The notes beneath the pieces were generated by a model that saw nothing but the letters and a program-made list of their open reading frames with translations, ran no database searches and was not told the origin of the DNA. The position numbers and the translations under genes were made by a program. Positions 1 to 64,000 of a stretch of 64,000 nucleotides of DNA are shown piece after piece; the stretch's first letter is position 1; the number at the start of each line of letters is the position of its first letter. Source of the stretch: Aliarcobacter sp. (GTDB taxonomy: Bacteria > Campylobacterota > Campylobacteria > Campylobacterales > Arcobacteraceae). The DNA lies in the NCBI GenBank assembly GCA_028681275.1, contig JAQUIV010000001.1:880-64879 (forward strand). The letters are read 5' to 3'.

Positions 1-203
1 AGTATGGGAAAGTTATTGATTATTGTTTGAATGATGTAAGCATGACTTTAAAAGTTTTAACCCAACTTATTGATTATGAATTTATAGTTGACCCTCGAAA
101 TGAAGAAAATACTATAGGCATTGAGCTTCCTTTTAATATTAGAAATATTGGGCTTAATGGTTTTAGTAATAATGAAACCGATAAAACAGGAGAAAAGGTA
201 TGA
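1..203 (+). CDS. Partial (5'-truncated) DnaQ/RNase H-like 3'-5' exonuclease
   Basis: Frame 3 reads YGKVIDYCLNDVSMTLKVL (ExoIII YxxxD motif), open to TGA 201-203, overlapping next ATG. Confidence 0.6.
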   Translation, partial: YGKVIDYCLNDVSMTLKVLTQLIDYEFIVDPRNEENTIGIELPFNIRNIGLNGFSNNETDKTGEKV

Positions 204-907
204 ACAAAAATATATTTGAAATAATGGTAGAAATGCAGCACCAATTTAACAAACAAGTTGCAGAAGATTATCTTGATAAAAATTTTAACTGGAATAGTGC
301 AATTATCGTTGAAAGTGGTGAGTTATTAGAGTCAGCAGGCTTTAAGTGGTGGAAAAAACAAGTTCCAGATATGGAGAATGTAAAAGTTGAAGCTATTGAT
401 TTACTTCATTTTGTTATTAGCGAAAGTATTCAAAAAGCTTATAATGTTGGGGAAACTGGAGGCTTTGGATTAGAATGTGTAGCTAATGAATTTGAATATA
501 GATTTAATAGTCAATTCGTTTTAACTGGAAATGAAACTTTAATTAAAATGATTGACTTATTAAATTTTGATGATATTAATAGATTTAATATTTTAAAAAT
601 GATTTTTATTCAATTAAATATGAGTAATAAAGATATTTATATAGCTTATATCACTAAAAATTGCTTGAATAAATTTAGACAAGACTTTGGATATAAAGAT
701 GGAAGTTATATCAAAGACTGGAATGGAAAAGAAGATAATGTTGTTGCTTTTGAGTTAGCTAATAAAATTGGAGCTACAGAAAATCTATTTAAAGAACTTT
801 ACAATGATCTAAAAAAAATATATGTATGCAATATAGCATTTTCAAAAGATAAAGAAATTCCTTTAAATGATATAGATTATAAAAAAGCTTTAGATACAGA
901 AGTATAA
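200..907 (+). CDS. dut: Dimeric (all-alpha) dUTPase
   Basis: ESGELLES, KWWKK, EAIDLLHF, KNCLNKFRQDFGY, WNGKEDN motifs of the dUTPase_2 family. Confidence 0.9.
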   Translation: MNKNIFEIMVEMQHQFNKQVAEDYLDKNFNWNSAIIVESGELLESAGFKWWKKQVPDMENVKVEAIDLLHFVISESIQKAYNVGETGGFGLECVANEFEYRFNSQFVLTGNETLIKMIDLLNFDDINRFNILKMIFIQLNMSNKDIYIAYITKNCLNKFRQDFGYKDGSYIKDWNGKEDNVVAFELANKIGATENLFKELYNDLKKIYVCNIAFSKDKEIPLNDIDYKKALDTEV

Positions 908-911
908 AACC

Positions 912-2516
912 ATGATTCAAAATAACTCAATAGAAGCACTTAAAAATATTATTGATATTGTTGATATTATCGGTAGTGAACTTGAACTTAAGAAAAGTGG
1001 AGCAAATTTAAAAGCTTGCTGCCCTTTTCATGGTGAGAGTACTCCATCTTTTGTTCTTTCGCCAGCGAAACAAATATACCACTGCTTTGGTTGTGGTGTA
1101 GGTGGTGATGCAATTAAATTTATTCAAGAATACAATAAAATCAGCTTCTATGAGTCTATTGAAAAAATAGCAAATTATTATAACTTTACTTTAGAGTATG
1201 AAGACAATCAAAGTTCTCGTAATAATGAGTTTAAAAATACTTTAGAATCTATGAACCAATTTTATATGGCTAGTTTAGAAAAGGACCACATAGAGTACTT
1301 AAAAGATAGAGGTTTAACTTCTGAAATTATTGATGAGTGGGAAATAGGTTTTGCACCAAATAGTGAAAAACAGCTTCAATTTATTAGAAATAATCATCTA
1401 AATCTTGAAGATGTTGAGCTTGTAGGGATTACAGCAAAAGAAAAAGAAAGAACTTATGCAAGATTTATCAATAGAGTTATGTTTCCTATTAGAACTCATA
1501 GCAATAAGTTAGTTGGTTTTAGTGGAAGAATATTACAAGGAGATAGAGCTAAATATCTTAATTCACCATCTACTAAGTTGTTTGATAAATCAAGACTATT
1601 TTTTGGTTTTAATAAAGCAAAAGAGAGCATATATAAAAAAGGTATTGCAGTTGTTGTTGAGGGTGCTTTAGATGTAATTATGTTACATCAAGAGGGTATT
1701 AAAACGGCTATTGCAACACTTGGAACTGCTTTAACTGTACATCATATTCCTATTTTAGCTCAAGCTGCAAAAAAAGTACTTATTGCTTATGATGGAGATA
1801 ATGCAGGAAGAGTTGCTGCATATAAAGCTAGTTTACTTTTAAGTACTCATGGCATAGAAGCTGATGTTTGTTTTTTTGAACAAAGTGAAGACCCAGCGAG
1901 TATGTTAAAAGCTGGTAGAAAAAATGAATTAGTGGCTATTTTAAAAAATGCAACTAACTCTATAAAATTTATTTTATCAACTATTGTATCAAATTATGAG
2001 ATTAGTAATCCTCACCAAAAAAATAAAGCTTTGAGTGAAGCAACAGCTTTTTTAAAATCTTTACCATCTTTATTGGTAGCAAATGAGTATAAAGGTTTTT
2101 TAGCTTCATTATTAAAAATTAATTCAGAATTTATCACTTTAGGTCAAGTTCAAAAAGAGACAACTTCAAATATTTACTCTCAAGAAAATAGAGCAGAAAT
2201 AGCACTATTTAAAAGTATTGTTGAAAATCCATCTTGGCTAGATGAAATGATGGGGGTATTGGACTATGAAGCAATAGAGGATAATAAAATCTTTCAAGCT
2301 TTATTTGATGGAGATTTTAATAATGAGATTTTAATACCTTTAAAAATAAGGGATGATATTCCTATTTACTCTAAAGAAGATTATATTTTAGCTCTTAAAA
2401 TAAAACAAAAAGACTTTTTAAAAGAGAAATTAAAAAAACTAAGCCAAAGTGATGATATTAATATTTTTAGTGAAATATCAAGAATACAGAAAGAACTAAA
2501 AACTATAAAAATTTAA
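912..2516 (+). CDS. dnaG: Phage DNA primase (DnaG type)
   Basis: CPFH...HCFGC zinc finger, KYLNSP, TOPRIM VVEGALD and YDGDNAG. Confidence 0.95.
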   Translation: MIQNNSIEALKNIIDIVDIIGSELELKKSGANLKACCPFHGESTPSFVLSPAKQIYHCFGCGVGGDAIKFIQEYNKISFYESIEKIANYYNFTLEYEDNQSSRNNEFKNTLESMNQFYMASLEKDHIEYLKDRGLTSEIIDEWEIGFAPNSEKQLQFIRNNHLNLEDVELVGITAKEKERTYARFINRVMFPIRTHSNKLVGFSGRILQGDRAKYLNSPSTKLFDKSRLFFGFNKAKESIYKKGIAVVVEGALDVIMLHQEGIKTAIATLGTALTVHHIPILAQAAKKVLIAYDGDNAGRVAAYKASLLLSTHGIEADVCFFEQSEDPASMLKAGRKNELVAILKNATNSIKFILSTIVSNYEISNPHQKNKALSEATAFLKSLPSLLVANEYKGFLASLLKINSEFITLGQVQKETTSNIYSQENRAEIALFKSIVENPSWLDEMMGVLDYEAIEDNKIFQALFDGDFNNEILIPLKIRDDIPIYSKEDYILALKIKQKDFLKEKLKKLSQSDDINIFSEISRIQKELKTIKI

Positions 2517-2665
2517 CTGGTGCAAAGATATAAGCCAGTTTAGGATTTTCCGCCTATATTCATGTCGCTTAATTTATATCGAACCATAGCTTGCAAAACT
2601 TAAGAACCCGTTTGAGTTTGATTAGCATTAGTTGCTCGAAAGAGTTTATTTTTTTAGATGTGTCG

Positions 2666-2697
2666 GTCACTCTATTCTCAGCATAGAGTGACTTTTA
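2666..2697 (+). terminator. Intrinsic terminator-like hairpin after dnaG
   Basis: GTCACTCTAT-7nt-ATAGAGTGAC followed by TTTT. Confidence 0.6.
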
Positions 2698-2756
2698 TTA
2701 AACAAAATTTACAAAAAATGTAAGTTTTGTTTAGTGAAAAATATGGAGGTATAAAA

Positions 2757-2984
2757 ATGAAATGGTATGTGTTTAGAAATAAATCTTGTTTCCATAAAAT
2801 AAAAGCTAAGAATGAAAAAGAAGCCAAATTACTACTTATAGTTAGACAGAACAGGGCATTTATATATTTTAAGCTAGTGGGAGTATTTGAAACTAAATTT
2901 TGGGCCAAAAACTATATAGCATGGAATAAAGATAAGGGATATATAAATCAAGAGAATTTTTTACTTGAAAATGATGTTAAATAA
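2757..2984 (+). CDS. Phage hypothetical protein
   Basis: GGAGG RBS before ATG 2757. Confidence 0.6.
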   Translation: MKWYVFRNKSCFHKIKAKNEKEAKLLLIVRQNRAFIYFKLVGVFETKFWAKNYIAWNKDKGYINQENFLLENDVK

Positions 2985-3010
2985 ATTAAGAATATAGAGG
3001 AGTAGCAATA

Positions 3011-3157
3011 ATGAATAATTCATGTCTTTTTATAAGACAAAATTGGAATTTAGTAAAGAGGCAAAAAAGACTTTTAGGTAATAAAAAAAGACTTGCAAAA
3101 GAAGAGTTAAAGATGAAAGTTTTACAAGAAAAATATTTAGAAAAAGTAGGAGTTTAA
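3011..3157 (+). CDS. Small basic phage hypothetical protein (48 aa, not in ORF track)
   Basis: GAGGAG RBS, open frame MNNSCLFIRQNW...KVGV* abutting next ATG. Confidence 0.45.
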   Translation: MNNSCLFIRQNWNLVKRQKRLLGNKKRLAKEELKMKVLQEKYLEKVGV

Positions 3158-3158
3158 A

Positions 3159-3662
3159 ATGATTAGAAATATGAAAGCATTAGATAGAGCAATTGAATTT
3201 TTCACAATTTGTAATGATAAAGAAATTAGTTGTCAATCCGCAATTAATGATTTACTAGAATTAAAAAAAGAGCTTGAAGAGTATGAACAAAAATTTAATC
3301 AAAAAGAGTTCGAATATAGAACTCAATGCCAAAATCTTGTATCAGCTGGTAGAGTTGAAGCTGATGATATGCCTGATAGATTAGCGGAGCTTGAAAAGGT
3401 AATTTTAGAGTATCACTTAGACAAAGGCTATGAAGTTGGTGTTGGTGGTTGGAATTTTAAAGTCCACATAGACACATTTTATAAATGGAAATTACTATTT
3501 ATTATGTTTACTGATAAAGGAAAATACTCTGAACCAGAGTTGATTTACCAAAATTTGTCAGAAACCACCAAAGAAATGTGGGATAAAGCAATAGCTCATT
3601 TCTCTTCTCCTCAAAATGAGGTGACGGATATGAATAATGATTTACCTAATAGCACCAACTAA
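3159..3662 (+). CDS. Phage hypothetical protein
   Basis: AGGAG RBS, tightly packed operon. Confidence 0.75.
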   Translation: MIRNMKALDRAIEFFTICNDKEISCQSAINDLLELKKELEEYEQKFNQKEFEYRTQCQNLVSAGRVEADDMPDRLAELEKVILEYHLDKGYEVGVGGWNFKVHIDTFYKWKLLFIMFTDKGKYSEPELIYQNLSETTKEMWDKAIAHFSSPQNEVTDMNNDLPNSTN

Positions 3663-3855
3663 ACCAATCATTATAACTGATAAAAAACAGCAGATAGTAA
3701 AAAATCAATATTTACAATCTTCAAAAGATGATTTAGTTTTTTATACAGGTGTCATGACTTATGAATGTGCAGCTATTACACTTGAAAGTTACAGGAGCTG
3801 CTTTCCTGAGTATGAGCATGAAATGAAAAGTATTAATTTACAGCAGGAGTTATAA
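3637..3855 (+). CDS. Phage hypothetical protein
   Basis: Overlapping coupled ORF. Confidence 0.6.
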   Translation: MIYLIAPTKPIIITDKKQQIVKNQYLQSSKDDLVFYTGVMTYECAAITLESYRSCFPEYEHEMKSINLQQEL

Positions 3856-3856
3856 G

Positions 3857-4048
3857 ATGTTTTTATCAATAGAAGAAAAAGAAAAACAATTAAATGGTAA
3901 GCGATATAAAGTAATATCTATGGCTATTCAAAAAAGAACACAAAAAGGAGAAGTTGTATCTCATGAAATGGAAATTGATTTACATTATTGCTGGATGATA
4001 ACTATGAAAGATATTAAGCAATCAATTGGAGATAAAAAAAATGACTAA
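3857..4048 (+). CDS. Phage hypothetical protein
   Basis: AGGAG RBS, coupled. Confidence 0.6.
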   Translation: MFLSIEEKEKQLNGKRYKVISMAIQKRTQKGEVVSHEMEIDLHYCWMITMKDIKQSIGDKKND

Positions 4049-4469
4049 ATTAAAACAATTAAATCCAAACTTTCCAAATGGAGATTGTCAAAGAACTGTA
4101 TTTGCTTGTTTATTGGGATATGAAAAACCTGATTTAATTCCAAACTTTACAGAAATGGAAGATTCACAAGAAGAAATGGAAAATAAATTTGTTGAAAATA
4201 TAATGAATTGGCTTGATAGTAATAATTTATACTATGTAGAAATGCCAATAGATGGATTTAAACAATCTTCTTTTATTCCTTTAGGTTTATGTACTGTTGT
4301 TGGTAAAAGTCCAAGAGGAGACTATAACCATATTGTAATTGGAGAGATAAAACTGGTTGATAATAGATATGAGCTTCATTTTATTTGGGATACAAGCCCT
4401 TTCCATGATGGAGTTTTTTTACATACAGTTGAAACAGTTGGATTTTTGAGTAAGAAGATTGGAGAATAA
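4041..4469 (+). CDS. Phage hypothetical protein (possible papain-like fold)
   Basis: GDCQRTVFACLLG ... HIVIG ... WDTSP resembles a C/H/D arrangement; GGAG RBS. Confidence 0.65.
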   Translation: MTKLKQLNPNFPNGDCQRTVFACLLGYEKPDLIPNFTEMEDSQEEMENKFVENIMNWLDSNNLYYVEMPIDGFKQSSFIPLGLCTVVGKSPRGDYNHIVIGEIKLVDNRYELHFIWDTSPFHDGVFLHTVETVGFLSKKIGE

Positions 4470-4473
4470 AATA

Positions 4474-4785
4474 ATGACAAGAGAAGAAGCAAATATATGG
4501 ATAGAAAATACTTTTAGTGATTTTACTAAAGAAGAGGATAGAGAAGAATCTATATCTTTTTTAGTTAAAAGAATATTTGATGATTTTGAGAAAAACTCAG
4601 TAAATAAAGAAGATGATAAATGCAAACATATAAATGGAAGACCAAGTTATGAATATTGGATTTGTAGTGATTGTGGTTCAATAAAAACAGATAGTAACGA
4701 TAGCTGGGGTATAGCAAAAAATAAATGGTTCAACAATGAATCAGAAGCTAAATTTTATAAAAACAATGGATATTTACCAAAATAA
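4474..4785 (+). CDS. Phage hypothetical protein with CxxC
   Basis: GGAG RBS; CKH...CSDCG. Confidence 0.65.
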   Translation: MTREEANIWIENTFSDFTKEEDREESISFLVKRIFDDFEKNSVNKEDDKCKHINGRPSYEYWICSDCGSIKTDSNDSWGIAKNKWFNNESEAKFYKNNGYLPK

Positions 4786-4802
4786 AAAGGACAATAAATA
4801 AG

Positions 4803-5144
4803 ATGGAATTAGAACGTATATTAAAACTAATGCAAAATGCTCAAGTAGGTATGGAAGAAGATAATACAGTTTATGCAACTGCTGCACTTGATGATGCAAT
4901 AATTGAACTTAAAAAAATTATAGAAGATGGCAATAGTACAAAAGGTGTGATTGCAAATACTAATTCTAAAGAAGATAAAGAGGTAGTGACACTTATACCA
5001 GTTATATTAGAAGATGTTAATGAACTTGAATTTTGGAAACAAGCTTATATAGCTGCTTTAAATTCAAGATATGATGTTCTCCCTGAAATAATAGCAGATT
5101 CGACAATTATAAAACTTAGAGAAAGAGGAGTAAAAGTTTTATGA
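4803..5144 (+). CDS. Phage hypothetical protein
   Basis: AAGGA RBS, operon context. Confidence 0.7.
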   Translation: MELERILKLMQNAQVGMEEDNTVYATAALDDAIIELKKIIEDGNSTKGVIANTNSKEDKEVVTLIPVILEDVNELEFWKQAYIAALNSRYDVLPEIIADSTIIKLRERGVKVL

Positions 5145-5788
5145 GCAAACCAATCCTATTTAATACTGAAATGGTAAAAGCTATTCTTGATGAAAGAAAA
5201 ACACAAACTAGAAGAGTATTTTCAAAAACTCAATTAAAATATTTTGATTATGCACAAAAACTTGGTGAAATGAATAGTTTAGAGAATTTACATGAGAATG
5301 ACTTTTCATATATATTACAATTTTCTAAATATAAAATTGACGATATTCTTTATGTAAGAGAACCTGTAAAAGTAATGAGTCCACCAATTGAAACTTGTAG
5401 AAAAATGGCTTTAAAATATTTAGCTGATAATTTATATGCTGATATAGTTTTAGACAAAGAATTTGATATATCAAAAAAGTGGATACAAAGATGTCAAGGT
5501 GTTCCAAATGGTTGTATAAAAGAAATGGCTCGTATCTTCTTAAAAGTTATAAAGGTAAGAGTTGAGAGATTACAAGATATAACACTTGCGGACATGATAT
5601 GCGAGGGAATAAATCATATACAAGAATATAGTACAGGTAAAGTGGTAAAACCATTTACTCAAATAAAAAGAGAGTTTATTAAACTTTGGAACTCAACTGC
5701 AAAAGATGGTTATAAATATGAAGATAATCCACCTATATTTGTTTATGAGTTTGAGAGGATAATAGGTAGTGATAAAATTTATATATAG
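5141..5788 (+). CDS. ASCH/PUA-like phage protein
   Basis: PILFNTEMVKAILDERKTQTRR, LYVREP, RIFLKVIKVRVERLQDI, NPPIFVYEF. Confidence 0.8.
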   Translation: MSKPILFNTEMVKAILDERKTQTRRVFSKTQLKYFDYAQKLGEMNSLENLHENDFSYILQFSKYKIDDILYVREPVKVMSPPIETCRKMALKYLADNLYADIVLDKEFDISKKWIQRCQGVPNGCIKEMARIFLKVIKVRVERLQDITLADMICEGINHIQEYSTGKVVKPFTQIKREFIKLWNSTAKDGYKYEDNPPIFVYEFERIIGSDKIYI

Positions 5789-5987
5789 TCTATTTAAGAA
5801 AAAAACAATATGTGATAAAGAGGGACATATCTATAACAAAGAAAATACACAAATAGACTTAGATGAAAATAGTCTTATAAGATTGTCAGAATTTGAAACA
5901 GATTATAAAAACAAATGTACAAGATGTAATTATGTATTAAGGTGGACTCATACCCCTTTTGGAAACTGGAAAAATAAAGATAAATAA
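5769..5987 (+). CDS. Small Zn-ribbon phage protein
   Basis: CDKEGH...CTRC. Confidence 0.55.
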   Translation: MIKFIYSLFKKKTICDKEGHIYNKENTQIDLDENSLIRLSEFETDYKNKCTRCNYVLRWTHTPFGNWKNKDK

Positions 5988-5996
5988 GGATAAATA

Positions 5997-6485
5997 ATGA
6001 GCAAAACAATTAAATTTAAAACTGATAATAAACCATATAACATAATGGCAGAAGATGAAAGATATATTATTTGTAGCAGAGTATATTCAGTTCAAGAATC
6101 AAAAGAAGAAGCTGAACAATGGGATAAAGATTTAGAATCTAAATTAAAAGAGCATTGGGAAGATTTGGATGAGTTAGAAAAACTAAAATGGGATGATGAC
6201 TTTGAATATTGGTCAGGTGATTCTAAAGAAGCATTTAATAAAGAGCAAGAAATAAAATATCTTGAACTAGGAGAAAGACCAACAGAATTTAAAGAAGATA
6301 CTCAATGTTATACCATAGTAGATAAAAAAGAGAAAATTAGAGGAGCAGATAATCATTACACAAAATTTAATTACTTAAATAGTGAAGAATGTAAACAAGC
6401 ACTACATGAATTAAATAGCGGTCAATTAGAAATTTCAAGAAGAAATAAAATAGAACTTGATATTGAGGAGATTGAAAATGATTAG
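5997..6485 (+). CDS. Phage hypothetical protein
   Basis: AAGGA RBS; GADNHY...LNSGQLEISRRN motif. Confidence 0.7.
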   Translation: MSKTIKFKTDNKPYNIMAEDERYIICSRVYSVQESKEEAEQWDKDLESKLKEHWEDLDELEKLKWDDDFEYWSGDSKEAFNKEQEIKYLELGERPTEFKEDTQCYTIVDKKEKIRGADNHYTKFNYLNSEECKQALHELNSGQLEISRRNKIELDIEEIEND

Positions 6486-6704
6486 TGGTTCATTTTTTGA
6501 TGCAATAAAAGATTTGATAAAATAATAAAGGGATAAATAGGATGAATAATCTATCTGAAAAAGAAAAAGCAGCATTACAGGAGTTAAGAGAAAATGGAAT
6601 CACTGTTATTAAATAAAAAACCAATAGCAAATTAAATAGTATTTGGTGATTTTGAAAAGATTAAGCATAATTCTACTCTTGAGAGAAAAGAGTTTATTAT
6701 AGAT

Positions 6705-7172
6705 TTGATTTATATTGCAATCGCAAAGGCTATACTTGAAGTTGCAGTAAATGATACATTTATAAATGACCCTGATATTATTTCTATTCATAAAAATAAA
6801 AAGAGAAAAGAGTATAAAAAGATTAAAGAAGGTCTTGAATTTATTAATAAAAAAATAGAAAATGTTTATTATCGTTTAGAAGAAAGAGACGGGAATAATG
6901 CTCAAGTAAAAGCGGTCAAACTAGCAGTTCCTTTTATCAAAACATTATCTAAATACAAAGATGTGAGTCTTGAATTATTATCTATAACTGTATTTGATTA
7001 TGGACTAAATCGTAAAAGAAAAACTAAATTAAATCCTGCCTTGAAACCATTTGCTGATTATCGTTTTTTATATGGAAAACTTGCAGCAAAAGTAGAAGAA
7101 GCTGGAGTTAGAGAAAATGAAAAAGAAGTTGAAATTATAAAAGAGTTAATGAAATCTATTAAATATAAATAA
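6705..7172 (+). CDS. Phage hypothetical protein; true start may be ATG 6594 with in-frame TAA at 6633
   Basis: 155-aa open frame lacking a good start; same-frame ATG with AGGAG upstream at 6594. Confidence 0.6.
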   Translation: MIYIAIAKAILEVAVNDTFINDPDIISIHKNKKRKEYKKIKEGLEFINKKIENVYYRLEERDGNNAQVKAVKLAVPFIKTLSKYKDVSLELLSITVFDYGLNRKRKTKLNPALKPFADYRFLYGKLAAKVEEAGVRENEKEVEIIKELMKSIKYK

Positions 7173-7193
7173 GAAGAGATACCTTATCTCTTC
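7173..7193 (+). terminator. Hairpin ending the early operon
   Basis: GAAGAGATA-CCT-TATCTCTTC directly after the stop. Confidence 0.5.
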
Positions 7194-7223
7194 AAAAATA
7201 TCGCCAGCGAAATTAATCAAAAT

Positions 7224-7262
7224 TTACCCCCCCTTTTTATAACTCTAATATTTTCTTAAAAT
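7224..7262 (+). promoter_or_regulatory. Putative late promoter 1
   Basis: TTACCCCCCCTTTTTATA, 15 bp, TAAAAT; same architecture at 28681 and 37409. Confidence 0.75.
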
Positions 7263-7289
7263 TTATATATCTTTAAACAAAGGTTTATA

Positions 7290-8705
7290 ATGCAAGAAAA
7301 TAAATTCACATATAGCCCTCAACTAATAAGCACTATTGCAGAAACTAATAAACAAAATGCTGGTACACATATAGCTAAATTATTTGATGATTTAGGAAAT
7401 GTAGAAGAGTATAAATATAAAAAACAAGAAGAAGCTCAAGATAAAGCAATTAAAAAAGAGATTGAAAGTATCAATCTTGATGCAGTAAAAAATCAAGCTC
7501 AAGATAAACAAAACTTTATGAAATATGTAAAACTTGGAGTTCCACTTGAAGATAGCGGTTTAGAGTTCAAAACACCTGAATACTATTCTTTAGCAAATGA
7601 TTTTGGGAGAAAAGAGAAAAGTTTATCTGATGCAGAAGCAATAAAATATAATGCTTCTGAAGCAAATCGAATGTTTGCAAAAAATGGAGTATTTGATGAA
7701 AATGCATTTTATACTCATATGGATAATAAGCTAAAAAATAAAGAAATCAATGATCAAGTATATGCAGAAGTAATTGATGGAGTAAATAAAGCTAGAAAAG
7801 GTGGAATTTATAAAGAAAAGACTGATAATTCAATATATACAACCGACTATAAAAATCATTTACTTCAAAAAATGGACCCTAGTTTTAATCCTAATAGTGG
7901 TTATGGAAGTGGTGGCTCAACTAATGAAATTAAAAATTATAGAGCCTACAAAGAGTCAATGATTGCTGACGGGAAAACACCTATCCCTTATTATGCTTGG
8001 GCAGAAGATAAAGATTTAGATAAAAATATGGGGATGGGAGTTAAAGATATGAATTATGTAGATAGCCTTGTAGCCAAAGCCTTATCCTCAAATGACCCTA
8101 TTGAAAAAGCAAATGCAGGTAATAAATATAGAAATATTAATAAAGATGCTATTGAATCAGATAAATATTTTAGAGGGCTTGCTCCAACTGTATATCAACT
8201 TGAGGAGGCTCAAAAGCTAGTACAAAAAGGTGGTGCTGGTGCTGGTGATGAAATAAAAAATCAATTCTCAACATGGACTGGATTAGATTGGGATAATACA
8301 ACGCAAGAGGGAAGAACTGCATTTTTATCAGTATTACAACCTTTAGCTAAATCCTCAATGACTGGCTCAGTATCAGATAGAGATATGAAAACTTTGGAAT
8401 CATCATTTGCAACTTTATATCAAAGTGATAAAGCTGTTGCAAATGCCTTACAAAATAAAGCTAAACAAATGCTATTTACAGCAAAAACTTACGAAGAAGC
8501 TCATCCAACTTATGTAAAATTAAGAGGTTATGATAAAAGTATAGGTATGTTAGAAAAGATTGTAAATGGTCAAGTTTCTGACAAAAAAGAAGAAGATAAA
8601 AAAGTAGAAATTATTTATGATGCAAGAAATCCTAATAATCCAAAAGTTGAACAAAAACAAGAAATTCCAGTTCAAACTCCACAAATAAAATTCATTTATG
8701 AATAG
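7290..8705 (+). CDS. Putative virion ejection (DNA transfer) protein
   Basis: Helical 471-aa protein with GSVSDRDM motif, ahead of the large ejection protein and portal. Confidence 0.6.
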   Translation: MQENKFTYSPQLISTIAETNKQNAGTHIAKLFDDLGNVEEYKYKKQEEAQDKAIKKEIESINLDAVKNQAQDKQNFMKYVKLGVPLEDSGLEFKTPEYYSLANDFGRKEKSLSDAEAIKYNASEANRMFAKNGVFDENAFYTHMDNKLKNKEINDQVYAEVIDGVNKARKGGIYKEKTDNSIYTTDYKNHLLQKMDPSFNPNSGYGSGGSTNEIKNYRAYKESMIADGKTPIPYYAWAEDKDLDKNMGMGVKDMNYVDSLVAKALSSNDPIEKANAGNKYRNINKDAIESDKYFRGLAPTVYQLEEAQKLVQKGGAGAGDEIKNQFSTWTGLDWDNTTQEGRTAFLSVLQPLAKSSMTGSVSDRDMKTLESSFATLYQSDKAVANALQNKAKQMLFTAKTYEEAHPTYVKLRGYDKSIGMLEKIVNGQVSDKKEEDKKVEIIYDARNPNNPKVEQKQEIPVQTPQIKFIYE

Positions 8706-8713
8706 GATATAAC

Positions 8714-11700
8714 ATGAAAGTAGAAATACCAAGCGGTGCAAAAAAAATGACTTTACCTAATGGGCAAAATATTGACATACCAGATGGTGCAAAAAGCATG
8801 GATGTTCCTGATGAATATTTTGCATCAACAACAATAAAACCTGAAGTGCCGAAAGAACCACAAACTCCTAGTTATAATGATATTGGTAATGTTCATCCAG
8901 CTCCAATAGTTGAAAATACACCAATAAAAAAAGAATCTCTTTTTGATAAAGCTAAATCTTTTGTTAAAGGTGGAGTTGATGAAGCTAAAAGATTTTTACA
9001 TATGGGTGCAGATGGATTAGAAACGGGTGTTAATGTTATGAATCCAATATCTCCTATAACAGGAGAGCTTGATATTGTAAAAGATACTCCAATGAAAAAA
9101 GAGTTTCTTGAAAAACAAGATGAAAATAAAATTGATGATAAATTAATTGGAGATATAGAATCACTTGCAAGAGTGGATAGACAACTTTTTAGAGATGCTA
9201 CACCTGAAGACAAAAAAAAGTATATGGAAAATGTAGGTAATGTATTAGCTCGTGGTGGTTATGCACTTGGAAAAGATACTGATGGTAATTTTGTTGCAGT
9301 TGGTGAAGATGGAAAACCAAAAGCTATTACTAATGGTTTTTTTGAGGGTATTATTGATGGACTTGTAGCCGATAAAGGTGAATTTGCTGGGGCAATTAGT
9401 GGAGCTTATGCAGGAACAAAACTAGCTAAAACTGTTCCTACTGCTATTGGAAAAGCAGCAACAGTTTTGGGTTCAAGTGCAATGGGGGCAATGACTGGAA
9501 CTGCTTTAGATACTGCAATTAGTTCTTATAAAACAAATCAAAAACTATCAGTAGAAGATTTTTTTAATGAATTAGGTAAAAGTGCTGTTTTAGATGTGGC
9601 AGGTAATGCTATTGGTTATGGAGTTATTAAAGCTGGAAGTAAAGTAGTAGAGGGAACAAAAGAATTAAAAGACTATGTTTTAAGTGGAAATATAAATGGT
9701 GCTAGAGATATACTTAAAAAGGATTTAGGGATAGATGAAAACTATATAGATGATGCACTAATACAAGCAAAAAATCAATATAAGGAAGTTTCAGACTATA
9801 CAAACAAAGGGATAACAGATAAAGCTAAACAACAAGAAGAACTTTTAGCAGCAGTACAGAATGATAAAAAATTTGGTAATCAAATAATTCGTGATGTTGT
9901 TTTAGATGATGTTGATGCAGCAAGAAATGTTTCAAGAACAATTGATGCAAGAGCTAAAAATGTTTTAAGTTTATTTGATGATGTAAAAGTGAGTGGAACT
10001 GATATAAAAAATAGTGTTAAAGAGTATGAAGATAATGTACATCAAAAGTACTCAGACATGAGAAATACATTTAAAGATGCTTTTTCAGAAACTGGTTATA
10101 GATTTGATTTAAAAACTTTAAAATTTGATGAAACCTTAGAAAAGCTAAGTGAAAAAGTTACAGACCCAATTACAAAAGAAAAATTTAAAAATCTAAAAAC
10201 TACTTTAGATAACATCGTTTACGATAAAGACTTAGGGATAGGTGTTGTAAAAGATTTTGATGATTTACTAGATATTCGACAGATGATGAATAAATTTTAT
10301 AGAAAGAATCAGGGAGCTTTTGAATTAAAACCTGATAAAGATGCATTCTTTAATCTTGTAAAAAATATTGATACAGAGATTGAATCTTCTGTAAAAAATT
10401 ATCTACCTGAAGAAATTCATAAACCATTATTAGATGCTTTTGATAATGCAAGAATGGAATATAAACAAATGTATGATATTGCAGATACTAAGCTTTATAA
10501 ATCACTTATGGCAGATGGAATAAGTGCAGAGGATAGAATGGAAAATCTGATTAAACATACAGCAGATGATGAAAATGAATTTTCTACTCTTTTAAATAAA
10601 TTACCAGGAGAACAACAAGAAAAAATTGAAAATAGTATAGTTAATACTTTTTTAGAAAAAAACTTACTAGGTCAATCAAATGAGATACAAGCTATTGATT
10701 ATGCAAAAGTAAGTAATAGTTTGGGGAAAATGAAAGATTTTTTCACTACAGAAAGTGGTAAAGAATCTATAGATATGATTGATAATATGTCTAAAAAATT
10801 TGGTAATGATTTAGAACTTATTAAAGTTGCAAATAAAGCGAATATTGATACTAATGTGGGAATCGCAACAACAATAAAAGGTCGATTAGAGTATAAAATT
10901 GTAAAAGATAGTTATGATAGATTAATGAGATTAATTCCTTTTTCAAGTACTGCTAAAAGACTGGCTTTACAAGAACATATTAAACAAGCTTTACAAAAAA
11001 GTCGTACACCAATGGAAATGGTAAAAAGAGTTGCAAGAAGTTCTGAGATACCAGCTGATGAATTAGCAAGCTTGAAGAGTGATATTTTAGATTTTAATAA
11101 AACTCAAAGAGCCACTAGACAATCAGACCTTTTGAAAATCGAAAAAGAGAGAGAAGCCAGATTTTCTCAAGCAGAAGAAGAATTAAAAAAATCTCAAAAA
11201 CTTGCAGATGAAAATAGACTAATTCAAAGAGCAGATGAACTAACAAAAAATAGACCTACTCTTGAAGAACTAAAAGCAATGGATAATTTAGAGGGTGGAG
11301 GCAATGGCTACTTCTTCGCAAATATGTATCATCTTGATAATATAACTCCTCATCAAGCTGCGGAATATGATAGAGCATTAAGTCAATATGGCGATAAAAT
11401 AGAACTTAAAATAAATGAAAATAAATATCCAATAAATGTTGATAATAGAGCAAAAATTGAACAATTAAAAGATTATCTAATGTACACCAAACAAAGTGGG
11501 AAAGATGATACTGGACTTAGTGGATTAGTAAATCCAAATAAATATAAAGCTTTAATAGACGATTTAAGTAAAGGAAAGTTTAGAAATAGTGAGTACCAAA
11601 AAACTTACTATGACTTATTAAAAGCTTATGATGAATTTGAACCTAAAATCAAAGATATGTATGATGATAGTAGCTTTGCACCTTTTGTAAATGGTGAAAC

Positions 11701-13600
11701 TTTAGGTGGTGCTTTTATAGGTGGTGGAGATACAGCTTTTAATGAAAGAGATTGGAATAATGATGGGAAGAGTGATGAAGAAGATGTGGTGATTGGAGCA
11801 ATCGGGGGAGTAATTGGATTTAAAGCTTTATCTAAAATGTTTCCTGAATGGTTTAAAAGTGAAAGTGGAATAAATGCTAATAAGTTTAATAAAGAGAAAA
11901 AAAATATTTTAAAAGTAGCAATGGGGGAAAAGCCATCTACTGTTATTAAAACTTATGATGTAGAAAGCTTAGATAATTTTGTAGAATTTGAACGAGGTGG
12001 ATTTAATAAACATACTCAAAAAGGTGTTGGATTTGAGAAAATTGCAATAAGACATATGCAAGATGGAAGCAATGGATTTATAACACTTGATGAATTAACA
12101 AGAATTGGAGATATTATTAGAAATGGAGAATTTGAACTTAAGAAAAATGGATTAAGAGAATATACTTATTGGGATAATGATATTCGATATAAAGCCATTG
12201 TAGGTGAAAATGATAAAAATGAAAGGGTTGTAAGTTTTTATAGTAATAGACAGGGGAAGGGACATAATGCCCGAACATTATTTGACAACCCGTCTAATGG
12301 AGTAATTATAACATATAAACCTCAAAAAAGTTTCAAAGAATGGGTGGAAAATTTAGAAAAAAATGATGATGGTGTAGTAATTGGTTCATTCATGGGTAAA
12401 GCTCCAGTTATTGAAAAAAGCTTTTTAGATAAAGATGGATTTTATTCAGTTTTGGAAAAAACTATTAATGAAAAAGCTGGAGGAAAAATTGATTCTATTT
12501 CGCTAGCGAAAATGCTTGAAAACAATGGAGTTAAAGAAGATGAGATTGAATGGAGTGGACTTAAAGAGCTAATGAGCAATAATGAAAAGCTAACTAAAGA
12601 TGAGATTGAAAATACTATTAGTGAAAATAGACTTGTAATTGAAAAAGTTGAGAAAACAACTGATGCTAAATATGAAAAGTATAAGCTAGAGGGTGGTGAT
12701 AATTATAGAGAGTATCTATTTAAACAAGATAATAGAGAGAGAGGGGAAAACTTTAAATCACACCACTGGGATGAAAAGAATATATTAGTTTTTACAAGAG
12801 TAGATGATAGAAAAATAGATAATAAACCAACTTTATTTATTGAAGAGATTCAAAGCGACTGGCATCAAGATGGTAGGAAAAAAGGCTATAGAGGCAGTGC
12901 AGATATTATATACGATGTTAGAAAATTTTTTGGAATTGAAAAAAAACAATGGGATACATTTTCAAAAGATACTCAAGATGCATATATTCAAGATATGAAA
13001 GACGATAAAGTCTATAAAAAGATACTCGTACCTAATGCACCATTCAAAAAGAATTGGTACGAGCTAGGCGTTAAAAGACTCATTCAAGAAGCTGTAGCAA
13101 ATGATTATGAAAAATTATCATGGACTACAGGAACACAGCAAACGCAAAGATATAGTTTAGAAACAACAGCAGACCAAATTATCTATAATAAAAATTCTGG
13201 AGCAATACAAGTAAAAAATAAAGATAAAGATGTATTTTTTAAAACTATTGCAAATGATGAAGAACTAGAAAATATTATAGGTAAAGAAATAGCAAATAAA
13301 CTTATAAACGCCCCTACTCAAAATGAAAATGTATTTATGCTCAAAGGTGATGAGCTTAAATTTGGTGGTGATGGTATGAAAAGCTTTTATGACTCTATCT
13401 TACCAAATACAGTAAAAAAACTGTTTAAGAAATATCAAGTAAAACCAAAGATTGAAGAACTTGACGATAGTGAAGAAATGGTTTGGAGTATAGATATTCC
13501 ACAAAAGATGAAAGAAGATATTAAGAAGTTAGGTCAACCACTATATGCAGTTGGTGGGTCAATCGTTGGCTATGAAGCTATAAAAGAGGATAACAAATGA
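8714..13600 (+). CDS. Large virion ejection / polyvalent protein (BECR-like nuclease plus EEIQSDWHQ domain)
   Basis: 1628 aa; Gly/Ala-rich hydrophobic segments; GFEKIAIRH...VVSFY; LFIEEIQSDWHQ...GMKSFYD. Confidence 0.7.
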   Translation: MKVEIPSGAKKMTLPNGQNIDIPDGAKSMDVPDEYFASTTIKPEVPKEPQTPSYNDIGNVHPAPIVENTPIKKESLFDKAKSFVKGGVDEAKRFLHMGADGLETGVNVMNPISPITGELDIVKDTPMKKEFLEKQDENKIDDKLIGDIESLARVDRQLFRDATPEDKKKYMENVGNVLARGGYALGKDTDGNFVAVGEDGKPKAITNGFFEGIIDGLVADKGEFAGAISGAYAGTKLAKTVPTAIGKAATVLGSSAMGAMTGTALDTAISSYKTNQKLSVEDFFNELGKSAVLDVAGNAIGYGVIKAGSKVVEGTKELKDYVLSGNINGARDILKKDLGIDENYIDDALIQAKNQYKEVSDYTNKGITDKAKQQEELLAAVQNDKKFGNQIIRDVVLDDVDAARNVSRTIDARAKNVLSLFDDVKVSGTDIKNSVKEYEDNVHQKYSDMRNTFKDAFSETGYRFDLKTLKFDETLEKLSEKVTDPITKEKFKNLKTTLDNIVYDKDLGIGVVKDFDDLLDIRQMMNKFYRKNQGAFELKPDKDAFFNLVKNIDTEIESSVKNYLPEEIHKPLLDAFDNARMEYKQMYDIADTKLYKSLMADGISAEDRMENLIKHTADDENEFSTLLNKLPGEQQEKIENSIVNTFLEKNLLGQSNEIQAIDYAKVSNSLGKMKDFFTTESGKESIDMIDNMSKKFGNDLELIKVANKANIDTNVGIATTIKGRLEYKIVKDSYDRLMRLIPFSSTAKRLALQEHIKQALQKSRTPMEMVKRVARSSEIPADELASLKSDILDFNKTQRATRQSDLLKIEKEREARFSQAEEELKKSQKLADENRLIQRADELTKNRPTLEELKAMDNLEGGGNGYFFANMYHLDNITPHQAAEYDRALSQYGDKIELKINENKYPINVDNRAKIEQLKDYLMYTKQSGKDDTGLSGLVNPNKYKALIDDLSKGKFRNSEYQKTYYDLLKAYDEFEPKIKDMYDDSSFAPFVNGETLGGAFIGGGDTAFNERDWNNDGKSDEEDVVIGAIGGVIGFKALSKMFPEWFKSESGINANKFNKEKKNILKVAMGEKPSTVIKTYDVESLDNFVEFERGGFNKHTQKGVGFEKIAIRHMQDGSNGFITLDELTRIGDIIRNGEFELKKNGLREYTYWDNDIRYKAIVGENDKNERVVSFYSNRQGKGHNARTLFDNPSNGVIITYKPQKSFKEWVENLEKNDDGVVIGSFMGKAPVIEKSFLDKDGFYSVLEKTINEKAGGKIDSISLAKMLENNGVKEDEIEWSGLKELMSNNEKLTKDEIENTISENRLVIEKVEKTTDAKYEKYKLEGGDNYREYLFKQDNRERGENFKSHHWDEKNILVFTRVDDRKIDNKPTLFIEEIQSDWHQDGRKKGYRGSADIIYDVRKFFGIEKKQWDTFSKDTQDAYIQDMKDDKVYKKILVPNAPFKKNWYELGVKRLIQEAVANDYEKLSWTTGTQQTQRYSLETTADQIIYNKNSGAIQVKNKDKDVFFKTIANDEELENIIGKEIANKLINAPTQNENVFMLKGDELKFGGDGMKSFYDSILPNTVKKLFKKYQVKPKIEELDDSEEMVWSIDIPQKMKEDIKKLGQPLYAVGGSIVGYEAIKEDNK

Positions 13601-15414
13601 AAACAACTAAACCTTTATCAGAAAGTGAAAAAAGCTATATTTTAGAGAGCTTAAAAAAACAGAAAAAAGAATCTTATAATAGAACAAAAGACTCAAGAGA
13701 TGAAGCAATAAAAATAAAAAAGTACTTTAGAGGGGAACAACTTCCTGATGATGTAATAGCAATAATTAGCGGTAGAGACCAACCTATAGAATGGGAAAAT
13801 ATTGTTAAGAAAATTGCCAATAAAGTTATGGGATTAAAACTCTTATCAAAACAAGAGATTAATGTTTTTGGTCGGCAAGTAGAAGATATGCCCCAAGCAA
13901 ATGTTATTACAAATGTGTTAAGAGCTTCTCAAGATAGTACAGACTTTTGGAGCTATAAAAAAAGAGCTGATAAAGATTTACTTTTAGCTGGTATTAGCAT
14001 CATGAAGCCTGTAATTAAAGAACTGGGAGAAGTTGACTTATTAGGTAATAAAGAGAGAGATTTAAGATATTATCATGTTCCAATGGAACAATCATATTGG
14101 GACCCATATTTTGTTATTCCTGATGGAAGTGATATGAGATATTTCCATGAGGAGAGGTTGATTGATAAAGAGGCTCTATATGAGTTTTTTGATTATGAAC
14201 TTATTGACCAAATTCCAATTACAAATAATCTTGAAATTACAAATTTCTTAATTACTGAAGTAGGATATTCAGAAAGAGTAAAAATCACTTATAGTTGGTA
14301 CAAAAAGTATTCTAAAGAAAAAAGAAAGAATATTGTTTATTATGCTATTTGGTCAGATGAACTTTTATTATGCCATGAAGAAAGTCCATATAATATGAAT
14401 AGAATTCCTATAAGCATAAGAAAAGTAAATGATGCAGATAGTGATAAACCAACTGAATTTTATTCAATTTTTAGAGATATTTTACCTATTCAAGATAGGA
14501 TAAATTTCACTCATTTACGAATTGCAAATATGCTAGGAAGCTTAAAACTATTATTTGAATCTGATGCAGTTGAAGATGCAGAACTATTTGCAGAAGAATT
14601 TGCCCTTGATAATTCAATAGTTGAAGTAAACTCTGGAGCAATAAGTGGAACTAAAATAAAAGAGATAAAAAACTCAAATGATATTGCTCAACTTATGAGT
14701 GTAATACATGATAGAAGACAAGTTGCAGAAGAGATAATCGGGCTAAATAATGAAATCTTAGGTACAAGTGTTCAAAGGCTTAGTGGATATGCGATTGAGC
14801 ATCGACAAAATGCTGGAATGGTTGGACTTCAATTATTTATAGATGCAAGTATTCAACAAGATAGAGATTTAGCAGATATGGGAATATCTCTTATTGATCA
14901 ATATATAAATGCAGAACAAGTTTATAGAATGGTAGATGGATTTGAAGCTGATAGATTATTCAAAGTAAATGAGATTGAAAAAGATGCGAATGGAAGAGTA
15001 CTGTTTGAAAATGGTAAACCAAAAAGAAAAAATAAATTAAATATTGGAAGATATGATTTAATACTAAATGCTGTACCACAAACAAGAGGAAGCGTAGCAG
15101 AAAGACAAGCTAACTGGGTAGAGATAATGAAACTATTTGCAGGAAATGCAAATATATTACAACAACTATTGCCAAGAATGTTGAGAGATATTGAGTCACC
15201 TGTTGCAATGGAAGTTTTAGAGATAATGAAAGCAGACCAAGAAGCTCAAACTAAAAATGCTCAGAATAGTCAAGCTGAGCAACTACAAGCCAAAGAACTT
15301 ACTCTTAAAATAGAAAAGCTGCAAGAAGAGATAAATAAACTAGCAAGTCAAACAAATGTAAATAATGCAACTGCTGAAAAAATAGCTAAAGAGAGTAATC
15401 AAGCTATAGCTTGA
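13597..15414 (+). CDS. Portal protein (P22-like)
   Basis: 605 aa, YFRGEQL, SGYAIEHRQNAG, GRYDL, C-terminal coiled coil. Confidence 0.85.
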   Translation: MKTTKPLSESEKSYILESLKKQKKESYNRTKDSRDEAIKIKKYFRGEQLPDDVIAIISGRDQPIEWENIVKKIANKVMGLKLLSKQEINVFGRQVEDMPQANVITNVLRASQDSTDFWSYKKRADKDLLLAGISIMKPVIKELGEVDLLGNKERDLRYYHVPMEQSYWDPYFVIPDGSDMRYFHEERLIDKEALYEFFDYELIDQIPITNNLEITNFLITEVGYSERVKITYSWYKKYSKEKRKNIVYYAIWSDELLLCHEESPYNMNRIPISIRKVNDADSDKPTEFYSIFRDILPIQDRINFTHLRIANMLGSLKLLFESDAVEDAELFAEEFALDNSIVEVNSGAISGTKIKEIKNSNDIAQLMSVIHDRRQVAEEIIGLNNEILGTSVQRLSGYAIEHRQNAGMVGLQLFIDASIQQDRDLADMGISLIDQYINAEQVYRMVDGFEADRLFKVNEIEKDANGRVLFENGKPKRKNKLNIGRYDLILNAVPQTRGSVAERQANWVEIMKLFAGNANILQQLLPRMLRDIESPVAMEVLEIMKADQEAQTKNAQNSQAEQLQAKELTLKIEKLQEEINKLASQTNVNNATAEKIAKESNQAIA

Positions 15415-15430
15415 GACTCTTTTTAGTTTT
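15386..15430 (+). terminator. Hairpin at portal stop
   Basis: Palindrome TCAAGCTATAGCTTGA within AAAGAGAGT/ACTCTTTTT arms, T-rich tail. Confidence 0.5.
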
Positions 15431-15496
15431 ATTGAAGAATAATTTTAGAATAATGTATAATTATTTCGCTGGCGGAATACAAAAAAAAGGAAAAAT

Positions 15497-15772
15497 ATGA
15501 AAAAAATCGCTTTAATTTTAATTGCAGCTACAAGCATAACTTTTGCTTATGATAGCAATTTTGGTTCACAATACAATATGAAAGATTATAGTAAATCTTC
15601 AAATTCTTATTCCAATCCAAGTCGTGGATATGAAAAGCCAGGAGATAGCAACTATAATAATATGAAAACAGATGAATATATCTATGGTAAAAACAACTCA
15701 TATCAGGGAAGTAGAGCTGGAGATAGTGATTTTTCTGAAAGACAGATGAAAGCTTTGATGAGAGATAAGTAG
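15497..15772 (+). CDS. Secreted small protein (moron)
   Basis: Signal peptide MKKIALILIAATSITFA; TATAAT at 15456; AAGGA RBS. Confidence 0.75.
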   Translation: MKKIALILIAATSITFAYDSNFGSQYNMKDYSKSSNSYSNPSRGYEKPGDSNYNNMKTDEYIYGKNNSYQGSRAGDSDFSERQMKALMRDK

Positions 15773-16068
15773 TGAATTTTTTTAAAATATTTTTTGGTGT
15801 ATGTTTAATATCATCCTTTTCTTTTGCTATGACGGGAAGTGAATTAAAAGAATGCTATTATACAAGCCCCTCTTTTTGTGATGGTTTCACAATGGGAATA
15901 GTAACAGTTGGAGTACAAGCAGGTATTATTCAACCTTTACCAAAAAAAGTGACTGTCCCACAAATAATAGCTATTGTTAAAAAATATTTAAAAGAACATC
16001 CTGAATCTTTACATGAAGAAGCTAGTAATTTGATACTTCTTTCTTTAAGTAAAACTTTTGATAAGTAG
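15772..16068 (+). CDS. Rap1a/Tai4-like periplasmic immunity protein
   Basis: Signal peptide; TGSELKEC...FCDGFTMG...P..VT..Q...VKKYL..HPE.L...A..LI..SL pattern. Confidence 0.7.
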   Translation: MNFFKIFFGVCLISSFSFAMTGSELKECYYTSPSFCDGFTMGIVTVGVQAGIIQPLPKKVTVPQIIAIVKKYLKEHPESLHEEASNLILLSLSKTFDK

Positions 16069-16740
16069 AACTAGCCCCTAAAAGCTAGTTCATATAAATT
16101 TGGAAGTTCTACATTTACAAGTCTATCTTTGATAACTTCATATTTTAAAACAAGATTTTTGAGTTCTTGATTATCAGATTGTTTTATCTGCTCTTGAGCT
16201 TTTTCTTGTATATCACAAAAAAGGTCTAAAACTGCATCAAGATTATTTACACTATCTTTTAAAGTTTGCATAATCAAGCTCCTCTATCAAGAGAAACATT
16301 GTTTATTACAAATAAAGCTTCGTCATAATCCCCTTGCATAAGATGATACCAAGATTTTATTCCATAATAAGAGTTTAAATCTGAATAAATAGTTTTAATT
16401 GCTATTTCATATCTTATCTTTTTAGAAGTACTTAATTCTTTTGCTTTATTTTCAATTCTAGTTTTTAATATGTCTAATTGTTCTGCTGTTAAACTTTTTG
16501 TACTTACTACACTTTTTGCCTCATCTAAAAAGTTTTGATTTTCAGCTATAACATTACTTAATACATCTCTTATAATAGACCTAGTTTCTTTTAGCTCATC
16601 TTTGATGATATATTTTGTTTCTAAAAACTCATCTTTTACAGCTTCGATACAAGCTCGTTTTATATCTTGAAGATTGAAAGGTATTCCTTGAGTTTGTAAT
16701 TGTCCGTTTAGTTTTTCTTTCATCATGAAAAAGGCTTTTA
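16068..16740 (-). repeat. 673-bp inverted repeat, left copy
   Basis: Reverse complement of 36723-37395; about 5 mismatches seen, near the ends. Confidence 0.95.
16071..16277 (-). CDS. Small helical protein, paralog of 37186-37392
   Basis: 66/68 aa identical to the other copy. Confidence 0.8.
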   Translation of the reverse strand: MIMQTLKDSVNNLDAVLDLFCDIQEKAQEQIKQSDNQELKNLVLKYEVIKDRLVNVELPNLYELAFRG

Positions 16741-17032
16741 TAAGATTTACTTTAAATTCAATCACTTCTTTTGTATTTTTCAAGAAAGTCATCAAAAGAG
16801 TTGTTTGTTGTTCATTTAGCAGTGCAACTTGTTTTACTCTACCTTGAACTTGTTTCACCGATTTTAAATCGGCAAAAGGAATTTCACCAAAAATTGAAAG
16901 TTCATCATTATATTTTTTTATAATATCCCTGATACTCTCATATTTAACATTGGTATTATCTGCTATAACTATAGCTGAAACTCTTGGTTCATTTTCAATT
17001 ACATCGATTTGGATTGATAGACTATTTTGCAT
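16274..17032 (-). CDS. Rha-family antirepressor (copy 1)
   Basis: LLNEQQTTLLMTFLKNT...FKVNLIKAF Rha signature; C-terminal ORF6C-like domain. Confidence 0.85.
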   Translation of the reverse strand: MQNSLSIQIDVIENEPRVSAIVIADNTNVKYESIRDIIKKYNDELSIFGEIPFADLKSVKQVQGRVKQVALLNEQQTTLLMTFLKNTKEVIEFKVNLIKAFFMMKEKLNGQLQTQGIPFNLQDIKRACIEAVKDEFLETKYIIKDELKETRSIIRDVLSNVIAENQNFLDEAKSVVSTKSLTAEQLDILKTRIENKAKELSTSKKIRYEIAIKTIYSDLNSYYGIKSWYHLMQGDYDEALFVINNVSLDRGA

Positions 17033-17071
17033 TTTTATTCCTTTTATTAAGTATTCTTAATTTGCGAAGGA

Positions 17072-17100
17072 ATAATATCAAGTATTTTAAATAATGTCAA
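17072..17100 (-). promoter_or_regulatory. Sigma70 promoter of Rha copy 1
   Basis: TTGACA-17 bp-TATTAT on minus strand, flanked by TTAAG-N4-CTTAA palindromes. Confidence 0.7.
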
Positions 17101-17164
17101 TAGTTAAATTAAGTTTACTTAATAAATAAACTTAACTAATTAAGCTATGTAAATTTTACATGGC

Positions 17165-17386
17165 TTAACGATGTAGTATTTCATGGGCTTTTTTAATAAT
17201 ATTTAAGTCATTTTTTAATTTTTTATTTTCCATTAAAAGTTCTAGTGCTACTTGTGCTGTTTTTGGAATATCTTCATTCCATTGTGATATTGCAGATGTA
17301 CTTATTCCAAATTTTTCAGCCAACTCCTTTTGAGTTATACCGAGTTCTGCACAAACTTGCTTTACTATATTTTTTTCTTCATTCAT
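17165..17386 (-). CDS. XRE-family HTH regulator
   Basis: ELGITQKELAEKFGISTSAISQW. Confidence 0.85.
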   Translation of the reverse strand: MNEEKNIVKQVCAELGITQKELAEKFGISTSAISQWNEDIPKTAQVALELLMENKKLKNDLNIIKKAHEILHR

Positions 17387-17410
17387 TTATCAACCTTATA
17401 TATAAATGTC

Positions 17411-17449
17411 ATTTTATCTTCTAATAACTTAATATTGCGTTAATCCGTA
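17411..17449 (-). promoter_or_regulatory. Operator TACGGATTAACGCAA plus promoter
   Basis: Operator 17435-17449, TTAAGTT, 9 bp, TAAAAT. Confidence 0.8.
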
Positions 17450-17478
17450 ATATATTAAATAACTAACGCCTATTACAA

Positions 17479-17661
17479 TTATTTATCATTTTCTTTCAAC
17501 TCAATCAAGCTCTTAACTTTTTTATATCCAATGGTAATACCTCTTTCATTAAAGCGATTCCAGATAGCATTTATAGTCATTCCTTTAGTTTTTAATCTTA
17601 AAGCCCATCGCCTTAAATATCTATCTTTATCTTCTTTTGTTTTAAAAATTTTGGGTTTCAT
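17479..17661 (-). CDS. Small basic HTH-like protein
   Basis: LKTKGMTINAIWNRFNERGITIGYKKV. Confidence 0.55.
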   Translation of the reverse strand: MKPKIFKTKEDKDRYLRRWALRLKTKGMTINAIWNRFNERGITIGYKKVKSLIELKENDK

Positions 17662-17671
17662 TTTTACTCTT

Positions 17672-18268
17672 TTAATATACTTCTCTTGCAAAGGGAAATA
17701 TTTTATCTATATTTTTTTCAATACATAAACCATCAAAACAACCTGGTCTATTCTCTTTTTTTCTTTTGAAGTTAGTCATAAAATTATACTTACTATCACT
17801 TAAATCTATAACATCCTTTGCAACTAGCTCTCTAAAGTCTGCTAATAGCTTAAAAAGCTCTTCTAATTGTTTTTGAGAGCTAGAACTTGCAATTGGTCTA
17901 AAATGAGGATAACTCAAGATATTGCACTTTTTTATAAAATCAATAGTTGCAGCAGTTGGATTATTTTCAATATAGCTTTTTATATTTTTTAAACTGCCTA
18001 ACTCTAAAGGTAAATTTAGCAGCTCTTTTAATTCTATATTTTTATTTTCTTCATATGCGGTTCTTATAAGTTCACTATCACTTCTAAAGCCAGCTTTTAA
18101 AACATAAGGTGTATCTTCACCAAATGCTCTTTCTATTACATAACCATATCTAAAAGCTAATCTAAAATAGCTATCAGATTTTTCCAATATACTATTTTCT
18201 ATTAGCTCACTTATTTTCGTGACTACTCTATCCGCCTTTTCTAAATCTTGAGCTGATACAGTAGTCAC
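17672..18268 (-). CDS. Hypothetical protein downstream of parB
   Basis: 198-aa ORF coupled to parB. Confidence 0.7.
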   Translation of the reverse strand: MTTVSAQDLEKADRVVTKISELIENSILEKSDSYFRLAFRYGYVIERAFGEDTPYVLKAGFRSDSELIRTAYEENKNIELKELLNLPLELGSLKNIKSYIENNPTAATIDFIKKCNILSYPHFRPIASSSSQKQLEELFKLLADFRELVAKDVIDLSDSKYNFMTNFKRKKENRPGCFDGLCIEKNIDKIFPFAREVY

Positions 18269-18273
18269 TTTTG

Positions 18274-19941
18274 CTACAAAACTTTTTCATTTCTCTCTTC
18301 AAAAGATTTTTGAAACTTTTCTCGCAAGCTATGAATATCTTTAAATAACTCTTCTTTTTCTTCTTTAGTTAAAAGTAAATTTGAAAATTGTAAAAGCAAA
18401 TTATTATCAATGATTGTAAAATTTGAAGTTGAAAAAACATCGTTTTCTATTGATACTGTATCTACTCCATCAAAGTTTGCATTATCAGCTGTATCTTCAA
18501 ATCTTTGTTCTGCTTCAAGCTGCATGAAAATATTTTTTTGTTTTTCTTCTGTAAAAAATATCACATCATAATAATTATTATTTAATAGAAATCTTCTATT
18601 TGTTGAAATTATAAAACCATTACTAACAAGACCTTCCATTTTTGCTTTACTTGATAAACTATCTTCATCCTTTCCTTTTATTCTTTTTTCTAGTATATCA
18701 GTGATTTTAATTAAATGCTCATTATTTGCTAAAATAATACCCTCTTTAATCATTTCTTCATACTTGATAATTTCTTCTATAAAATCTTCTATTTCTATAG
18801 TTTCACAATCTTCAAGAGAAAGAAGAGATTTTTGTTTCTCTTCTTTAGCTTTATTATAAGATTCTCTCCATTCTTTGATTTTTTCTATATCATTTTCATT
18901 TTTAAATGGAATAACTTTACCATTAATATAAACAGCTGAGCTATCACTAGAAACATAACTATTATCAAATATTTCTTTTTTTACTTCTTCTGCAAAAGCT
19001 TCATCATTTAGTTTTTCTCTTTCTGCTTCTTCTTTGTCTTTAGCCTCTTTATTTTTATTATAAGTTTCTTTCCACTTTTTGATTTTTTCAAAGTCATTTT
19101 TATGACCAAATATAAGAGTTTCTTTATCATTTTTAACTTCAGCATGTTTTTCTGGGTATTCAAACAAATAAGCATAAGCGACTCCAGATAAAATATCTTC
19201 TTTTATAACTTCTGCATAATGAATAGAATCTAATTTTTCTTTTTCATTTTCAAAATTATCCAAAGACCTTTTTACATTAGTTCGTATATCTTCTCTTGTA
19301 ATTTCGCCAGCGGAATATTTATTATAATAACTTAATTGTCTTTTAGGATTTGGCTCTCTTGAAATCTCCTGTAATATATCTAAACCAATATCACTATGAT
19401 TTGCTTTTAAGTGATCAATAATTTCATCACATAAATTAAATACTGCAAAAGCTTTACTAACATAAGGAGCTTTTTTCCCAATATTTTTTGCTAAATCACT
19501 TTTTTTAGTATATTTTCCTTGTTCCCAAATAGCTTTAATAGATAAAGCAATTTCAAAAGGTGTTAAATCTTCCCTTTGAATATTTTCAATTAGCTGCACT
19601 TCGCTTATAACTTCTTTATGTTCAACTGTTACAATAGCTTTAATTGTTTTTAAATCAGCTTTTAAATGTGCTCTATATCTTCTTTCTCCAGCGACAAGTT
19701 TATATTTTCCTGTTCCATCTTCTTCAACAATAATTGGTTCTAATAAACCATGCTCTTTTATTGAGTTTGCAAGTTCTTCTATTTTCTCTTCATTAAAAAG
19801 TTTTCTTGGCTGATTTGGGTCAGGATAAACTAAAAATAAAGCTAACTCTAAAATTCCACCTAAAGTGGGTTGCTCTTGGTCTGTTGCTGTTGTTACTTCC
19901 CCACCTAATAAATCATCTAAATCAATATTGTTCTTACTCAT
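18274..19941 (-). CDS. parB: ParB-family CTPase/DNA-binding protein with long C-terminal extension
   Basis: PNQPRKLF, GLLEPI, AGERRYRA, ENIQREDL, HTH (KSDLAKNIGKKAPYVSK). Confidence 0.9.
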   Translation of the reverse strand: MSKNNIDLDDLLGGEVTTATDQEQPTLGGILELALFLVYPDPNQPRKLFNEEKIEELANSIKEHGLLEPIIVEEDGTGKYKLVAGERRYRAHLKADLKTIKAIVTVEHKEVISEVQLIENIQREDLTPFEIALSIKAIWEQGKYTKKSDLAKNIGKKAPYVSKAFAVFNLCDEIIDHLKANHSDIGLDILQEISREPNPKRQLSYYNKYSAGEITREDIRTNVKRSLDNFENEKEKLDSIHYAEVIKEDILSGVAYAYLFEYPEKHAEVKNDKETLIFGHKNDFEKIKKWKETYNKNKEAKDKEEAEREKLNDEAFAEEVKKEIFDNSYVSSDSSAVYINGKVIPFKNENDIEKIKEWRESYNKAKEEKQKSLLSLEDCETIEIEDFIEEIIKYEEMIKEGIILANNEHLIKITDILEKRIKGKDEDSLSSKAKMEGLVSNGFIISTNRRFLLNNNYYDVIFFTEEKQKNIFMQLEAEQRFEDTADNANFDGVDTVSIENDVFSTSNFTIIDNNLLLQFSNLLLTKEEKEELFKDIHSLREKFQKSFEERNEKVL

Positions 19942-19942
19942 T

Positions 19943-20629
19943 TTAAGCTCCTTGAATAGTTAAAATTTCTTGACATAAAGCCTCAATCTCAAGTTTTGAT
20001 TTAGGCTCAACTTTTGCTTTTATTTCTGTTACACCTTTTGCAAATTTTGATTGTTTATCATATTCAATAGAAGTATGAATAACTGTATTCATAAAATTTG
20101 GAAAATCTTTTTTAATCTCATTTTTTATAGGTTCGAGATTTGTTTTTCGTGGATGAACTTGATTTAATAAAACCTTGAATTTATCCCTACTAATTCCCTC
20201 TTCATTTAATATCTTTTTAAATGATAACATTCCTAAATCATCCACCATTGCACCACCTTTAAAAGGCAAGATAATATGTTTTGCTAACTTTAGAGCCAAT
20301 CTGTTAAGCGGAGTATCAAAACCACCAATATCAATTAAAGTTAATCCTTGAAACTCCTCATTTATAAAATCTCTAAGCTGCTGTTCTGATTTGATAGAAG
20401 TTACATTTAAAGCTGCTAATTCTTTCTTTTGTCTTATGATATTTGTAAGATATACAGTTTGTTGGAAGTCAATATCCGCAACTCTTACATTTATCCCCGC
20501 ATTGTGTAAAGCTATTGCTGCATTTAAAGTTATTAGAGATTTTCCAATCCCTCCTTTTGTCCATCCAATTATTATTGGTTCTGCTGTTTTACCGTTTATT
20601 AAGTCTGTTGTTTTTTTAGTTAATTTCAT
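19943..20629 (-). CDS. parA: ParA-family ATPase
   Basis: Deviant Walker A KGGIGKS, DIDFQ, LIDIGG; AAAGGA RBS before ATG 20629. Confidence 0.9.
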   Translation of the reverse strand: MKLTKKTTDLINGKTAEPIIIGWTKGGIGKSLITLNAAIALHNAGINVRVADIDFQQTVYLTNIIRQKKELAALNVTSIKSEQQLRDFINEEFQGLTLIDIGGFDTPLNRLALKLAKHIILPFKGGAMVDDLGMLSFKKILNEEGISRDKFKVLLNQVHPRKTNLEPIKNEIKKDFPNFMNTVIHTSIEYDKQSKFAKGVTEIKAKVEPKSKLEIEALCQEILTIQGA

Positions 20630-20737
20630 TTTTATTTTTCCTTTTTTTACATATTTTGATATAATACTTTTCAACAATTTTGAAATTGTTCAACTTACAC
20701 ATATTTTTCCGCCAAGATTTAAATGTGTTTTTAAAAT

Positions 20738-20762
20738 AGCTCTTCAAGTTTTTTGAAGAGCT
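20738..20762. terminator. Hairpin between ardC and parA
   Basis: AGCTCTTCAA-5nt-TTGAAGAGCT. Confidence 0.5.
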
Positions 20763-20850
20763 TTGAATCCTCTTTTAATATACAATTCACAAAACAACCA
20801 AATATTAAACTAAGAACTGTTATAACTATCATTGCTGTAACAAAATCCAT

Positions 20851-21747
20851 TTAAGCCACCGCCATTTCATTTGATTGTAAATTTAAAAGATAATCAAAAG
20901 CTTTTTGAGCAGAACTAGCAACTTTCCATAAAATCATTGGATTTTCTCTCAATGAATTACACCAAGATTTTAAATACTCTGGATGTTGACACTCTTCTAT
21001 TTCAATATCTAAATGTGAACATAAAAAGGCACTTCCAAGCTCTGCAATTAATTCTTCAATTGCATACTGTTTGTCACCAAACTTTTTACCTTTTTGTCTA
21101 TCTAATCTATCAGCTGCACCCGTCCAATGTGTTAGCTCATGCAGTAATGTAGAATAGTAATTATTACTATCTATAAAAGTTTCTAATTTTGGCATTTGTA
21201 CATAGTCAAAAACTGGTTTATAAAAAGCTCTATTTCCACCATGTTTTAGGTCTAAATTTGTATTTTTTATAAACTGTTCTACTCTCTCGATTTTTTGGTT
21301 TTCATTTGGTTTTTCAATTACTGGTAATTCGTAATCAATCCCCTCTATATCTTCAATGTTAAAAACAACATATTTATTTAATAGTGGGAAATTAATACTT
21401 TCCTCTACATTTTCACCCGTTTTTATGTCTTCCATTGTTACAGTTTTATTTAAAATCTTAAAAAAATAAACTGGGTAGCCTTTTGCTCCTTTTTTAACTT
21501 TTCCGCCTTTTTCTTGTGCTTGTTTAAAGCTCATAAAAAATGGTGCTTCATGACCTCTTTCCATCATTAATAACTGTAAGAAGAAAATATTTGCACCTCT
21601 ATATGGTTTTTTGCTTACAAAGTTTTGCAGATTATCTACATTTGAAACTGACCAGCTTTTAATCCATTTTTTATCGCTTGTTTCCATCTTTTCAATTAGT
21701 TTATTAACTAACTCTATAAATTCATTTTTTATTGGATTTACTTTCAT
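20851..21747 (-). CDS. ardC: ArdC-family antirestriction protein (ssDNA-binding domain plus zincin-like domain)
   Basis: PYRGAN, SFKQAQEKGGKVKKG, VFN, LLHELTHWTG, YAIEELIAELGSAFL. Confidence 0.92.
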   Translation of the reverse strand: MKVNPIKNEFIELVNKLIEKMETSDKKWIKSWSVSNVDNLQNFVSKKPYRGANIFFLQLLMMERGHEAPFFMSFKQAQEKGGKVKKGAKGYPVYFFKILNKTVTMEDIKTGENVEESINFPLLNKYVVFNIEDIEGIDYELPVIEKPNENQKIERVEQFIKNTNLDLKHGGNRAFYKPVFDYVQMPKLETFIDSNNYYSTLLHELTHWTGAADRLDRQKGKKFGDKQYAIEELIAELGSAFLCSHLDIEIEECQHPEYLKSWCNSLRENPMILWKVASSAQKAFDYLLNLQSNEMAVA

Positions 21748-21960
21748 ATATTCCCTCTCTAAATTAATTTTTATACTCTATGCCTTTAACCGAATGTTTT
21801 AAACTCTTATAAGGCTTTAATTGTTTATTTATTTACTAGGTTCACCGCCTTTCAATACTCCACAGGAAACAATTAAAATTCTGTGACAATCAAAATATAT
21901 TGTATAAATAGATTTTGATTATTTAAGAGATTTGTGACAATGCGTTATAAAATATCTTTA

Positions 21961-21975
21961 TTGCGTTATTCCGTA
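21961..21975 (-). promoter_or_regulatory. Operator upstream of the ardC-parAB operon
   Basis: TACGGAATAACGCAA on minus strand, just downstream of TAGAAT at 21989-21994. Confidence 0.7.
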
Positions 21976-22016
21976 ATATATAGATGCAATTCTACTTATT
22001 TATTATTAATTTAAAC

Positions 22017-22056
22017 TTAAAAGGAAAGATATTAAATTAAATATTTTTCCTTTTAA
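22017..22056. repeat. 40-bp imperfect palindrome
   Basis: TTAAAAGGAAAGATATTAAATTAAATATTTTTCCTTTTAA; two non-matching pairs. Confidence 0.8.
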
Positions 22057-22126
22057 CCCTATACAATAGGAATATATTAATATATAGCAAAATATTAAAC
22101 AAATATTAAAAAGAATACACGACCGC

Positions 22127-22629
22127 CCGCCCCCTCATTTGCGAAATTTTTTTAAGCTTTTGACTATAAAAAACTATTAAAACAAGAGATTTTTATTTTT
22201 TAGGGTGTATTTGTAAGGTGTTCCTATTTTTTTTAAGAAATAGGAAGTTTTCTTGATTTCTAGGGCAAAATATTATTTTTTTTGTTTTTTGGGAAAAAGT
22301 GGGTAATAATTTGTTAGCGGTGGATATTTAATCTAGTGTGTTAGTGTATTTTAATTCGTATTTATGGTATTTTGTTTTATTTTTTTAATTATTCGGCAGT
22401 AATTTCGGCAGTAAAATGGCATTTAATCGCTAGAAAAGTTCCAAGTAAATTTGAAAAACCAAGACCCCTCAATCCCCCAGAGGGTCGAGCCTCGGCAACA
22501 GCCTATCCCTGCAAATGCAAATTACTATGAAGTTTTTAGGTAAATAGAAAGAAATAAAAAAATTTTAAAAAATTTAAAGTCAAAAATAGGATAAAAGCTT
22601 ACAAAAAAATTTCGCAAATGAGGGGGCGG
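22127..22629. repeat. Perfect 27-bp inverted repeats bounding a 503-bp non-coding unit
   Basis: CCGCCCCCTCATTTGCGAAATTTTTTT at 22127-22153 and its reverse complement at 22603-22629. Confidence 0.92.
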
Positions 22630-22648
22630 AGCGCAGCGGAGCATTGGA

Positions 22649-23362
22649 CTATTTAATTAGGTCCAAGCTCACACTATTTTTTACTTTTCCAATGATCTTA
22701 ATTTCTGAATTTTTCACAGGTATTGTATTATAAATTATATTATCTGATTTTAATAAAACAGTTTCATCCAGGAACTCTAATCTTTTAATATAAATTTCGC
22801 CAGCTAAATTAACAACATATACTGCATTGTTTAATTTATCTTTATCATTCGTATCCACAAATACAATTGAATTATTTTTAATATTTGGCTCCATAGAATC
22901 ACCAATTATTTTTATTGCTTGTATATATTTTTCATTTAAGTCTTTTAGAAAAACTTTTGGTATAACTAAATATTCCAGTTCCTGACAATCTTCATTTATA
23001 CAACCTCCACCAGCTGAAGCTGCAATATCAGTAAAATAAGGAATACTTATCGTATCATCATTTAAATAGTCTTTCAAATCTTTTTTTGATATTATTTTTG
23101 CATCCTTATCCTCTTCATTGTTTGATTTTGGATATTTACCAAAAAAAACCCAGTTAGGGTTTAATCCGTCTTCAATACATAAATTAAGAATAACTTCATA
23201 GAGCATATTTCCTGTTTTTCTTACTCTTTCAGTTTCTGTTATTGCTTTTTTATAATTATCTCTATATGTAGATAGTGGAATATCTAATTTTTTAGCAATA
23301 GCTACTTCATTTTCTAAATTATAAAATTCTTTAAGCCTTTCTATTGTTTTTTCCATATTCAT
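22649..23362 (-). CDS. cI: CI-like repressor (HTH plus S24 autopeptidase)
   Basis: AASAGGG cleavage site, GDSMEP catalytic Ser, YIKRL Lys; divergent from cro-like gene. Confidence 0.92.
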   Translation of the reverse strand: MNMEKTIERLKEFYNLENEVAIAKKLDIPLSTYRDNYKKAITETERVRKTGNMLYEVILNLCIEDGLNPNWVFFGKYPKSNNEEDKDAKIISKKDLKDYLNDDTISIPYFTDIAASAGGGCINEDCQELEYLVIPKVFLKDLNEKYIQAIKIIGDSMEPNIKNNSIVFVDTNDKDKLNNAVYVVNLAGEIYIKRLEFLDETVLLKSDNIIYNTIPVKNSEIKIIGKVKNSVSLDLIK

Positions 23363-23417
23363 TATAAAACCTTTATATATTTTATTAAAACTACATTATA
23401 CCATATAAAGCTTAATT

Positions 23418-23531
23418 GTGTGATAACCCGTAAAGAAAAAATATAATTTTAATATTTTACGGATTAACGCAATATTAAGTTAACAAGTAATAGAATACCG
23501 TAATTATTATATTATATACGGAGTAACACAA
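23418..23531. promoter_or_regulatory. Immunity switch region with three operators
   Basis: Operators at 23418-23432(-), 23458-23472(+), 23517-23531(+); TTAAGTT-9bp-TAGAAT. Confidence 0.8.
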
Positions 23532-23746
23532 TGAATGTACTTAGAGAATTTGATGATTATTTTCATAAACTTAAATTTATTACTAGAACATCGTCTGAAA
23601 CCGCTACTGCTAAAGAGCTTGGTATTAAGCCAAGAACATTTAATCAAATGAGACATGATAATAAAATACCATTTGAAGAAACTTTACAATATTGCCAAGA
23701 TAGGCAAATTGATATTTTATGGTTAACTAATCTACAAAGTAAATAG
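23531..23746 (+). CDS. Cro-like HTH regulator
   Basis: TATAKELGIKPRTFNQMR...IDILWL; divergent from cI. Confidence 0.8.
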   Translation: MNVLREFDDYFHKLKFITRTSSETATAKELGIKPRTFNQMRHDNKIPFEETLQYCQDRQIDILWLTNLQSK

Positions 23747-24709
23747 ATGATTTTTAGAAAAAAAAGAGATACTAATTTCACAGTCATTAATAATGATATT
23801 TTTGAAGATAATAAATTATCTCTTCCAGCTATTGGCTTATTATGCTATCTATTATCAAAGCCTCATGAATGGGATGTAACACCCAAAATACTATGTAAAA
23901 AATTAAATAAAAAAGAACACTCAAAAGCAAGTTATGAATACATTCTTGAGGTATTAAAAGAGCTTGAAAATGCTCAATATTTACATAAAAAAAAGCTACA
24001 TGATGGGCGTACTGAATATTTTGTTTACGATGAGCCTAATCGGGAAAATACCTATTTGGGAAATTGCCTAATAGATAATTTCCCAAATAGGAAAAAGCCT
24101 AATCGGGAAAATGACGATACTAATAAAGAACTGAAAGACCATAAAGAACTGAAAGAAAAAAAGAAAGAAAAGATTAGTCCAAAATCTTCTAAAGAATATT
24201 TTGACAACATAGCTTTTTTTAATGAGTTCTGGGAGCTGTACCCAAGGAAAGAGGCGAAACTAAAAAGTGCTAAAACATTTGAAAAGTTATCAAAAGCTAA
24301 AAAACTTGAAATTATAAAACTTACAAGTCTATTTATAGCAGATATGAACTCTTTAGGTCGAACTCGTGCGACTATAATGCTTCCATCTACATACTTAAAC
24401 GATGAAAGATATGAAGATTATAAGGGAAAAGTCGAACTTTCAAAAACAAATGAGGGGGCGAAAAAAGCCGAAGATATGGGCGAATCTAGGGGTAATATTT
24501 TAGCTGAAAAAATCATAAATATCATAAAAAATATCGAAAATGAGGGGGATGTGAGCAAAATGTATAGCAAGGTCTATATGGAAAAATCTTATTTTGATGA
24601 CTATGAATTGGGTGTTTTGAAAGAATTAGATTATAGCTTCTCAAATTTTAAAGATATTGAATTTAAAACAGGTGAAATAAAAAGATATTTAAGGGGATTC
24701 TGTGATTGA
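23747..24709 (+). CDS. Phage replication initiator
   Basis: NFTVINN...LSLPAIGLLCYLLSKP wHTH; FNEFWELYPRK; PSTYLNDERY. Confidence 0.85.
   Translation: MIFRKKRDTNFTVINNDIFEDNKLSLPAIGLLCYLLSKPHEWDVTPKILCKKLNKKEHSKASYEYILEVLKELENAQYLHKKKLHDGRTEYFVYDEPNRENTYLGNCLIDNFPNRKKPNRENDDTNKELKDHKELKEKKKEKISPKSSKEYFDNIAFFNEFWELYPRKEAKLKSAKTFEKLSKAKKLEIIKLTSLFIADMNSLGRTRATIMLPSTYLNDERYEDYKGKVELSKTNEGAKKAEDMGESRGNILAEKIINIIKNIENEGDVSKMYSKVYMEKSYFDDYELGVLKELDYSFSNFKDIEFKTGEIKRYLRGFCD
24033..24160 (+). repeat. Iteron array / putative origin inside the initiator gene
   Basis: Five ~16-bp units like CCTAATCGGGAAAAT (24035, 24051, 24067, 24082, 24098), then A-rich repeat ATAAAGAACTGAAAGA x2. Confidence 0.7.
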
Positions 24710-26006
24710 TAATTTAGCTGATAAAGATTTAGAACAAATTATATTAAGTACTTGTATCCAAAGTGAGAGATATTTAGAAGTTAGTGAGATTATTCTTGAA
24801 AAACATTTTACAGAAGAAGCTCATAAGGCAATATGGAAAACATTGAAAATTATTGAAGATAAAAATATTGAAATTTCTCCTCAAATGATGGCAGTAGAAC
24901 TAATGAAAAATACTCCAGAGCATATGGGTATGCTAAAACTAATATTATTAAAAACTGCAATGCCAAATTTAACTATTTTAGCAGTTGAATTAATAGAATG
25001 GTTTAATAAAAGAGAACTTTATAAGCTTTCTATCCAAATTCAAGAAAGTTTATCAAGTAAAAAATCAAGCTCTTTGATTACTAAAGAAATTGATGATGTA
25101 ACTAATGGACTTGACCAAGGAATAGGAACAAGAGCAAAAAGTTATGCTCAATGGGAAATAGAAAAATCTCAAAAAGCACCTATTCCAAAATATGAAACAA
25201 GTATTTCTTTTGTTGATAGTGCATTAAAGGGTGGAATTGGTGCAGGACAATTTATTTTACTCATGGGTGACCCAGAAGCTGGGAAAACTGTTTTAGGAAC
25301 TCAAATACTTAGGAATGTAGTTAAAAATAATCATTTAGCTTTATTCTTTAGTTTTGAGTTCACAGTTGATGATTTTATAGACCAAAATCAAGAGAAAAAA
25401 AGAGAATTCCCAAAAGAGAATCTACAAATTATAAATGATGGCTATGATATTGCTGATGTATCAAGAGAAATTAAGCTTTGGGCTAGAAAAGGGTGTAGAT
25501 TTATACTAATAGATTCTCAAATGAGAGTTGAAAATAGTGATAATAGAGGAACAGCAGAACAAAGCGAATCTGAAAAATTTAGTAAATTAGCAAAACTTTG
25601 TCATAGTCTAAATATTATAATAATTTTTATAACTCAGCAAGGTAAAGAAGATACAAAAGGTGGAACTCATACACCTATGGGTACAAAAAAAGGGGCTCAT
25701 GAAGCAAATCAAATTTGGTATATACACAAACAAAAACCAAAATATGATGAAGATGGAAATGATTTAAATAAAGAAATGAGGGATTTTGAAATAAGTAAAA
25801 ATAAACAAAATGGAAGACATTTTAAAGCACCTATTAGACTTGATACAGTAATACTTGAATTTTTAAGAAAATATAATCACCAAGAAGCCACTTTTGAATC
25901 TGATAATCAACCAAAAAAGAAAAAGTTTATACCAGGACCTAAAGGTTCTAATATAGAAATTGAAATAGAAGAAGGAACTAAAGTCGATGTTCCTGATATA
26001 TTTTAA
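24702..26006 (+). CDS. DnaB-like replicative helicase
   Basis: DnaB N-terminal-like region, Walker A GDPEAGKT, LIDSQM, KNKQNG. Confidence 0.85.
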   Translation: MIDNLADKDLEQIILSTCIQSERYLEVSEIILEKHFTEEAHKAIWKTLKIIEDKNIEISPQMMAVELMKNTPEHMGMLKLILLKTAMPNLTILAVELIEWFNKRELYKLSIQIQESLSSKKSSSLITKEIDDVTNGLDQGIGTRAKSYAQWEIEKSQKAPIPKYETSISFVDSALKGGIGAGQFILLMGDPEAGKTVLGTQILRNVVKNNHLALFFSFEFTVDDFIDQNQEKKREFPKENLQIINDGYDIADVSREIKLWARKGCRFILIDSQMRVENSDNRGTAEQSESEKFSKLAKLCHSLNIIIIFITQQGKEDTKGGTHTPMGTKKGAHEANQIWYIHKQKPKYDEDGNDLNKEMRDFEISKNKQNGRHFKAPIRLDTVILEFLRKYNHQEATFESDNQPKKKKFIPGPKGSNIEIEIEEGTKVDVPDIF

Positions 26007-26014
26007 GGCTAATT

Positions 26015-27580
26015 ATGAGTTTTGAAAATATTGCAAAACAAGAAAAGACTAGACGAGAAGCCATACGAGAGAGAATCCGAAGAGGTGGAGTCGATGGGCT
26101 TAAACTCTACATAGAGCGAATTTTTGAAGAGGTTTATAATAGAAAATTTGAATTTTATTGGTATCACGAGCTGATAGTTATTGTTTTATGGAATGTAATT
26201 ATTGGTAAAGAAAAAAGAGTTATTTTTGAAATGGGTCCAAGAACTGGAAAAACAGAACTTATTGTAAGGATATTTGTGTCTTTTGTTCAAGGATATTTTG
26301 AATTTATTAAAAATCAATATATCACTTATGGTGGAGATTTAACTGAAGATACCTCAGTAGATATAAAAACTATTATGGAAAGTGAAGAGTATCAAAAAAT
26401 TTTTCCAAAAGTAAAATTTAGTGATAAACAAAATAAAAAATCAAACTGGAAATTAACAAGTGGAACTGAATTTTTTGGTTCTTCTGTTGGTGGAGCTGTT
26501 ACGGGTAAAGGTTCTCATATTACAGTTTTAGATGATACATTAAAAGCTCATAGTGCAGATAGTAAAGCTGAAAGAGATAATGTTTGGAAGTTTATTCAAA
26601 ACTCAGTTTTTACAAGACTTGAAGAAGATGGAGCAGTTATTGAAGTTATGCAAAGACTTCATGAAGATGACCCAACAGGAAGATTTATTAAAGAGCAAGG
26701 TTTAAAAAAAGATGGTGGCTTATGGATAGTATTTAGTTTTCCTCTTGAATGTCATGAAGATACAGTTTATGAATATGAAGATTTTTATTACTTTAGAAAA
26801 GCTGGAGAGATTTTACCAAATAGAAATTATAAAACTCAAGAGTCAATAGATAAGCTTAGAAGAAGTATTGGAGTTTTAGAAACTGAAAAACAATATAACC
26901 AAAATGTAACTGTTGCTGAAACTGGTTATTTTAAAAAAGATGATATTACAGAAATCACAAATATAGATTTGCCTGATGAAAATTTATATATATCAGTCGA
27001 TACAGCTGAGAGTTTAGAAACAACAGCTGATGATAGAGCAATTGCAGTAGTTGGTTGGAGTATAGATGATGATGAAATAGAACAGCAAACTATTCATGAT
27101 GGTAAGAGAGGTATTTGGGATGTTTATGGTGTATGTGAACACCTGATTGAGTTGATGATTAAATATCCTAATGCAGCAGTTTATATTGAGGGAGCTGGTG
27201 GAGGTATTACTCTAGGAGTAGTTTTAAAAAAAGAGATTGCAAAGATGAATGCAAAATTAAGAATAAAAGGCAAAAGCCCTATAAATAACTCTATTACGAT
27301 GTACCCACCAAAAAATTCTATTTCTAAACAACAAAAAATAAAATATATGAAAGTACCCTATGAAAATCGTACCATAAAAGTACATAAAAGTTGCGACTTA
27401 GATTTTAGAAAAAAATATGAAGAAGAGCTAGGTCGATTTAACCCTGAAAAAAAACAACAAAAAGATAACTGTATAGATGCAGTTGCATCTACATGGTTAT
27501 TTGCAGTACCTAAAAAAAATAGCATAAAGAAAAAAAATAGAAATAAATCAAAAAATAAAAAAGGCTGGAGAGGAGTTTAA
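26015..27580 (+). CDS. terL: Terminase large subunit
   Basis: PRTGKT, VTGKG..I.VLDD, MQRLHEDD, nuclease VDTA...DNCIDA. Confidence 0.92.
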   Translation: MSFENIAKQEKTRREAIRERIRRGGVDGLKLYIERIFEEVYNRKFEFYWYHELIVIVLWNVIIGKEKRVIFEMGPRTGKTELIVRIFVSFVQGYFEFIKNQYITYGGDLTEDTSVDIKTIMESEEYQKIFPKVKFSDKQNKKSNWKLTSGTEFFGSSVGGAVTGKGSHITVLDDTLKAHSADSKAERDNVWKFIQNSVFTRLEEDGAVIEVMQRLHEDDPTGRFIKEQGLKKDGGLWIVFSFPLECHEDTVYEYEDFYYFRKAGEILPNRNYKTQESIDKLRRSIGVLETEKQYNQNVTVAETGYFKKDDITEITNIDLPDENLYISVDTAESLETTADDRAIAVVGWSIDDDEIEQQTIHDGKRGIWDVYGVCEHLIELMIKYPNAAVYIEGAGGGITLGVVLKKEIAKMNAKLRIKGKSPINNSITMYPPKNSISKQQKIKYMKVPYENRTIKVHKSCDLDFRKKYEEELGRFNPEKKQQKDNCIDAVASTWLFAVPKKNSIKKKNRNKSKNKKGWRGV

Positions 27581-27581
27581 A

Positions 27582-28172
27582 ATGGCAGTAAATCAAGATT
27601 CAAGATTAAAAGTTCAAGTTGTTTATGAAAGCAATAACTGGAGTCCAAAAGAAGTAAAAGAAAATCGTTTTGCAGACGATGAAGAGATAAAAATAAAAAC
27701 AATTGAAAGTTGGGTAACAAAGTTCGGCTGGAAAAAAAATCGTTTCGCCAGCGAAATGGAAGCAATAGATAATGTTATTGAGGGAACATTACCAATTGAT
27801 GAAGTTAAAAAAATCGTTAAAGATAAAATGAAAAGTGATGTAGTAGATTGTGAAGTAGTGGGTGATGAAAACGATGATGAAGATGATAAATATTCAGGGA
27901 TGATGGCGATAGAGTTATCTTATAAGGTTTTAAATGTTCATGCTCTTCAGTTTGAAATGGCAAATAACCTAGAAAAAACAAAAAAATTAGCAGATAAATC
28001 AAATAGTATTGGAGTGAAAAAAACTTATCATGATATGTTAATAAATACTTACCAAACTATTCATGGGAAAAACATAAATATTACTCCTAAAAATCCTGAT
28101 GATAACTCTTTGTCAACTGAAGATATTAAAAAGAAAAGTGATGAAGAGCTAGATAGATTGATAAAAGGATAA
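27582..28172 (+). CDS. Probable terminase small subunit
   Basis: N-terminal HTH ending TIESWVTKFGWKK; C-terminal SDEELDRLI. Confidence 0.6.
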   Translation: MAVNQDSRLKVQVVYESNNWSPKEVKENRFADDEEIKIKTIESWVTKFGWKKNRFASEMEAIDNVIEGTLPIDEVKKIVKDKMKSDVVDCEVVGDENDDEDDKYSGMMAIELSYKVLNVHALQFEMANNLEKTKKLADKSNSIGVKKTYHDMLINTYQTIHGKNINITPKNPDDNSLSTEDIKKKSDEELDRLIKG

Positions 28173-28174
28173 TT

Positions 28175-28582
28175 ATGAAAAAGTCAAAAAGATATGGATA
28201 TAAAAAAGGCTATGAAGATAATCCCGAGCGAAGAGTTCATTGCCCTCAATGGAGTTTTTATCCAAATTTTATAAAAGAATTAGCTAATAATGCAGAATTA
28301 AATAATGTTTCAAGAAGCTGTTTTTTTGAAACAATAGTACAAAACTTTTTTTTACTTGAAAATCCAGTAATCCAAATATATAAAAAAAATAGCTATTGTA
28401 CTACTGAAAAAACAGAAAGCTTAGAAAAATTAACTATTCATCCAAGTGTCTTAAAAATGATTGCAGAAAATGCAAAAAAGTCAAAAGTTAGCCAATCTCG
28501 CTATCTTACTTTTTTGTTTGAAATATATAAATTTAAATATAAAAATGAAATGCACCTTTATAAAATATTATCAATAAATTAA
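28175..28582 (+). CDS. Tandem ribbon-helix-helix protein, candidate late activator
   Basis: Two repeats: WSFYPNFIKELANNAELNNVSRSCFFETIV / LTIHPSVLKMIAENAKKSKVSQSRYLTFLF. Confidence 0.6.
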   Translation: MKKSKRYGYKKGYEDNPERRVHCPQWSFYPNFIKELANNAELNNVSRSCFFETIVQNFFLLENPVIQIYKKNSYCTTEKTESLEKLTIHPSVLKMIAENAKKSKVSQSRYLTFLFEIYKFKYKNEMHLYKILSIN

Positions 28583-28680
28583 TATAGGGCTTTTTTTATA
28601 ATTACTGATTATATCCCTATATTACTACTTTTATACTGATTTAATATTCCAAATATTAGCAGCTGCTTTTTTAATATCAA

Positions 28681-28719
28681 TTACCCCCCCTTTTTATAAA
28701 AATACTTTTTCTTTAAAAT
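28681..28719 (+). promoter_or_regulatory. Putative late promoter 2
   Basis: TTACCCCCCCTTTTTATA-15 bp-TAAAAT. Confidence 0.75.
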
Positions 28720-28748
28720 TGTCCTTGTAAATTAAATAAGGAGAGCTG

Positions 28749-29510
28749 ATGTTCAAACTTTTACCATTTTTAAAAAGTTTAAATATGCTTAATTCTTTTG
28801 TTGTTGATGATGTTCCAGGAGGACAACCACCTCCTACTGAAAACCCTACAAACGAACAAGCTGAAGAAAAAAAAGAACCCGTAGATAATAAAGCTGAAGA
28901 AGAAAACGAAGCTGCATTATCAAAAAGTATTACAAAAGATGAAACTCGACTTGAGTTACTGCAAGAAGAGTACAACAAAGCAGCTGATAATATTCATAAT
29001 GAATTTGAAGATATTGTTGCTACAAAACCTGAGCAAATTTTTTCACCAGAAGAAATTGATATTTTAGAAGTAACTGGTACTTTATCTGAAAAAAATAAAC
29101 TTTTTAGAGATAAATTTGAAGCTTTTAGAGATGAAAAATTATCTGTAAAGAAAAATGAGTTAGATACTTTTGGGCAAGAATTAGAGAGTAGAAAAAAACA
29201 ATATAGTTTAGTATCTGCACAAAATGCTTTTCTGAAAGAAAATCCAAAAGTAGATATGGAAGTATTTGCTGATTTTATACAAAATGATATGACTCCTAGA
29301 AAAAAACAAGAACTTTTAGCAACTGCAAAAGACGATAAAAGTGAGTTTTTAAAACTAGCATATGAAGAGTTTAAAAAAGTAAATGGTCAAGAAGAAAATG
29401 AAGATAAATTACCACCTGATTTAAATTCATTAAGTGGTATGGGGTCAGGTTCATTTGATAATAATCCTGACAATAATAAAGTATTAAGACAAATTGGTCT
29501 TATTAGATAA
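28749..29510 (+). CDS. Capsid scaffolding protein
   Basis: Acidic coiled-coil protein directly before the capsid gene. Confidence 0.7.
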   Translation: MFKLLPFLKSLNMLNSFVVDDVPGGQPPPTENPTNEQAEEKKEPVDNKAEEENEAALSKSITKDETRLELLQEEYNKAADNIHNEFEDIVATKPEQIFSPEEIDILEVTGTLSEKNKLFRDKFEAFRDEKLSVKKNELDTFGQELESRKKQYSLVSAQNAFLKENPKVDMEVFADFIQNDMTPRKKQELLATAKDDKSEFLKLAYEEFKKVNGQEENEDKLPPDLNSLSGMGSGSFDNNPDNNKVLRQIGLIR

Positions 29511-29525
29511 AAAAAAGGAAAAAAA

Positions 29526-30674
29526 ATGGCTGGACAAAATCCATATGTAGAAAGAGACCCACAGAAGCTTTTAGCTAGTGCTACAGAATTAATTATTGCA
29601 GCTAGTAAAAAAAGTACATTTACACCTTTATGTGGTAATACAAATGATGATATTATCAAAACTCAACAAGAAAAACATTCTGGTGTAAATACTGTTGAAA
29701 TGTCAATGCGAGGATTAGTAAGAGGTACAGGAGTTAAAGGAAATTCTAATTTAGATTCTAATAGAGATGATTTGGAATATTTAACTATGAGAGTAGAGGG
29801 TGATGTTCTTGCAAACTCACTAGAAAGTAAACATCAAAAAATTACTTCTGCTTCTATTGCACAAAACTTTAGAAGAGATTCAAAAGATGGTCTTTCTGAC
29901 TGGCTATCTGATAGAATGGATAGAATTAGATTTGCTAAATTATCAGAAAAATGTACAAATATTGTAGTTGTAAAAGCAAACGGGCAAGTTGTTCCTGCAA
30001 GTAAAATTGCTGATGCAGTTGATGGTCTAGTTAAAGGTGATTTATTTACTACACAAACTGCTGATGAGATGTTATCAAGAGCTGAAAATGGCTATATTGA
30101 TGAAAATGGTGATAGACATCCTCCTGTTAGACCTTATAAAACAGAAGTAAAAGTAGTGAATGGTATTGAACAATTAGTTGAATATTATATTATCTACTTA
30201 GGACCAGAAAGTGCAAAAAGCATTACTGAAGATCCAGTTTATTTACAATGGCAAGATTCTTTAACTAAAGCTAATAAAAGTGATTTCTATCTTAATGGAC
30301 TTATTGGACAATATAAAAATGCAATTTTTGTTAAAAAGAATGCATGGTCTCCAGAGTTTGCAGGGATATTAACTTCTAATATTGAATCATTTGAAGATTA
30401 TGCAAATGGCTTTACTCAATATAGCGGTAAAGGTGGAATTTTAACAGAAATTAATTTACTTGTTGGTGCAACTGCTGGAATGCAACCATTTCAAGGGATA
30501 CCTGATTATATTGAAGATTCTACCGATTCTGGAAGAAAAATGATGAGTGCAGTTGATATATGGTTTGGATTTGAAAAAACTAAATTTATTGGAAAAACAG
30601 AAGCACAGAAAAAATTAATTTGGCATGGAAAAGATTATGGTGTAATTGCAGCTCCCGCAGTTATGGAAAAATAG
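29526..30674 (+). CDS. Major capsid protein (DUF4043/N4-gp56-like)
   Basis: GTGVKGNSNL, LLVGATAG, GFEKTKF, KDYGVI. Confidence 0.85.
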   Translation: MAGQNPYVERDPQKLLASATELIIAASKKSTFTPLCGNTNDDIIKTQQEKHSGVNTVEMSMRGLVRGTGVKGNSNLDSNRDDLEYLTMRVEGDVLANSLESKHQKITSASIAQNFRRDSKDGLSDWLSDRMDRIRFAKLSEKCTNIVVVKANGQVVPASKIADAVDGLVKGDLFTTQTADEMLSRAENGYIDENGDRHPPVRPYKTEVKVVNGIEQLVEYYIIYLGPESAKSITEDPVYLQWQDSLTKANKSDFYLNGLIGQYKNAIFVKKNAWSPEFAGILTSNIESFEDYANGFTQYSGKGGILTEINLLVGATAGMQPFQGIPDYIEDSTDSGRKMMSAVDIWFGFEKTKFIGKTEAQKKLIWHGKDYGVIAAPAVMEK

Positions 30675-30686
30675 TAGGAGGATACA

Positions 30687-31043
30687 ATGATATTTAATGA
30701 ATATAACAAAAATGGACAAGCTAGAAAAGTTATAAAATATGGTGCAGCTAGTGTGATTGATATTTGTTCTTTACCTGTTGGTACTGATGTAGCTATTAAT
30801 ATTACTGTAGATGAAGTTTTTAATGCTGGTTCTACAATCAAAATCGGAACAAATTTAGAAGATGATAAATTTGTAAATAGTTTTAGTGTTGCAGCTATTG
30901 GAGGTAAAAATTCTGAAATTAGATTTACTACTACAGAAGCAGAAAAAGAAATTAAAGCAGTAATCAATCAAAATACTACAGCTGGAGCTTGTACAGTAAA
31001 AGTTGATTATGTTTTACCAACAAATTATGAGGTTAATTACTAA
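30687..31043 (+). CDS. Head decoration/cement protein
   Basis: Beta-rich 118 aa after capsid (VDEVFNAGSTIKIG). Confidence 0.6.
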   Translation: MIFNEYNKNGQARKVIKYGAASVIDICSLPVGTDVAINITVDEVFNAGSTIKIGTNLEDDKFVNSFSVAAIGGKNSEIRFTTTEAEKEIKAVINQNTTAGACTVKVDYVLPTNYEVNY

Positions 31044-31044
31044 A

Positions 31045-31698
31045 ATGAAAAGAGTACTTATCCCAGGATTGAGTGTAGTTGTTTATTCTGGTGAAGCAGA
31101 AAGAAAATTTTGGGAAGCGAAAGATAGGGTTACTCCTATCTTAGAAAAAGGTGATATGGTAATAATCCCAAATAATATAGCTGCTTTAATTTGCCGAAAA
31201 AATGATTTTAATATTACTAATGATTTTTATATTTTCGCTAGCGAAAAAGAAGACAAGCAAACTCCTAGTCCTTTAGCTTTAACAGAAGATGAAAAAAAAC
31301 TTATAGTTGAAAAATATTTAAATGATAATAATTTAGTTGCTATTGAAAAAGGAGCTGATGCTAATGTTAGTAATTTAGAATCAAAACTAACTCCACCACC
31401 CCCAGCAGATGATGAAAAATTAGCATCAATATTAAAAGGTTTAGAAACTGGTGAATTAAAAGAAGAAGAGTTAAGTGAGTATGACAAAGAGCTTCTTACA
31501 AAAGAAAGACAAAGAGTCTTGGATGAACAAGAACCTACTCTTGATTTAGAAAATATTACACCACTTGAAGAGTTTGAGACAAAAGACTCTTTAGAAATTT
31601 ATGGGATAACTTTTGGAATCAATTTAAATAAAACTAAAAAACTTGAGAATATGTATGCTGAGTTATTAGCTCATATTGAAACTTTAAAAACTAAATAA
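31045..31698 (+). CDS. Phage head-region protein with C-terminal HeH-like motif
   Basis: TKDSLEIYGITFGINLNKTKKLENM. Confidence 0.6.
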   Translation: MKRVLIPGLSVVVYSGEAERKFWEAKDRVTPILEKGDMVIIPNNIAALICRKNDFNITNDFYIFASEKEDKQTPSPLALTEDEKKLIVEKYLNDNNLVAIEKGADANVSNLESKLTPPPPADDEKLASILKGLETGELKEEELSEYDKELLTKERQRVLDEQEPTLDLENITPLEEFETKDSLEIYGITFGINLNKTKKLENMYAELLAHIETLKTK

Positions 31699-31710
31699 AA
31701 AGGTATTTGT

Positions 31711-32334
31711 ATGATTAGAGTAAGTGATGTAATTCTAAAAATTAGAACTAGATTAAACGATACTGATTATATAAAATATAAATGGAGTGATGAAGAGTTA
31801 TTTGATTATATCAACTCTTCATTAACTCATATAGCAACTGAATTTTTGATATTTACAGATAGAACTGAAATAGATTTAAAAACTGGAGTTAATAGATATA
31901 AAATACCTGCTAATTCTATAAATGTTATATCTTTAAATATTAATAATAATCCTGTTGAAATAAAAAGTTTAGCTTGGATACAAAATAATTTAAACAATAT
32001 AAATAAGAATCACTTTTATATATGCTTTGATGAACAAAGTTTATATGTACATCCTATTTCTAATATTTTAGATGATATGAAAATTGAAATGTTTTTTAAT
32101 TTTATCCCACAGATTGACAATATTGAAGATGAAATAAATATTTCAATCTTAGCAAATGATGCATTGCTATTCTATTCACTACATTTAGCATTTCAAATAA
32201 ATACAAGTGAGAAAAATGCCTCAAAAAGTGTAAATTATCTAAATCTTTTTGAAAGACAAATGGAAAAAATAAAAGGCGTATTAATTGGAAATAAACAATC
32301 TAAAAAAATTCGTAGTAAATATAATAAGGTTTAA
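31711..32334 (+). CDS. Head-to-tail adaptor protein
   Basis: IRTRLND...KWSDEELFDYIN. Confidence 0.7.
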   Translation: MIRVSDVILKIRTRLNDTDYIKYKWSDEELFDYINSSLTHIATEFLIFTDRTEIDLKTGVNRYKIPANSINVISLNINNNPVEIKSLAWIQNNLNNINKNHFYICFDEQSLYVHPISNILDDMKIEMFFNFIPQIDNIEDEINISILANDALLFYSLHLAFQINTSEKNASKSVNYLNLFERQMEKIKGVLIGNKQSKKIRSKYNKV

Positions 32335-32336
32335 AA

Positions 32337-33203
32337 ATGGTAGATATTAAAGAAATAACAAAAAATATCAATACTCTATCTGAGGATATAAATAAAAATG
32401 TATTTGTTGAACAAGCTAGAAAATCTTTTAAAGAGGGAATAGATACATATGATATGTCAGATGAAGAGAGAGCAAAATTTCTAGCTCAATATGAAGCAAA
32501 CTTATCTATTGGAGTAGTTAATAGTATTATTTCTAAAGCTTTTGATTTAGTTGAATTAAATTTAAGAGTTGAATTACTAAATAAACAAATAAGTACAGAA
32601 AATATTAACCAAGATATAAAAAGTCAACAAGAGATAGCAGAAAGAATAAAAAATGGAAATATTCTATATGTTTATACATATTATCAAGATACTGATGATG
32701 AAGTAATAGCTGGAACAAAAAGAGCTGGAGATATTAAAACTAAAACACTTAATGCAAATGGTATTGGTAAATCTATTTATGAACTTGAAATGGACAAACT
32801 TATTCAAGAACTTACCGAGAATAAAGAAAAATGGGATAAACAAAAAGTTATTGTTGATAATCAAGTTGAGATGAGCAATATTGATAAACAATTTAAATTT
32901 ACTTTAGTATCAAAAGATGTAGCTATAAAAGAAAAACAATTATCTCAAATGGCAGCAGATATTTCTTTTAATGAATCTAAAAAAATAATTATGGAGTTAA
33001 CACGAAAAGATAATATTAGGATGAAAAGTGCTGAAATGTTTGCTGAGTTCTTGAAATATTTGAGTGCTGCAAATGTTATTCCAGCTAATCAAGATTTTGA
33101 AAATATTAGAAGTTTAATTATTGCAATCCAACAAGGGCTTACAAGTGAAAATGCAACAGCATTGATTGCTTCTCCATCTGGAAATCAATATGTTAAACCA
33201 TAG
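32337..33203 (+). CDS. Virion structural protein (coiled coil)
   Basis: Late operon context. Confidence 0.6.
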   Translation: MVDIKEITKNINTLSEDINKNVFVEQARKSFKEGIDTYDMSDEERAKFLAQYEANLSIGVVNSIISKAFDLVELNLRVELLNKQISTENINQDIKSQQEIAERIKNGNILYVYTYYQDTDDEVIAGTKRAGDIKTKTLNANGIGKSIYELEMDKLIQELTENKEKWDKQKVIVDNQVEMSNIDKQFKFTLVSKDVAIKEKQLSQMAADISFNESKKIIMELTRKDNIRMKSAEMFAEFLKYLSAANVIPANQDFENIRSLIIAIQQGLTSENATALIASPSGNQYVKP

Positions 33204-33564
33204 TAAAAGCTCTCCTTTTGATTTACAAAATAAAAGAGCTATAGAAAATATTAGAATAGATTTATCAAATAAAACAGATACAGAAGTTTTAAATAGTTTA
33301 CTTCAAGGTATCTCGGAAGATGTATTTACCTTAAGTCAATTAGTTGCAAATAAAGTAAATAATGAAACATTTAATACTGCTATTCAGAGTATCTCGGAAG
33401 ATGTATTTACCTTGAGTCAATTAGTTGCGAATAAGCAAGATAAATTTACTGGAGTAACTACAGCTTTAACAATTATTACTGGAGTAAATTTCGCCAGCGA
33501 AACTGTTATAACAAAAACTTTAACTATTTCAAATGGAATTATTGAAAGTATTAGTGATGTTTAG
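33190..33564 (+). CDS. Tail needle-like coiled-coil protein with internal repeat
   Basis: ISEDVFTLSQLVANK twice; C-terminal LTISNGII. Confidence 0.5.
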   Translation: MLNHSKSSPFDLQNKRAIENIRIDLSNKTDTEVLNSLLQGISEDVFTLSQLVANKVNNETFNTAIQSISEDVFTLSQLVANKQDKFTGVTTALTIITGVNFASETVITKTLTISNGIIESISDV

Positions 33565-33937
33565 AAAACACATAAAAAAATGTAAAGCTGAAATAAGTAA
33601 ATTTGAGTTTGCATATAAAGTATTACATCCAAAAGAAATAGCTCCAAGCTATGAAATATTACTTGAGCTATCAAAAGAAGCAAATAAGATATTTATTGGA
33701 GAATATAATATTTGTCTTTTTCAAGAACTAGAAGATGAATCTTTTGAAGTAATAGCTTTTTGGTGTATCGCTAGTGAAAAACTTCCAAAAATTGAAAATA
33801 AAAAATGTTTTTTAGAAATATTAAGAGCTATAAAAAAGTTAAAACAAAAAGTTGTTATTTCAAATATTAATGAAAGCTATAAAAAAGCAACAAAAGATAT
33901 AGGTAATGACTATTATTTATTTAAAGTGAGTAGATAA
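33557..33937 (+). CDS. Phage hypothetical protein
   Basis: Coupled ORF in late operon. Confidence 0.6.
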   Translation: MFRKHIKKCKAEISKFEFAYKVLHPKEIAPSYEILLELSKEANKIFIGEYNICLFQELEDESFEVIAFWCIASEKLPKIENKKCFLEILRAIKKLKQKVVISNINESYKKATKDIGNDYYLFKVSR

Positions 33938-35286
33938 TGGGCTGTGGTAGTAAAGTTACTAATGTTATTAAAAAAGTTACTAATACTGTTGTAGATGTAG
34001 TAAAAGATACTACTAAAATTATAGTTAGTGATATTGGATCTAAATTACTAAAAACTACAGGAAGTTTATTAAGTGATATTGGAATAAAACAAGGGAAAGA
34101 ATTAACAAGAATAGGAAATCAACTTGACCAAATAGGAAAAGTACTTACAGGTGAATATCATGAATCAGTCAAAGCTATTCAAGCTCAAGAAGATAAATTA
34201 AATACACTTAAAGAAGAATATTATAATTTAGCAGATGAAATAAATGGAGAGGCTTTTCTTGGTGAAATATTTTCAATAGCTGGGAGCAATACACTTGATA
34301 GATATGTAAGTGAAAAAATACTTCCTGCCGAAGAACAATATAAAAAAATGCTCGATAATTTTAAAAAAGAATTTAGTTATATTTTAGATTGGGCAGAGGG
34401 TTCATTTTTTGAAAGACTATTTGCTTCTTTTATACTTATTATTGGTGGACTTTTAAATGATATTGGTGATATTGTAACAGGAAAAGCAAATAGTGAAACA
34501 TGGAAAAATATCATAACTACTGTTTTAAGTATAGCTGCAATAGTAATTTTACTTCCAGTTGCTCCCTGGGCATCTATTATACTTATTGCAAATCTTATTA
34601 TAACTCTTGATGCAGCTTATGCTAATGGAGCAATGCTAGGTGCAATATTTTCACTTTTAGATTTTGTATTTAATGATGTATTAAATCTTGATGATTTAGT
34701 TGCTAAAGACTTTGACCATTTTAACAAAGATAGTGAATATTACCAAGAAACACAAGCTTATTTTAAACTGGCTCTTGCAATATCAGCTGTTGTTTCTAGT
34801 TTATATTCAGTAAGTAATTTACCCGATGGAGCATTAAAAACAACAATGGCAAATATGGGATTAAGTTCTAGTACAATAAGTAATGTAGGAACAATTACAG
34901 AAGCATATAATGCATATAATGTTGCTATATCAGTAAATGATATTATAACAATGAATGATAAATACAATGAAATGTATAGCGACTTAAAAGAAAAACAAAA
35001 TATCCTAGATAATAGAATAAATTCTGCAAATAGAAGAAAAATGATAGGTTCATATATTGATATGGAGCATATATTAGCTTATCCTGATGAAATGGTAAAT
35101 GAGTATGTTATGCAAATGACACAACTAAATAATGGGGTACTTGACCCAGAGGGATTGATTTCTATGAATACTAGATATAAAGTTGAAAATCAAGATATGA
35201 CTTTTGGCTTTGAAGATATATTTGCTTATGATAATCAAGCTGGTGGGAATAGATATACAAAACAAATTTTATTTAAAACTTACTAA
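33937..35286 (+). CDS. Membrane-spanning putative ejection protein
   Basis: Several hydrophobic helices and coiled coils; late operon. Confidence 0.55.
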   Translation: MGCGSKVTNVIKKVTNTVVDVVKDTTKIIVSDIGSKLLKTTGSLLSDIGIKQGKELTRIGNQLDQIGKVLTGEYHESVKAIQAQEDKLNTLKEEYYNLADEINGEAFLGEIFSIAGSNTLDRYVSEKILPAEEQYKKMLDNFKKEFSYILDWAEGSFFERLFASFILIIGGLLNDIGDIVTGKANSETWKNIITTVLSIAAIVILLPVAPWASIILIANLIITLDAAYANGAMLGAIFSLLDFVFNDVLNLDDLVAKDFDHFNKDSEYYQETQAYFKLALAISAVVSSLYSVSNLPDGALKTTMANMGLSSSTISNVGTITEAYNAYNVAISVNDIITMNDKYNEMYSDLKEKQNILDNRINSANRRKMIGSYIDMEHILAYPDEMVNEYVMQMTQLNNGVLDPEGLISMNTRYKVENQDMTFGFEDIFAYDNQAGGNRYTKQILFKTY

Positions 35287-35297
35287 GGAGAAAAAAA

Positions 35298-35732
35298 ATG
35301 AGCGGTTTAAAATTAAATTATAGTATCTTTGATACTACAACTGGTAAAGATAGTGATTTGGATTTTAGTGGCATAGTAAAAGATACTACGGTAACAAATA
35401 GTAGTAATAGTGATATTGCAGATATAAGTGGAAGTACTGCATTAAAAAACACTACATCAAACCCAAGTTCTTTTTGGGAGGGGATAAAAAGTTCATTCGG
35501 AGGAGAGGAAACTACTACAACAGATGATGGTATGTTTAGTGGTGCAAATATTGGGAGTACTTTAAAAGGTGGTGGTGCAGTTGTTGGCGCATTAGCTGGT
35601 ATTTATGGAACACTTGAACAAACAAAATTTAACAAAGAAGTTCTAGGGATGGAAAAAGATAGAATAAATAGAAATATAAAAAGAGAAGACCAACTACAAA
35701 AGAATTATGAGGGTGTTTGGTCTAAAAATTAA
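35298..35732 (+). CDS. Small putative ejection protein (P22 gp7-like position)
   Basis: Ser/Thr-rich N-terminus, GGGAVVGALAGIYG segment. Confidence 0.55.
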   Translation: MSGLKLNYSIFDTTTGKDSDLDFSGIVKDTTVTNSSNSDIADISGSTALKNTTSNPSSFWEGIKSSFGGEETTTTDDGMFSGANIGSTLKGGGAVVGALAGIYGTLEQTKFNKEVLGMEKDRINRNIKREDQLQKNYEGVWSKN

Positions 35733-35737
35733 TATAT

Positions 35738-35797
35738 TACGGATTAACGCAATATTAAGTTTATGTTATATATAATCCATATTACGGATTAACGCAA
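35738..35797 (+). promoter_or_regulatory. Double operator plus promoter
   Basis: TACGGATTAACGCAA at 35738 and 35783 flanking TTAAGTT-9bp-TATAAT. Confidence 0.85.
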
Positions 35798-35858
35798 TTA
35801 GTTTTAATCTATAACATGAATTAATAAAACTAATATAAAATTACTGCTAGAATATTTT

Positions 35859-36059
35859 ATGGAAATTTTAGCAGTAATCATAGTTTTATTAATATTATAT
35901 TTTTATCATGCTCAAATAAAAGAGTTAAAAGCTAATTTTAGAGTAATAGTAAGAGCTCACAATGAATATGCAGATATAGCAGATGAAGAGATAAAAAAAT
36001 TAAATGATAAAATAGAAGAAATTGAAAAAGAGCTTGAAAAACTAAAGTATAAAGATTAA
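35859..36059 (+). CDS. Small single-TM coiled-coil protein
   Basis: N-terminal hydrophobic helix. Confidence 0.65.
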   Translation: MEILAVIIVLLILYFYHAQIKELKANFRVIVRAHNEYADIADEEIKKLNDKIEEIEKELEKLKYKD

Positions 36060-36067
36060 GGCAAATT

Positions 36068-36304
36068 ATGGAAAAAGAAAATATAGTTAAAAAAATTTCT
36101 AAAGAACGAGGACTTACTTATAAACAATTAGGTGAAAAAATAGGCTATACTGAAAGTGCTATAAAAACTGCAATTTCTACTGATAAAATTAGTGAGCCAA
36201 TGCAAAAAGCAATAGAAATGTATCTTAAAATAGAAGAATTACAAGAAAAAGTAAATATCCATTCTAATTTTAAAAAGTGTTTAAAAGACTTTTTAGAAGA
36301 ATAA
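36068..36304 (+). CDS. XRE-family HTH regulator
   Basis: GLTYKQLGEKIGYTESAIK; paralog of 17165-17386. Confidence 0.85.
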   Translation: MEKENIVKKISKERGLTYKQLGEKIGYTESAIKTAISTDKISEPMQKAIEMYLKIEELQEKVNIHSNFKKCLKDFLEE

Positions 36305-36360
36305 AAGTACTATTTAAAAACTAATTTATAAAAACAAGTATGCCAAAAAACTAAAATCAC

Positions 36361-36389
36361 TTGACAAAAGTTTTATAAAATACTAGAAT
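36361..36389 (+). promoter_or_regulatory. Sigma70 promoter of Rha copy 2
   Basis: TTGACA-17 bp-TAGAAT. Confidence 0.75.
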
Positions 36390-36430
36390 TCCTTAAATAA
36401 AGTTGTTAAACAACTAAAAAAGGAAAATAT

Positions 36431-37189
36431 ATGCAAACTAACTTACCTATTCAAATCAATGTGATTAACAATCAACCAGTTATTTCTACTTTAATTGTTG
36501 CAGAAAATACAGAACGGGAACATCGTTCAATTAGGCTACTAATTGAAGAGCATTCGGAAGACTTTGAAGAATTTGGAAGGGTGTCATTTGAAATGATGCC
36601 CTCTGAAACTAAAGGAGGGCTTCAAAATATAAAATATTATAATCTAAATGAACAACAAGCAACACTACTTATAACATATCTTAGAAATAATGATAAAGTA
36701 AGAGAGTTCAAAAAGAACTTAGTAAAAGCCTTTTTCTTAATGAAAGAAAAACTAAACGGACAATTACAAACTCAAGGAATACCTTTCAATCTTCAAGATA
36801 TAAAACGAGCTTGTATCGAAGCTGTAAAAGATGAGTTTTTAGAAACAAAATATATCATCAAAGATGAGCTAAAAGAAACTAGGTCTATTATAAGAGATGT
36901 ATTAAGTAATGTTATAGCTGAAAATCAAAACTTTTTAGATGAGGCAAAAAGTGTAGTAAGTACAAAAAGTTTAACAGCAGAACAATTAGACATATTAAAA
37001 ACTAGAATTGAAAATAAAGCAAAAGAATTAAGTACTTCTAAAAAGATAAGATATGAAATAGCAATTAAAACTATTTATTCAGATTTAAACTCTTATTATG
37101 GAATAAAATCTTGGTATCATCTTATGCAAGGGGATTATGACGAAGCTTTATTTGTAATAAACAATGTTTCTCTTGATAGAGGAGCTTGA
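36431..37189 (+). CDS. Rha-family antirepressor (copy 2)
   Basis: LNEQQATLLITYLRNNDKVREFKKNLVKAF; C-terminal ~150 aa identical to copy 1. Confidence 0.88.
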   Translation: MQTNLPIQINVINNQPVISTLIVAENTEREHRSIRLLIEEHSEDFEEFGRVSFEMMPSETKGGLQNIKYYNLNEQQATLLITYLRNNDKVREFKKNLVKAFFLMKEKLNGQLQTQGIPFNLQDIKRACIEAVKDEFLETKYIIKDELKETRSIIRDVLSNVIAENQNFLDEAKSVVSTKSLTAEQLDILKTRIENKAKELSTSKKIRYEIAIKTIYSDLNSYYGIKSWYHLMQGDYDEALFVINNVSLDRGA

Positions 37190-37395
37190 TTATGCAAACT
37201 TTAAAAGATAGTGTAAATAATCTTGATGCAGTTTTAGACCTTTTTTGTGATATACAAGAAAAAGCTCAAGAGCAGATAAAACAATCTGATAATCAAGAAC
37301 TCAAAAATCTTGTTTTAAAATATGAAGTTATCAAAGATAGACTTGTCAATATAGAACTTCCAAATTTATATGAACTAGCTTTTAAGGGCTAGTTC
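36723..37395 (+). repeat. 673-bp inverted repeat, right copy
   Basis: Reverse complement of 16068-16740. Confidence 0.95.
37186..37392 (+). CDS. Small helical protein, paralog of 16071-16277
   Basis: Near-identical duplicate. Confidence 0.8.
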   Translation: MIMQTLKDSVNNLDAVLDLFCDIQEKAQEQIKQSDNQELKNLVLKYEVIKDRLVNIELPNLYELAFKG

Positions 37396-37408
37396 CATTC
37401 TCAAATTT

Positions 37409-37447
37409 TTACCCCCCCTTTTTATAGGAGGGTTAATTTCTTAAAAT
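37409..37447 (+). promoter_or_regulatory. Putative late promoter 3 (likely leaderless transcript)
   Basis: TTACCCCCCCTTTTTATA-15 bp-TAAAAT, 6 nt before ATG 37454, no Shine-Dalgarno. Confidence 0.75.
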
Positions 37448-37453
37448 AAGCCT

Positions 37454-37975
37454 ATGAAAAAAGTAATAGGCAATATAAAAAATCTTATCAATGATTATAC
37501 AGGAACTATAACATTTATTTTATATAATAAATATGGGATTCCTATACCAAATACTACAAATAAGCAAATAACTAATATTGAAGTAACAATAAATCAAGAT
37601 GGAACTTTTGAAACTTTTCTTTTAAATAGAAAAGAAGATAAAAGTGATGGTTCTTATTACCAAATAAAACTTAATAGTTCTCCTGAAAAAATACTACCTT
37701 TAAAAATCTATACTCATGTAATTGTTGAAAATATAAATATTCTTCAAACAAATAATAAAACAGAAATTTTAAAAAACTTATTTGAAAGAAATACAAGAGA
37801 TAACAGTATTGTTTTTGATTCAAAAGCTATAGAAACTATTGATAAATTTTTAGAAAAAAATGAAGTATTTTTAAATCCTGATGAAAATAAATTAATTAAT
37901 TTATATTGCAAATTTGCTGATGGTGAAATCGAGAGTGAAGTATTAAATATGTTAGATATTGAATTAGGAAAATAG
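37454..37975 (+). CDS. Tail-associated hypothetical protein
   Basis: First gene of tail fibre/lysis operon. Confidence 0.65.
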   Translation: MKKVIGNIKNLINDYTGTITFILYNKYGIPIPNTTNKQITNIEVTINQDGTFETFLLNRKEDKSDGSYYQIKLNSSPEKILPLKIYTHVIVENINILQTNNKTEILKNLFERNTRDNSIVFDSKAIETIDKFLEKNEVFLNPDENKLINLYCKFADGEIESEVLNMLDIELGK

Positions 37976-37983
37976 GAGAAAAT

Positions 37984-40320
37984 ATGGAAGAAAAATTAAT
38001 TGGTTTTAGAGATAAAATTAGTGCGATATATAATAAGTTAAGTGCAATAGATACTGCAAATAATTTATATGATAAAGAATTAGTTGTTGCTCTTGAAGAA
38101 TTAAAAGATTTAAATATTGCTTCAATTACAGAAGACTTCAAAAAAGGAAATTATTTAGGTAATAGAAAAATAGATATTGACCTTAGTCTAAATAATAATA
38201 GCACAACAAGTGTTCCTACTTACCAAAAAGTAAATATTATTTTAGTTGATGGTACTGTACTTGAAATGCCTTTTGATAATGGTTCTGGTGGTATTATAGA
38301 GTTTTCTTCTCATGGTGATATTAAAAATTTTATTGTAAATCATCCATATTATGAATTAGTTGATGATACAGAAATTGTTTTATTAGAAGCTTTTGCAGAT
38401 ACTCCAGCAATGATAAGATTTAGAGATGCAGATGGTAAATCATCAAACATTGAGAGAGTAGAACTTTTTGTTTACAACGGAGTGGTAAAAGAGCCTAAAG
38501 TAAATTACTTTTGGGCAAAAACAACAAGTGCATTACAAACATTAGCTAATAGAATTGGAGATATTATCAAACTTGGTAATAATTTTGATCCTATGGTAAA
38601 ACTATCTGATAAAACAGATGAACTTGTAGTATTACAAACTAAAATTCCAGAATTAATGGTTTTATACACAAACTTAAATGAATTATTAGCAACAAAAGAT
38701 GATGCTTTAGCAGCTTCACAAAGTGCAGAATATGCATTTGGAAAAGCATTAATAGCAGAAGAAGCAGCAGAATTAGCAACTCAAAAAGCACTTGTTGCAT
38801 CACAAAGTGCTGAAACAGCTACTCAAAAATTAAATCAAATCCAAAGTATAACAGTACAAGGTCAAACTTTACAAGCAGGACAATCCGTATCTGTTCAATA
38901 TAATCAACTTACAAATAAATTCACTTTTGCAATCCCACAAGGATTAAAAGGAGATAAAGGGGATTCATTTACAGTTAATTCTATTGGTACATATGCACAA
39001 AGAGCTTTATATGATAATCAAGTAACGGGTTATTCTTTTCTTGCATTTGATGTTGTAGTAGATGGCTCAACTATTCCTCATATCTATTTTAAGAAAAGTG
39101 CAACTGCTGGAGATTGGTCGTTTGGTGTTCCTTTTGGTCGTGGTGAAAAAGGAGAAAAAGGTGATGCTGGAATAGGTGTTGTATCAATTGCTAGAACTTC
39201 TGGTAATGGAACAGCTGGGCAAACTGATATTTATACAATTACATTAAGTGATAGTAATACACACGAATTTAGTGTATATAATGGAAAAGATAGTGATATT
39301 AATTCAAGTGATTTAATAGCATTACAAAATAATTTACTAATTACTATAAATCAAAAGCTAAATATTTCCGATGTTGTAAATAATTTAACATCATCTTTTA
39401 CAGATAAAGCATTAAGTGCAGCACAAGGAAAAGTATTAAAAGATTTAATTGATAGTATTAATACTCTTTTATCTAGTGATGATATGACTCTTGACCAAAT
39501 GCAAGAGATAGTAAATTATATTAAACAAAATAAAGCAGACTTACAAAATCTTGATTTATCAAATATTGCTGAAACATTAACTTTAAAACATTTCACTGCA
39601 ACATTAAAAACTAAATTAGATGGTATTGCAACTGGTGCAAATCTTTATACACATCCTATTGGTGATGGAAATTTACATATACCAGCAAATGGAACAGTAA
39701 ATAATGGGAAATTCTTAAAATCTGGAGCAACAGCAGGAAGTTACAGTTGGGCAGATATTCCAGCTACAACTTTAGCTACTCTTGGAGTTACTGCAACAGC
39801 TGCTGAATTAAATAAACTTGATGGTGCAACAGTTACAACTGCTGAATTAAATATACTTGATGGATGTTTAATAACAGTTGCTCAATTGAATTATTTAAGT
39901 GCTTTAAGTGGAAATGTACAAACTCAATTAAATGCAAAAGCACCTTTAGCAAGTCCAGCTTTAACTGGTACTCCAACAGCACCAACACCTGCTGCTAGTG
40001 ATAATACTACAAAACTTGCAACTACTGCATTTGTTATGGCTAATGTTGCGAATGCTAATGCAGCTTTAGCCATAGGAGCAGTAGGAAGTGTTGCTTTTTT
40101 ATCAAAAATGACTTCTGGTGGTTCAATTGCAGCAGGTGAAACATTATCTGGAGCTAGTTTAAGATATGCGGGTATTTCAATTGCTGGAACATCAGCTTCA
40201 TATTCTGTATCTGGAGGGCAAAGTGCTTCTGGTTTAGCTGGTACATGGAAAGCTCTTGGGTATTGTAAATCATATGCTGCGAACTGGTATCCATCTACTA
40301 TGTGGCTAAGAATTGCATAA
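37984..40320 (+). CDS. Tail fibre protein
   Basis: Collagen-like GEKGEKGDAG, ALSAAQGKVLKD, AELNxLDG repeats, KAPLASPALTGTPTAPT. Confidence 0.9.
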   Translation: MEEKLIGFRDKISAIYNKLSAIDTANNLYDKELVVALEELKDLNIASITEDFKKGNYLGNRKIDIDLSLNNNSTTSVPTYQKVNIILVDGTVLEMPFDNGSGGIIEFSSHGDIKNFIVNHPYYELVDDTEIVLLEAFADTPAMIRFRDADGKSSNIERVELFVYNGVVKEPKVNYFWAKTTSALQTLANRIGDIIKLGNNFDPMVKLSDKTDELVVLQTKIPELMVLYTNLNELLATKDDALAASQSAEYAFGKALIAEEAAELATQKALVASQSAETATQKLNQIQSITVQGQTLQAGQSVSVQYNQLTNKFTFAIPQGLKGDKGDSFTVNSIGTYAQRALYDNQVTGYSFLAFDVVVDGSTIPHIYFKKSATAGDWSFGVPFGRGEKGEKGDAGIGVVSIARTSGNGTAGQTDIYTITLSDSNTHEFSVYNGKDSDINSSDLIALQNNLLITINQKLNISDVVNNLTSSFTDKALSAAQGKVLKDLIDSINTLLSSDDMTLDQMQEIVNYIKQNKADLQNLDLSNIAETLTLKHFTATLKTKLDGIATGANLYTHPIGDGNLHIPANGTVNNGKFLKSGATAGSYSWADIPATTLATLGVTATAAELNKLDGATVTTAELNILDGCLITVAQLNYLSALSGNVQTQLNAKAPLASPALTGTPTAPTPAASDNTTKLATTAFVMANVANANAALAIGAVGSVAFLSKMTSGGSIAAGETLSGASLRYAGISIAGTSASYSVSGGQSASGLAGTWKALGYCKSYAANWYPSTMWLRIA

Positions 40321-40332
40321 AAGGAAATAAAA

Positions 40333-40803
40333 ATGAATTTTACAAATGTTAAAGATATAAAGTATGTAACAGAGGATAAATCTTTTATAGATTTATTAGC
40401 TACTTGCATAGAATTTGGTGAAATACCAATGACATTAAATTTAGTTGATACGGAAGATTTGCATATGTTTGCAACTGGCACTTTTGATGAAAAAGATAAA
40501 GAAATTCTTATACCTCTTGAAGAGTATTGTAAAAAGCAAAAAATAGCACCATATATTATACCAGAGCAAGTTGTAGTAATACCTACTTCAATTACAAGAC
40601 TTCAAGCTAAATTACAATTATCTAAAATTGGTAAATTTAGTCAAGTAGAAGCTCTTATGCAAGAAAATGAGAAAGCAAGAATATATTGGAATGATGCTGA
40701 TAACTTTTATAGAAATGATGCAATCCTTTTGAATATGGCAAAAGCTCTTGGATTAACTGATACACAACTTGATGATTTGTTTTTACAAGCGAGTAAATTA
40801 TGA
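40333..40803 (+). CDS. Tail fibre assembly/associated protein
   Basis: SITRLQAKLQL...LGLTDTQLDDLFLQASKL. Confidence 0.7.
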   Translation: MNFTNVKDIKYVTEDKSFIDLLATCIEFGEIPMTLNLVDTEDLHMFATGTFDEKDKEILIPLEEYCKKQKIAPYIIPEQVVVIPTSITRLQAKLQLSKIGKFSQVEALMQENEKARIYWNDADNFYRNDAILLNMAKALGLTDTQLDDLFLQASKL

Positions 40804-41153
40804 TAATTACATATCCAACTTTACAGCCGACAAAAACTAATAAATTTGTTTTAACAGAAGAGTATAGATACAAATGTATAAAAATACCTATTGGATATGA
40901 AACAAATGGAGCAGATATTCCTAGACCTTTTGGATTAATTATTCAACCATTTAGTCCTAAATATTTACCAGCTATTTTAGTGCATGATTTTTTGATTGAA
41001 AAAGCAACTAATAGTTTTGATATTTGTATTGCAAATGAATACTTTGAAGAGATGTTATTAATAATTGAAGATAGCTATAAAACTAAAATTATGATTATAG
41101 CTGTAAAGCTTTATTGGAAGTTTAAAATTAAATTTAAAAAAGGAAAAAAATGA
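40800..41153 (+). CDS. DUF1353-like protein
   Basis: IPIGYETNGADIPR...AILVHDFL. Confidence 0.75.
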   Translation: MIITYPTLQPTKTNKFVLTEEYRYKCIKIPIGYETNGADIPRPFGLIIQPFSPKYLPAILVHDFLIEKATNSFDICIANEYFEEMLLIIEDSYKTKIMIIAVKLYWKFKIKFKKGKK

Positions 41154-41632
41154 TTGAAACAACAACCGCAATAAAAATAGTTTGGAATACTTTTGTAATC
41201 CTTTTTAGTGGAATATTAGCTTATTTAGAAATTTCTCAAGAGCCTTTCACTTTATTTGCAATTCTTTTAGTTATCGATTACATAACTGGATTATGGAAAG
41301 CAAAAACTTTAGAGCATAGTATCACATCAAATAAAATGAAGTATGGACTTGTTTCTAAACTTTCTTTAATCATAGTTCCAATTGTTGTTGCAATGGGTGC
41401 AAAAGCTTTAGGAGCTGATAGTCATTATGTTTTAAACTCTGGAATGTATATCTTAATACTTAGTGAAGTTTATTCAATCATTGGAAATATCTACTCAACT
41501 AGAACTAAACAAGAGTTTCCAGAATATGATGCCCTAGCAGCTATTGGAAAATATATAAGAAATTTTTTAATGAGCAAAAATATACCAAGTTGCCCTATTT
41601 CTGTAAAAGAGGAGAATGAAAAAGATGCCTAG
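41150..41632 (+). CDS. Holin (phage holin family 4)
   Basis: TM helices, IDYITG, SNKMKYGLVSK, SEVYSIIGN. Confidence 0.85.
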   Translation: MIETTTAIKIVWNTFVILFSGILAYLEISQEPFTLFAILLVIDYITGLWKAKTLEHSITSNKMKYGLVSKLSLIIVPIVVAMGAKALGADSHYVLNSGMYILILSEVYSIIGNIYSTRTKQEFPEYDALAAIGKYIRNFLMSKNIPSCPISVKEENEKDA

Positions 41633-41957
41633 ATTATATATAGGAATTGCCCTGGTATTAATTGCTCTTGGGTGTGTAGCTTATGTGAATAATTTAAAGT
41701 CAGATTTAGCAGATGAAAAGAAGCTAAGAATAGATACAAAAACTGAACTTGATGAAGCAAATAAAAACAATAAGCTAATCATTGAAGCCTATGAGCAAAC
41801 TTTAGCAATTGAAAAAGAGATAGCAGCTCAAAAAGCTGTTACTACTGAACAAAAAGAAGTTGTAGTTACAAAGTACAAAACACTAACTAAAACAATTGAA
41901 AAAAGAGGAGAGATAAAACAAGATGAAAAAAGCAATTTTACTATCGTTACTTTTTAG
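41616..41957 (+). CDS. Inner-membrane spanin (Rz-like)
   Basis: N-terminal TM plus coiled coil in lysis cassette. Confidence 0.7.
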   Translation: MKKMPRLYIGIALVLIALGCVAYVNNLKSDLADEKKLRIDTKTELDEANKNNKLIIEAYEQTLAIEKEIAAQKAVTTEQKEVVVTKYKTLTKTIEKRGEIKQDEKSNFTIVTF

Positions 41958-42183
41958 TTGCGTTTTTATTGGATGCTCTCAAAAAGAGCAAATAGTTTTT
42001 AAAGAAAAAATCGTTTGTGTTGAACAACAAAAAGTTGAGAGAGTTCAACCTGTACAAATGAGAGTTTATAAAGATGATGTTGATGTAGCAGTTGCCTATA
42101 AAACTGCTATTGATTCAAATATAACTTTCTATGAAAATCAAGTGGATAGAAATAATACTTTTTGTAAAGAGGTAAGTAAATGA
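41923..42183 (+). CDS. Outer-membrane spanin lipoprotein (Rz1-like)
   Basis: Lipobox FIGC; overlaps previous gene. Confidence 0.7.
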   Translation: MKKAILLSLLFSCVFIGCSQKEQIVFKEKIVCVEQQKVERVQPVQMRVYKDDVDVAVAYKTAIDSNITFYENQVDRNNTFCKEVSK

Positions 42184-42752
42184 AATCAGTAGCTCAAGCA
42201 ATAGAAATAGGTGTAAAAACTTACTTAGATGAATATGAAGATGCAATTAATGTATTATGGAAACACAATATTCAAATAACCCCAGAGATTAATGTTGCAT
42301 CTTTTTTAATAGCTCAAGCAGTTCAAGAAAGTAGATTTGATGCAAAAGCTGTAAGTCCAGCTGGTGCAGTTGGAATTGCTCAATTTATGACTCCTACTGC
42401 AAAACAAATTGGTGATGAACTAAAAACAAAACTAGCATTATTTAAAGATGGATTTGATAGAGAAAATCCCATCCAAAGTATTTGGGCTCAAGTATATTAT
42501 ATGAATAAATTATTTAAAACTTGGGATTTAGGAAGAGTTGAAGTTGAAAGATTTAAACTCGCCCTTGCTTCATATAATGCAGGAACTGGAAATATTCTAC
42601 AAGCCCAAAAGGTAAGTGGTAATAAAAAGTTTTGGAATGAAATAAAACTTTCTCTATCTTCTGTTACAGGAGAGAATAGTAAAGAAACAATTGGTTATGT
42701 TGATAATATTATGAAATATGCTGTTGATGTAGATAAATTTAGAGTTTTATAA
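42180..42752 (+). CDS. Endolysin, SLT lytic transglycosylase
   Basis: QESRF..AVSPAGAVGIAQFM, ALASYNAG, ETIGYV. Confidence 0.9.
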   Translation: MKSVAQAIEIGVKTYLDEYEDAINVLWKHNIQITPEINVASFLIAQAVQESRFDAKAVSPAGAVGIAQFMTPTAKQIGDELKTKLALFKDGFDRENPIQSIWAQVYYMNKLFKTWDLGRVEVERFKLALASYNAGTGNILQAQKVSGNKKFWNEIKLSLSSVTGENSKETIGYVDNIMKYAVDVDKFRVL

Positions 42753-42805
42753 TTCATCTAAATTTCGCTAGCGAAAACGGAATAACATAAAAATACTTCT
42801 TTATT

Positions 42806-42873
42806 AACGGATTAACGCAACTTTAAGTTTTATTTGTTTATACTGCTAACATATATTTTACGGAGTTACGCAA
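42806..42873 (+). promoter_or_regulatory. Double operator plus promoter of xis-int
   Basis: AACGGATTAACGCAA 42806, TTAAGTT-9bp-TATACT, TACGGAGTTACGCAA 42859 over the RBS. Confidence 0.8.
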
Positions 42874-43134
42874 ATGAGTGTTAATAGTATGGAAGAAACT
42901 AATCAACAACTTTTATTAGAAATCTTAAATAAACTAAATAACTTGGAATTATTAATTCCAAGTGAAGTTTCTTTATCTGATTTAGCTAATAGCTGCAACA
43001 AAGAAAATAATACTGTAAGAAAATATATAATTGCTAATTATGAGCCTGAGAAAGACTTTTATAAAAAAGGTGGTAAAATATTTGTAGGGAAAGAGGTAGC
43101 TTTTGATGTAAGGAAACACTATGTCAAGGGTTAA
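42874..43134 (+). CDS. Probable excisionase / recombination directionality factor
   Basis: Small winged-HTH-like protein overlapping the integrase start. Confidence 0.55.
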   Translation: MSVNSMEETNQQLLLEILNKLNNLELLIPSEVSLSDLANSCNKENNTVRKYIIANYEPEKDFYKKGGKIFVGKEVAFDVRKHYVKG

Positions 43135-44242
43135 AGGAAAGGGTTGGTTTGTAAATGAGTGTGATGTTATCTATGTTCAAGGTACTATTAACGGTAAATT
43201 TACAAGAAAATCTACAGGGAAAAAAGCAACAGCATTAAATCTAGCATGGATTAAAAAGAATGCTAGTCAAGTACTTTTACAACTTAATGTTAAAGAAGAT
43301 GAAGCTAAAAAAATAAAAAGTGAACCTTTTATGTCTGATTTTTGTAATGAAGTTCTTGAGCTTACAGCAAATAAAAGAAGTAAAAAGGCACAGGATGATT
43401 ATAAATCTAAAGTAAAAAACTATATTGAACCTTATTTTAAGAATTTCAGAATTAGTGATGTTTTACCTATGAATATAGAATCATTTCAAAATAAGTTATT
43501 AGAAAAACTATCATCTTCAACTGTTCATAAATGTCGAGTTATTATTAATCTAACTTTTAAAAAAGCTTATGCAAATAGACTTATTGAGCATAATCCAGCT
43601 TTGAGTGCAGACCCAGTTGAAGTTACAAATGAAAAAAGACAATCATACTCTATTGAAGAAGCTCAAGAGCTTTTACAAAAGGCTGATGGTTGGTTAAAAC
43701 TTTTTTTACTTTTAGCTTTTACAACTGGTATGAGAACTGGTGAGCTTATGGCTTTAAAATGGGAAGATATTAATTTAGAAGAGGGTTATATTTTTGTTCA
43801 AAGAACTATTAGTGATGAAGATGAAGAAGTAACCAGAGTATCTGAAAATAAAAATCATAATCGTGTAGTAGAATTAGTAAAAGATGCTATTTATGCACTT
43901 GCTCATTATCATATGAATAGACCTGATGATGAATGGTTATTTGTTTCTAAATATGGAACTCCATTTAAAAAGAGCAGACATATTATTGATTCTCATTTTA
44001 AACCACTATTGATGAAAACTTGTATTCCATATAAAACATTATATGCTACAAGACATACATTTACATCTATGATGATAAATGGAGGTTTTGATAGAACTTG
44101 GGTTAAACAACAATTAGGTCATAGTGCAAATAGTAATGTAATGGAAAAACACTATTTTAACTATGAAAGAAATAATGTAAGACTTGAAGCTGTAAACAAC
44201 TTCTTTAATTACAATATTATTCAAGAAAAAAAGAACGGTTAG
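43121..44242 (+). CDS. int: Tyrosine integrase
   Basis: TGMRTGEL, YATRHTF, QLGH, KHY catalytic residues; next to tRNA. Confidence 0.95.
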   Translation: MSRVKGKGWFVNECDVIYVQGTINGKFTRKSTGKKATALNLAWIKKNASQVLLQLNVKEDEAKKIKSEPFMSDFCNEVLELTANKRSKKAQDDYKSKVKNYIEPYFKNFRISDVLPMNIESFQNKLLEKLSSSTVHKCRVIINLTFKKAYANRLIEHNPALSADPVEVTNEKRQSYSIEEAQELLQKADGWLKLFLLLAFTTGMRTGELMALKWEDINLEEGYIFVQRTISDEDEEVTRVSENKNHNRVVELVKDAIYALAHYHMNRPDDEWLFVSKYGTPFKKSRHIIDSHFKPLLMKTCIPYKTLYATRHTFTSMMINGGFDRTWVKQQLGHSANSNVMEKHYFNYERNNVRLEAVNNFFNYNIIQEKKNG

Positions 44243-44287
44243 AAGATGAAAAATATCGTAATATTTACTTTAATTTATAATAATGAA

Positions 44288-44320
44288 ACTGCTGAATTAT
44301 TGCCGAATAATTGCCGAGTA
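44288..44320 (+). repeat. Three 11-bp direct repeats, putative integrase arm-type sites
   Basis: ACTGCTGAATT ATTGCCGAATA ATTGCCGAGTA, about 60 bp from the tRNA 3' end. Confidence 0.7.
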
Positions 44321-44381
44321 ATAAATTTGAATGTTTTAAATAATGATTGTAGATTAGATAGAGATTGCGATATTATAGTAG

Positions 44382-44466
44382 TGGTGCGGATGAGAAGACT
44401 CGAACTTCCACACCGTGAGGCACCAGATCCTAAGTCTGGCGTGTCTACCAATTTCACCACATCCGC
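44382..44466 (-). tRNA. tRNA-Leu(TAG); prophage attachment site
   Basis: GCGGATG...CCAGA CT TAG GA TCTGG...TTCGAGT...CATCCGCACCA, long variable arm. Confidence 0.97.
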
Positions 44467-44514
44467 ATTAAAATTTTTCAAAAAAAGATTTAGTTGGTAA
44501 GCTAAACCAAAAAG

Positions 44515-44591
<77 letters not shown>

Positions 44592-44602
44592 ACTTAAAAA
44601 TA

Positions 44603-44680
44603 TGGGGTAGATAATGGGGCTCGAACCCACGACCCTCGGAACCACAACCCGATGCTCTAACCGACTGAGCTATATCTACC
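44603..44680 (-). tRNA. tRNA-His(GTG)
   Basis: TCGGG TT GTG GT TCCGA, G-1, CCA end. Confidence 0.97.
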
Positions 44681-44702
44681 ATAAGATTTAATTTTAATTA
44701 AA

Positions 44703-44780
44703 TGGTCGGGGCGAGAGGATTCGAACCTCCGGCCCCCTGGTCCCAAACCAGGTGCGCTAACCAGACTGCGCTACGCCCCG
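44703..44780 (-). tRNA. tRNA-Pro(TGG)
   Basis: CGGGGCG acceptor, TT TGG GA loop, CCA end. Confidence 0.97.
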
Positions 44781-44818
44781 ACAAAAATATTTTTGAAGTT
44801 TCACAAAAAGTGGACGGA

Positions 44819-44847
44819 ATTATATTAAGTTTTAGAGAGTTTGTCAA
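44819..44847 (-). promoter_or_regulatory. Sigma70 promoter of the tRNA operon
   Basis: TTGACA-17 bp-TATAAT on minus strand. Confidence 0.85.
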
Positions 44848-44895
44848 GTGTTTTTTGAAGAAATTCCAAAATCTTTTGAAATTTCTTTAAATTTA

Positions 44896-45675
44896 TCAAA
44901 ATTGGATTAATCCATCAATCGGTGAACTAGCTGTTGCATAAGGTTTTTTAGGGATTCTTCCTGCTTTATAACCCATTCTTCCAGCAATAACTGCATATTT
45001 CATAGCTTCTGCCATTTGTATTGGGTTTGTTGCACATGCAATTGCTGTATTAGTTAAAACAGCTTCTGCTCCTAATTCCATTGCAATAGCAGCATCTGAA
45101 GCACATCCAACTCCAGCATCTACAATAACAGGAACTTTTACTGCATCTCTTATAAATGCAATATTATATCTATTTTGAATTCCAAGTCCTGAACCTATTG
45201 GTGCAGCTAGTGGCATAATTGCATCAGCTCCTGCATCTTCTAATCTTTTTGCAATAATTGGATCATCACTTGTATAAGCCATTATTGTAAATCCATCTTT
45301 TTTTAGAATTTCACAAGCTTTGATTGTTTCTATTACATCTGGATAAAGTGTTTTTTGAGCATCACCAATAACTTCAAGTTTAATAATATCAATTCCTGTT
45401 GCTTCTCTCATTAATCTAAAAGTTGTAATTGCTTCTTCTGCAGTGAAACACCCTGCACTATTTGGTAAAAGTTTTACATTTGTATCTTTAAAATAATCTA
45501 ATAAATTCTCTTCATTTGGATTCATTATATTTACTCTTCTGATTGCAACTGTGATTAATTCACTTCCACTTGCTATTGTTGCATCTTTTGTTGTTTGGAA
45601 ATCTTTATATTTACCACTTCCAACGATTAATCTGCTATTAAATTCATATTTACCTATTTTTAAAATATCGCTCAT
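44896..45675 (-). CDS. thiG: Thiazole synthase
   Basis: [30 protein letters not shown]. Confidence 0.97.
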
Positions 45676-45770
45676 ATTTTATTTTCTCCTATAAAATTTA
45701 TATTTTTTTGTATCTATCTAATTGAATAATTTCGGGCAAATCATAACTATGTAATTCTTTTATTTCGCTT

Positions 45771-47165
45771 TTATAATTTTTTAATCTCTTCAATCAAATC
45801 TAATGGAGTTAAAGAGTAATTATTTTTACTATAATTTTTTGAAGCTATGGCATGGGCTAAACTTGCAGTTATTGTTGCATCAAGGGATTTGTAGCCTTGA
45901 GCTAAAAGTGAGCCTATAAGACCACTTAAAACATCACCACTTCCACCTTTACTTAAAACTGAACTGCCAAAACTATTTACATACAATTTTTCATTTGAAG
46001 AGATAATTACATTTGCACCTTTTAACAATAAAACTACATTTGGATATTTTTTACAAAATTTCCCAACATATAAAAATCTATTGTTTTGTAACTCTTCTAC
46101 ACTTATGTCTGCAATGTCACAAAGCTTTAAAAGTGATACAAACTCTTTTGGATGTGGAGTTAAAACTACTTCTTGTTCTAAAACTTCACAAATTAATTTG
46201 TCATAAAACAAATCTGCATCAATTATCTTTGGAACTTTTTTGTTTAGTATTTTTCTAATCTCATTGGTTTCATATTTTCCTAAACCCATCCCAATTGCAA
46301 TTGTCGTACAATTTTCACTAATAAAATGTGTTTGCATAATATGATATGGTAAATCTAAGTTTTCATGGCAAACTACACTTACAAGTCCAGCTCCAAATCC
46401 AAAGGCAGCATTTGCGGCAATTATTCCAGCACCTTTTTTACAACCAGCAACTACATTTAAATGTCCATAAGTTCCCTTATGAGCATTTTTTTTATTTCTA
46501 ATAGGAAGTTTCATATCAGATTCATCTAACAAAAATTTATTAGAATCTATCTCATAAATTTCCCTTTGAACTCCCAAATTAGCAACTACTATTTCACCAA
46601 CATAATCTTTTGCAATATCACTAAAAAGTGAAGTTTTTAAAGCTCCCATAGTAATAGTAACATCAGCTTCAAAAGCTATGTTTTGTATTTGTCCAAGATT
46701 ATTTATTCCGCTTGGAATATCACAAGCCAGTTTAAAAGTGCTAAAAGAGTTATATGAATTTAGAGTATTTAAAAGATTTATAGATTTATCATCTAAAGGT
46801 TTATTCAAACCCGTTCCAAAGAGACAATCAACAATAATATCAGCTTCAAAAACTTCATTTACAATTTTTATATCTAAAGTTTTTGCCCTTTGAAGTTGAA
46901 GTTGTGCCATAGAAGATTTTGGAGTTGTTGAAAGATATAAATTAACATCAAATTTTGTATGTAAAAGTCGTGCGAGGGTTATTCCATCAGCGCCATTATT
47001 TCCACTTCCACATACAATTAAAATAGATTCGAAAGAAGAATATTTTTCAGATATATACAAAGCCATACTCGAAGCTGCATGTTCCATAAGTAAATCTTCA
47101 CTTAACAAAAATTTCTCATAACATCTTTTGTCTAAAGAATTAACCTCATCAAAAAGCTTTTGCAT
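45771..47165 (-). CDS. nnr: Bifunctional NAD(P)H-hydrate epimerase/dehydratase
   Basis: GSGNNGADG, TPHPKEF, KGGSGDVLSG. Confidence 0.93.
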   Translation of the reverse strand: MQKLFDEVNSLDKRCYEKFLLSEDLLMEHAASSMALYISEKYSSFESILIVCGSGNNGADGITLARLLHTKFDVNLYLSTTPKSSMAQLQLQRAKTLDIKIVNEVFEADIIVDCLFGTGLNKPLDDKSINLLNTLNSYNSFSTFKLACDIPSGINNLGQIQNIAFEADVTITMGALKTSLFSDIAKDYVGEIVVANLGVQREIYEIDSNKFLLDESDMKLPIRNKKNAHKGTYGHLNVVAGCKKGAGIIAANAAFGFGAGLVSVVCHENLDLPYHIMQTHFISENCTTIAIGMGLGKYETNEIRKILNKKVPKIIDADLFYDKLICEVLEQEVVLTPHPKEFVSLLKLCDIADISVEELQNNRFLYVGKFCKKYPNVVLLLKGANVIISSNEKLYVNSFGSSVLSKGGSGDVLSGLIGSLLAQGYKSLDATITASLAHAIASKNYSKNNYSLTPLDLIEEIKKL

Positions 47166-47177
47166 TTTATACCCTTT

Positions 47178-47525
47178 TTATTTTCTAAATTTCCAACCAT
47201 CACTTTCTAAAATAGTTTTTATTTTATCTTTTACATCACCTTGAAGTTCAAGCCACTCTTCGTTTATAGCTCCACCACAAGCTAGTTTTTTCTTTAGAAG
47301 TTTCAGAACTTCTTTTTTTTCATCAAAAGAGATATTAAATCTTCCCACATTTGTAACTGGTTTTCCATTTCTTTTTTCAAAGGTAAAAACTAGTTGATGT
47401 TGATTTTTTGGAATGATTTCAGTTGATGATTTTTTTGGATTTTTTTTATCTTCTTTTGTTGTATCAAAACTATTTCCTTCAAGTTTTGCTCCTAATCCAA
47501 AAGCTAATTTATCTGCTAAGCCCAT
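47178..47525 (-). CDS. yciH: SUI1-family translation initiation factor
   Basis: [22 protein letters not shown]. Confidence 0.9.
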
Positions 47526-48526
47526 ACTAACTCCTTGATTCTTGATTGAACATCAATATTTTCTATTGTTATAAAATCATTTTGTTTATATTGCTCAACG
47601 GCAACTCTTCCGATCATTGCCGCATTATCAGAACAATATTTTAACTCACTAAGATATAAATTTGTATTTGATTTTTTACATAACTCTTCAAGTTGCGTAC
47701 GCAAATGTATATTTGCACTTGCACCGCCAACTATTGCGAAGTTTTTTGGAACTTTTTGCTTAAAAAGTTTTTTTAGTTTTTGCATAATATGTAAAACTGC
47801 TGTTTTTTGAAAAGAGGCACAAAGGTCGTATTTATCTTGTTCACTAATTCCTAATTCACTATTTTCAAGTTTTTCTATTTGCATTCTAACAGCATTTTTA
47901 AGCCCTGAATATGAAAACTCTATTTTTGGACTCTGACTAAGAGGAACTGGTAAATCAAATCTATTCATATCACCTTTTAAAGCGTACTCTTGAACAACTG
48001 GACCACCAGGATATCCAAGTCCTAACATCTTTGAAACCTTATCAAAACTCTCTCCAAAACTGTCATCCATAGTGCTAGCAATTACTTTCATGTCATTTAA
48101 ACTATTTGCTTCAATAATTTGTGTGTGTCCACCTGAAACCAATAAAACAGTCATTGGCAAAATCTCATCTTTTTCAATAAAAAGAGAATAAATATGACCT
48201 TTTAGATGATTAACTGCAATCAATGGAAGATTTAAAGAGATTGATAAAGCTTTTGCCATTGTTACACCCTCAGTTAAAGTAACACTCAAACCTGGGGCAT
48301 TTGTAACTGCTATTGCTTTTAAAAATGGGAAATACTCTTTACACTCTTCAAGTATTTTTGGTAAGGCTTCTATATGAAGACGGGCGGCTAGTTCAGGAAC
48401 AACTCCACCGTAAATGCTATGTTGTAGTTCTTGAGATATTTTTTTGTGATAAATTAATTTGTTTGTTTCTATTTGTGTAATAGAAATTGAACTATCATCA
48501 CAAGAACTTTCGATACTTAATATCAT
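47516..48526 (-). CDS. tsaD: tRNA t6A37 threonylcarbamoyltransferase
   Basis: IESSCDD, VNHLKGH, VSGGHT, DNAAMI. Confidence 0.97.
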
Positions 48527-49092
48527 CCTTGTAACTCTTCATCTCTATTTATCTCGCACTCATCAACTCTTTTTATCCAATCTAATGCACAATCAAGTTT
48601 CCCAAATCCAGAAGCTGCATTTATATGTCCTGCATTTTCCATAATTTTCATACCAATATTTAGTTTTGATTGAAGTTCTATTGCTTCTTCTACACTCATA
48701 TATGGGTCATTAGTAGATGCTGCCATGATTATTTCGTTAGCTTTTAAATCTTTTGCTATTGGATAAGGGAAAAATGTTTTTGCATCTTCTAAAACTACAT
48801 TTCTAACAGGAGCAACAAGCATTAGCTTATCAAGTTTTATATCCAATTCATCACAAGTATGAAACCACAAAATATTTGCCAATGAGTGACAAACTACCAT
48901 ATTTGGTTTAAAATGTTCTAACTCTTTTTTTAAGAAATCTTTCCACTCTTGTAGGTTTGGATTTTCTCTAGAAGGAAATGCTGGAAATGAAACTATATAG
49001 TTTTCTTTTATTAAATCACTTGCTAATTGAGCTTGCCAGTGAGGAAAATCACTTCCACCTAAACCATGAAGTATTAAAACCCTTTTATTCAA
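48523..49092 (-). CDS. RBBP9/YdeN alpha/beta hydrolase
   Basis: LHGLGGS..HWQ, HSLA, NDPY, AGHIN. Confidence 0.9.
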
Positions 49093-49104
49093 TCTTTAAT
49101 CCTT

Positions 49105-49530
49105 TTAATAATTTCTCACACATCTTACATATTTTTTTGTTTTTCTATTGTCATAATATGGTGTCCCACTTACAAAATGCATATAATCCGCATTATACCA
49201 AAGTGTTCTCCAATGAGCAGTTGAAGCCCAATATCCATCTGGAACATTATATTTAAATGCAGGATTTACATTTGTTTTTATATTTTTTTTGTATACAATA
49301 GTTTCTAATTCATCAATATGAGCTAATCTCCAGTCTGAAAAACCAAGAAAATTAAGCTCTTCACAATACTTTTTAGCTTCATCGTGATTCATCAAATTTT
49401 TTATAACTGATATATCATCAATCCACATTAATTTAGACTCATCGTCTAAAACTATTTCTTTAGAATCATTTCTATTCATTTTTGCATCAAGTAATGATAA
49501 AAAAACTACTAATAACAACAGATATTTCAT
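49105..49530 (-). CDS. DUF1566 (Lcl) domain secreted protein
   Basis: LMW, YCEEL..GFSDWRL, YWAST, VRCVR. Confidence 0.85.
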   Translation of the reverse strand: MKYLLLLVVFLSLLDAKMNRNDSKEIVLDDESKLMWIDDISVIKNLMNHDEAKKYCEELNFLGFSDWRLAHIDELETIVYKKNIKTNVNPAFKYNVPDGYWASTAHWRTLWYNADYMHFVSGTPYYDNRKTKKYVRCVRNY

Positions 49531-49533
49531 TAG

Positions 49534-49815
49534 TTATCCTTTAATATTGGATACTTCAAACTTTCCTCTTTTGAGTGCTGATTCTACATTATCATCAAGC
49601 AACTCAATATTTATTTTATAGTCAGTTTTATAAACTAAACCAACTAATTCTTTGTGAGAAGTTTTTTCTTTCTCTATTGTACTATGTTTTTTCCATTCAT
49701 CAAATTTTTCTTCATACAATTTTGTTATATCTTTTTCAAAATTATTTCTTGAATAAATTAAATATACAACCATGATTAAAAGTATTCCAAAAGGTATTAA
49801 TAAATCAAGCCCCAC
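49534..49815 (-). CDS. Small membrane-anchored hypothetical protein
   Basis: N-terminal TM; operon with dxr. Confidence 0.75.
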   Translation of the reverse strand: MGLDLLIPFGILLIMVVYLIYSRNNFEKDITKLYEEKFDEWKKHSTIEKEKTSHKELVGLVYKTDYKINIELLDDNVESALKRGKFEVSNIKG

Positions 49816-50872
49816 AATAGTTTCTCACTTCTTTATCTATTTCAAATATCTCTTCGATTGAAGTTGGTTTTACATTATTAAATTTATTTATTGCATTTAA
49901 TGTAATTTTTGAAATATCTAAAAATCCTATTTGTGAATTTAAAAATTTTGAAACAGCAACTTCATTTGCAGCATTTAAAACTACACCTAAATCAAGATTA
50001 TTTAGTATCTCATCTTTTATTTCCCAAATTGGATATCTTGAAGTCTCTATTTTTCTAAATTCCAAATTTGCAACTTCTACTAAATCAACTGGTTTTAAAA
50101 TCTGCTCATCACAAGAACCTAAAATTGCATAAGCAATCGGAAGTTGCATAGAAGCATTTGCAATATGAGCAGTTGTACTTCCATCAGCAAAATTTATAAA
50201 TGCGTGAATTAAAGATTTTGTTTCAATAATTGCATCTAGTTTTCTAATATCAAAAAGCCAAGCAGCTTCCATTAGTTCAAACATTTTATTTGTCATAGTT
50301 GCACTATCAATTGTGATTTTGTTTCCCATAGACCAATTTGGATGCGCTAATGCCTCTTTTATAGAGACATTTTGAAATTTATCAAGGGGATAATCCCTAA
50401 AAGAACCACCACTTGCAGTTACCATCATAGAATCAATTTTTTTATTTTGAAGTAAATACCAAAGTCCAAAATGTTCACTATCGATTGGTTTTAATTTTGT
50501 TTGGTCTATAAATTTTCCAGCAACAACAAGAGATTCTTTATTTGCTAAAGCAATTTTTTTACCACACTCTATTGCTTTTAGAGTTGGTTTTAAACCTAAA
50601 AAACCTACCAGTGCATTTACAACAGTTGATGTTTCACTCTCTTGTATAGCTTGTAAAATAGAGTCTTCTCCAAAAGAGACATTGTTATGATTGACTTTTG
50701 AAATATCTTCAGCTCTATCTATAACAACTTTTTTTGGTTTAAACTCTTGAATTTGTTGATTTAATAGCTCGATATTTCTTCCAGCTACTAAAACCTCAAC
50801 ATTTAAATTAAATTTTCGTGCAATATTTAAAGTATTTACACCAATAGAACCTGTACTTCCAAGAAGTATCAA
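49805..50872 (-). CDS. dxr: 1-deoxy-D-xylulose-5-phosphate reductoisomerase
   Basis: LGSTGSIG, LANKESLV, PIDSEH, HPNWSMG. Confidence 0.97.
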   Translation of the reverse strand: MILLGSTGSIGVNTLNIARKFNLNVEVLVAGRNIELLNQQIQEFKPKKVVIDRAEDISKVNHNNVSFGEDSILQAIQESETSTVVNALVGFLGLKPTLKAIECGKKIALANKESLVVAGKFIDQTKLKPIDSEHFGLWYLLQNKKIDSMMVTASGGSFRDYPLDKFQNVSIKEALAHPNWSMGNKITIDSATMTNKMFELMEAAWLFDIRKLDAIIETKSLIHAFINFADGSTTAHIANASMQLPIAYAILGSCDEQILKPVDLVEVANLEFRKIETSRYPIWEIKDEILNNLDLGVVLNAANEVAVSKFLNSQIGFLDISKITLNAINKFNNVKPTSIEEIFEIDKEVRNYCGA

Positions 50873-51627
50873 ATCACTACCCTTAATAATACTAACATTA
50901 CGATTGCACCAAATAAATAACCATCTGTTCTATCTAAAACTCCACCATGTCCTGGAAGAATTGTTCCACTATCTTTAACTCCAGCTTCTCTTTTTAGGTA
51001 ACTTTCAAATAAGTCTCCAAAAATTGAAGTTATTGATACTATTGCTGAAATAATTAACGCATTTACAAAACTAATCCCATTTGTTGAGAAAAGTGTTCCT
51101 AAAATAACTGCAAAAACTACTCCTCCAATAACACCTTCAATTGTTTTATTTGGACTTGTTTCACAGAATTTTGTTTTTCCAACACTTTTACCTACAAAAT
51201 AAGCTCCAATATCTGTACTTGCAACAATTACTAATAACCATAAAAGAGTCATTGTTCCATATTCGCTATATAAAGCTAAAAGGAATAAAAACGATGCAGT
51301 TGGATATAACAGAGGTAAAAACATATGAACATTTAATGTTTTTTTATACGCTAATTGAGATGCATAAGCAATAGCTACAATAAAAACTAAATCTTCTGGT
51401 TTTGGATAAAAATATGCCGCAATCCACAATAGCGATGTATAAACATAAATACTATCACTTTTTAGACTGTAAAGTTTTTTTGATTCTGAAATTGAAATTA
51501 ATAACATAATTCCAAAAACTAACCAAAATATAAAATATGAATCGATATAACCTATTGCTAGCATTGATACAAATAATACAATACCTGTTTTTATACGAGT
51601 TGAACTCTCATTTATTATGTTTAACAT
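50869..51627 (-). CDS. cdsA: Phosphatidate cytidylyltransferase
   Basis: SPNKTIEG, KDSGTILPGHGGVLDRTD. Confidence 0.96.
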   Translation of the reverse strand: MLNIINESSTRIKTGIVLFVSMLAIGYIDSYFIFWLVFGIMLLISISESKKLYSLKSDSIYVYTSLLWIAAYFYPKPEDLVFIVAIAYASQLAYKKTLNVHMFLPLLYPTASFLFLLALYSEYGTMTLLWLLVIVASTDIGAYFVGKSVGKTKFCETSPNKTIEGVIGGVVFAVILGTLFSTNGISFVNALIISAIVSITSIFGDLFESYLKREAGVKDSGTILPGHGGVLDRTDGYLFGAIVMLVLLRVVI

Positions 51628-51777
51628 TTCATTGAACCTTAAATTTAAAAGTTTGAGATTATACTAAATTTTGGCTTGTTATTTGTAAAGATTGAAATAT
51701 GATAGAGTGTTTAATTAATATTTGTTTATTTTATCTACAAAAGCTAAACTCAAATAATGAATTTAGCTTTTTAATTA

Positions 51778-52329
51778 TTATTTATTTAGAAGTGACGAAA
51801 AATCTTTATGATTAATAACATCTCCAATTAATTGCTTTATTGTTGGACTAAATGATGTTCCCATATTATTACAAGCAGTTGTTGCTAAATAAGAAGACGG
51901 ATAATCTCTTTTTGTATTTACTGTTATTGATTTTCCATTTGATGATGTTATTGTTACATTTATTTCCCAATACGCATTTCCAAACATTGTACTTCCATAG
52001 ATTTTATTTAAATTTCCACTTATTTTTAAATCTGAGTTTTTATCATAAGATCCAGCCATTTTTAACTCTGAAATTAGAGCATCTTTTATATACTCTTCAA
52101 AAGATTCACCCTTTGGAGTAGATACAGTTTCTGCTAATCTACACATAATACTACTTTCAGCTGGTGTTGTTGCAGTAAAAGTTGAAACATCTAATTTTAA
52201 CTCTTTATAATCTCTTAAAGTTTGTACATTATCAGCAGACACATTGTATTCTGAAGTTTTTATACCGCACCCTGTAAATAATACTGCCGCACCAATAATT
52301 GAACCTGCCATTAAAATTTTTTTCATCAT
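51778..52329 (-). CDS. Lipoprotein of unknown function
   Basis: Lipobox FTGC. Confidence 0.8.
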   Translation of the reverse strand: MMKKILMAGSIIGAAVLFTGCGIKTSEYNVSADNVQTLRDYKELKLDVSTFTATTPAESSIMCRLAETVSTPKGESFEEYIKDALISELKMAGSYDKNSDLKISGNLNKIYGSTMFGNAYWEINVTITSSNGKSITVNTKRDYPSSYLATTACNNMGTSFSPTIKQLIGDVINHKDFSSLLNK

Positions 52330-52441
52330 TTTATACCTTTAGTTTTAATATAAATAAAATTATACTAGAGGGAATGACTCAATTTTGACTCACTCCTAAT
52401 ATTTATAATAATTTATATATTTTCAACTAAATTTAGCAAAA

Positions 52442-53182
52442 CTATAATAACCCTGAAAGAGATTTTGCAATACCCCTTGAAAGTTCTGTTTTTGCTTCTT
52501 CAAATTGTAAATTTACTTGATTTGCTGTACTTATAACTCTTGTTCTGTAAATTTTCCATTGAACATCTTTTGTATTTACATTTTGGCTAACTGTTGATGA
52601 TGTTCCTTGGTCTGAATAATTTTCTTCAGATTGAACAATTTTTTCATTAATTGCTGGTCTTTGTCTAATCTCAACATCTGTAATCATCGAATAATAAATA
52701 TCTTTTACCACCGTATCAGCAAGAAGTCCAGCAACTGCACCAATAGCTGCACCAACACCTACATTATTCCCTGACCCACCAGTTGCTGCTGAAATTCCAG
52801 CACCCAATAATCCACCACCAAATCCACTTTTTAATGCACTATCTGAATCAGTAGCATCTGTTTTTCCCACTTGTAAAACATTTGCTTGAATCATAAAATA
52901 TGCTTCATCTGGATCTGATACAACTTTAAATCCTTTTGACTCAAATGCTCTTTTGATTTGGTCTTCGATTTCAATATCTTTATCAGTTGTATTTCTTACT
53001 TTTACATAAACTATCTGTTTTTGAGGAGAAACTGGTTCTAAGAAAATTGAATCACTCATTTTAGTCTGAACTACTAATTCTCTTTTTTCAATTGCAGTTG
53101 CTGCTGCACCACAACCTGAAATAAATAAGCCTATGAATAAAGCACTAAAAACTAATAAACCTAATTTAAAAATATTTTTCAA
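52442..53182 (-). CDS. traT: TraT-family complement-resistance lipoprotein
   Basis: ISGC lipobox, QTKMSDSIFLEP, IQANVL, YSMITDVEI, STANQVNL. Confidence 0.88.
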   Translation of the reverse strand: MKNIFKLGLLVFSALFIGLFISGCGAAATAIEKRELVVQTKMSDSIFLEPVSPQKQIVYVKVRNTTDKDIEIEDQIKRAFESKGFKVVSDPDEAYFMIQANVLQVGKTDATDSDSALKSGFGGGLLGAGISAATGGSGNNVGVGAAIGAVAGLLADTVVKDIYYSMITDVEIRQRPAINEKIVQSEENYSDQGTSSTVSQNVNTKDVQWKIYRTRVISTANQVNLQFEEAKTELSRGIAKSLSGLL

Positions 53183-53249
53183 TTTTTTTCCTTAAAATAA
53201 TTTTCCATATTCTACAAAATTAATCATTTAAAATTGTGTAATTTTAAAT

Positions 53250-54578
53250 TCATATTTTAACTACCGTTGTTGTATATGGATTATATAACACATTTGCGCC
53301 AGATTGAATTTTCACATTTCTTCTTTGTGTAAAATCAACTTCATAAGTTCCACTAAAATCAACCGAAAATTTCGCACATAAAACTGCTGCTTGATTTATA
53401 ACACTATCTGGAATAATTTTTTTACTGTTTTGAACAATAACATGACAAGATGGTCTATCTTTTAGATGAAACCAAAAATCACTTGCTTTTGAATTTTCTA
53501 ACAAATAGATATTTTCTCTCTCACTCGTTCCTAACATAATTTTATAACCCTCAAAATAAAAACTCTCATAAGTTTGAGCTTTTTTAGTTTTTATCTGATT
53601 TCTCTCTTTTTTGGGAGATAAAAATTCACACTCTTCTATACTATTTGCATTATTTATATTATTCATAAGCCTTAATAAAAACTCTAATTTTTCATCTAAA
53701 TTATCTTTTTCTAAAGAGATATTTGAAGCTTTTTGTTTTGCTCTTTTTGCTTTTTTAAATAAATCATTTGAATATTTTGAAGCGCTCGGCTTTTCTTCCA
53801 AATCAATATTTACTTCAACTCCCTCATAATTATAAACTTTTAGAGTTTTTTGATATGGTTTAATATTATGCAGATTTGACAAAATCAAATTTGCTTTTTC
53901 ATAAAGAGTATTTGATTCAAGCTCAAGTTCCTCTTTTTTAGGTAAAGACTCAATAGTTTTTTTTAATTTTTTTGCTTTTTTATCTATTTGAGAGATTTTT
54001 TGTTTTTTTACATTTTCTAAATTTTGTTTCTCTTTTTCTTCGTAAATCTCATATAAATACTCTTCAATATTTGGAACTTCATCAATTTTTGGAATAAATG
54101 TTTGTTTTGGAATCTCATCTAATTTTATTCCAACCTTTACAACTCTACTTGAAGAAAATTCATCAATATGTCGTAAAGCTTCCAAAATTATTCGATTTTC
54201 ATCCAAAATTATTATATTTGTATGTTTTCCTGTAAATTCCAATTGTAAAATAGTTGTTAGTTTTTTATATGAAGATGAAGAATTAACTCTTATATTTATA
54301 ATCTTATCTTCATTATATAATTCAACACTCTCTACTTTAGAGTTATTAAATCTCTTTTGTAAAACCACATCAAAGGGAGCATTAAAATCTTTTTTTGAAG
54401 TCAAAATCTTTTTAGATTTAAAGATTGTACTGTTTCCTTTAGAAATATCAATATAAACTATATTTCTATTATTAAATTCAATTATAATAGTATTATTATC
54501 AATTCTCTTAATAAACTTGATATTATGGGCATTTACAGATAAATATTCAACTATTTGTTTTAATAAAAAGTGCTTCAT
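53250..54578 (-). CDS. NFACT/RqcH (fibronectin-binding A-like) protein
   Basis: LEFTGKHTNIIILD, DFWFHLKDRPSCHVI. Confidence 0.9.
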   Translation of the reverse strand: MKHFLLKQIVEYLSVNAHNIKFIKRIDNNTIIIEFNNRNIVYIDISKGNSTIFKSKKILTSKKDFNAPFDVVLQKRFNNSKVESVELYNEDKIINIRVNSSSSYKKLTTILQLEFTGKHTNIIILDENRIILEALRHIDEFSSSRVVKVGIKLDEIPKQTFIPKIDEVPNIEEYLYEIYEEKEKQNLENVKKQKISQIDKKAKKLKKTIESLPKKEELELESNTLYEKANLILSNLHNIKPYQKTLKVYNYEGVEVNIDLEEKPSASKYSNDLFKKAKRAKQKASNISLEKDNLDEKLEFLLRLMNNINNANSIEECEFLSPKKERNQIKTKKAQTYESFYFEGYKIMLGTSERENIYLLENSKASDFWFHLKDRPSCHVIVQNSKKIIPDSVINQAAVLCAKFSVDFSGTYEVDFTQRRNVKIQSGANVLYNPYTTTVVKI

Positions 54579-54665
54579 GATTGTTCGCTTTATTGTGATA
54601 TTTTTGTAAGAGTTTTTTTATATACATTAGATATAATAGTACAAATTTTCTATTAGGAGTATAAC

Positions 54666-54986
54666 ATGAAATTATTAAAAGTTATCATGGCAGGTTCATT
54701 AGTATTAGGTGTTGCATCTACTTCATTATCAGCTGATGCAGTAAAAGGTCAAAAATTATTTAGTAAATTACTAAAAGGTCCTTGTGACATGACAGGTGCG
54801 AAATTTGCAGCTAAACATACACAAGAAGAGTGGAGAGAAATAAAATCATCTGGTAAATTTGAAGCTGAAGTTATTAAAATTTGTCCAAATGTAAAAGCTG
54901 GTGAATTAAGTGAATCAGTTCAAGAACATATCATAGATTTCTCAATTGAATTTGCAAATGATTCAGGAAATGTTCCTTCTTGCTAA
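54666..54986 (+). CDS. Small periplasmic cytochrome-c-like protein without CxxCH
   Basis: Signal peptide, ADAVKGQKLF, HTQEEW, DSGNVPSC. Confidence 0.75.
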   Translation: MKLLKVIMAGSLVLGVASTSLSADAVKGQKLFSKLLKGPCDMTGAKFAAKHTQEEWREIKSSGKFEAEVIKICPNVKAGELSESVQEHIIDFSIEFANDSGNVPSC

Positions 54987-55038
54987 TATAAATTTAATTT
55001 ATAAAAATAAATCTAAATAAATTGTAAAAAGGGAAAAT

Positions 55039-56643
55039 ATGAAAAAAGGTCTAATTGCACTTTCTTGTGTTGCAGCATTTGCCACAACATCATTTTCAAA
55101 TGATGCCAACACAGAAATGTATAAACAAATTCAAGCTCTAAAAGCTCAAATTGAAGCTTTAGAAAAAAAAGTAGCCGCTCAAGAAGCTGCTCAAACACAA
55201 AAAGTTGAGCAACCGACAGTTAAAGTTGTAGATGAAAAAAGAATAGAAAATATCGAAAAAAAACTTGATACTGTTTCAAAAACTGCAACTGCTGCAAAAA
55301 TCCAGAGTGGAAATGATAATCTAAAATGGGATGTTGATTTTAGAACTCAAGTTGATAATATTCAATATAAACTTGCTGATGGAACAAAAGCAAAAAACAA
55401 TGCTTTATTAACAAACAGATTATGGTTAGGTGCTGGATATAAAGCTGATGATAATTCATCATTTCATGGGAAACTATCTTACAATAAAGCATTTGGAGAT
55501 ACAGCTAATCACTCTCAATCAAATACAAATCCAGGATATGCAGACTTTGACTGGGTTACAAATGAAAATGCAACAGATAATACTTTAAAAGTAAAAGAAG
55601 CTTATTGGCTTTATACTCAAGAAAAATTATTTGGTTCAAATATTCCTTGGGCAGCATCGGTTGGAAGACGACCTTCAACAGATGGATTACCTATAAATAT
55701 TAGAAATGACCAAAAAGAAAACTCTCCACTTTCACATGTTGTTGATGTTGAGTTTGATGGTTTTTCTATTAAACTTGATACAGAAGAATTAACAGGACTT
55801 CAAGGTTCTTGGTTTAAAATCTGTGGAGGAAGAGGTTTAACAAATGCAACTCCTAGATTTGATATGTTTAGTCCTGCTTATTCAAGAGATGATGAAAAAA
55901 ATGTTGATGTTGATATGTTAGGATTTATTGCTGTTCCTTATGATAACGGGCAATATTCTGTTCATATGAATTATGCTAAAGCTTGGAATTTGATTGGATT
56001 TGATCAAAGTTCTTTAAATACATTTAATGGTGCATATGCAGCCTATAATCCATTATATGGAGGAACACCTAATGCAACCACTGCTTATAATTTACAAATG
56101 GCTACACCTGCATTTAAAGATGTTGGTGACATAGAATTTGCAACTATTTTATTTAAAACTGAAGGAATTGGAAATGGTATTTCTGATTATTTAGATAATA
56201 GTGTTGCTTTTGCTTCATTTGCAGCAAGTAAAACAAATCCAAATGAAAAAGGTATGTTAGGTTCACTTGAGTCTGAAACTGGAACTTCTGTTTGGTTAGG
56301 AGTAAATGCTCCTTGTCCTATTTTACCAGATAGTGCAAAAATCGGATTTGAGTGGAATAAAGGTAGTAAATACTGGAGATCTATGACTTATGGTGAAGAT
56401 ACTTACGCTGGAAGTAAAATAGCTACTCGTGGTCAAGCATGGGAAGTTTATAGAACTCAAAAATTAACTAATGCATTAAGTTTTGGGCTTAGTTATGTGT
56501 TAATGCAATATGACTATACAGGTTCAAACTCTTTCTTTGGATATGATGGAACACCACATGAAATTGGAGGGGCACAAGCAAATGGTATGAATGCTGTTGA
56601 ATCTGCTCAAGATGTTAGAGCTTATATGAGATATAAATTCTAA
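55039..56643 (+). CDS. DUF3373-like outer-membrane beta-barrel protein
   Basis: Signal peptide, coiled coil, GRRPSTDG, C-terminal YMRYKF. Confidence 0.8.
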   Translation: MKKGLIALSCVAAFATTSFSNDANTEMYKQIQALKAQIEALEKKVAAQEAAQTQKVEQPTVKVVDEKRIENIEKKLDTVSKTATAAKIQSGNDNLKWDVDFRTQVDNIQYKLADGTKAKNNALLTNRLWLGAGYKADDNSSFHGKLSYNKAFGDTANHSQSNTNPGYADFDWVTNENATDNTLKVKEAYWLYTQEKLFGSNIPWAASVGRRPSTDGLPINIRNDQKENSPLSHVVDVEFDGFSIKLDTEELTGLQGSWFKICGGRGLTNATPRFDMFSPAYSRDDEKNVDVDMLGFIAVPYDNGQYSVHMNYAKAWNLIGFDQSSLNTFNGAYAAYNPLYGGTPNATTAYNLQMATPAFKDVGDIEFATILFKTEGIGNGISDYLDNSVAFASFAASKTNPNEKGMLGSLESETGTSVWLGVNAPCPILPDSAKIGFEWNKGSKYWRSMTYGEDTYAGSKIATRGQAWEVYRTQKLTNALSFGLSYVLMQYDYTGSNSFFGYDGTPHEIGGAQANGMNAVESAQDVRAYMRYKF

Positions 56644-56674
56644 TATAAAAATAAAAGAGCTTTAAGCTCTTTTA

Positions 56675-57190
56675 TTATCTAAAGTCATATTTATCAAATT
56701 TATAAATTACTTTTTCAGCTAACTCAATCATTTTTATATTTAATAATTTAAAATCTTTATCTTTTATCTCTACTAAAAATTTATCATAAACATTTGCATA
56801 AGGATAAAGAATAAAATAAATATACTCTTTTGATTTTGACTCTTTATTTAGCTCTTTAAACCATAAAGCAAGAAGCGAGAAATAAAGCATTGAGGGATTA
56901 AACTCTTCATTTTGTTTTAGATTTTTTGATATTTCATTGTTTATAAAATTATATCCATCTAAAATTGCTTTGATTCTATAATGTTTTCTATTTTCTAAAT
57001 AGTAATTTTGAGGAAAAGTTATATTTGAAATTTGTTTTAACATATCATTTCCTATGTTATTAAATTTCTCAATAACATCTTTATCTGATACATACTTCTC
57101 TATATCGCCTTTGTCTTTATACGATAGAATCAAGTCTTTACAAAATAACAATAAGCTTTCTGTTTTTATTTTTGATAAGTTTAAAATCAT
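56675..57190 (-). CDS. Hypothetical protein
   Basis: 171-aa ORF, convergent hairpin at 56653-56674. Confidence 0.75.
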   Translation of the reverse strand: MILNLSKIKTESLLLFCKDLILSYKDKGDIEKYVSDKDVIEKFNNIGNDMLKQISNITFPQNYYLENRKHYRIKAILDGYNFINNEISKNLKQNEEFNPSMLYFSLLALWFKELNKESKSKEYIYFILYPYANVYDKFLVEIKDKDFKLLNIKMIELAEKVIYKFDKYDFR

Positions 57191-57300
57191 GCTTAATTGT
57201 AACGAAAATTTACTAAATTAAGTTATATCTCAATTAGTTTAAGTCACTTTGAGGTAAAATAAACGTAATTTAATAAATAATTAAGAAAAAAAGGAAATTA

Positions 57301-59109
57301 TTGGAACCTATTGGTATATTAAAAGATGGTCAAATCTACGACCTTCAAACAGCTGTTGCTCTGAATATCCAAGGAGATGAGATTAAAGCTGATGATTCTA
57401 AAGAATCTTTAGATATTTTAAGACACTCTTGTGCGCACATGATGGCACAAGCTATCAAAGAACTTTATCCTGAAGCAAAATTCTTCGTTGGACCTGTTGT
57501 AAAAGAAGGTTTTTACTATGATTTTAAAGTAGAAAGTAAAATCTCAGATGAAGATTTACCTACAATTGAAAAAAAGATGAAAGAAATCGCAGATAGAAAA
57601 CTACCTATTACTAGACATGAAACTACAAAAGAAGAGTTTTATGAAAAATTCAAAAATGATGAATTAAAACAAGCTGTTCTGAAAAATATCAAAGATGATA
57701 CCTTAACAATTTATAAACAAGGTGATTTTGAAGACTTATGTAGAGGTCCTCACTTACCAAATACTAGAATGATTAGAAGTTTCAAATTAACAAGAGTTGC
57801 TGGTGCATATCTTGGTGGTGATGAAAAAAATGAAATGATTACTAGAATTTATGGTATTGCATTTTTTGATAAACAAGCACTATTTGATTATACAAGAATG
57901 ATTGAAGAAGCTAAAAAAAGAGACCATAGAAAATTAGGAACTGAACTTGAACTTTTCACATTTAATGACGATGTGGGAGCAGGTCTTCCTATGTGGTTGC
58001 CAAATGGTGCAAGACTTAGAAGTAAACTTGAACATCTTTTATATAAAGCTCACAGAGTTAGAGGTTATGAACCAGTAAGAGGACCTGAAATCTTAAAAGC
58101 AGAAATGTGGAAAATCTCAGGACATTATGCAAACTATAAAGAAAATATGTATTTCACTACTATTGATGAACAAGAGTATGGAATCAAGCCAATGAACTGC
58201 GTTGGACATATTCAAATCTTTAAAAACAATTTAGTTTCATATAAAGACTTACCAAAAAAACTTTTTGAATATGGTGTTGTTCATAGACATGAAATGTCAG
58301 GAGCAATGCATGGATTATTTAGAGTTAGAGAATTTACACAAGATGATTCACATATCTTTTGTACACAAGACCAAATAAAAGAAGTAATTTTTGAAGTATT
58401 AGAGTTTGTTGATTCATTACTTAAAATGTTTGATTTCAAATATGAGATTGAAGTTTCTACAAAACCTGAAAAAGCAATTGGTGATGATATTTTCTGGGAA
58501 AAAACAACTGCTGGTATCATGGATGCTTTAAATGAAAAAAATATTGAATATGGAATTGATGAAGGTGGAGGAGCATTTTATGGTCCAAAAATCGACATTA
58601 AAATCCTAGATGCAATTGGTAGAAAATGGCAATGTGGAACTGTTCAAGTAGATATGAATTTACCATCAAGATTTAATGCTGAGTTTATCAATGACAAAGG
58701 TGAAAAAGAACAACCAGTTATGATTCACAGAGCAATTCTTGGTTCATTTGAGAGATTCATAGGAATTTTAACTGAGCATTGTGCTGGAGAATTTCCATTT
58801 GTTATTGCACCAACTCAAGTTATTTTTGTTCCAATTGCAGATTCTCATCTTGAATATGCAAAAGAGTTACAAAGAGATTTAGTAGAAGATGGTATGGATT
58901 CTAAAATCTTTAATATGAACGAAAGTTTAAATAAAAGAATTAGAATGGCAGAAAAAGAGAGAGTTCCAATGATAGTTGTTATTGGAGATGAAGAAGTTGC
59001 TAATAAATCTGTTGCATTAAGAAATAGAAGAACTAGAGAACAATCAAACATGAGCAAAGATGAGTTTATATCAATGCTAAATGAAATAATAAGCGGGAGC
59101 AAAATTTGA
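57301..59109 (+). CDS. thrS: Threonine-tRNA ligase
   Basis: [37 protein letters not shown]. Confidence 0.98.
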
Positions 59110-59630
59110 GTAAAGACAAAAGAAAAGACGATGTAATCATGAATGAAATGATTACAGTAAAAGAAGTGAGATGTACAGGTGATGATGGTACTAATTATGG
59201 AATAATAAGTACAGCTGAAGCGCTTCAAACTGCTGATAGTTTAGGTTTAGACTTAGTATTAATTGCTCCTGATGGAAAACCTCCAGTTGCAAAAATCATG
59301 GATTATGGTAAATTTAGATACCAACAAGAGAAAAAGAAAAAAGAAGCTAAGAAAAATCAAAAAGTTATCGTAATTAAAGAGATTAAATTATCTGTTAAAA
59401 TTGCTGAAAATGATATTAGCTATAAAGTTAAACATGCAAGAGAATTCATTGAAGAAGGAAATCATGTTAAATTTAGAGTTTTCCTAAAAGGTAGAGAAAT
59501 GGCTAATCCACAATCAGGTATTGATGTTTTAAATAAAATCTGGCCAATGATTGAAGATATTGCAGTTATGGATAAAGAACCAAAACTAGAGGGAAGATAC
59601 GTTAATATGATGGCTCTTCCAAAAAACTAA
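59106..59630 (+). CDS. infC: Translation initiation factor IF-3
   Basis: [17 protein letters not shown]. Confidence 0.97.
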
Positions 59631-59778
59631 TTAAATTTTACTCCAAATTAAAAGAAGAGTTTTACTCTTCTTTTGCTCCAAAATAATCTAATTTTAAACT
59701 TATAATAAGTAAATCTTAAGTATAATCCAAAACTTTTTCATGTATGTGAAAACGCAAATTTATAAGGAGGATTCTTCA

Positions 59779-59976
59779 ATGCCAAAAATGAAAAGTGTTA
59801 GTGGCGCTTTAAAAAGATTTAAAGTGAAGAAAAACGGGTCAATTAAAAGAGGTTCTGCTTTTAGAAGCCACATCTTAACAAAAATGACTCAAAAAAGAAA
59901 AAGAAATCTACGAGGACCAAAAACTGTTCATAAAACAGATGCTGGTAGAATACTTGTAGCATTATGTAAAGCGTAA
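59779..59976 (+). CDS. rpmI: 50S ribosomal protein L35
   Basis: MPKMKS...KRF...SHILTK; AGGAGG RBS. Confidence 0.96.
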
Positions 59977-60079
59977 TTACTTAAAATTTAAGTAGTTTTT
60001 GTCCCTCCATCAAACGATGGAAAAGTTCAGCAATTTGCTGACACCTTATTAGAAATAATGGTTAAGAAAGGAAATATAT

Positions 60080-60436
60080 ATGCCTAGAGTTAAAACTGGT
60101 GTTGTAAGAAGAAGAAGACATAAAAAAGTATTAAAAGCTGCTAGAGGTTTCTTTAGTGGTAGAAGAAAACACTTTAGAAAAGCTAAAGAGCAATTAGAAA
60201 GATCTTTAGTTTATGCTTTCAGAGATAGAAGACAGAAAAAAAGAGACATAAGAAAATTATGGATTATAAGAATCAATGCAGCTTGTAGATTAAATGATAT
60301 TAACTACTCAAGATTCATGAACGGATTAAAATTATCTGGTTTAGATTTTGATAGAAAAATCTTAGCTGATATGGCTATGAATGATTCTGCTGCATTTGCA
60401 TCTTTAGTAGTAACTGCTAAATCTGCACTAAAATAA
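60080..60436 (+). CDS. rplT: 50S ribosomal protein L20
   Basis: [16 protein letters not shown]. Confidence 0.98.
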
Positions 60437-60451
60437 ATTTGCACAAACACT

Positions 60452-60489
60452 AAAAAAGGGTTAGAAGATTTTCTTCTAACCCTTTTTTT
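60452..60489. terminator. Bidirectional intrinsic terminator
   Basis: AAAAAAGGGTTAGAAGA-TTT-TCTTCTAACCCTTTTTT. Confidence 0.85.
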
Positions 60490-60506
60490 ATGCCTTTATC
60501 AAAAAA

Positions 60507-61700
60507 TTATAATAAAGGCTCATTTACATCAATTTTACAATTATTATCTTTACAAACAATATTTGCATCCAAATAATAAATTTCTGACATATCAACTTTT
60601 GCATCTTTTAATTTAGACCAAGCTTCAATTGCTCTTCCACCTGTTGTACAATTAAACACAATAGTTTTATTTTTTGGTAATTTTTCTAATAACTCTTTTG
60701 CATTTAATTTAGAAGCTTCAATATTTATTGCACCTTTAATATATCCATTTTTAAACTCATTTGGAGCAGTAACATCAACTATTTGAATATAAGATGGAAC
60801 TTTGTCTTCTAAAATTGCTTTTTTTAGCCATTCTCCATCAACACTTCCATCATCACTTCCAAGTTTTAAACCATTTTTACTAAATTGCTCTTTTTTAACA
60901 ACTTTTTTTTCTTCAGTTATACTTTTTGAAGATGCTGTCGTAGCTAATCCAGCTTCTTTCCAAGCAGGAAGCCCACCTGCATAAACTGTAACATCTTTAT
61001 AATCTAATGAAACTAATTTATTTGCAATTATATGTGATTTTTCACAAGTATATCCACCACAAAATATAACTATTTTCTCAGTTTTATCAATTGGAAATCT
61101 TCCTACTAATTTTAGTAAATTTGTATCAGGAATAGAGATAGCTCCAGGAATTGTCTCTTGTAAATATTTAGGATAAGGTCTAGCATCAACAATAAAAGCT
61201 GAATTATTTTCTTGAAATACTTTTATAACTGAAGTATCAATTTCAAGATAACTAAGTTTATTCCACTCAGGTTCACCTGCTGAATAAACTTTTACATTTG
61301 TATGACCTTTTTCTTTTAATTTTTGTGCAACAATTGGACTTTTAGTACAATTATATCCCCCACAATAAACTATAAGTTCTTTATCCATTGGAATATCTTT
61401 TAATACAGAATAATATTCATCAAATTTTGTATCTGGAATATTTAAACTTGAAGGAATCGTTCCTTTTTGATATTTTATTTCAGGTCTAGCATCTATTAGA
61501 ACTGCATTTACACCATTTCTATTACCTTGATTTATAGCTTTTTTTACATAATTAAAATCTACTTGTTCTAATTGGTATTTTTTAACTAATTCCAAAACAA
61601 CTTCAGTTGGTGCTGAAAGATTTTCCACTTCTACTGAAAAACTTAACATTCCCGTTAAAAGAAAACTTGATACGATTAAACTCTTAAATCTTTTGTTCAT
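60507..61700 (-). CDS. Exported multi-rhodanese-domain sulfurtransferase
   Basis: Three rhodanese domains (YCGGYNC, FCGGYTC, NCTTGGR); signal peptide. Confidence 0.88.
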   Translation of the reverse strand: MNKRFKSLIVSSFLLTGMLSFSVEVENLSAPTEVVLELVKKYQLEQVDFNYVKKAINQGNRNGVNAVLIDARPEIKYQKGTIPSSLNIPDTKFDEYYSVLKDIPMDKELIVYCGGYNCTKSPIVAQKLKEKGHTNVKVYSAGEPEWNKLSYLEIDTSVIKVFQENNSAFIVDARPYPKYLQETIPGAISIPDTNLLKLVGRFPIDKTEKIVIFCGGYTCEKSHIIANKLVSLDYKDVTVYAGGLPAWKEAGLATTASSKSITEEKKVVKKEQFSKNGLKLGSDDGSVDGEWLKKAILEDKVPSYIQIVDVTAPNEFKNGYIKGAINIEASKLNAKELLEKLPKNKTIVFNCTTGGRAIEAWSKLKDAKVDMSEIYYLDANIVCKDNNCKIDVNEPLL

Positions 61701-61921
61701 TTTGAATTCCTTTTAAATAATTTAATTAAAAATCTTGGTATTAAAACTAGTACATATACAATAAATGTAAAAATAAGAGGATGAAATCCTCCCAAACCAT
61801 AAGCTCCAGATTTTGATAAATCAAAAATGTGCTTAATTGGATGAGTTAATAATTCATCATAATGCATAATTATTGTCAAAATCATTAAAATGCTTATAAT
61901 AATTAATAACTCTTTTTTCAT
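61697..61921 (-). CDS. Small membrane protein
   Basis: Two TM helices, operon context. Confidence 0.7.
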   Translation of the reverse strand: MKKELLIIISILMILTIIMHYDELLTHPIKHIFDLSKSGAYGLGGFHPLIFTFIVYVLVLIPRFLIKLFKRNSK

Positions 61922-61930
61922 TTAAATTTC

Positions 61931-63415
61931 TTAAGCTTTACCGCTTAACATTCCATATTGAGTCATTGGTTTAAGTAAATAAACTTTTAATAACCACCAA
62001 ATATATCTCTCTTGTGTGGGATCAAGTGGAAAAGATGGTGTAGGTTTTGATGTCCAATCAAACTCTGCTAACATAACTTTTCCAATATCTGTAATTAATG
62101 GACAAACTGTATAACCAGCATATTTAGAAGTTGGTTCTTTACCTTCCATAACAGCAATTAAATTATCTACTAATACTTTATATTGTTTTCTAACACTTCC
62201 ACCTGTTTTTCCCATAGGAACAGCGGCAATATCACCTAATGAAAAAATATTTTTATATTTAACATGTTGTAAAGTCTCTTTATCAACTGGAACCCAACCT
62301 TTAGCTGAACCAATAGCAGATTTTCCAATTTCATCTGGAGCTTTTTGAGGAGGAGTGATATGAAGGAAATCAAATGGAACTTCTACATTTTGATGTTTTG
62401 TAATTGTTTCATACTCTTCTAAATCTTTATCATAAGCACCTTTTTCTTGCCAATGTTTATCAAATATTGCAATCTTTTTCGTAAGGTCAACCCCAGTTAA
62501 ATTATGATTAAAATTCCACTTCATATCTCTTGCAATAAATTGTTTTTCAATAGCATCTGCATACTCTTTTACACCAAATAATTTCCCAGAATCTGCGTAA
62601 AAAGTTAACTCAGCATTTGCTCTTGCATTTGCTTCATTTAATCTAGCATTTGTAAGATACATAACTTTTTTTGGTGCTCCACCGCATTTAATTGCAGTAT
62701 TTGGATCTGTAAATATACCTTTTACTTTTTGTCCATTTTTTGCTTTTTCAATGAATTTCTGCATTTGTGTCCACATAGCAACAGCTGAATCAATATTATA
62801 AACAGATGTAGCTCCTGTATCTGCGAATACTTTTAATATTTTAGATGCATCACCAGCACTATAAGCATTTCCTATTTCTTCCAAACCTTTAATTGAACCA
62901 TAATCTAAAGCTATTCCTGCTGCAACAATTAAAAAATCATAAGTTATTGTTTCTCCTGATTCTAATGCAACTTTATTTGCCTCAGGATTAAAATCCACTG
63001 CTCTATCTTTTAAAAGTGTAACTCCACTTGGCAAAAAGTCTTTTGTATCGTAATCAACATCTGCTTTTGTATAAAGTCCTGATCCTATTAATGTTGTACC
63101 TGGCTGATAAGCGACAGATTTTGGATTTGGTTCTACAATTGTAATATCAGGATTAGATAAAGCATTTACTAATCTTGCAGCTGTTGAAATACCTGCTAAT
63201 CCTCCTCCAATAATCAAAATCTTTCCACTTACTTCACTAGCTTTTAATTCCGTAGAAGCGTGAGATTCAGAACTTCCTCCCATTAAATAAGCAGCTGAAC
63301 CTAGTCCTGCTAATTTGAACGCCTCTCTTCTTGAAATTCCAGCTTTTTTTATTTCAGAATCAACTAATTCTAAGGCTTTGTCTAGTTCATTTTTTGCCAT
63401 TTTAATTTCCTTCAT
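61931..63415 (-). CDS. Tat-exported FAD-dependent sulfide:quinone oxidoreductase-like protein
   Basis: SRREAFK Tat motif, IGGGLAG, KCGGAPKK, GYTVCP. Confidence 0.85.
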   Translation of the reverse strand: MKEIKMAKNELDKALELVDSEIKKAGISRREAFKLAGLGSAAYLMGGSSESHASTELKASEVSGKILIIGGGLAGISTAARLVNALSNPDITIVEPNPKSVAYQPGTTLIGSGLYTKADVDYDTKDFLPSGVTLLKDRAVDFNPEANKVALESGETITYDFLIVAAGIALDYGSIKGLEEIGNAYSAGDASKILKVFADTGATSVYNIDSAVAMWTQMQKFIEKAKNGQKVKGIFTDPNTAIKCGGAPKKVMYLTNARLNEANARANAELTFYADSGKLFGVKEYADAIEKQFIARDMKWNFNHNLTGVDLTKKIAIFDKHWQEKGAYDKDLEEYETITKHQNVEVPFDFLHITPPQKAPDEIGKSAIGSAKGWVPVDKETLQHVKYKNIFSLGDIAAVPMGKTGGSVRKQYKVLVDNLIAVMEGKEPTSKYAGYTVCPLITDIGKVMLAEFDWTSKPTPSFPLDPTQERYIWWLLKVYLLKPMTQYGMLSGKA

Positions 63416-63490
63416 TTTAATAATAAATATAAGATAAGGATAACAAAAAAGAGATAATACTTGACTTATGAAAAATATATCTAAATTATT

Positions 63491-64000
63491 TTAAGAATTA
63501 TTAGTTTTATTTATATAATTCAAAGATTCAAGATACTCATCTTTATTATTTAAATTCATAAACTCACTATTTTTATGGAATTTAATTATGTTATATTTAT
63601 TATTTTTTATCAAATAATTTATTTTATGAATATCATTTATAATCATATTTTTAATAGTTAAACTTATATTTGATGAGAAAACTCCACATAAATTATGAGT
63701 TTTTTCAGTTTGCGCAATACAAATATCATAATTCTCTGATTCTTCTATTAGTTTTGAAATTGATTCTATTGTCACAAATGGTGTATCAACAGTGATTATA
63801 AAAATTTTCTGATTTTTAAATTTATCAAAAATAGTATCTAAAGCTAATATTGGAGAAAAAACATCTTTATTTTCATCCAAAATCAGGCATTTTTCTTCTA
63901 TAAAATCAAATTTATTAGTTTTTGAAGAGATATAAATATTTTTAAAATATGGTTTTAATCTATTGTATTGGTACTCTATTAGAGTTTTTGAAGAGGAAAA
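63491..64000 (-). CDS. mobA: Molybdenum cofactor guanylyltransferase (5'-truncated)
   Basis: Frame open to window edge (LIEYQYNRL); ITVDTPF, HNLCG, FMNLN. Confidence 0.8.
   Translation of the reverse strand, partial: FSSSKTLIEYQYNRLKPYFKNIYISSKTNKFDFIEEKCLILDENKDVFSPILALDTIFDKFKNQKIFIITVDTPFVTIESISKLIEESENYDICIAQTEKTHNLCGVFSSNISLTIKNMIINDIHKINYLIKNNKYNIIKFHKNSEFMNLNNKDEYLESLNYINKTNNS

Follow-up and report, generated by a model that had tools for sequence, protein, structure and literature searches.

KorB of the IncP-1 plasmid RK2 is a ParB-family CTP clamp that is paired with a ParA-type ATPase and recognizes a short palindrome with TTT...AAA ends (the 13-bp OB, TTTAGCSGCTAAA, with core TTTAGCGGCTAAA), about a dozen copies of which are scattered over the replicon instead of forming one centromere (PMC11790492; structures 8QA8, 8QA9 and 1R71). 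Clamps slide from these dispersed OB sites to promoters and silence them (PMC11790492). The temperate phage N15 has several separate palindromic sites with no tandem array, given in the passage of PMC7205306 that cites Ravin and Lane (1999) as four IR centromere sites, where bound SopB can silence nearby promoters. The cluster A actinobacteriophages RedRock and Miko, temperate tailed phages encoding ParA, ParB and parS, carry parABS in place of an integration cassette, with parS flanking the par genes (PMC7157519). Dispersed ParB sites as in RK2 and N15 were not found for integrating phages in the searchable literature, and neither was the pair of ParB clade and site reported here.

We analyzed a window of Aliarcobacter sp. 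DNA (the whole stretch of 64,000 nucleotides) that includes a prophage with ten dispersed 14-bp palindromes. Sequence comparisons lead us to interpret these, with a probability of roughly 80%, as parS-type sites at which the ParB CTP clamp encoded by the prophage loads. The arrangement resembles RK2 in its pair of proteins, its palindrome ends and its scattered copies, but the replicon is an integrating tailed phage instead of a plasmid, most sites lie within genes, and the 14-bp site TTTCGCNNGCGAAA, with its free 2-bp centre, is not the 13-bp KorB OB operator. With N15 it shares a temperate lifestyle and separate palindromes; however, N15 persists as a linear plasmid, has no integrase and uses the F-type SopA and SopB at four sites, whereas here we find integration at a tRNA-Leu gene with both att sites, a small Soj-like ParA, a Spo0J-like ParB and ten evenly spaced sites. 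Unlike RedRock and Miko, this phage combines an integrase with parAB and has its sites genome-wide. Closest in sequence and fold are chromosomal ParB/Spo0J-parS and Noc-NBS (4UMK, 6T1F, 7OL9 and 6Y93), with conserved CTP-binding boxes and, for Noc, many dispersed sites; yet the prophage half-sites stand 2 bp further apart, and the prophage ParB has an extra C-terminal half of ~330 aa without fold match.

A scan of the window revealed six exact and four one-mismatch copies of TTTCGCNNGCGAAA in the prophage (consensus TTTCGC-YR-GCGAAA; Table 1), compared with 0.00 and 0.07, respectively, expected from shuffled sequence. The first-pass annotation, which had reported about ten such dispersed palindromes, was thus correct for all ten, while its weaker eleventh site at 33766 did not hold up: this match has two mismatches, drifts further from the motif in a relative, as do the other two-mismatch matches at 19683 and 31109, and is probably due to chance.

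Table 1. Coordinates of the palindromes, par genes and attachment sites (window positions unless stated otherwise)
Feature	Position	Strand	Description
attL	752-806 bp left of window start (contig C100:73-127)		partner repeat of attR
Site 1	1057-1070	.	exact, central CA; within DNA primase gene 912-2516
Site 2	7199-7212	.	one mismatch (TATCGC...); intergenic, 6705-7172 / 7290-8705
Site 3	12498-12511	.	exact, central TA; within 1628-aa virion-associated gene 8714-13600
Site 4	15464-15477	.	one mismatch (...GCGGAA); intergenic, before small gene 15497-15772
parB	18274-19941	-	555 aa; ParB_N (GERRYRA and ENIQRED boxes), HTH_ParB
Site 5	19302-19315	.	one mismatch; within parB (ParB residues 209-214, YSAGEI)
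parA	19943-20677	-	small Soj/MinD-type ATPase, directly upstream of parB
Operator-like TACGGAATAACGCAA	21961-21975	-	precedes ardC-parA-parB operon
Site 6	22795-22808	.	one mismatch (...GCTAAA); within cI-like S24 repressor gene
Site 7	27743-27756	.	exact; within gene 27582-28172, directly after large terminase gene
Site 8	31233-31246	.	exact, central TA; within gene 31003-31698
Site 9	33489-33502	.	exact; within gene 33166-33564
Site 10	42763-42776	.	exact, central TA; intergenic, 10 bp past -10-like hexamer
attR	44381-44435	.	55-bp exact direct repeat, tRNA-Leu 3' part

All ten sites fall within a prophage of 45.1 kb that has a 55-bp direct repeat of tRNA-Leu at its two ends. Both repeats are on one contig and a tyrosine integrase gene (43121-44242) adjoins the tRNA-Leu; both att sites are there and the integration is genuine, so any plasmid-like phase would be transient or conditional. 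The integrase gene and the two att repeats rule out a non-integrated plasmid prophage in the style of N15. An 86-aa gene (42874-43134), named xis in the first-pass annotation, sits immediately before int and is preceded by operator-like repeats that lie ~30 bp past site 10.

The palindromes are specific to the prophage. Their absence from the 19.6 kb of host DNA in the window, noticed earlier, extends to the whole 1.84-Mb assembly, in which 10 of the 11 sites with at most one mismatch belong to the prophage and one lies elsewhere; all assembly copies of the cores CGCCAGCG (6/6) and CGCTAGCG (3/3) are likewise in the prophage. Elsewhere the host carries canonical 16-bp parS-like sites of its own. 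Across the family, the exact motif is present in just 26 of 184 genomes, in several of which the copies are clustered on one contig. Within the prophage, gaps between sites range from 2.3 to 9.3 kb, or roughly one site per 4.5 kb, and this spacing is more regular than random (gap CV 0.43 vs 0.88, P ~0.006).

Seven of the ten sites are deep within genes, and three are intergenic in a mostly coding genome. The coding sites are read in different frames and on different strands, as LSPAKQ, ISLAKM, YSAGEI, NLAGEI, RFASEM, IFASEK and NFASET, through GC-rich codons that are otherwise rare (TCG, 1% of Ser; GCG, 4% of Ala; GCC, 4% of Ala; GGC, 6% of Gly), in agreement with the earlier reading. Conservation was assessed on six related phage contigs (flank identity ~89%): among 26 pairs of orthologous sites, 3 of 312 specified positions have changed, compared with 11.1% of the flanks (+/-200 nt), a difference with a binomial P of ~1e-12 for six relatives that are not independent of one another. 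Site 3 is identical in 4 relatives and site 7 in 5, sites 5 and 6 are invariant in 6 and 5 relatives, respectively, site 6 also occurs at homologous codons in a contig of another family genome (G143, L031:952), and even the mismatch of site 2 is kept in the IMG/VR relative. These alignments, with rare codons retained and sites conserved well above their flanks, show that strong purifying selection acts on the sites as DNA. The window and IMG/VR relative V become homologous again precisely at site 15464, which neighbors different moron genes in the two.

The prophage ParB matches the Pfam families ParB_N (2.4e-26) and HTH_ParB (1.3e-5), and 13 homologues share its two CTP-binding boxes (AGERRYRAH and ENIQREDL) without any change; the parA product matches the CbiA, MipZ and ParA families. 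Searched against the PDB, the ParB profile scored 3.4e-38 with H. pylori Spo0J, ~1e-29 with Noc and 5.9e-25 with KorB, the best solved relatives being ParB-parS and Noc-NBS complexes. This corrects the KorB comparison made initially, the profile being nearer to chromosomal ParB/Noc than to KorB. We predict that the protein is a CTP clamp of the chromosomal ParB/Noc type. Its uncharacterized C-terminal half found no match in a PDB comparison whose alignments span at most 220 columns, all matches at E<=0.001 being ParB, Noc or KorB chains of ~170-220 residues that themselves lack a C-terminal domain; the AlphaFold model (mean pLDDT 70.9) depicts residues 230-555 as three strand-plus-long-helix modules and a terminal helix pair. 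In all close relatives, a gene for a 198-200-aa protein, function unassigned, lies directly 3' of parB. One B. subtilis parS is located within spo0J, and one prophage site is likewise within parB.

Co-occurrence and co-variation across the family tie the palindrome to this ParB. Each of 15 other family loci with a ParB of the same clade has at least one TTTC-xx-NN-xx-GAAA palindrome (15/15), and most have exact palindromes, of which ~0.02 per 20 kb would be expected from base frequencies. The inner bases (positions 5-6) differ by locus, being GC, CC, AC or GT; the half-sites TTTCAC and TTTCCC of variant elements match those of parS and NBS. In complete genomes, all exact copies of the local variant adjoin parAB, over 20-43 kb: 5/5 copies of TTTCCCNNGGGAAA within 37 kb in G012, 4/4 within 21 kb in G038 and 4/4 in G153. 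In G084, a phage of this type encodes a ParB with 38% identity and has five exact and three near copies of TTTCGTYRACGAAA across 43 kb; the rest of the 3 Mb contains none that is exact. Residues 184-186 of ParB, candidate specificity residues, read x-x-P in all six CC-variant proteins, which fall in three branches, D-x-G/S where the inner bases are GC, and N/T-x-G/S where they are AC or GT; mapped on the ParB tree, the motif variants do not sort into clean clades (7 changes vs a minimum of 4). Motif and ParB thus occur and change together in relatives, and this, with prophage specificity and conservation, supports the original claim that the palindromes are binding sites of the phage ParB; all comparative checks proposed with that claim agree with it. 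On this reading ParB would bind the sites physically and in dependence on CTP, with CTP hydrolysis and clamp closure stimulated by the site; the protein sequence has the CTP-binding motifs.

These data bear on whether a different protein, a phage regulator or a host factor, binds the palindromes, their linkage to parAB being incidental. Exact clusters of the same palindrome do occur in conjugative or integrative elements, bearing an integrase or TrbL, of four genomes (G095, G159, G046 and G038); no second ParB_N gene was found near these clusters, nor genome-wide in three of the four, so some other protein can presumably use such sites, and the 198-200-aa protein encoded next to parB in close relatives also fits this explanation. 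However, that protein is missing from 14 of the 15 elements with this palindrome layout, whereas the only window genes common to these otherwise mosaic elements are parB (15/15) and parA (13/15, preceding parB). A host factor would leave the element-specific variants unexplained, and the shift of motif variant with ParB, tracked by the residue triplet, also speaks against another binder, which we regard as improbable. The palindrome was rejected as the operator of the phage repressor: a distinct repeated word, TACGGATTAACGCAA, fits that role. Less credible still, and in our estimation scarcely worth entertaining, is a role without protein loading for segregation or regulation, in which the palindromes would act as signals for recombination or module exchange or as some other structural DNA element. 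The restart of homology at 15464 beside different moron genes and a 2-bp centre reminiscent of serine recombinase crossover sites fit this idea, but just one of eight shared sites lies at a mosaic junction, recombinase sites are much longer than these 6-bp half-sites, and a stable hairpin would need longer stems. Among the annotated genes we saw no serine recombinase, and no recombinase apart from unrelated tyrosine integrases co-occurs across elements.

Another reading keeps ParB as the binder while making KorB-like global transcription control, not partition, its main job: clamps would slide from the scattered sites to promoters and silence them, timing moron, virion or integration genes. 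It draws on the RK2 precedent of dispersed OB sites (PMC11790492), the reduced need of partition in an element that integrates, the three intergenic sites, one of which adjoins a conserved C-run element before a virion operon, and the position of two others just past -10-like hexamers (3 bp past TATAAT for 15464). The earlier statement that three sites sit at promoters can be checked only in part: three are intergenic and two (15464 and 42763) lie 3-10 bp past sigma-70-like matches scoring 10/12, but any excess of such matches over shuffled versions of this AT-rich sequence is not clear. Moreover, seven sites are far inside genes, the regular spacing suits genome coverage better than promoter targeting, ParA is kept in most related elements, and the protein, nearer to ParB/Noc than to KorB, has no known partner resembling KorA, the co-repressor with which KorB acts from operators at or near promoters. 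We consider this reading possible, though unlikely.

Under the preferred interpretation, that of parS-type loading sites, the phage would have no single centromere but ten sites, one about every 4.5 kb around a 45-kb genome; ParB dimers loading at each and sliding outwards would, given this spread, cover essentially the whole phage DNA. ParA would then position the circular, unintegrated phage genome and secure its inheritance, be it following infection, upon excision or in a host that does not allow integration. Local silencing, where sites adjoin promoters, might be a by-product or second function, and the sites may thus serve partition, silencing or both. An integrated element with an intact integrase has no obvious need of partition. 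As for the timing of expression, TACGGAATAACGCAA is also found in the cI/cro intergenic region, which suggests that the ardC-parA-parB operon may be repressor-controlled; with an operator of repressor type apparently in front of the operon, ParB may not be expressed in the lysogen.

A more speculative possibility, to which we give a low probability, is that, from the evenly spaced sites, a ParB-CTP coat forms early over the entire phage chromosome after infection or induction, as a phage-specific chromatin layer. The coat might mark and organize phage DNA, help to place genomes during replication, bring transcription and packaging into step, or protect the DNA against host nucleases; such a layer, again a long shot, would go beyond a plasmid-style centromere and would be met again, with other site specificities, in many prophages. 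Early parAB expression would fit the position of these genes after a repressor-type operator and in one operon with ardC, an anti-restriction gene.

The candidate site keeps parS/NBS-type half-sites placed 2 bp wider apart and has natural GC, CC, AC and GT variants, and the ParB triplet that tracks them offers a ready system for studying the evolution of ParB specificity, as well as ParB/parS pairs, orthogonal to one another, with which DNA loci could be tagged. That an integrating phage keeps ParAB and spreads its sites evenly over the genome suggests that phage ParBs do more than plasmid-style partition, and this arrangement may be widespread in prophages.

A scan of the window retrieved six exact and four one-mismatch copies of TTTCGCNNGCGAAA, exactly at the coordinates listed in the first-pass annotation, where dinucleotide-preserving shuffles lead to an expectation of 0.00 exact and 0.07 one-mismatch copies. 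A 55-bp exact direct repeat, corresponding to the 3' part of a tRNA-Leu gene, is found at both ends of the element, which places all ten sites in an integrated prophage of 45.1 kb. The earlier claim that the motif is missing from host DNA could be extended to the whole assembly (1.84 Mb, 157 contigs, 27% G+C): ten of its eleven sites with at most one mismatch are those of the prophage, and the G+C-rich cores CGCCAGCG (6/6) and CGCTAGCG (3/3) occur at prophage sites and nowhere else in the genome. The unit is really 14 bp, since the flanks of the ten sites have nothing further in common, and its two central bases are free, being CA/TG or TA in the window and CG, AT, GC and others in relatives. 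Rather than clustering into a centromere, the sites are dispersed; on the excised circle they are separated by gaps of 2.3-9.3 kb, with a coefficient of variation of 0.43 vs 0.88 for random placement (P 0.006; P 0.002 for the smallest gap).

The prophage genes identified by Pfam and PHROGs include those for a tyrosine integrase, a primase and a portal protein. A leftward block encodes Rha, a 198-aa unknown protein, ParB, ParA, ArdC and a cI-like S24 repressor, and is followed by rightward genes for a replication initiator, a DnaB helicase, the large terminase, the major capsid protein and a tail fibre. The 198-200-aa protein, devoid of any family match, is encoded directly after parB, a position that its gene also occupies in every close relative and in a contig of one genome of the bacterial family (G143, 51% identity); the par operon may include this gene as its third member. 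The landfill metagenome run X1, in which these sequences are best represented, is probably the source of the window DNA. In this run, the phage part is one clean contig set at a depth of ~60, and the host flank consists of many strain variants with a summed depth in the thousands. Immediately to the left of the tRNA-Leu gene, some contigs part from the window, which is compatible with prophage-free strains and is no evidence of excision. The run data are assembled contigs, from which neither expression nor an episomal or excised form can be read. It seems that, in the landfill sample, only a minority of related strains harbor the prophage.

Coordinates of the features discussed (window positions unless a contig or locus is named)
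Feature	Position	Strand
14-bp palindromes, proposed ParB sites (ten)	1057 to 42763	
Palindromes abutting putative promoters	15464, 42763, perhaps 7199	
Two-mismatch palindromes, treated as chance	19683, 31109, 33766	
Region of interrupted homology with the IMG/VR relative	15464-16068	
Inverted repeats	16068 and 37395	
198-200-aa protein gene	17672-18268	-
parB	18274-19941	-
ParB residues 230-555	18274-19251	-
parA	19943-20677	-
TACGGATTAACGCAA copies (<=2 mismatches)	17435-17449, 21961-21975, 23458-23472, 23517-23531, 35738-35752, 35783-35797, 42806-42820, 42859-42873	
Segment placed elsewhere in the IMG/VR relative	35.7-37.4 kb	
55-bp direct repeat	44381-44435; partner 752-806 bp left of window start, same contig	
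Departure of some X1 contigs	44379	
Host flank in run X1	44379-48000	
Extra exact palindrome in one relative	L221:9273-9286	
Small contigs with 289-290-aa ParB	L042 (G066:C62:1-8687), L043 (G115:C348)	
Palindromes within 84 bp, genome G159	L050:9680-9763 (G159:C18:195679-195762)	
Palindromes within 5 kb, genome G095	L049:7012-11882 (C19)	

The seven coding sites fall in three reading registers and on both strands and, as previously proposed, are written with GC-rich codons that are very rare in the phage (TCG 1%, TCC 1%, GCG 4%, GCC 4% and GGC 6% of their synonymous sets). A relative was available as a 35-kb IMG/VR phage contig, whose ParB is 76% identical and which is collinear with the window between 4.8 and 38 kb at 80-92% DNA identity; its eight sites are each at the orthologous place, and four keep the very mismatch of the window. 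Five further relatives were found in public assemblies using the C-terminal half of ParB. Over 26 orthologous site pairs, 3 substitutions were counted in 312 specified positions (1.0%) vs 11.1% in the +/-200-nt flanks, giving a binomial P of ~1e-12, although these related sequences do not count as independent samples. Two of these three substitutions restore the consensus, and at the two central bases CA can give way to TG. In parB and cI, the mismatches are imposed by the encoded protein, since the full consensus would require Phe in place of Ser or Leu. The 'weaker' site proposed by the first-pass annotation did not survive this comparison: it has two mismatches and is not conserved as a motif in relatives. 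Together with the two other two-mismatch sites of the window, it is treated as a chance match on account of this lack of conservation.

Additional differences were observed among the relatives. In one of them (L221), an additional exact site is located 27 bp ahead of parA, which an insertion of three extra genes separates from ardC in this region. Homology with the IMG/VR relative is lost at 16067 and restored precisely at the proposed ParB site at 15477; between these points, the relative has other genes instead of the two small ones of the window, and another segment of the window sits elsewhere in this relative, beside the Rha region. These module shifts fit the inverted repeats noted earlier.

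The 555-aa ParB combines a ParB_N domain harboring the GERRYRA and ENIQRED boxes with an HTH_ParB domain, and a small ParA is encoded directly upstream. Profile comparisons with known structures retrieved Helicobacter pylori Spo0J bound to parS (3e-38), other ParB/Noc proteins and, more weakly, KorB (6e-25). For residues 230-555, neither a Pfam nor a PDB match was found, and a fold search with the full ParB model gave matches to the N-terminal half and none to the C-terminal half. The model of this region displays three repeats of a small beta-meander then a long helix, which have in common a motif made up, in order, of N-x-N-D, K-I-K-E-W-K and Y. The C-terminal half is kept in 12 homologues, whereas the remaining clade ParBs lack it. 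Searches of the genome_contigs and metagenome_contigs collections retrieved only distant, mostly Firmicutes or gut-derived ParB/Noc proteins (34-53% identity over the N-terminal domain), which were left out of the comparisons, and a protein search of the phage collection gave no close ParB relative, only N-terminal matches at ~30-40% identity.

The exact motif is present in 26 of 184 family genomes, several of which have copies near each other on one contig; the reversed control pattern gave single matches only, in 10 genomes. A ParB search separating chromosomal ParB (~95-125 bits) from extra copies identified fifteen loci encoding a member of this ParB clade, with an adjoining ParA gene in all but two loci of one genome (G056). 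All fifteen carry at least one TTTC-xx-NN-xx-GAAA palindrome, most of them an exact one, for ~0.02 exact palindromes expected per 20 kb as we estimated from base frequencies. At positions 5-6, the inner bases are GC in the window and six loci, CC in six loci, AC or AC/CC hybrids in three and GT in one. In complete or near-complete genomes, all exact copies of the local variant adjoin parAB and are spread out (5/5 within 37 kb in G012, 4/4 within 21 kb in G038, 4/4 beside parAB in G153, and three to five around parB in G077 and G138). Genome G084 contains a window-type phage (terminase 65%, portal 47%) with a ParB only 38% identical; here, TTTCGTYRACGAAA has five exact copies and three near ones distributed over 43 kb, with no exact copy elsewhere in 3 Mb. 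When all window ORFs were compared with the fifteen elements by tblastn, only ParB (15/15) and ParA (13/15) were common, and nine elements have unrelated tyrosine integrases. Two small contigs (L042 and L043) carry a 289-290-aa ParB, ParA and four or five TTTCGCATGCGAAA copies, two of which flank parB; the palindrome of the G066 contig matches the core TTCGCATGCGAA.

The motif variants cluster on the ParB tree with several switches (7 changes, for a minimum of 4 and a shuffled mean of 9.6). The recognition helix, considered as the determinant of the variant, does not by itself separate them. The triplet at ParB residues 184-186, ~20 residues past this helix, tracks the site variant: D-x-G/S in the six main GC-variant proteins, x-x-P in 6/6 CC-variant proteins from three branches, and N/T-x-G/S for the AC and GT variants, the Asp being one position off in the alignment in the divergent GC-variant proteins of L042 and L043. 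Judging from this covariation, we predict that the triplet determines specificity. Ordinary 16-bp parS-like sites exist elsewhere in the host genome, with which the phage system, having half-sites 2 bp further apart, should not cross-react.

An alternative role for the 14-bp palindrome, that of operator of the repressor, is fitted instead by a second dispersed word, TACGGATTAACGCAA, with eight copies at <=2 mismatches and ten at <=3 (0.9 expected). Its copies are found between cI and cro and upstream of several operons, ardC-parAB and xis-int among them, and probably constitute the repressor's operator set, distinct from the ParB palindrome. Because the element is integrated and parAB appears to stand behind a repressor-type operator, ParB may be active mainly after infection or induction and not in a stable lysogen. 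Palindromes also form clusters lacking a clade ParB: G159 has three next to a TrbL/VirB6 gene, G095 has three or four on an integrase- and TrbL/VirB6-bearing element, and G046 and G038 have pairs with no clade ParB near. G095, G159 and G046 have a chromosomal ParB_N gene only, and the binder in such clusters must be some other protein, or else a ParB so divergent that the search missed it.

In the prophage, the sequence evidence strongly argues that the phage ParB binds the palindromes, and what lies beyond binding is put forward as a hypothesis. ParB dimers would load at each palindrome, close on DNA with CTP and slide outwards; with ten entry points at intervals of ~4.5 kb, the entire circle would be covered. 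ParA would then position and partition the non-integrated genome, and the clamps could silence transcription where sites abut promoters. KorB can silence transcription likewise (PMC11790492), as can N15 SopB (PMC7205306). In layout, the system most resembles KorB with its OB sites; among phages, N15 is the closest precedent, and in sequence the protein is closest to chromosomal ParB and Noc. Cluster A actinobacteriophages have parABS in place of the integrase, with sites that remain local (PMC7157519). No account of the present system was found in a full-text literature search that covered ParB of Arcobacter prophages and parABS in integrating temperate phages. Its novelty would reside in a ParB with a C-terminal half of ~330 aa lacking a fold match, in an even, genome-wide spread of sites on an integrating tailed phage, and in a class of 14-bp sites with a free 2-bp centre and natural specificity variants.
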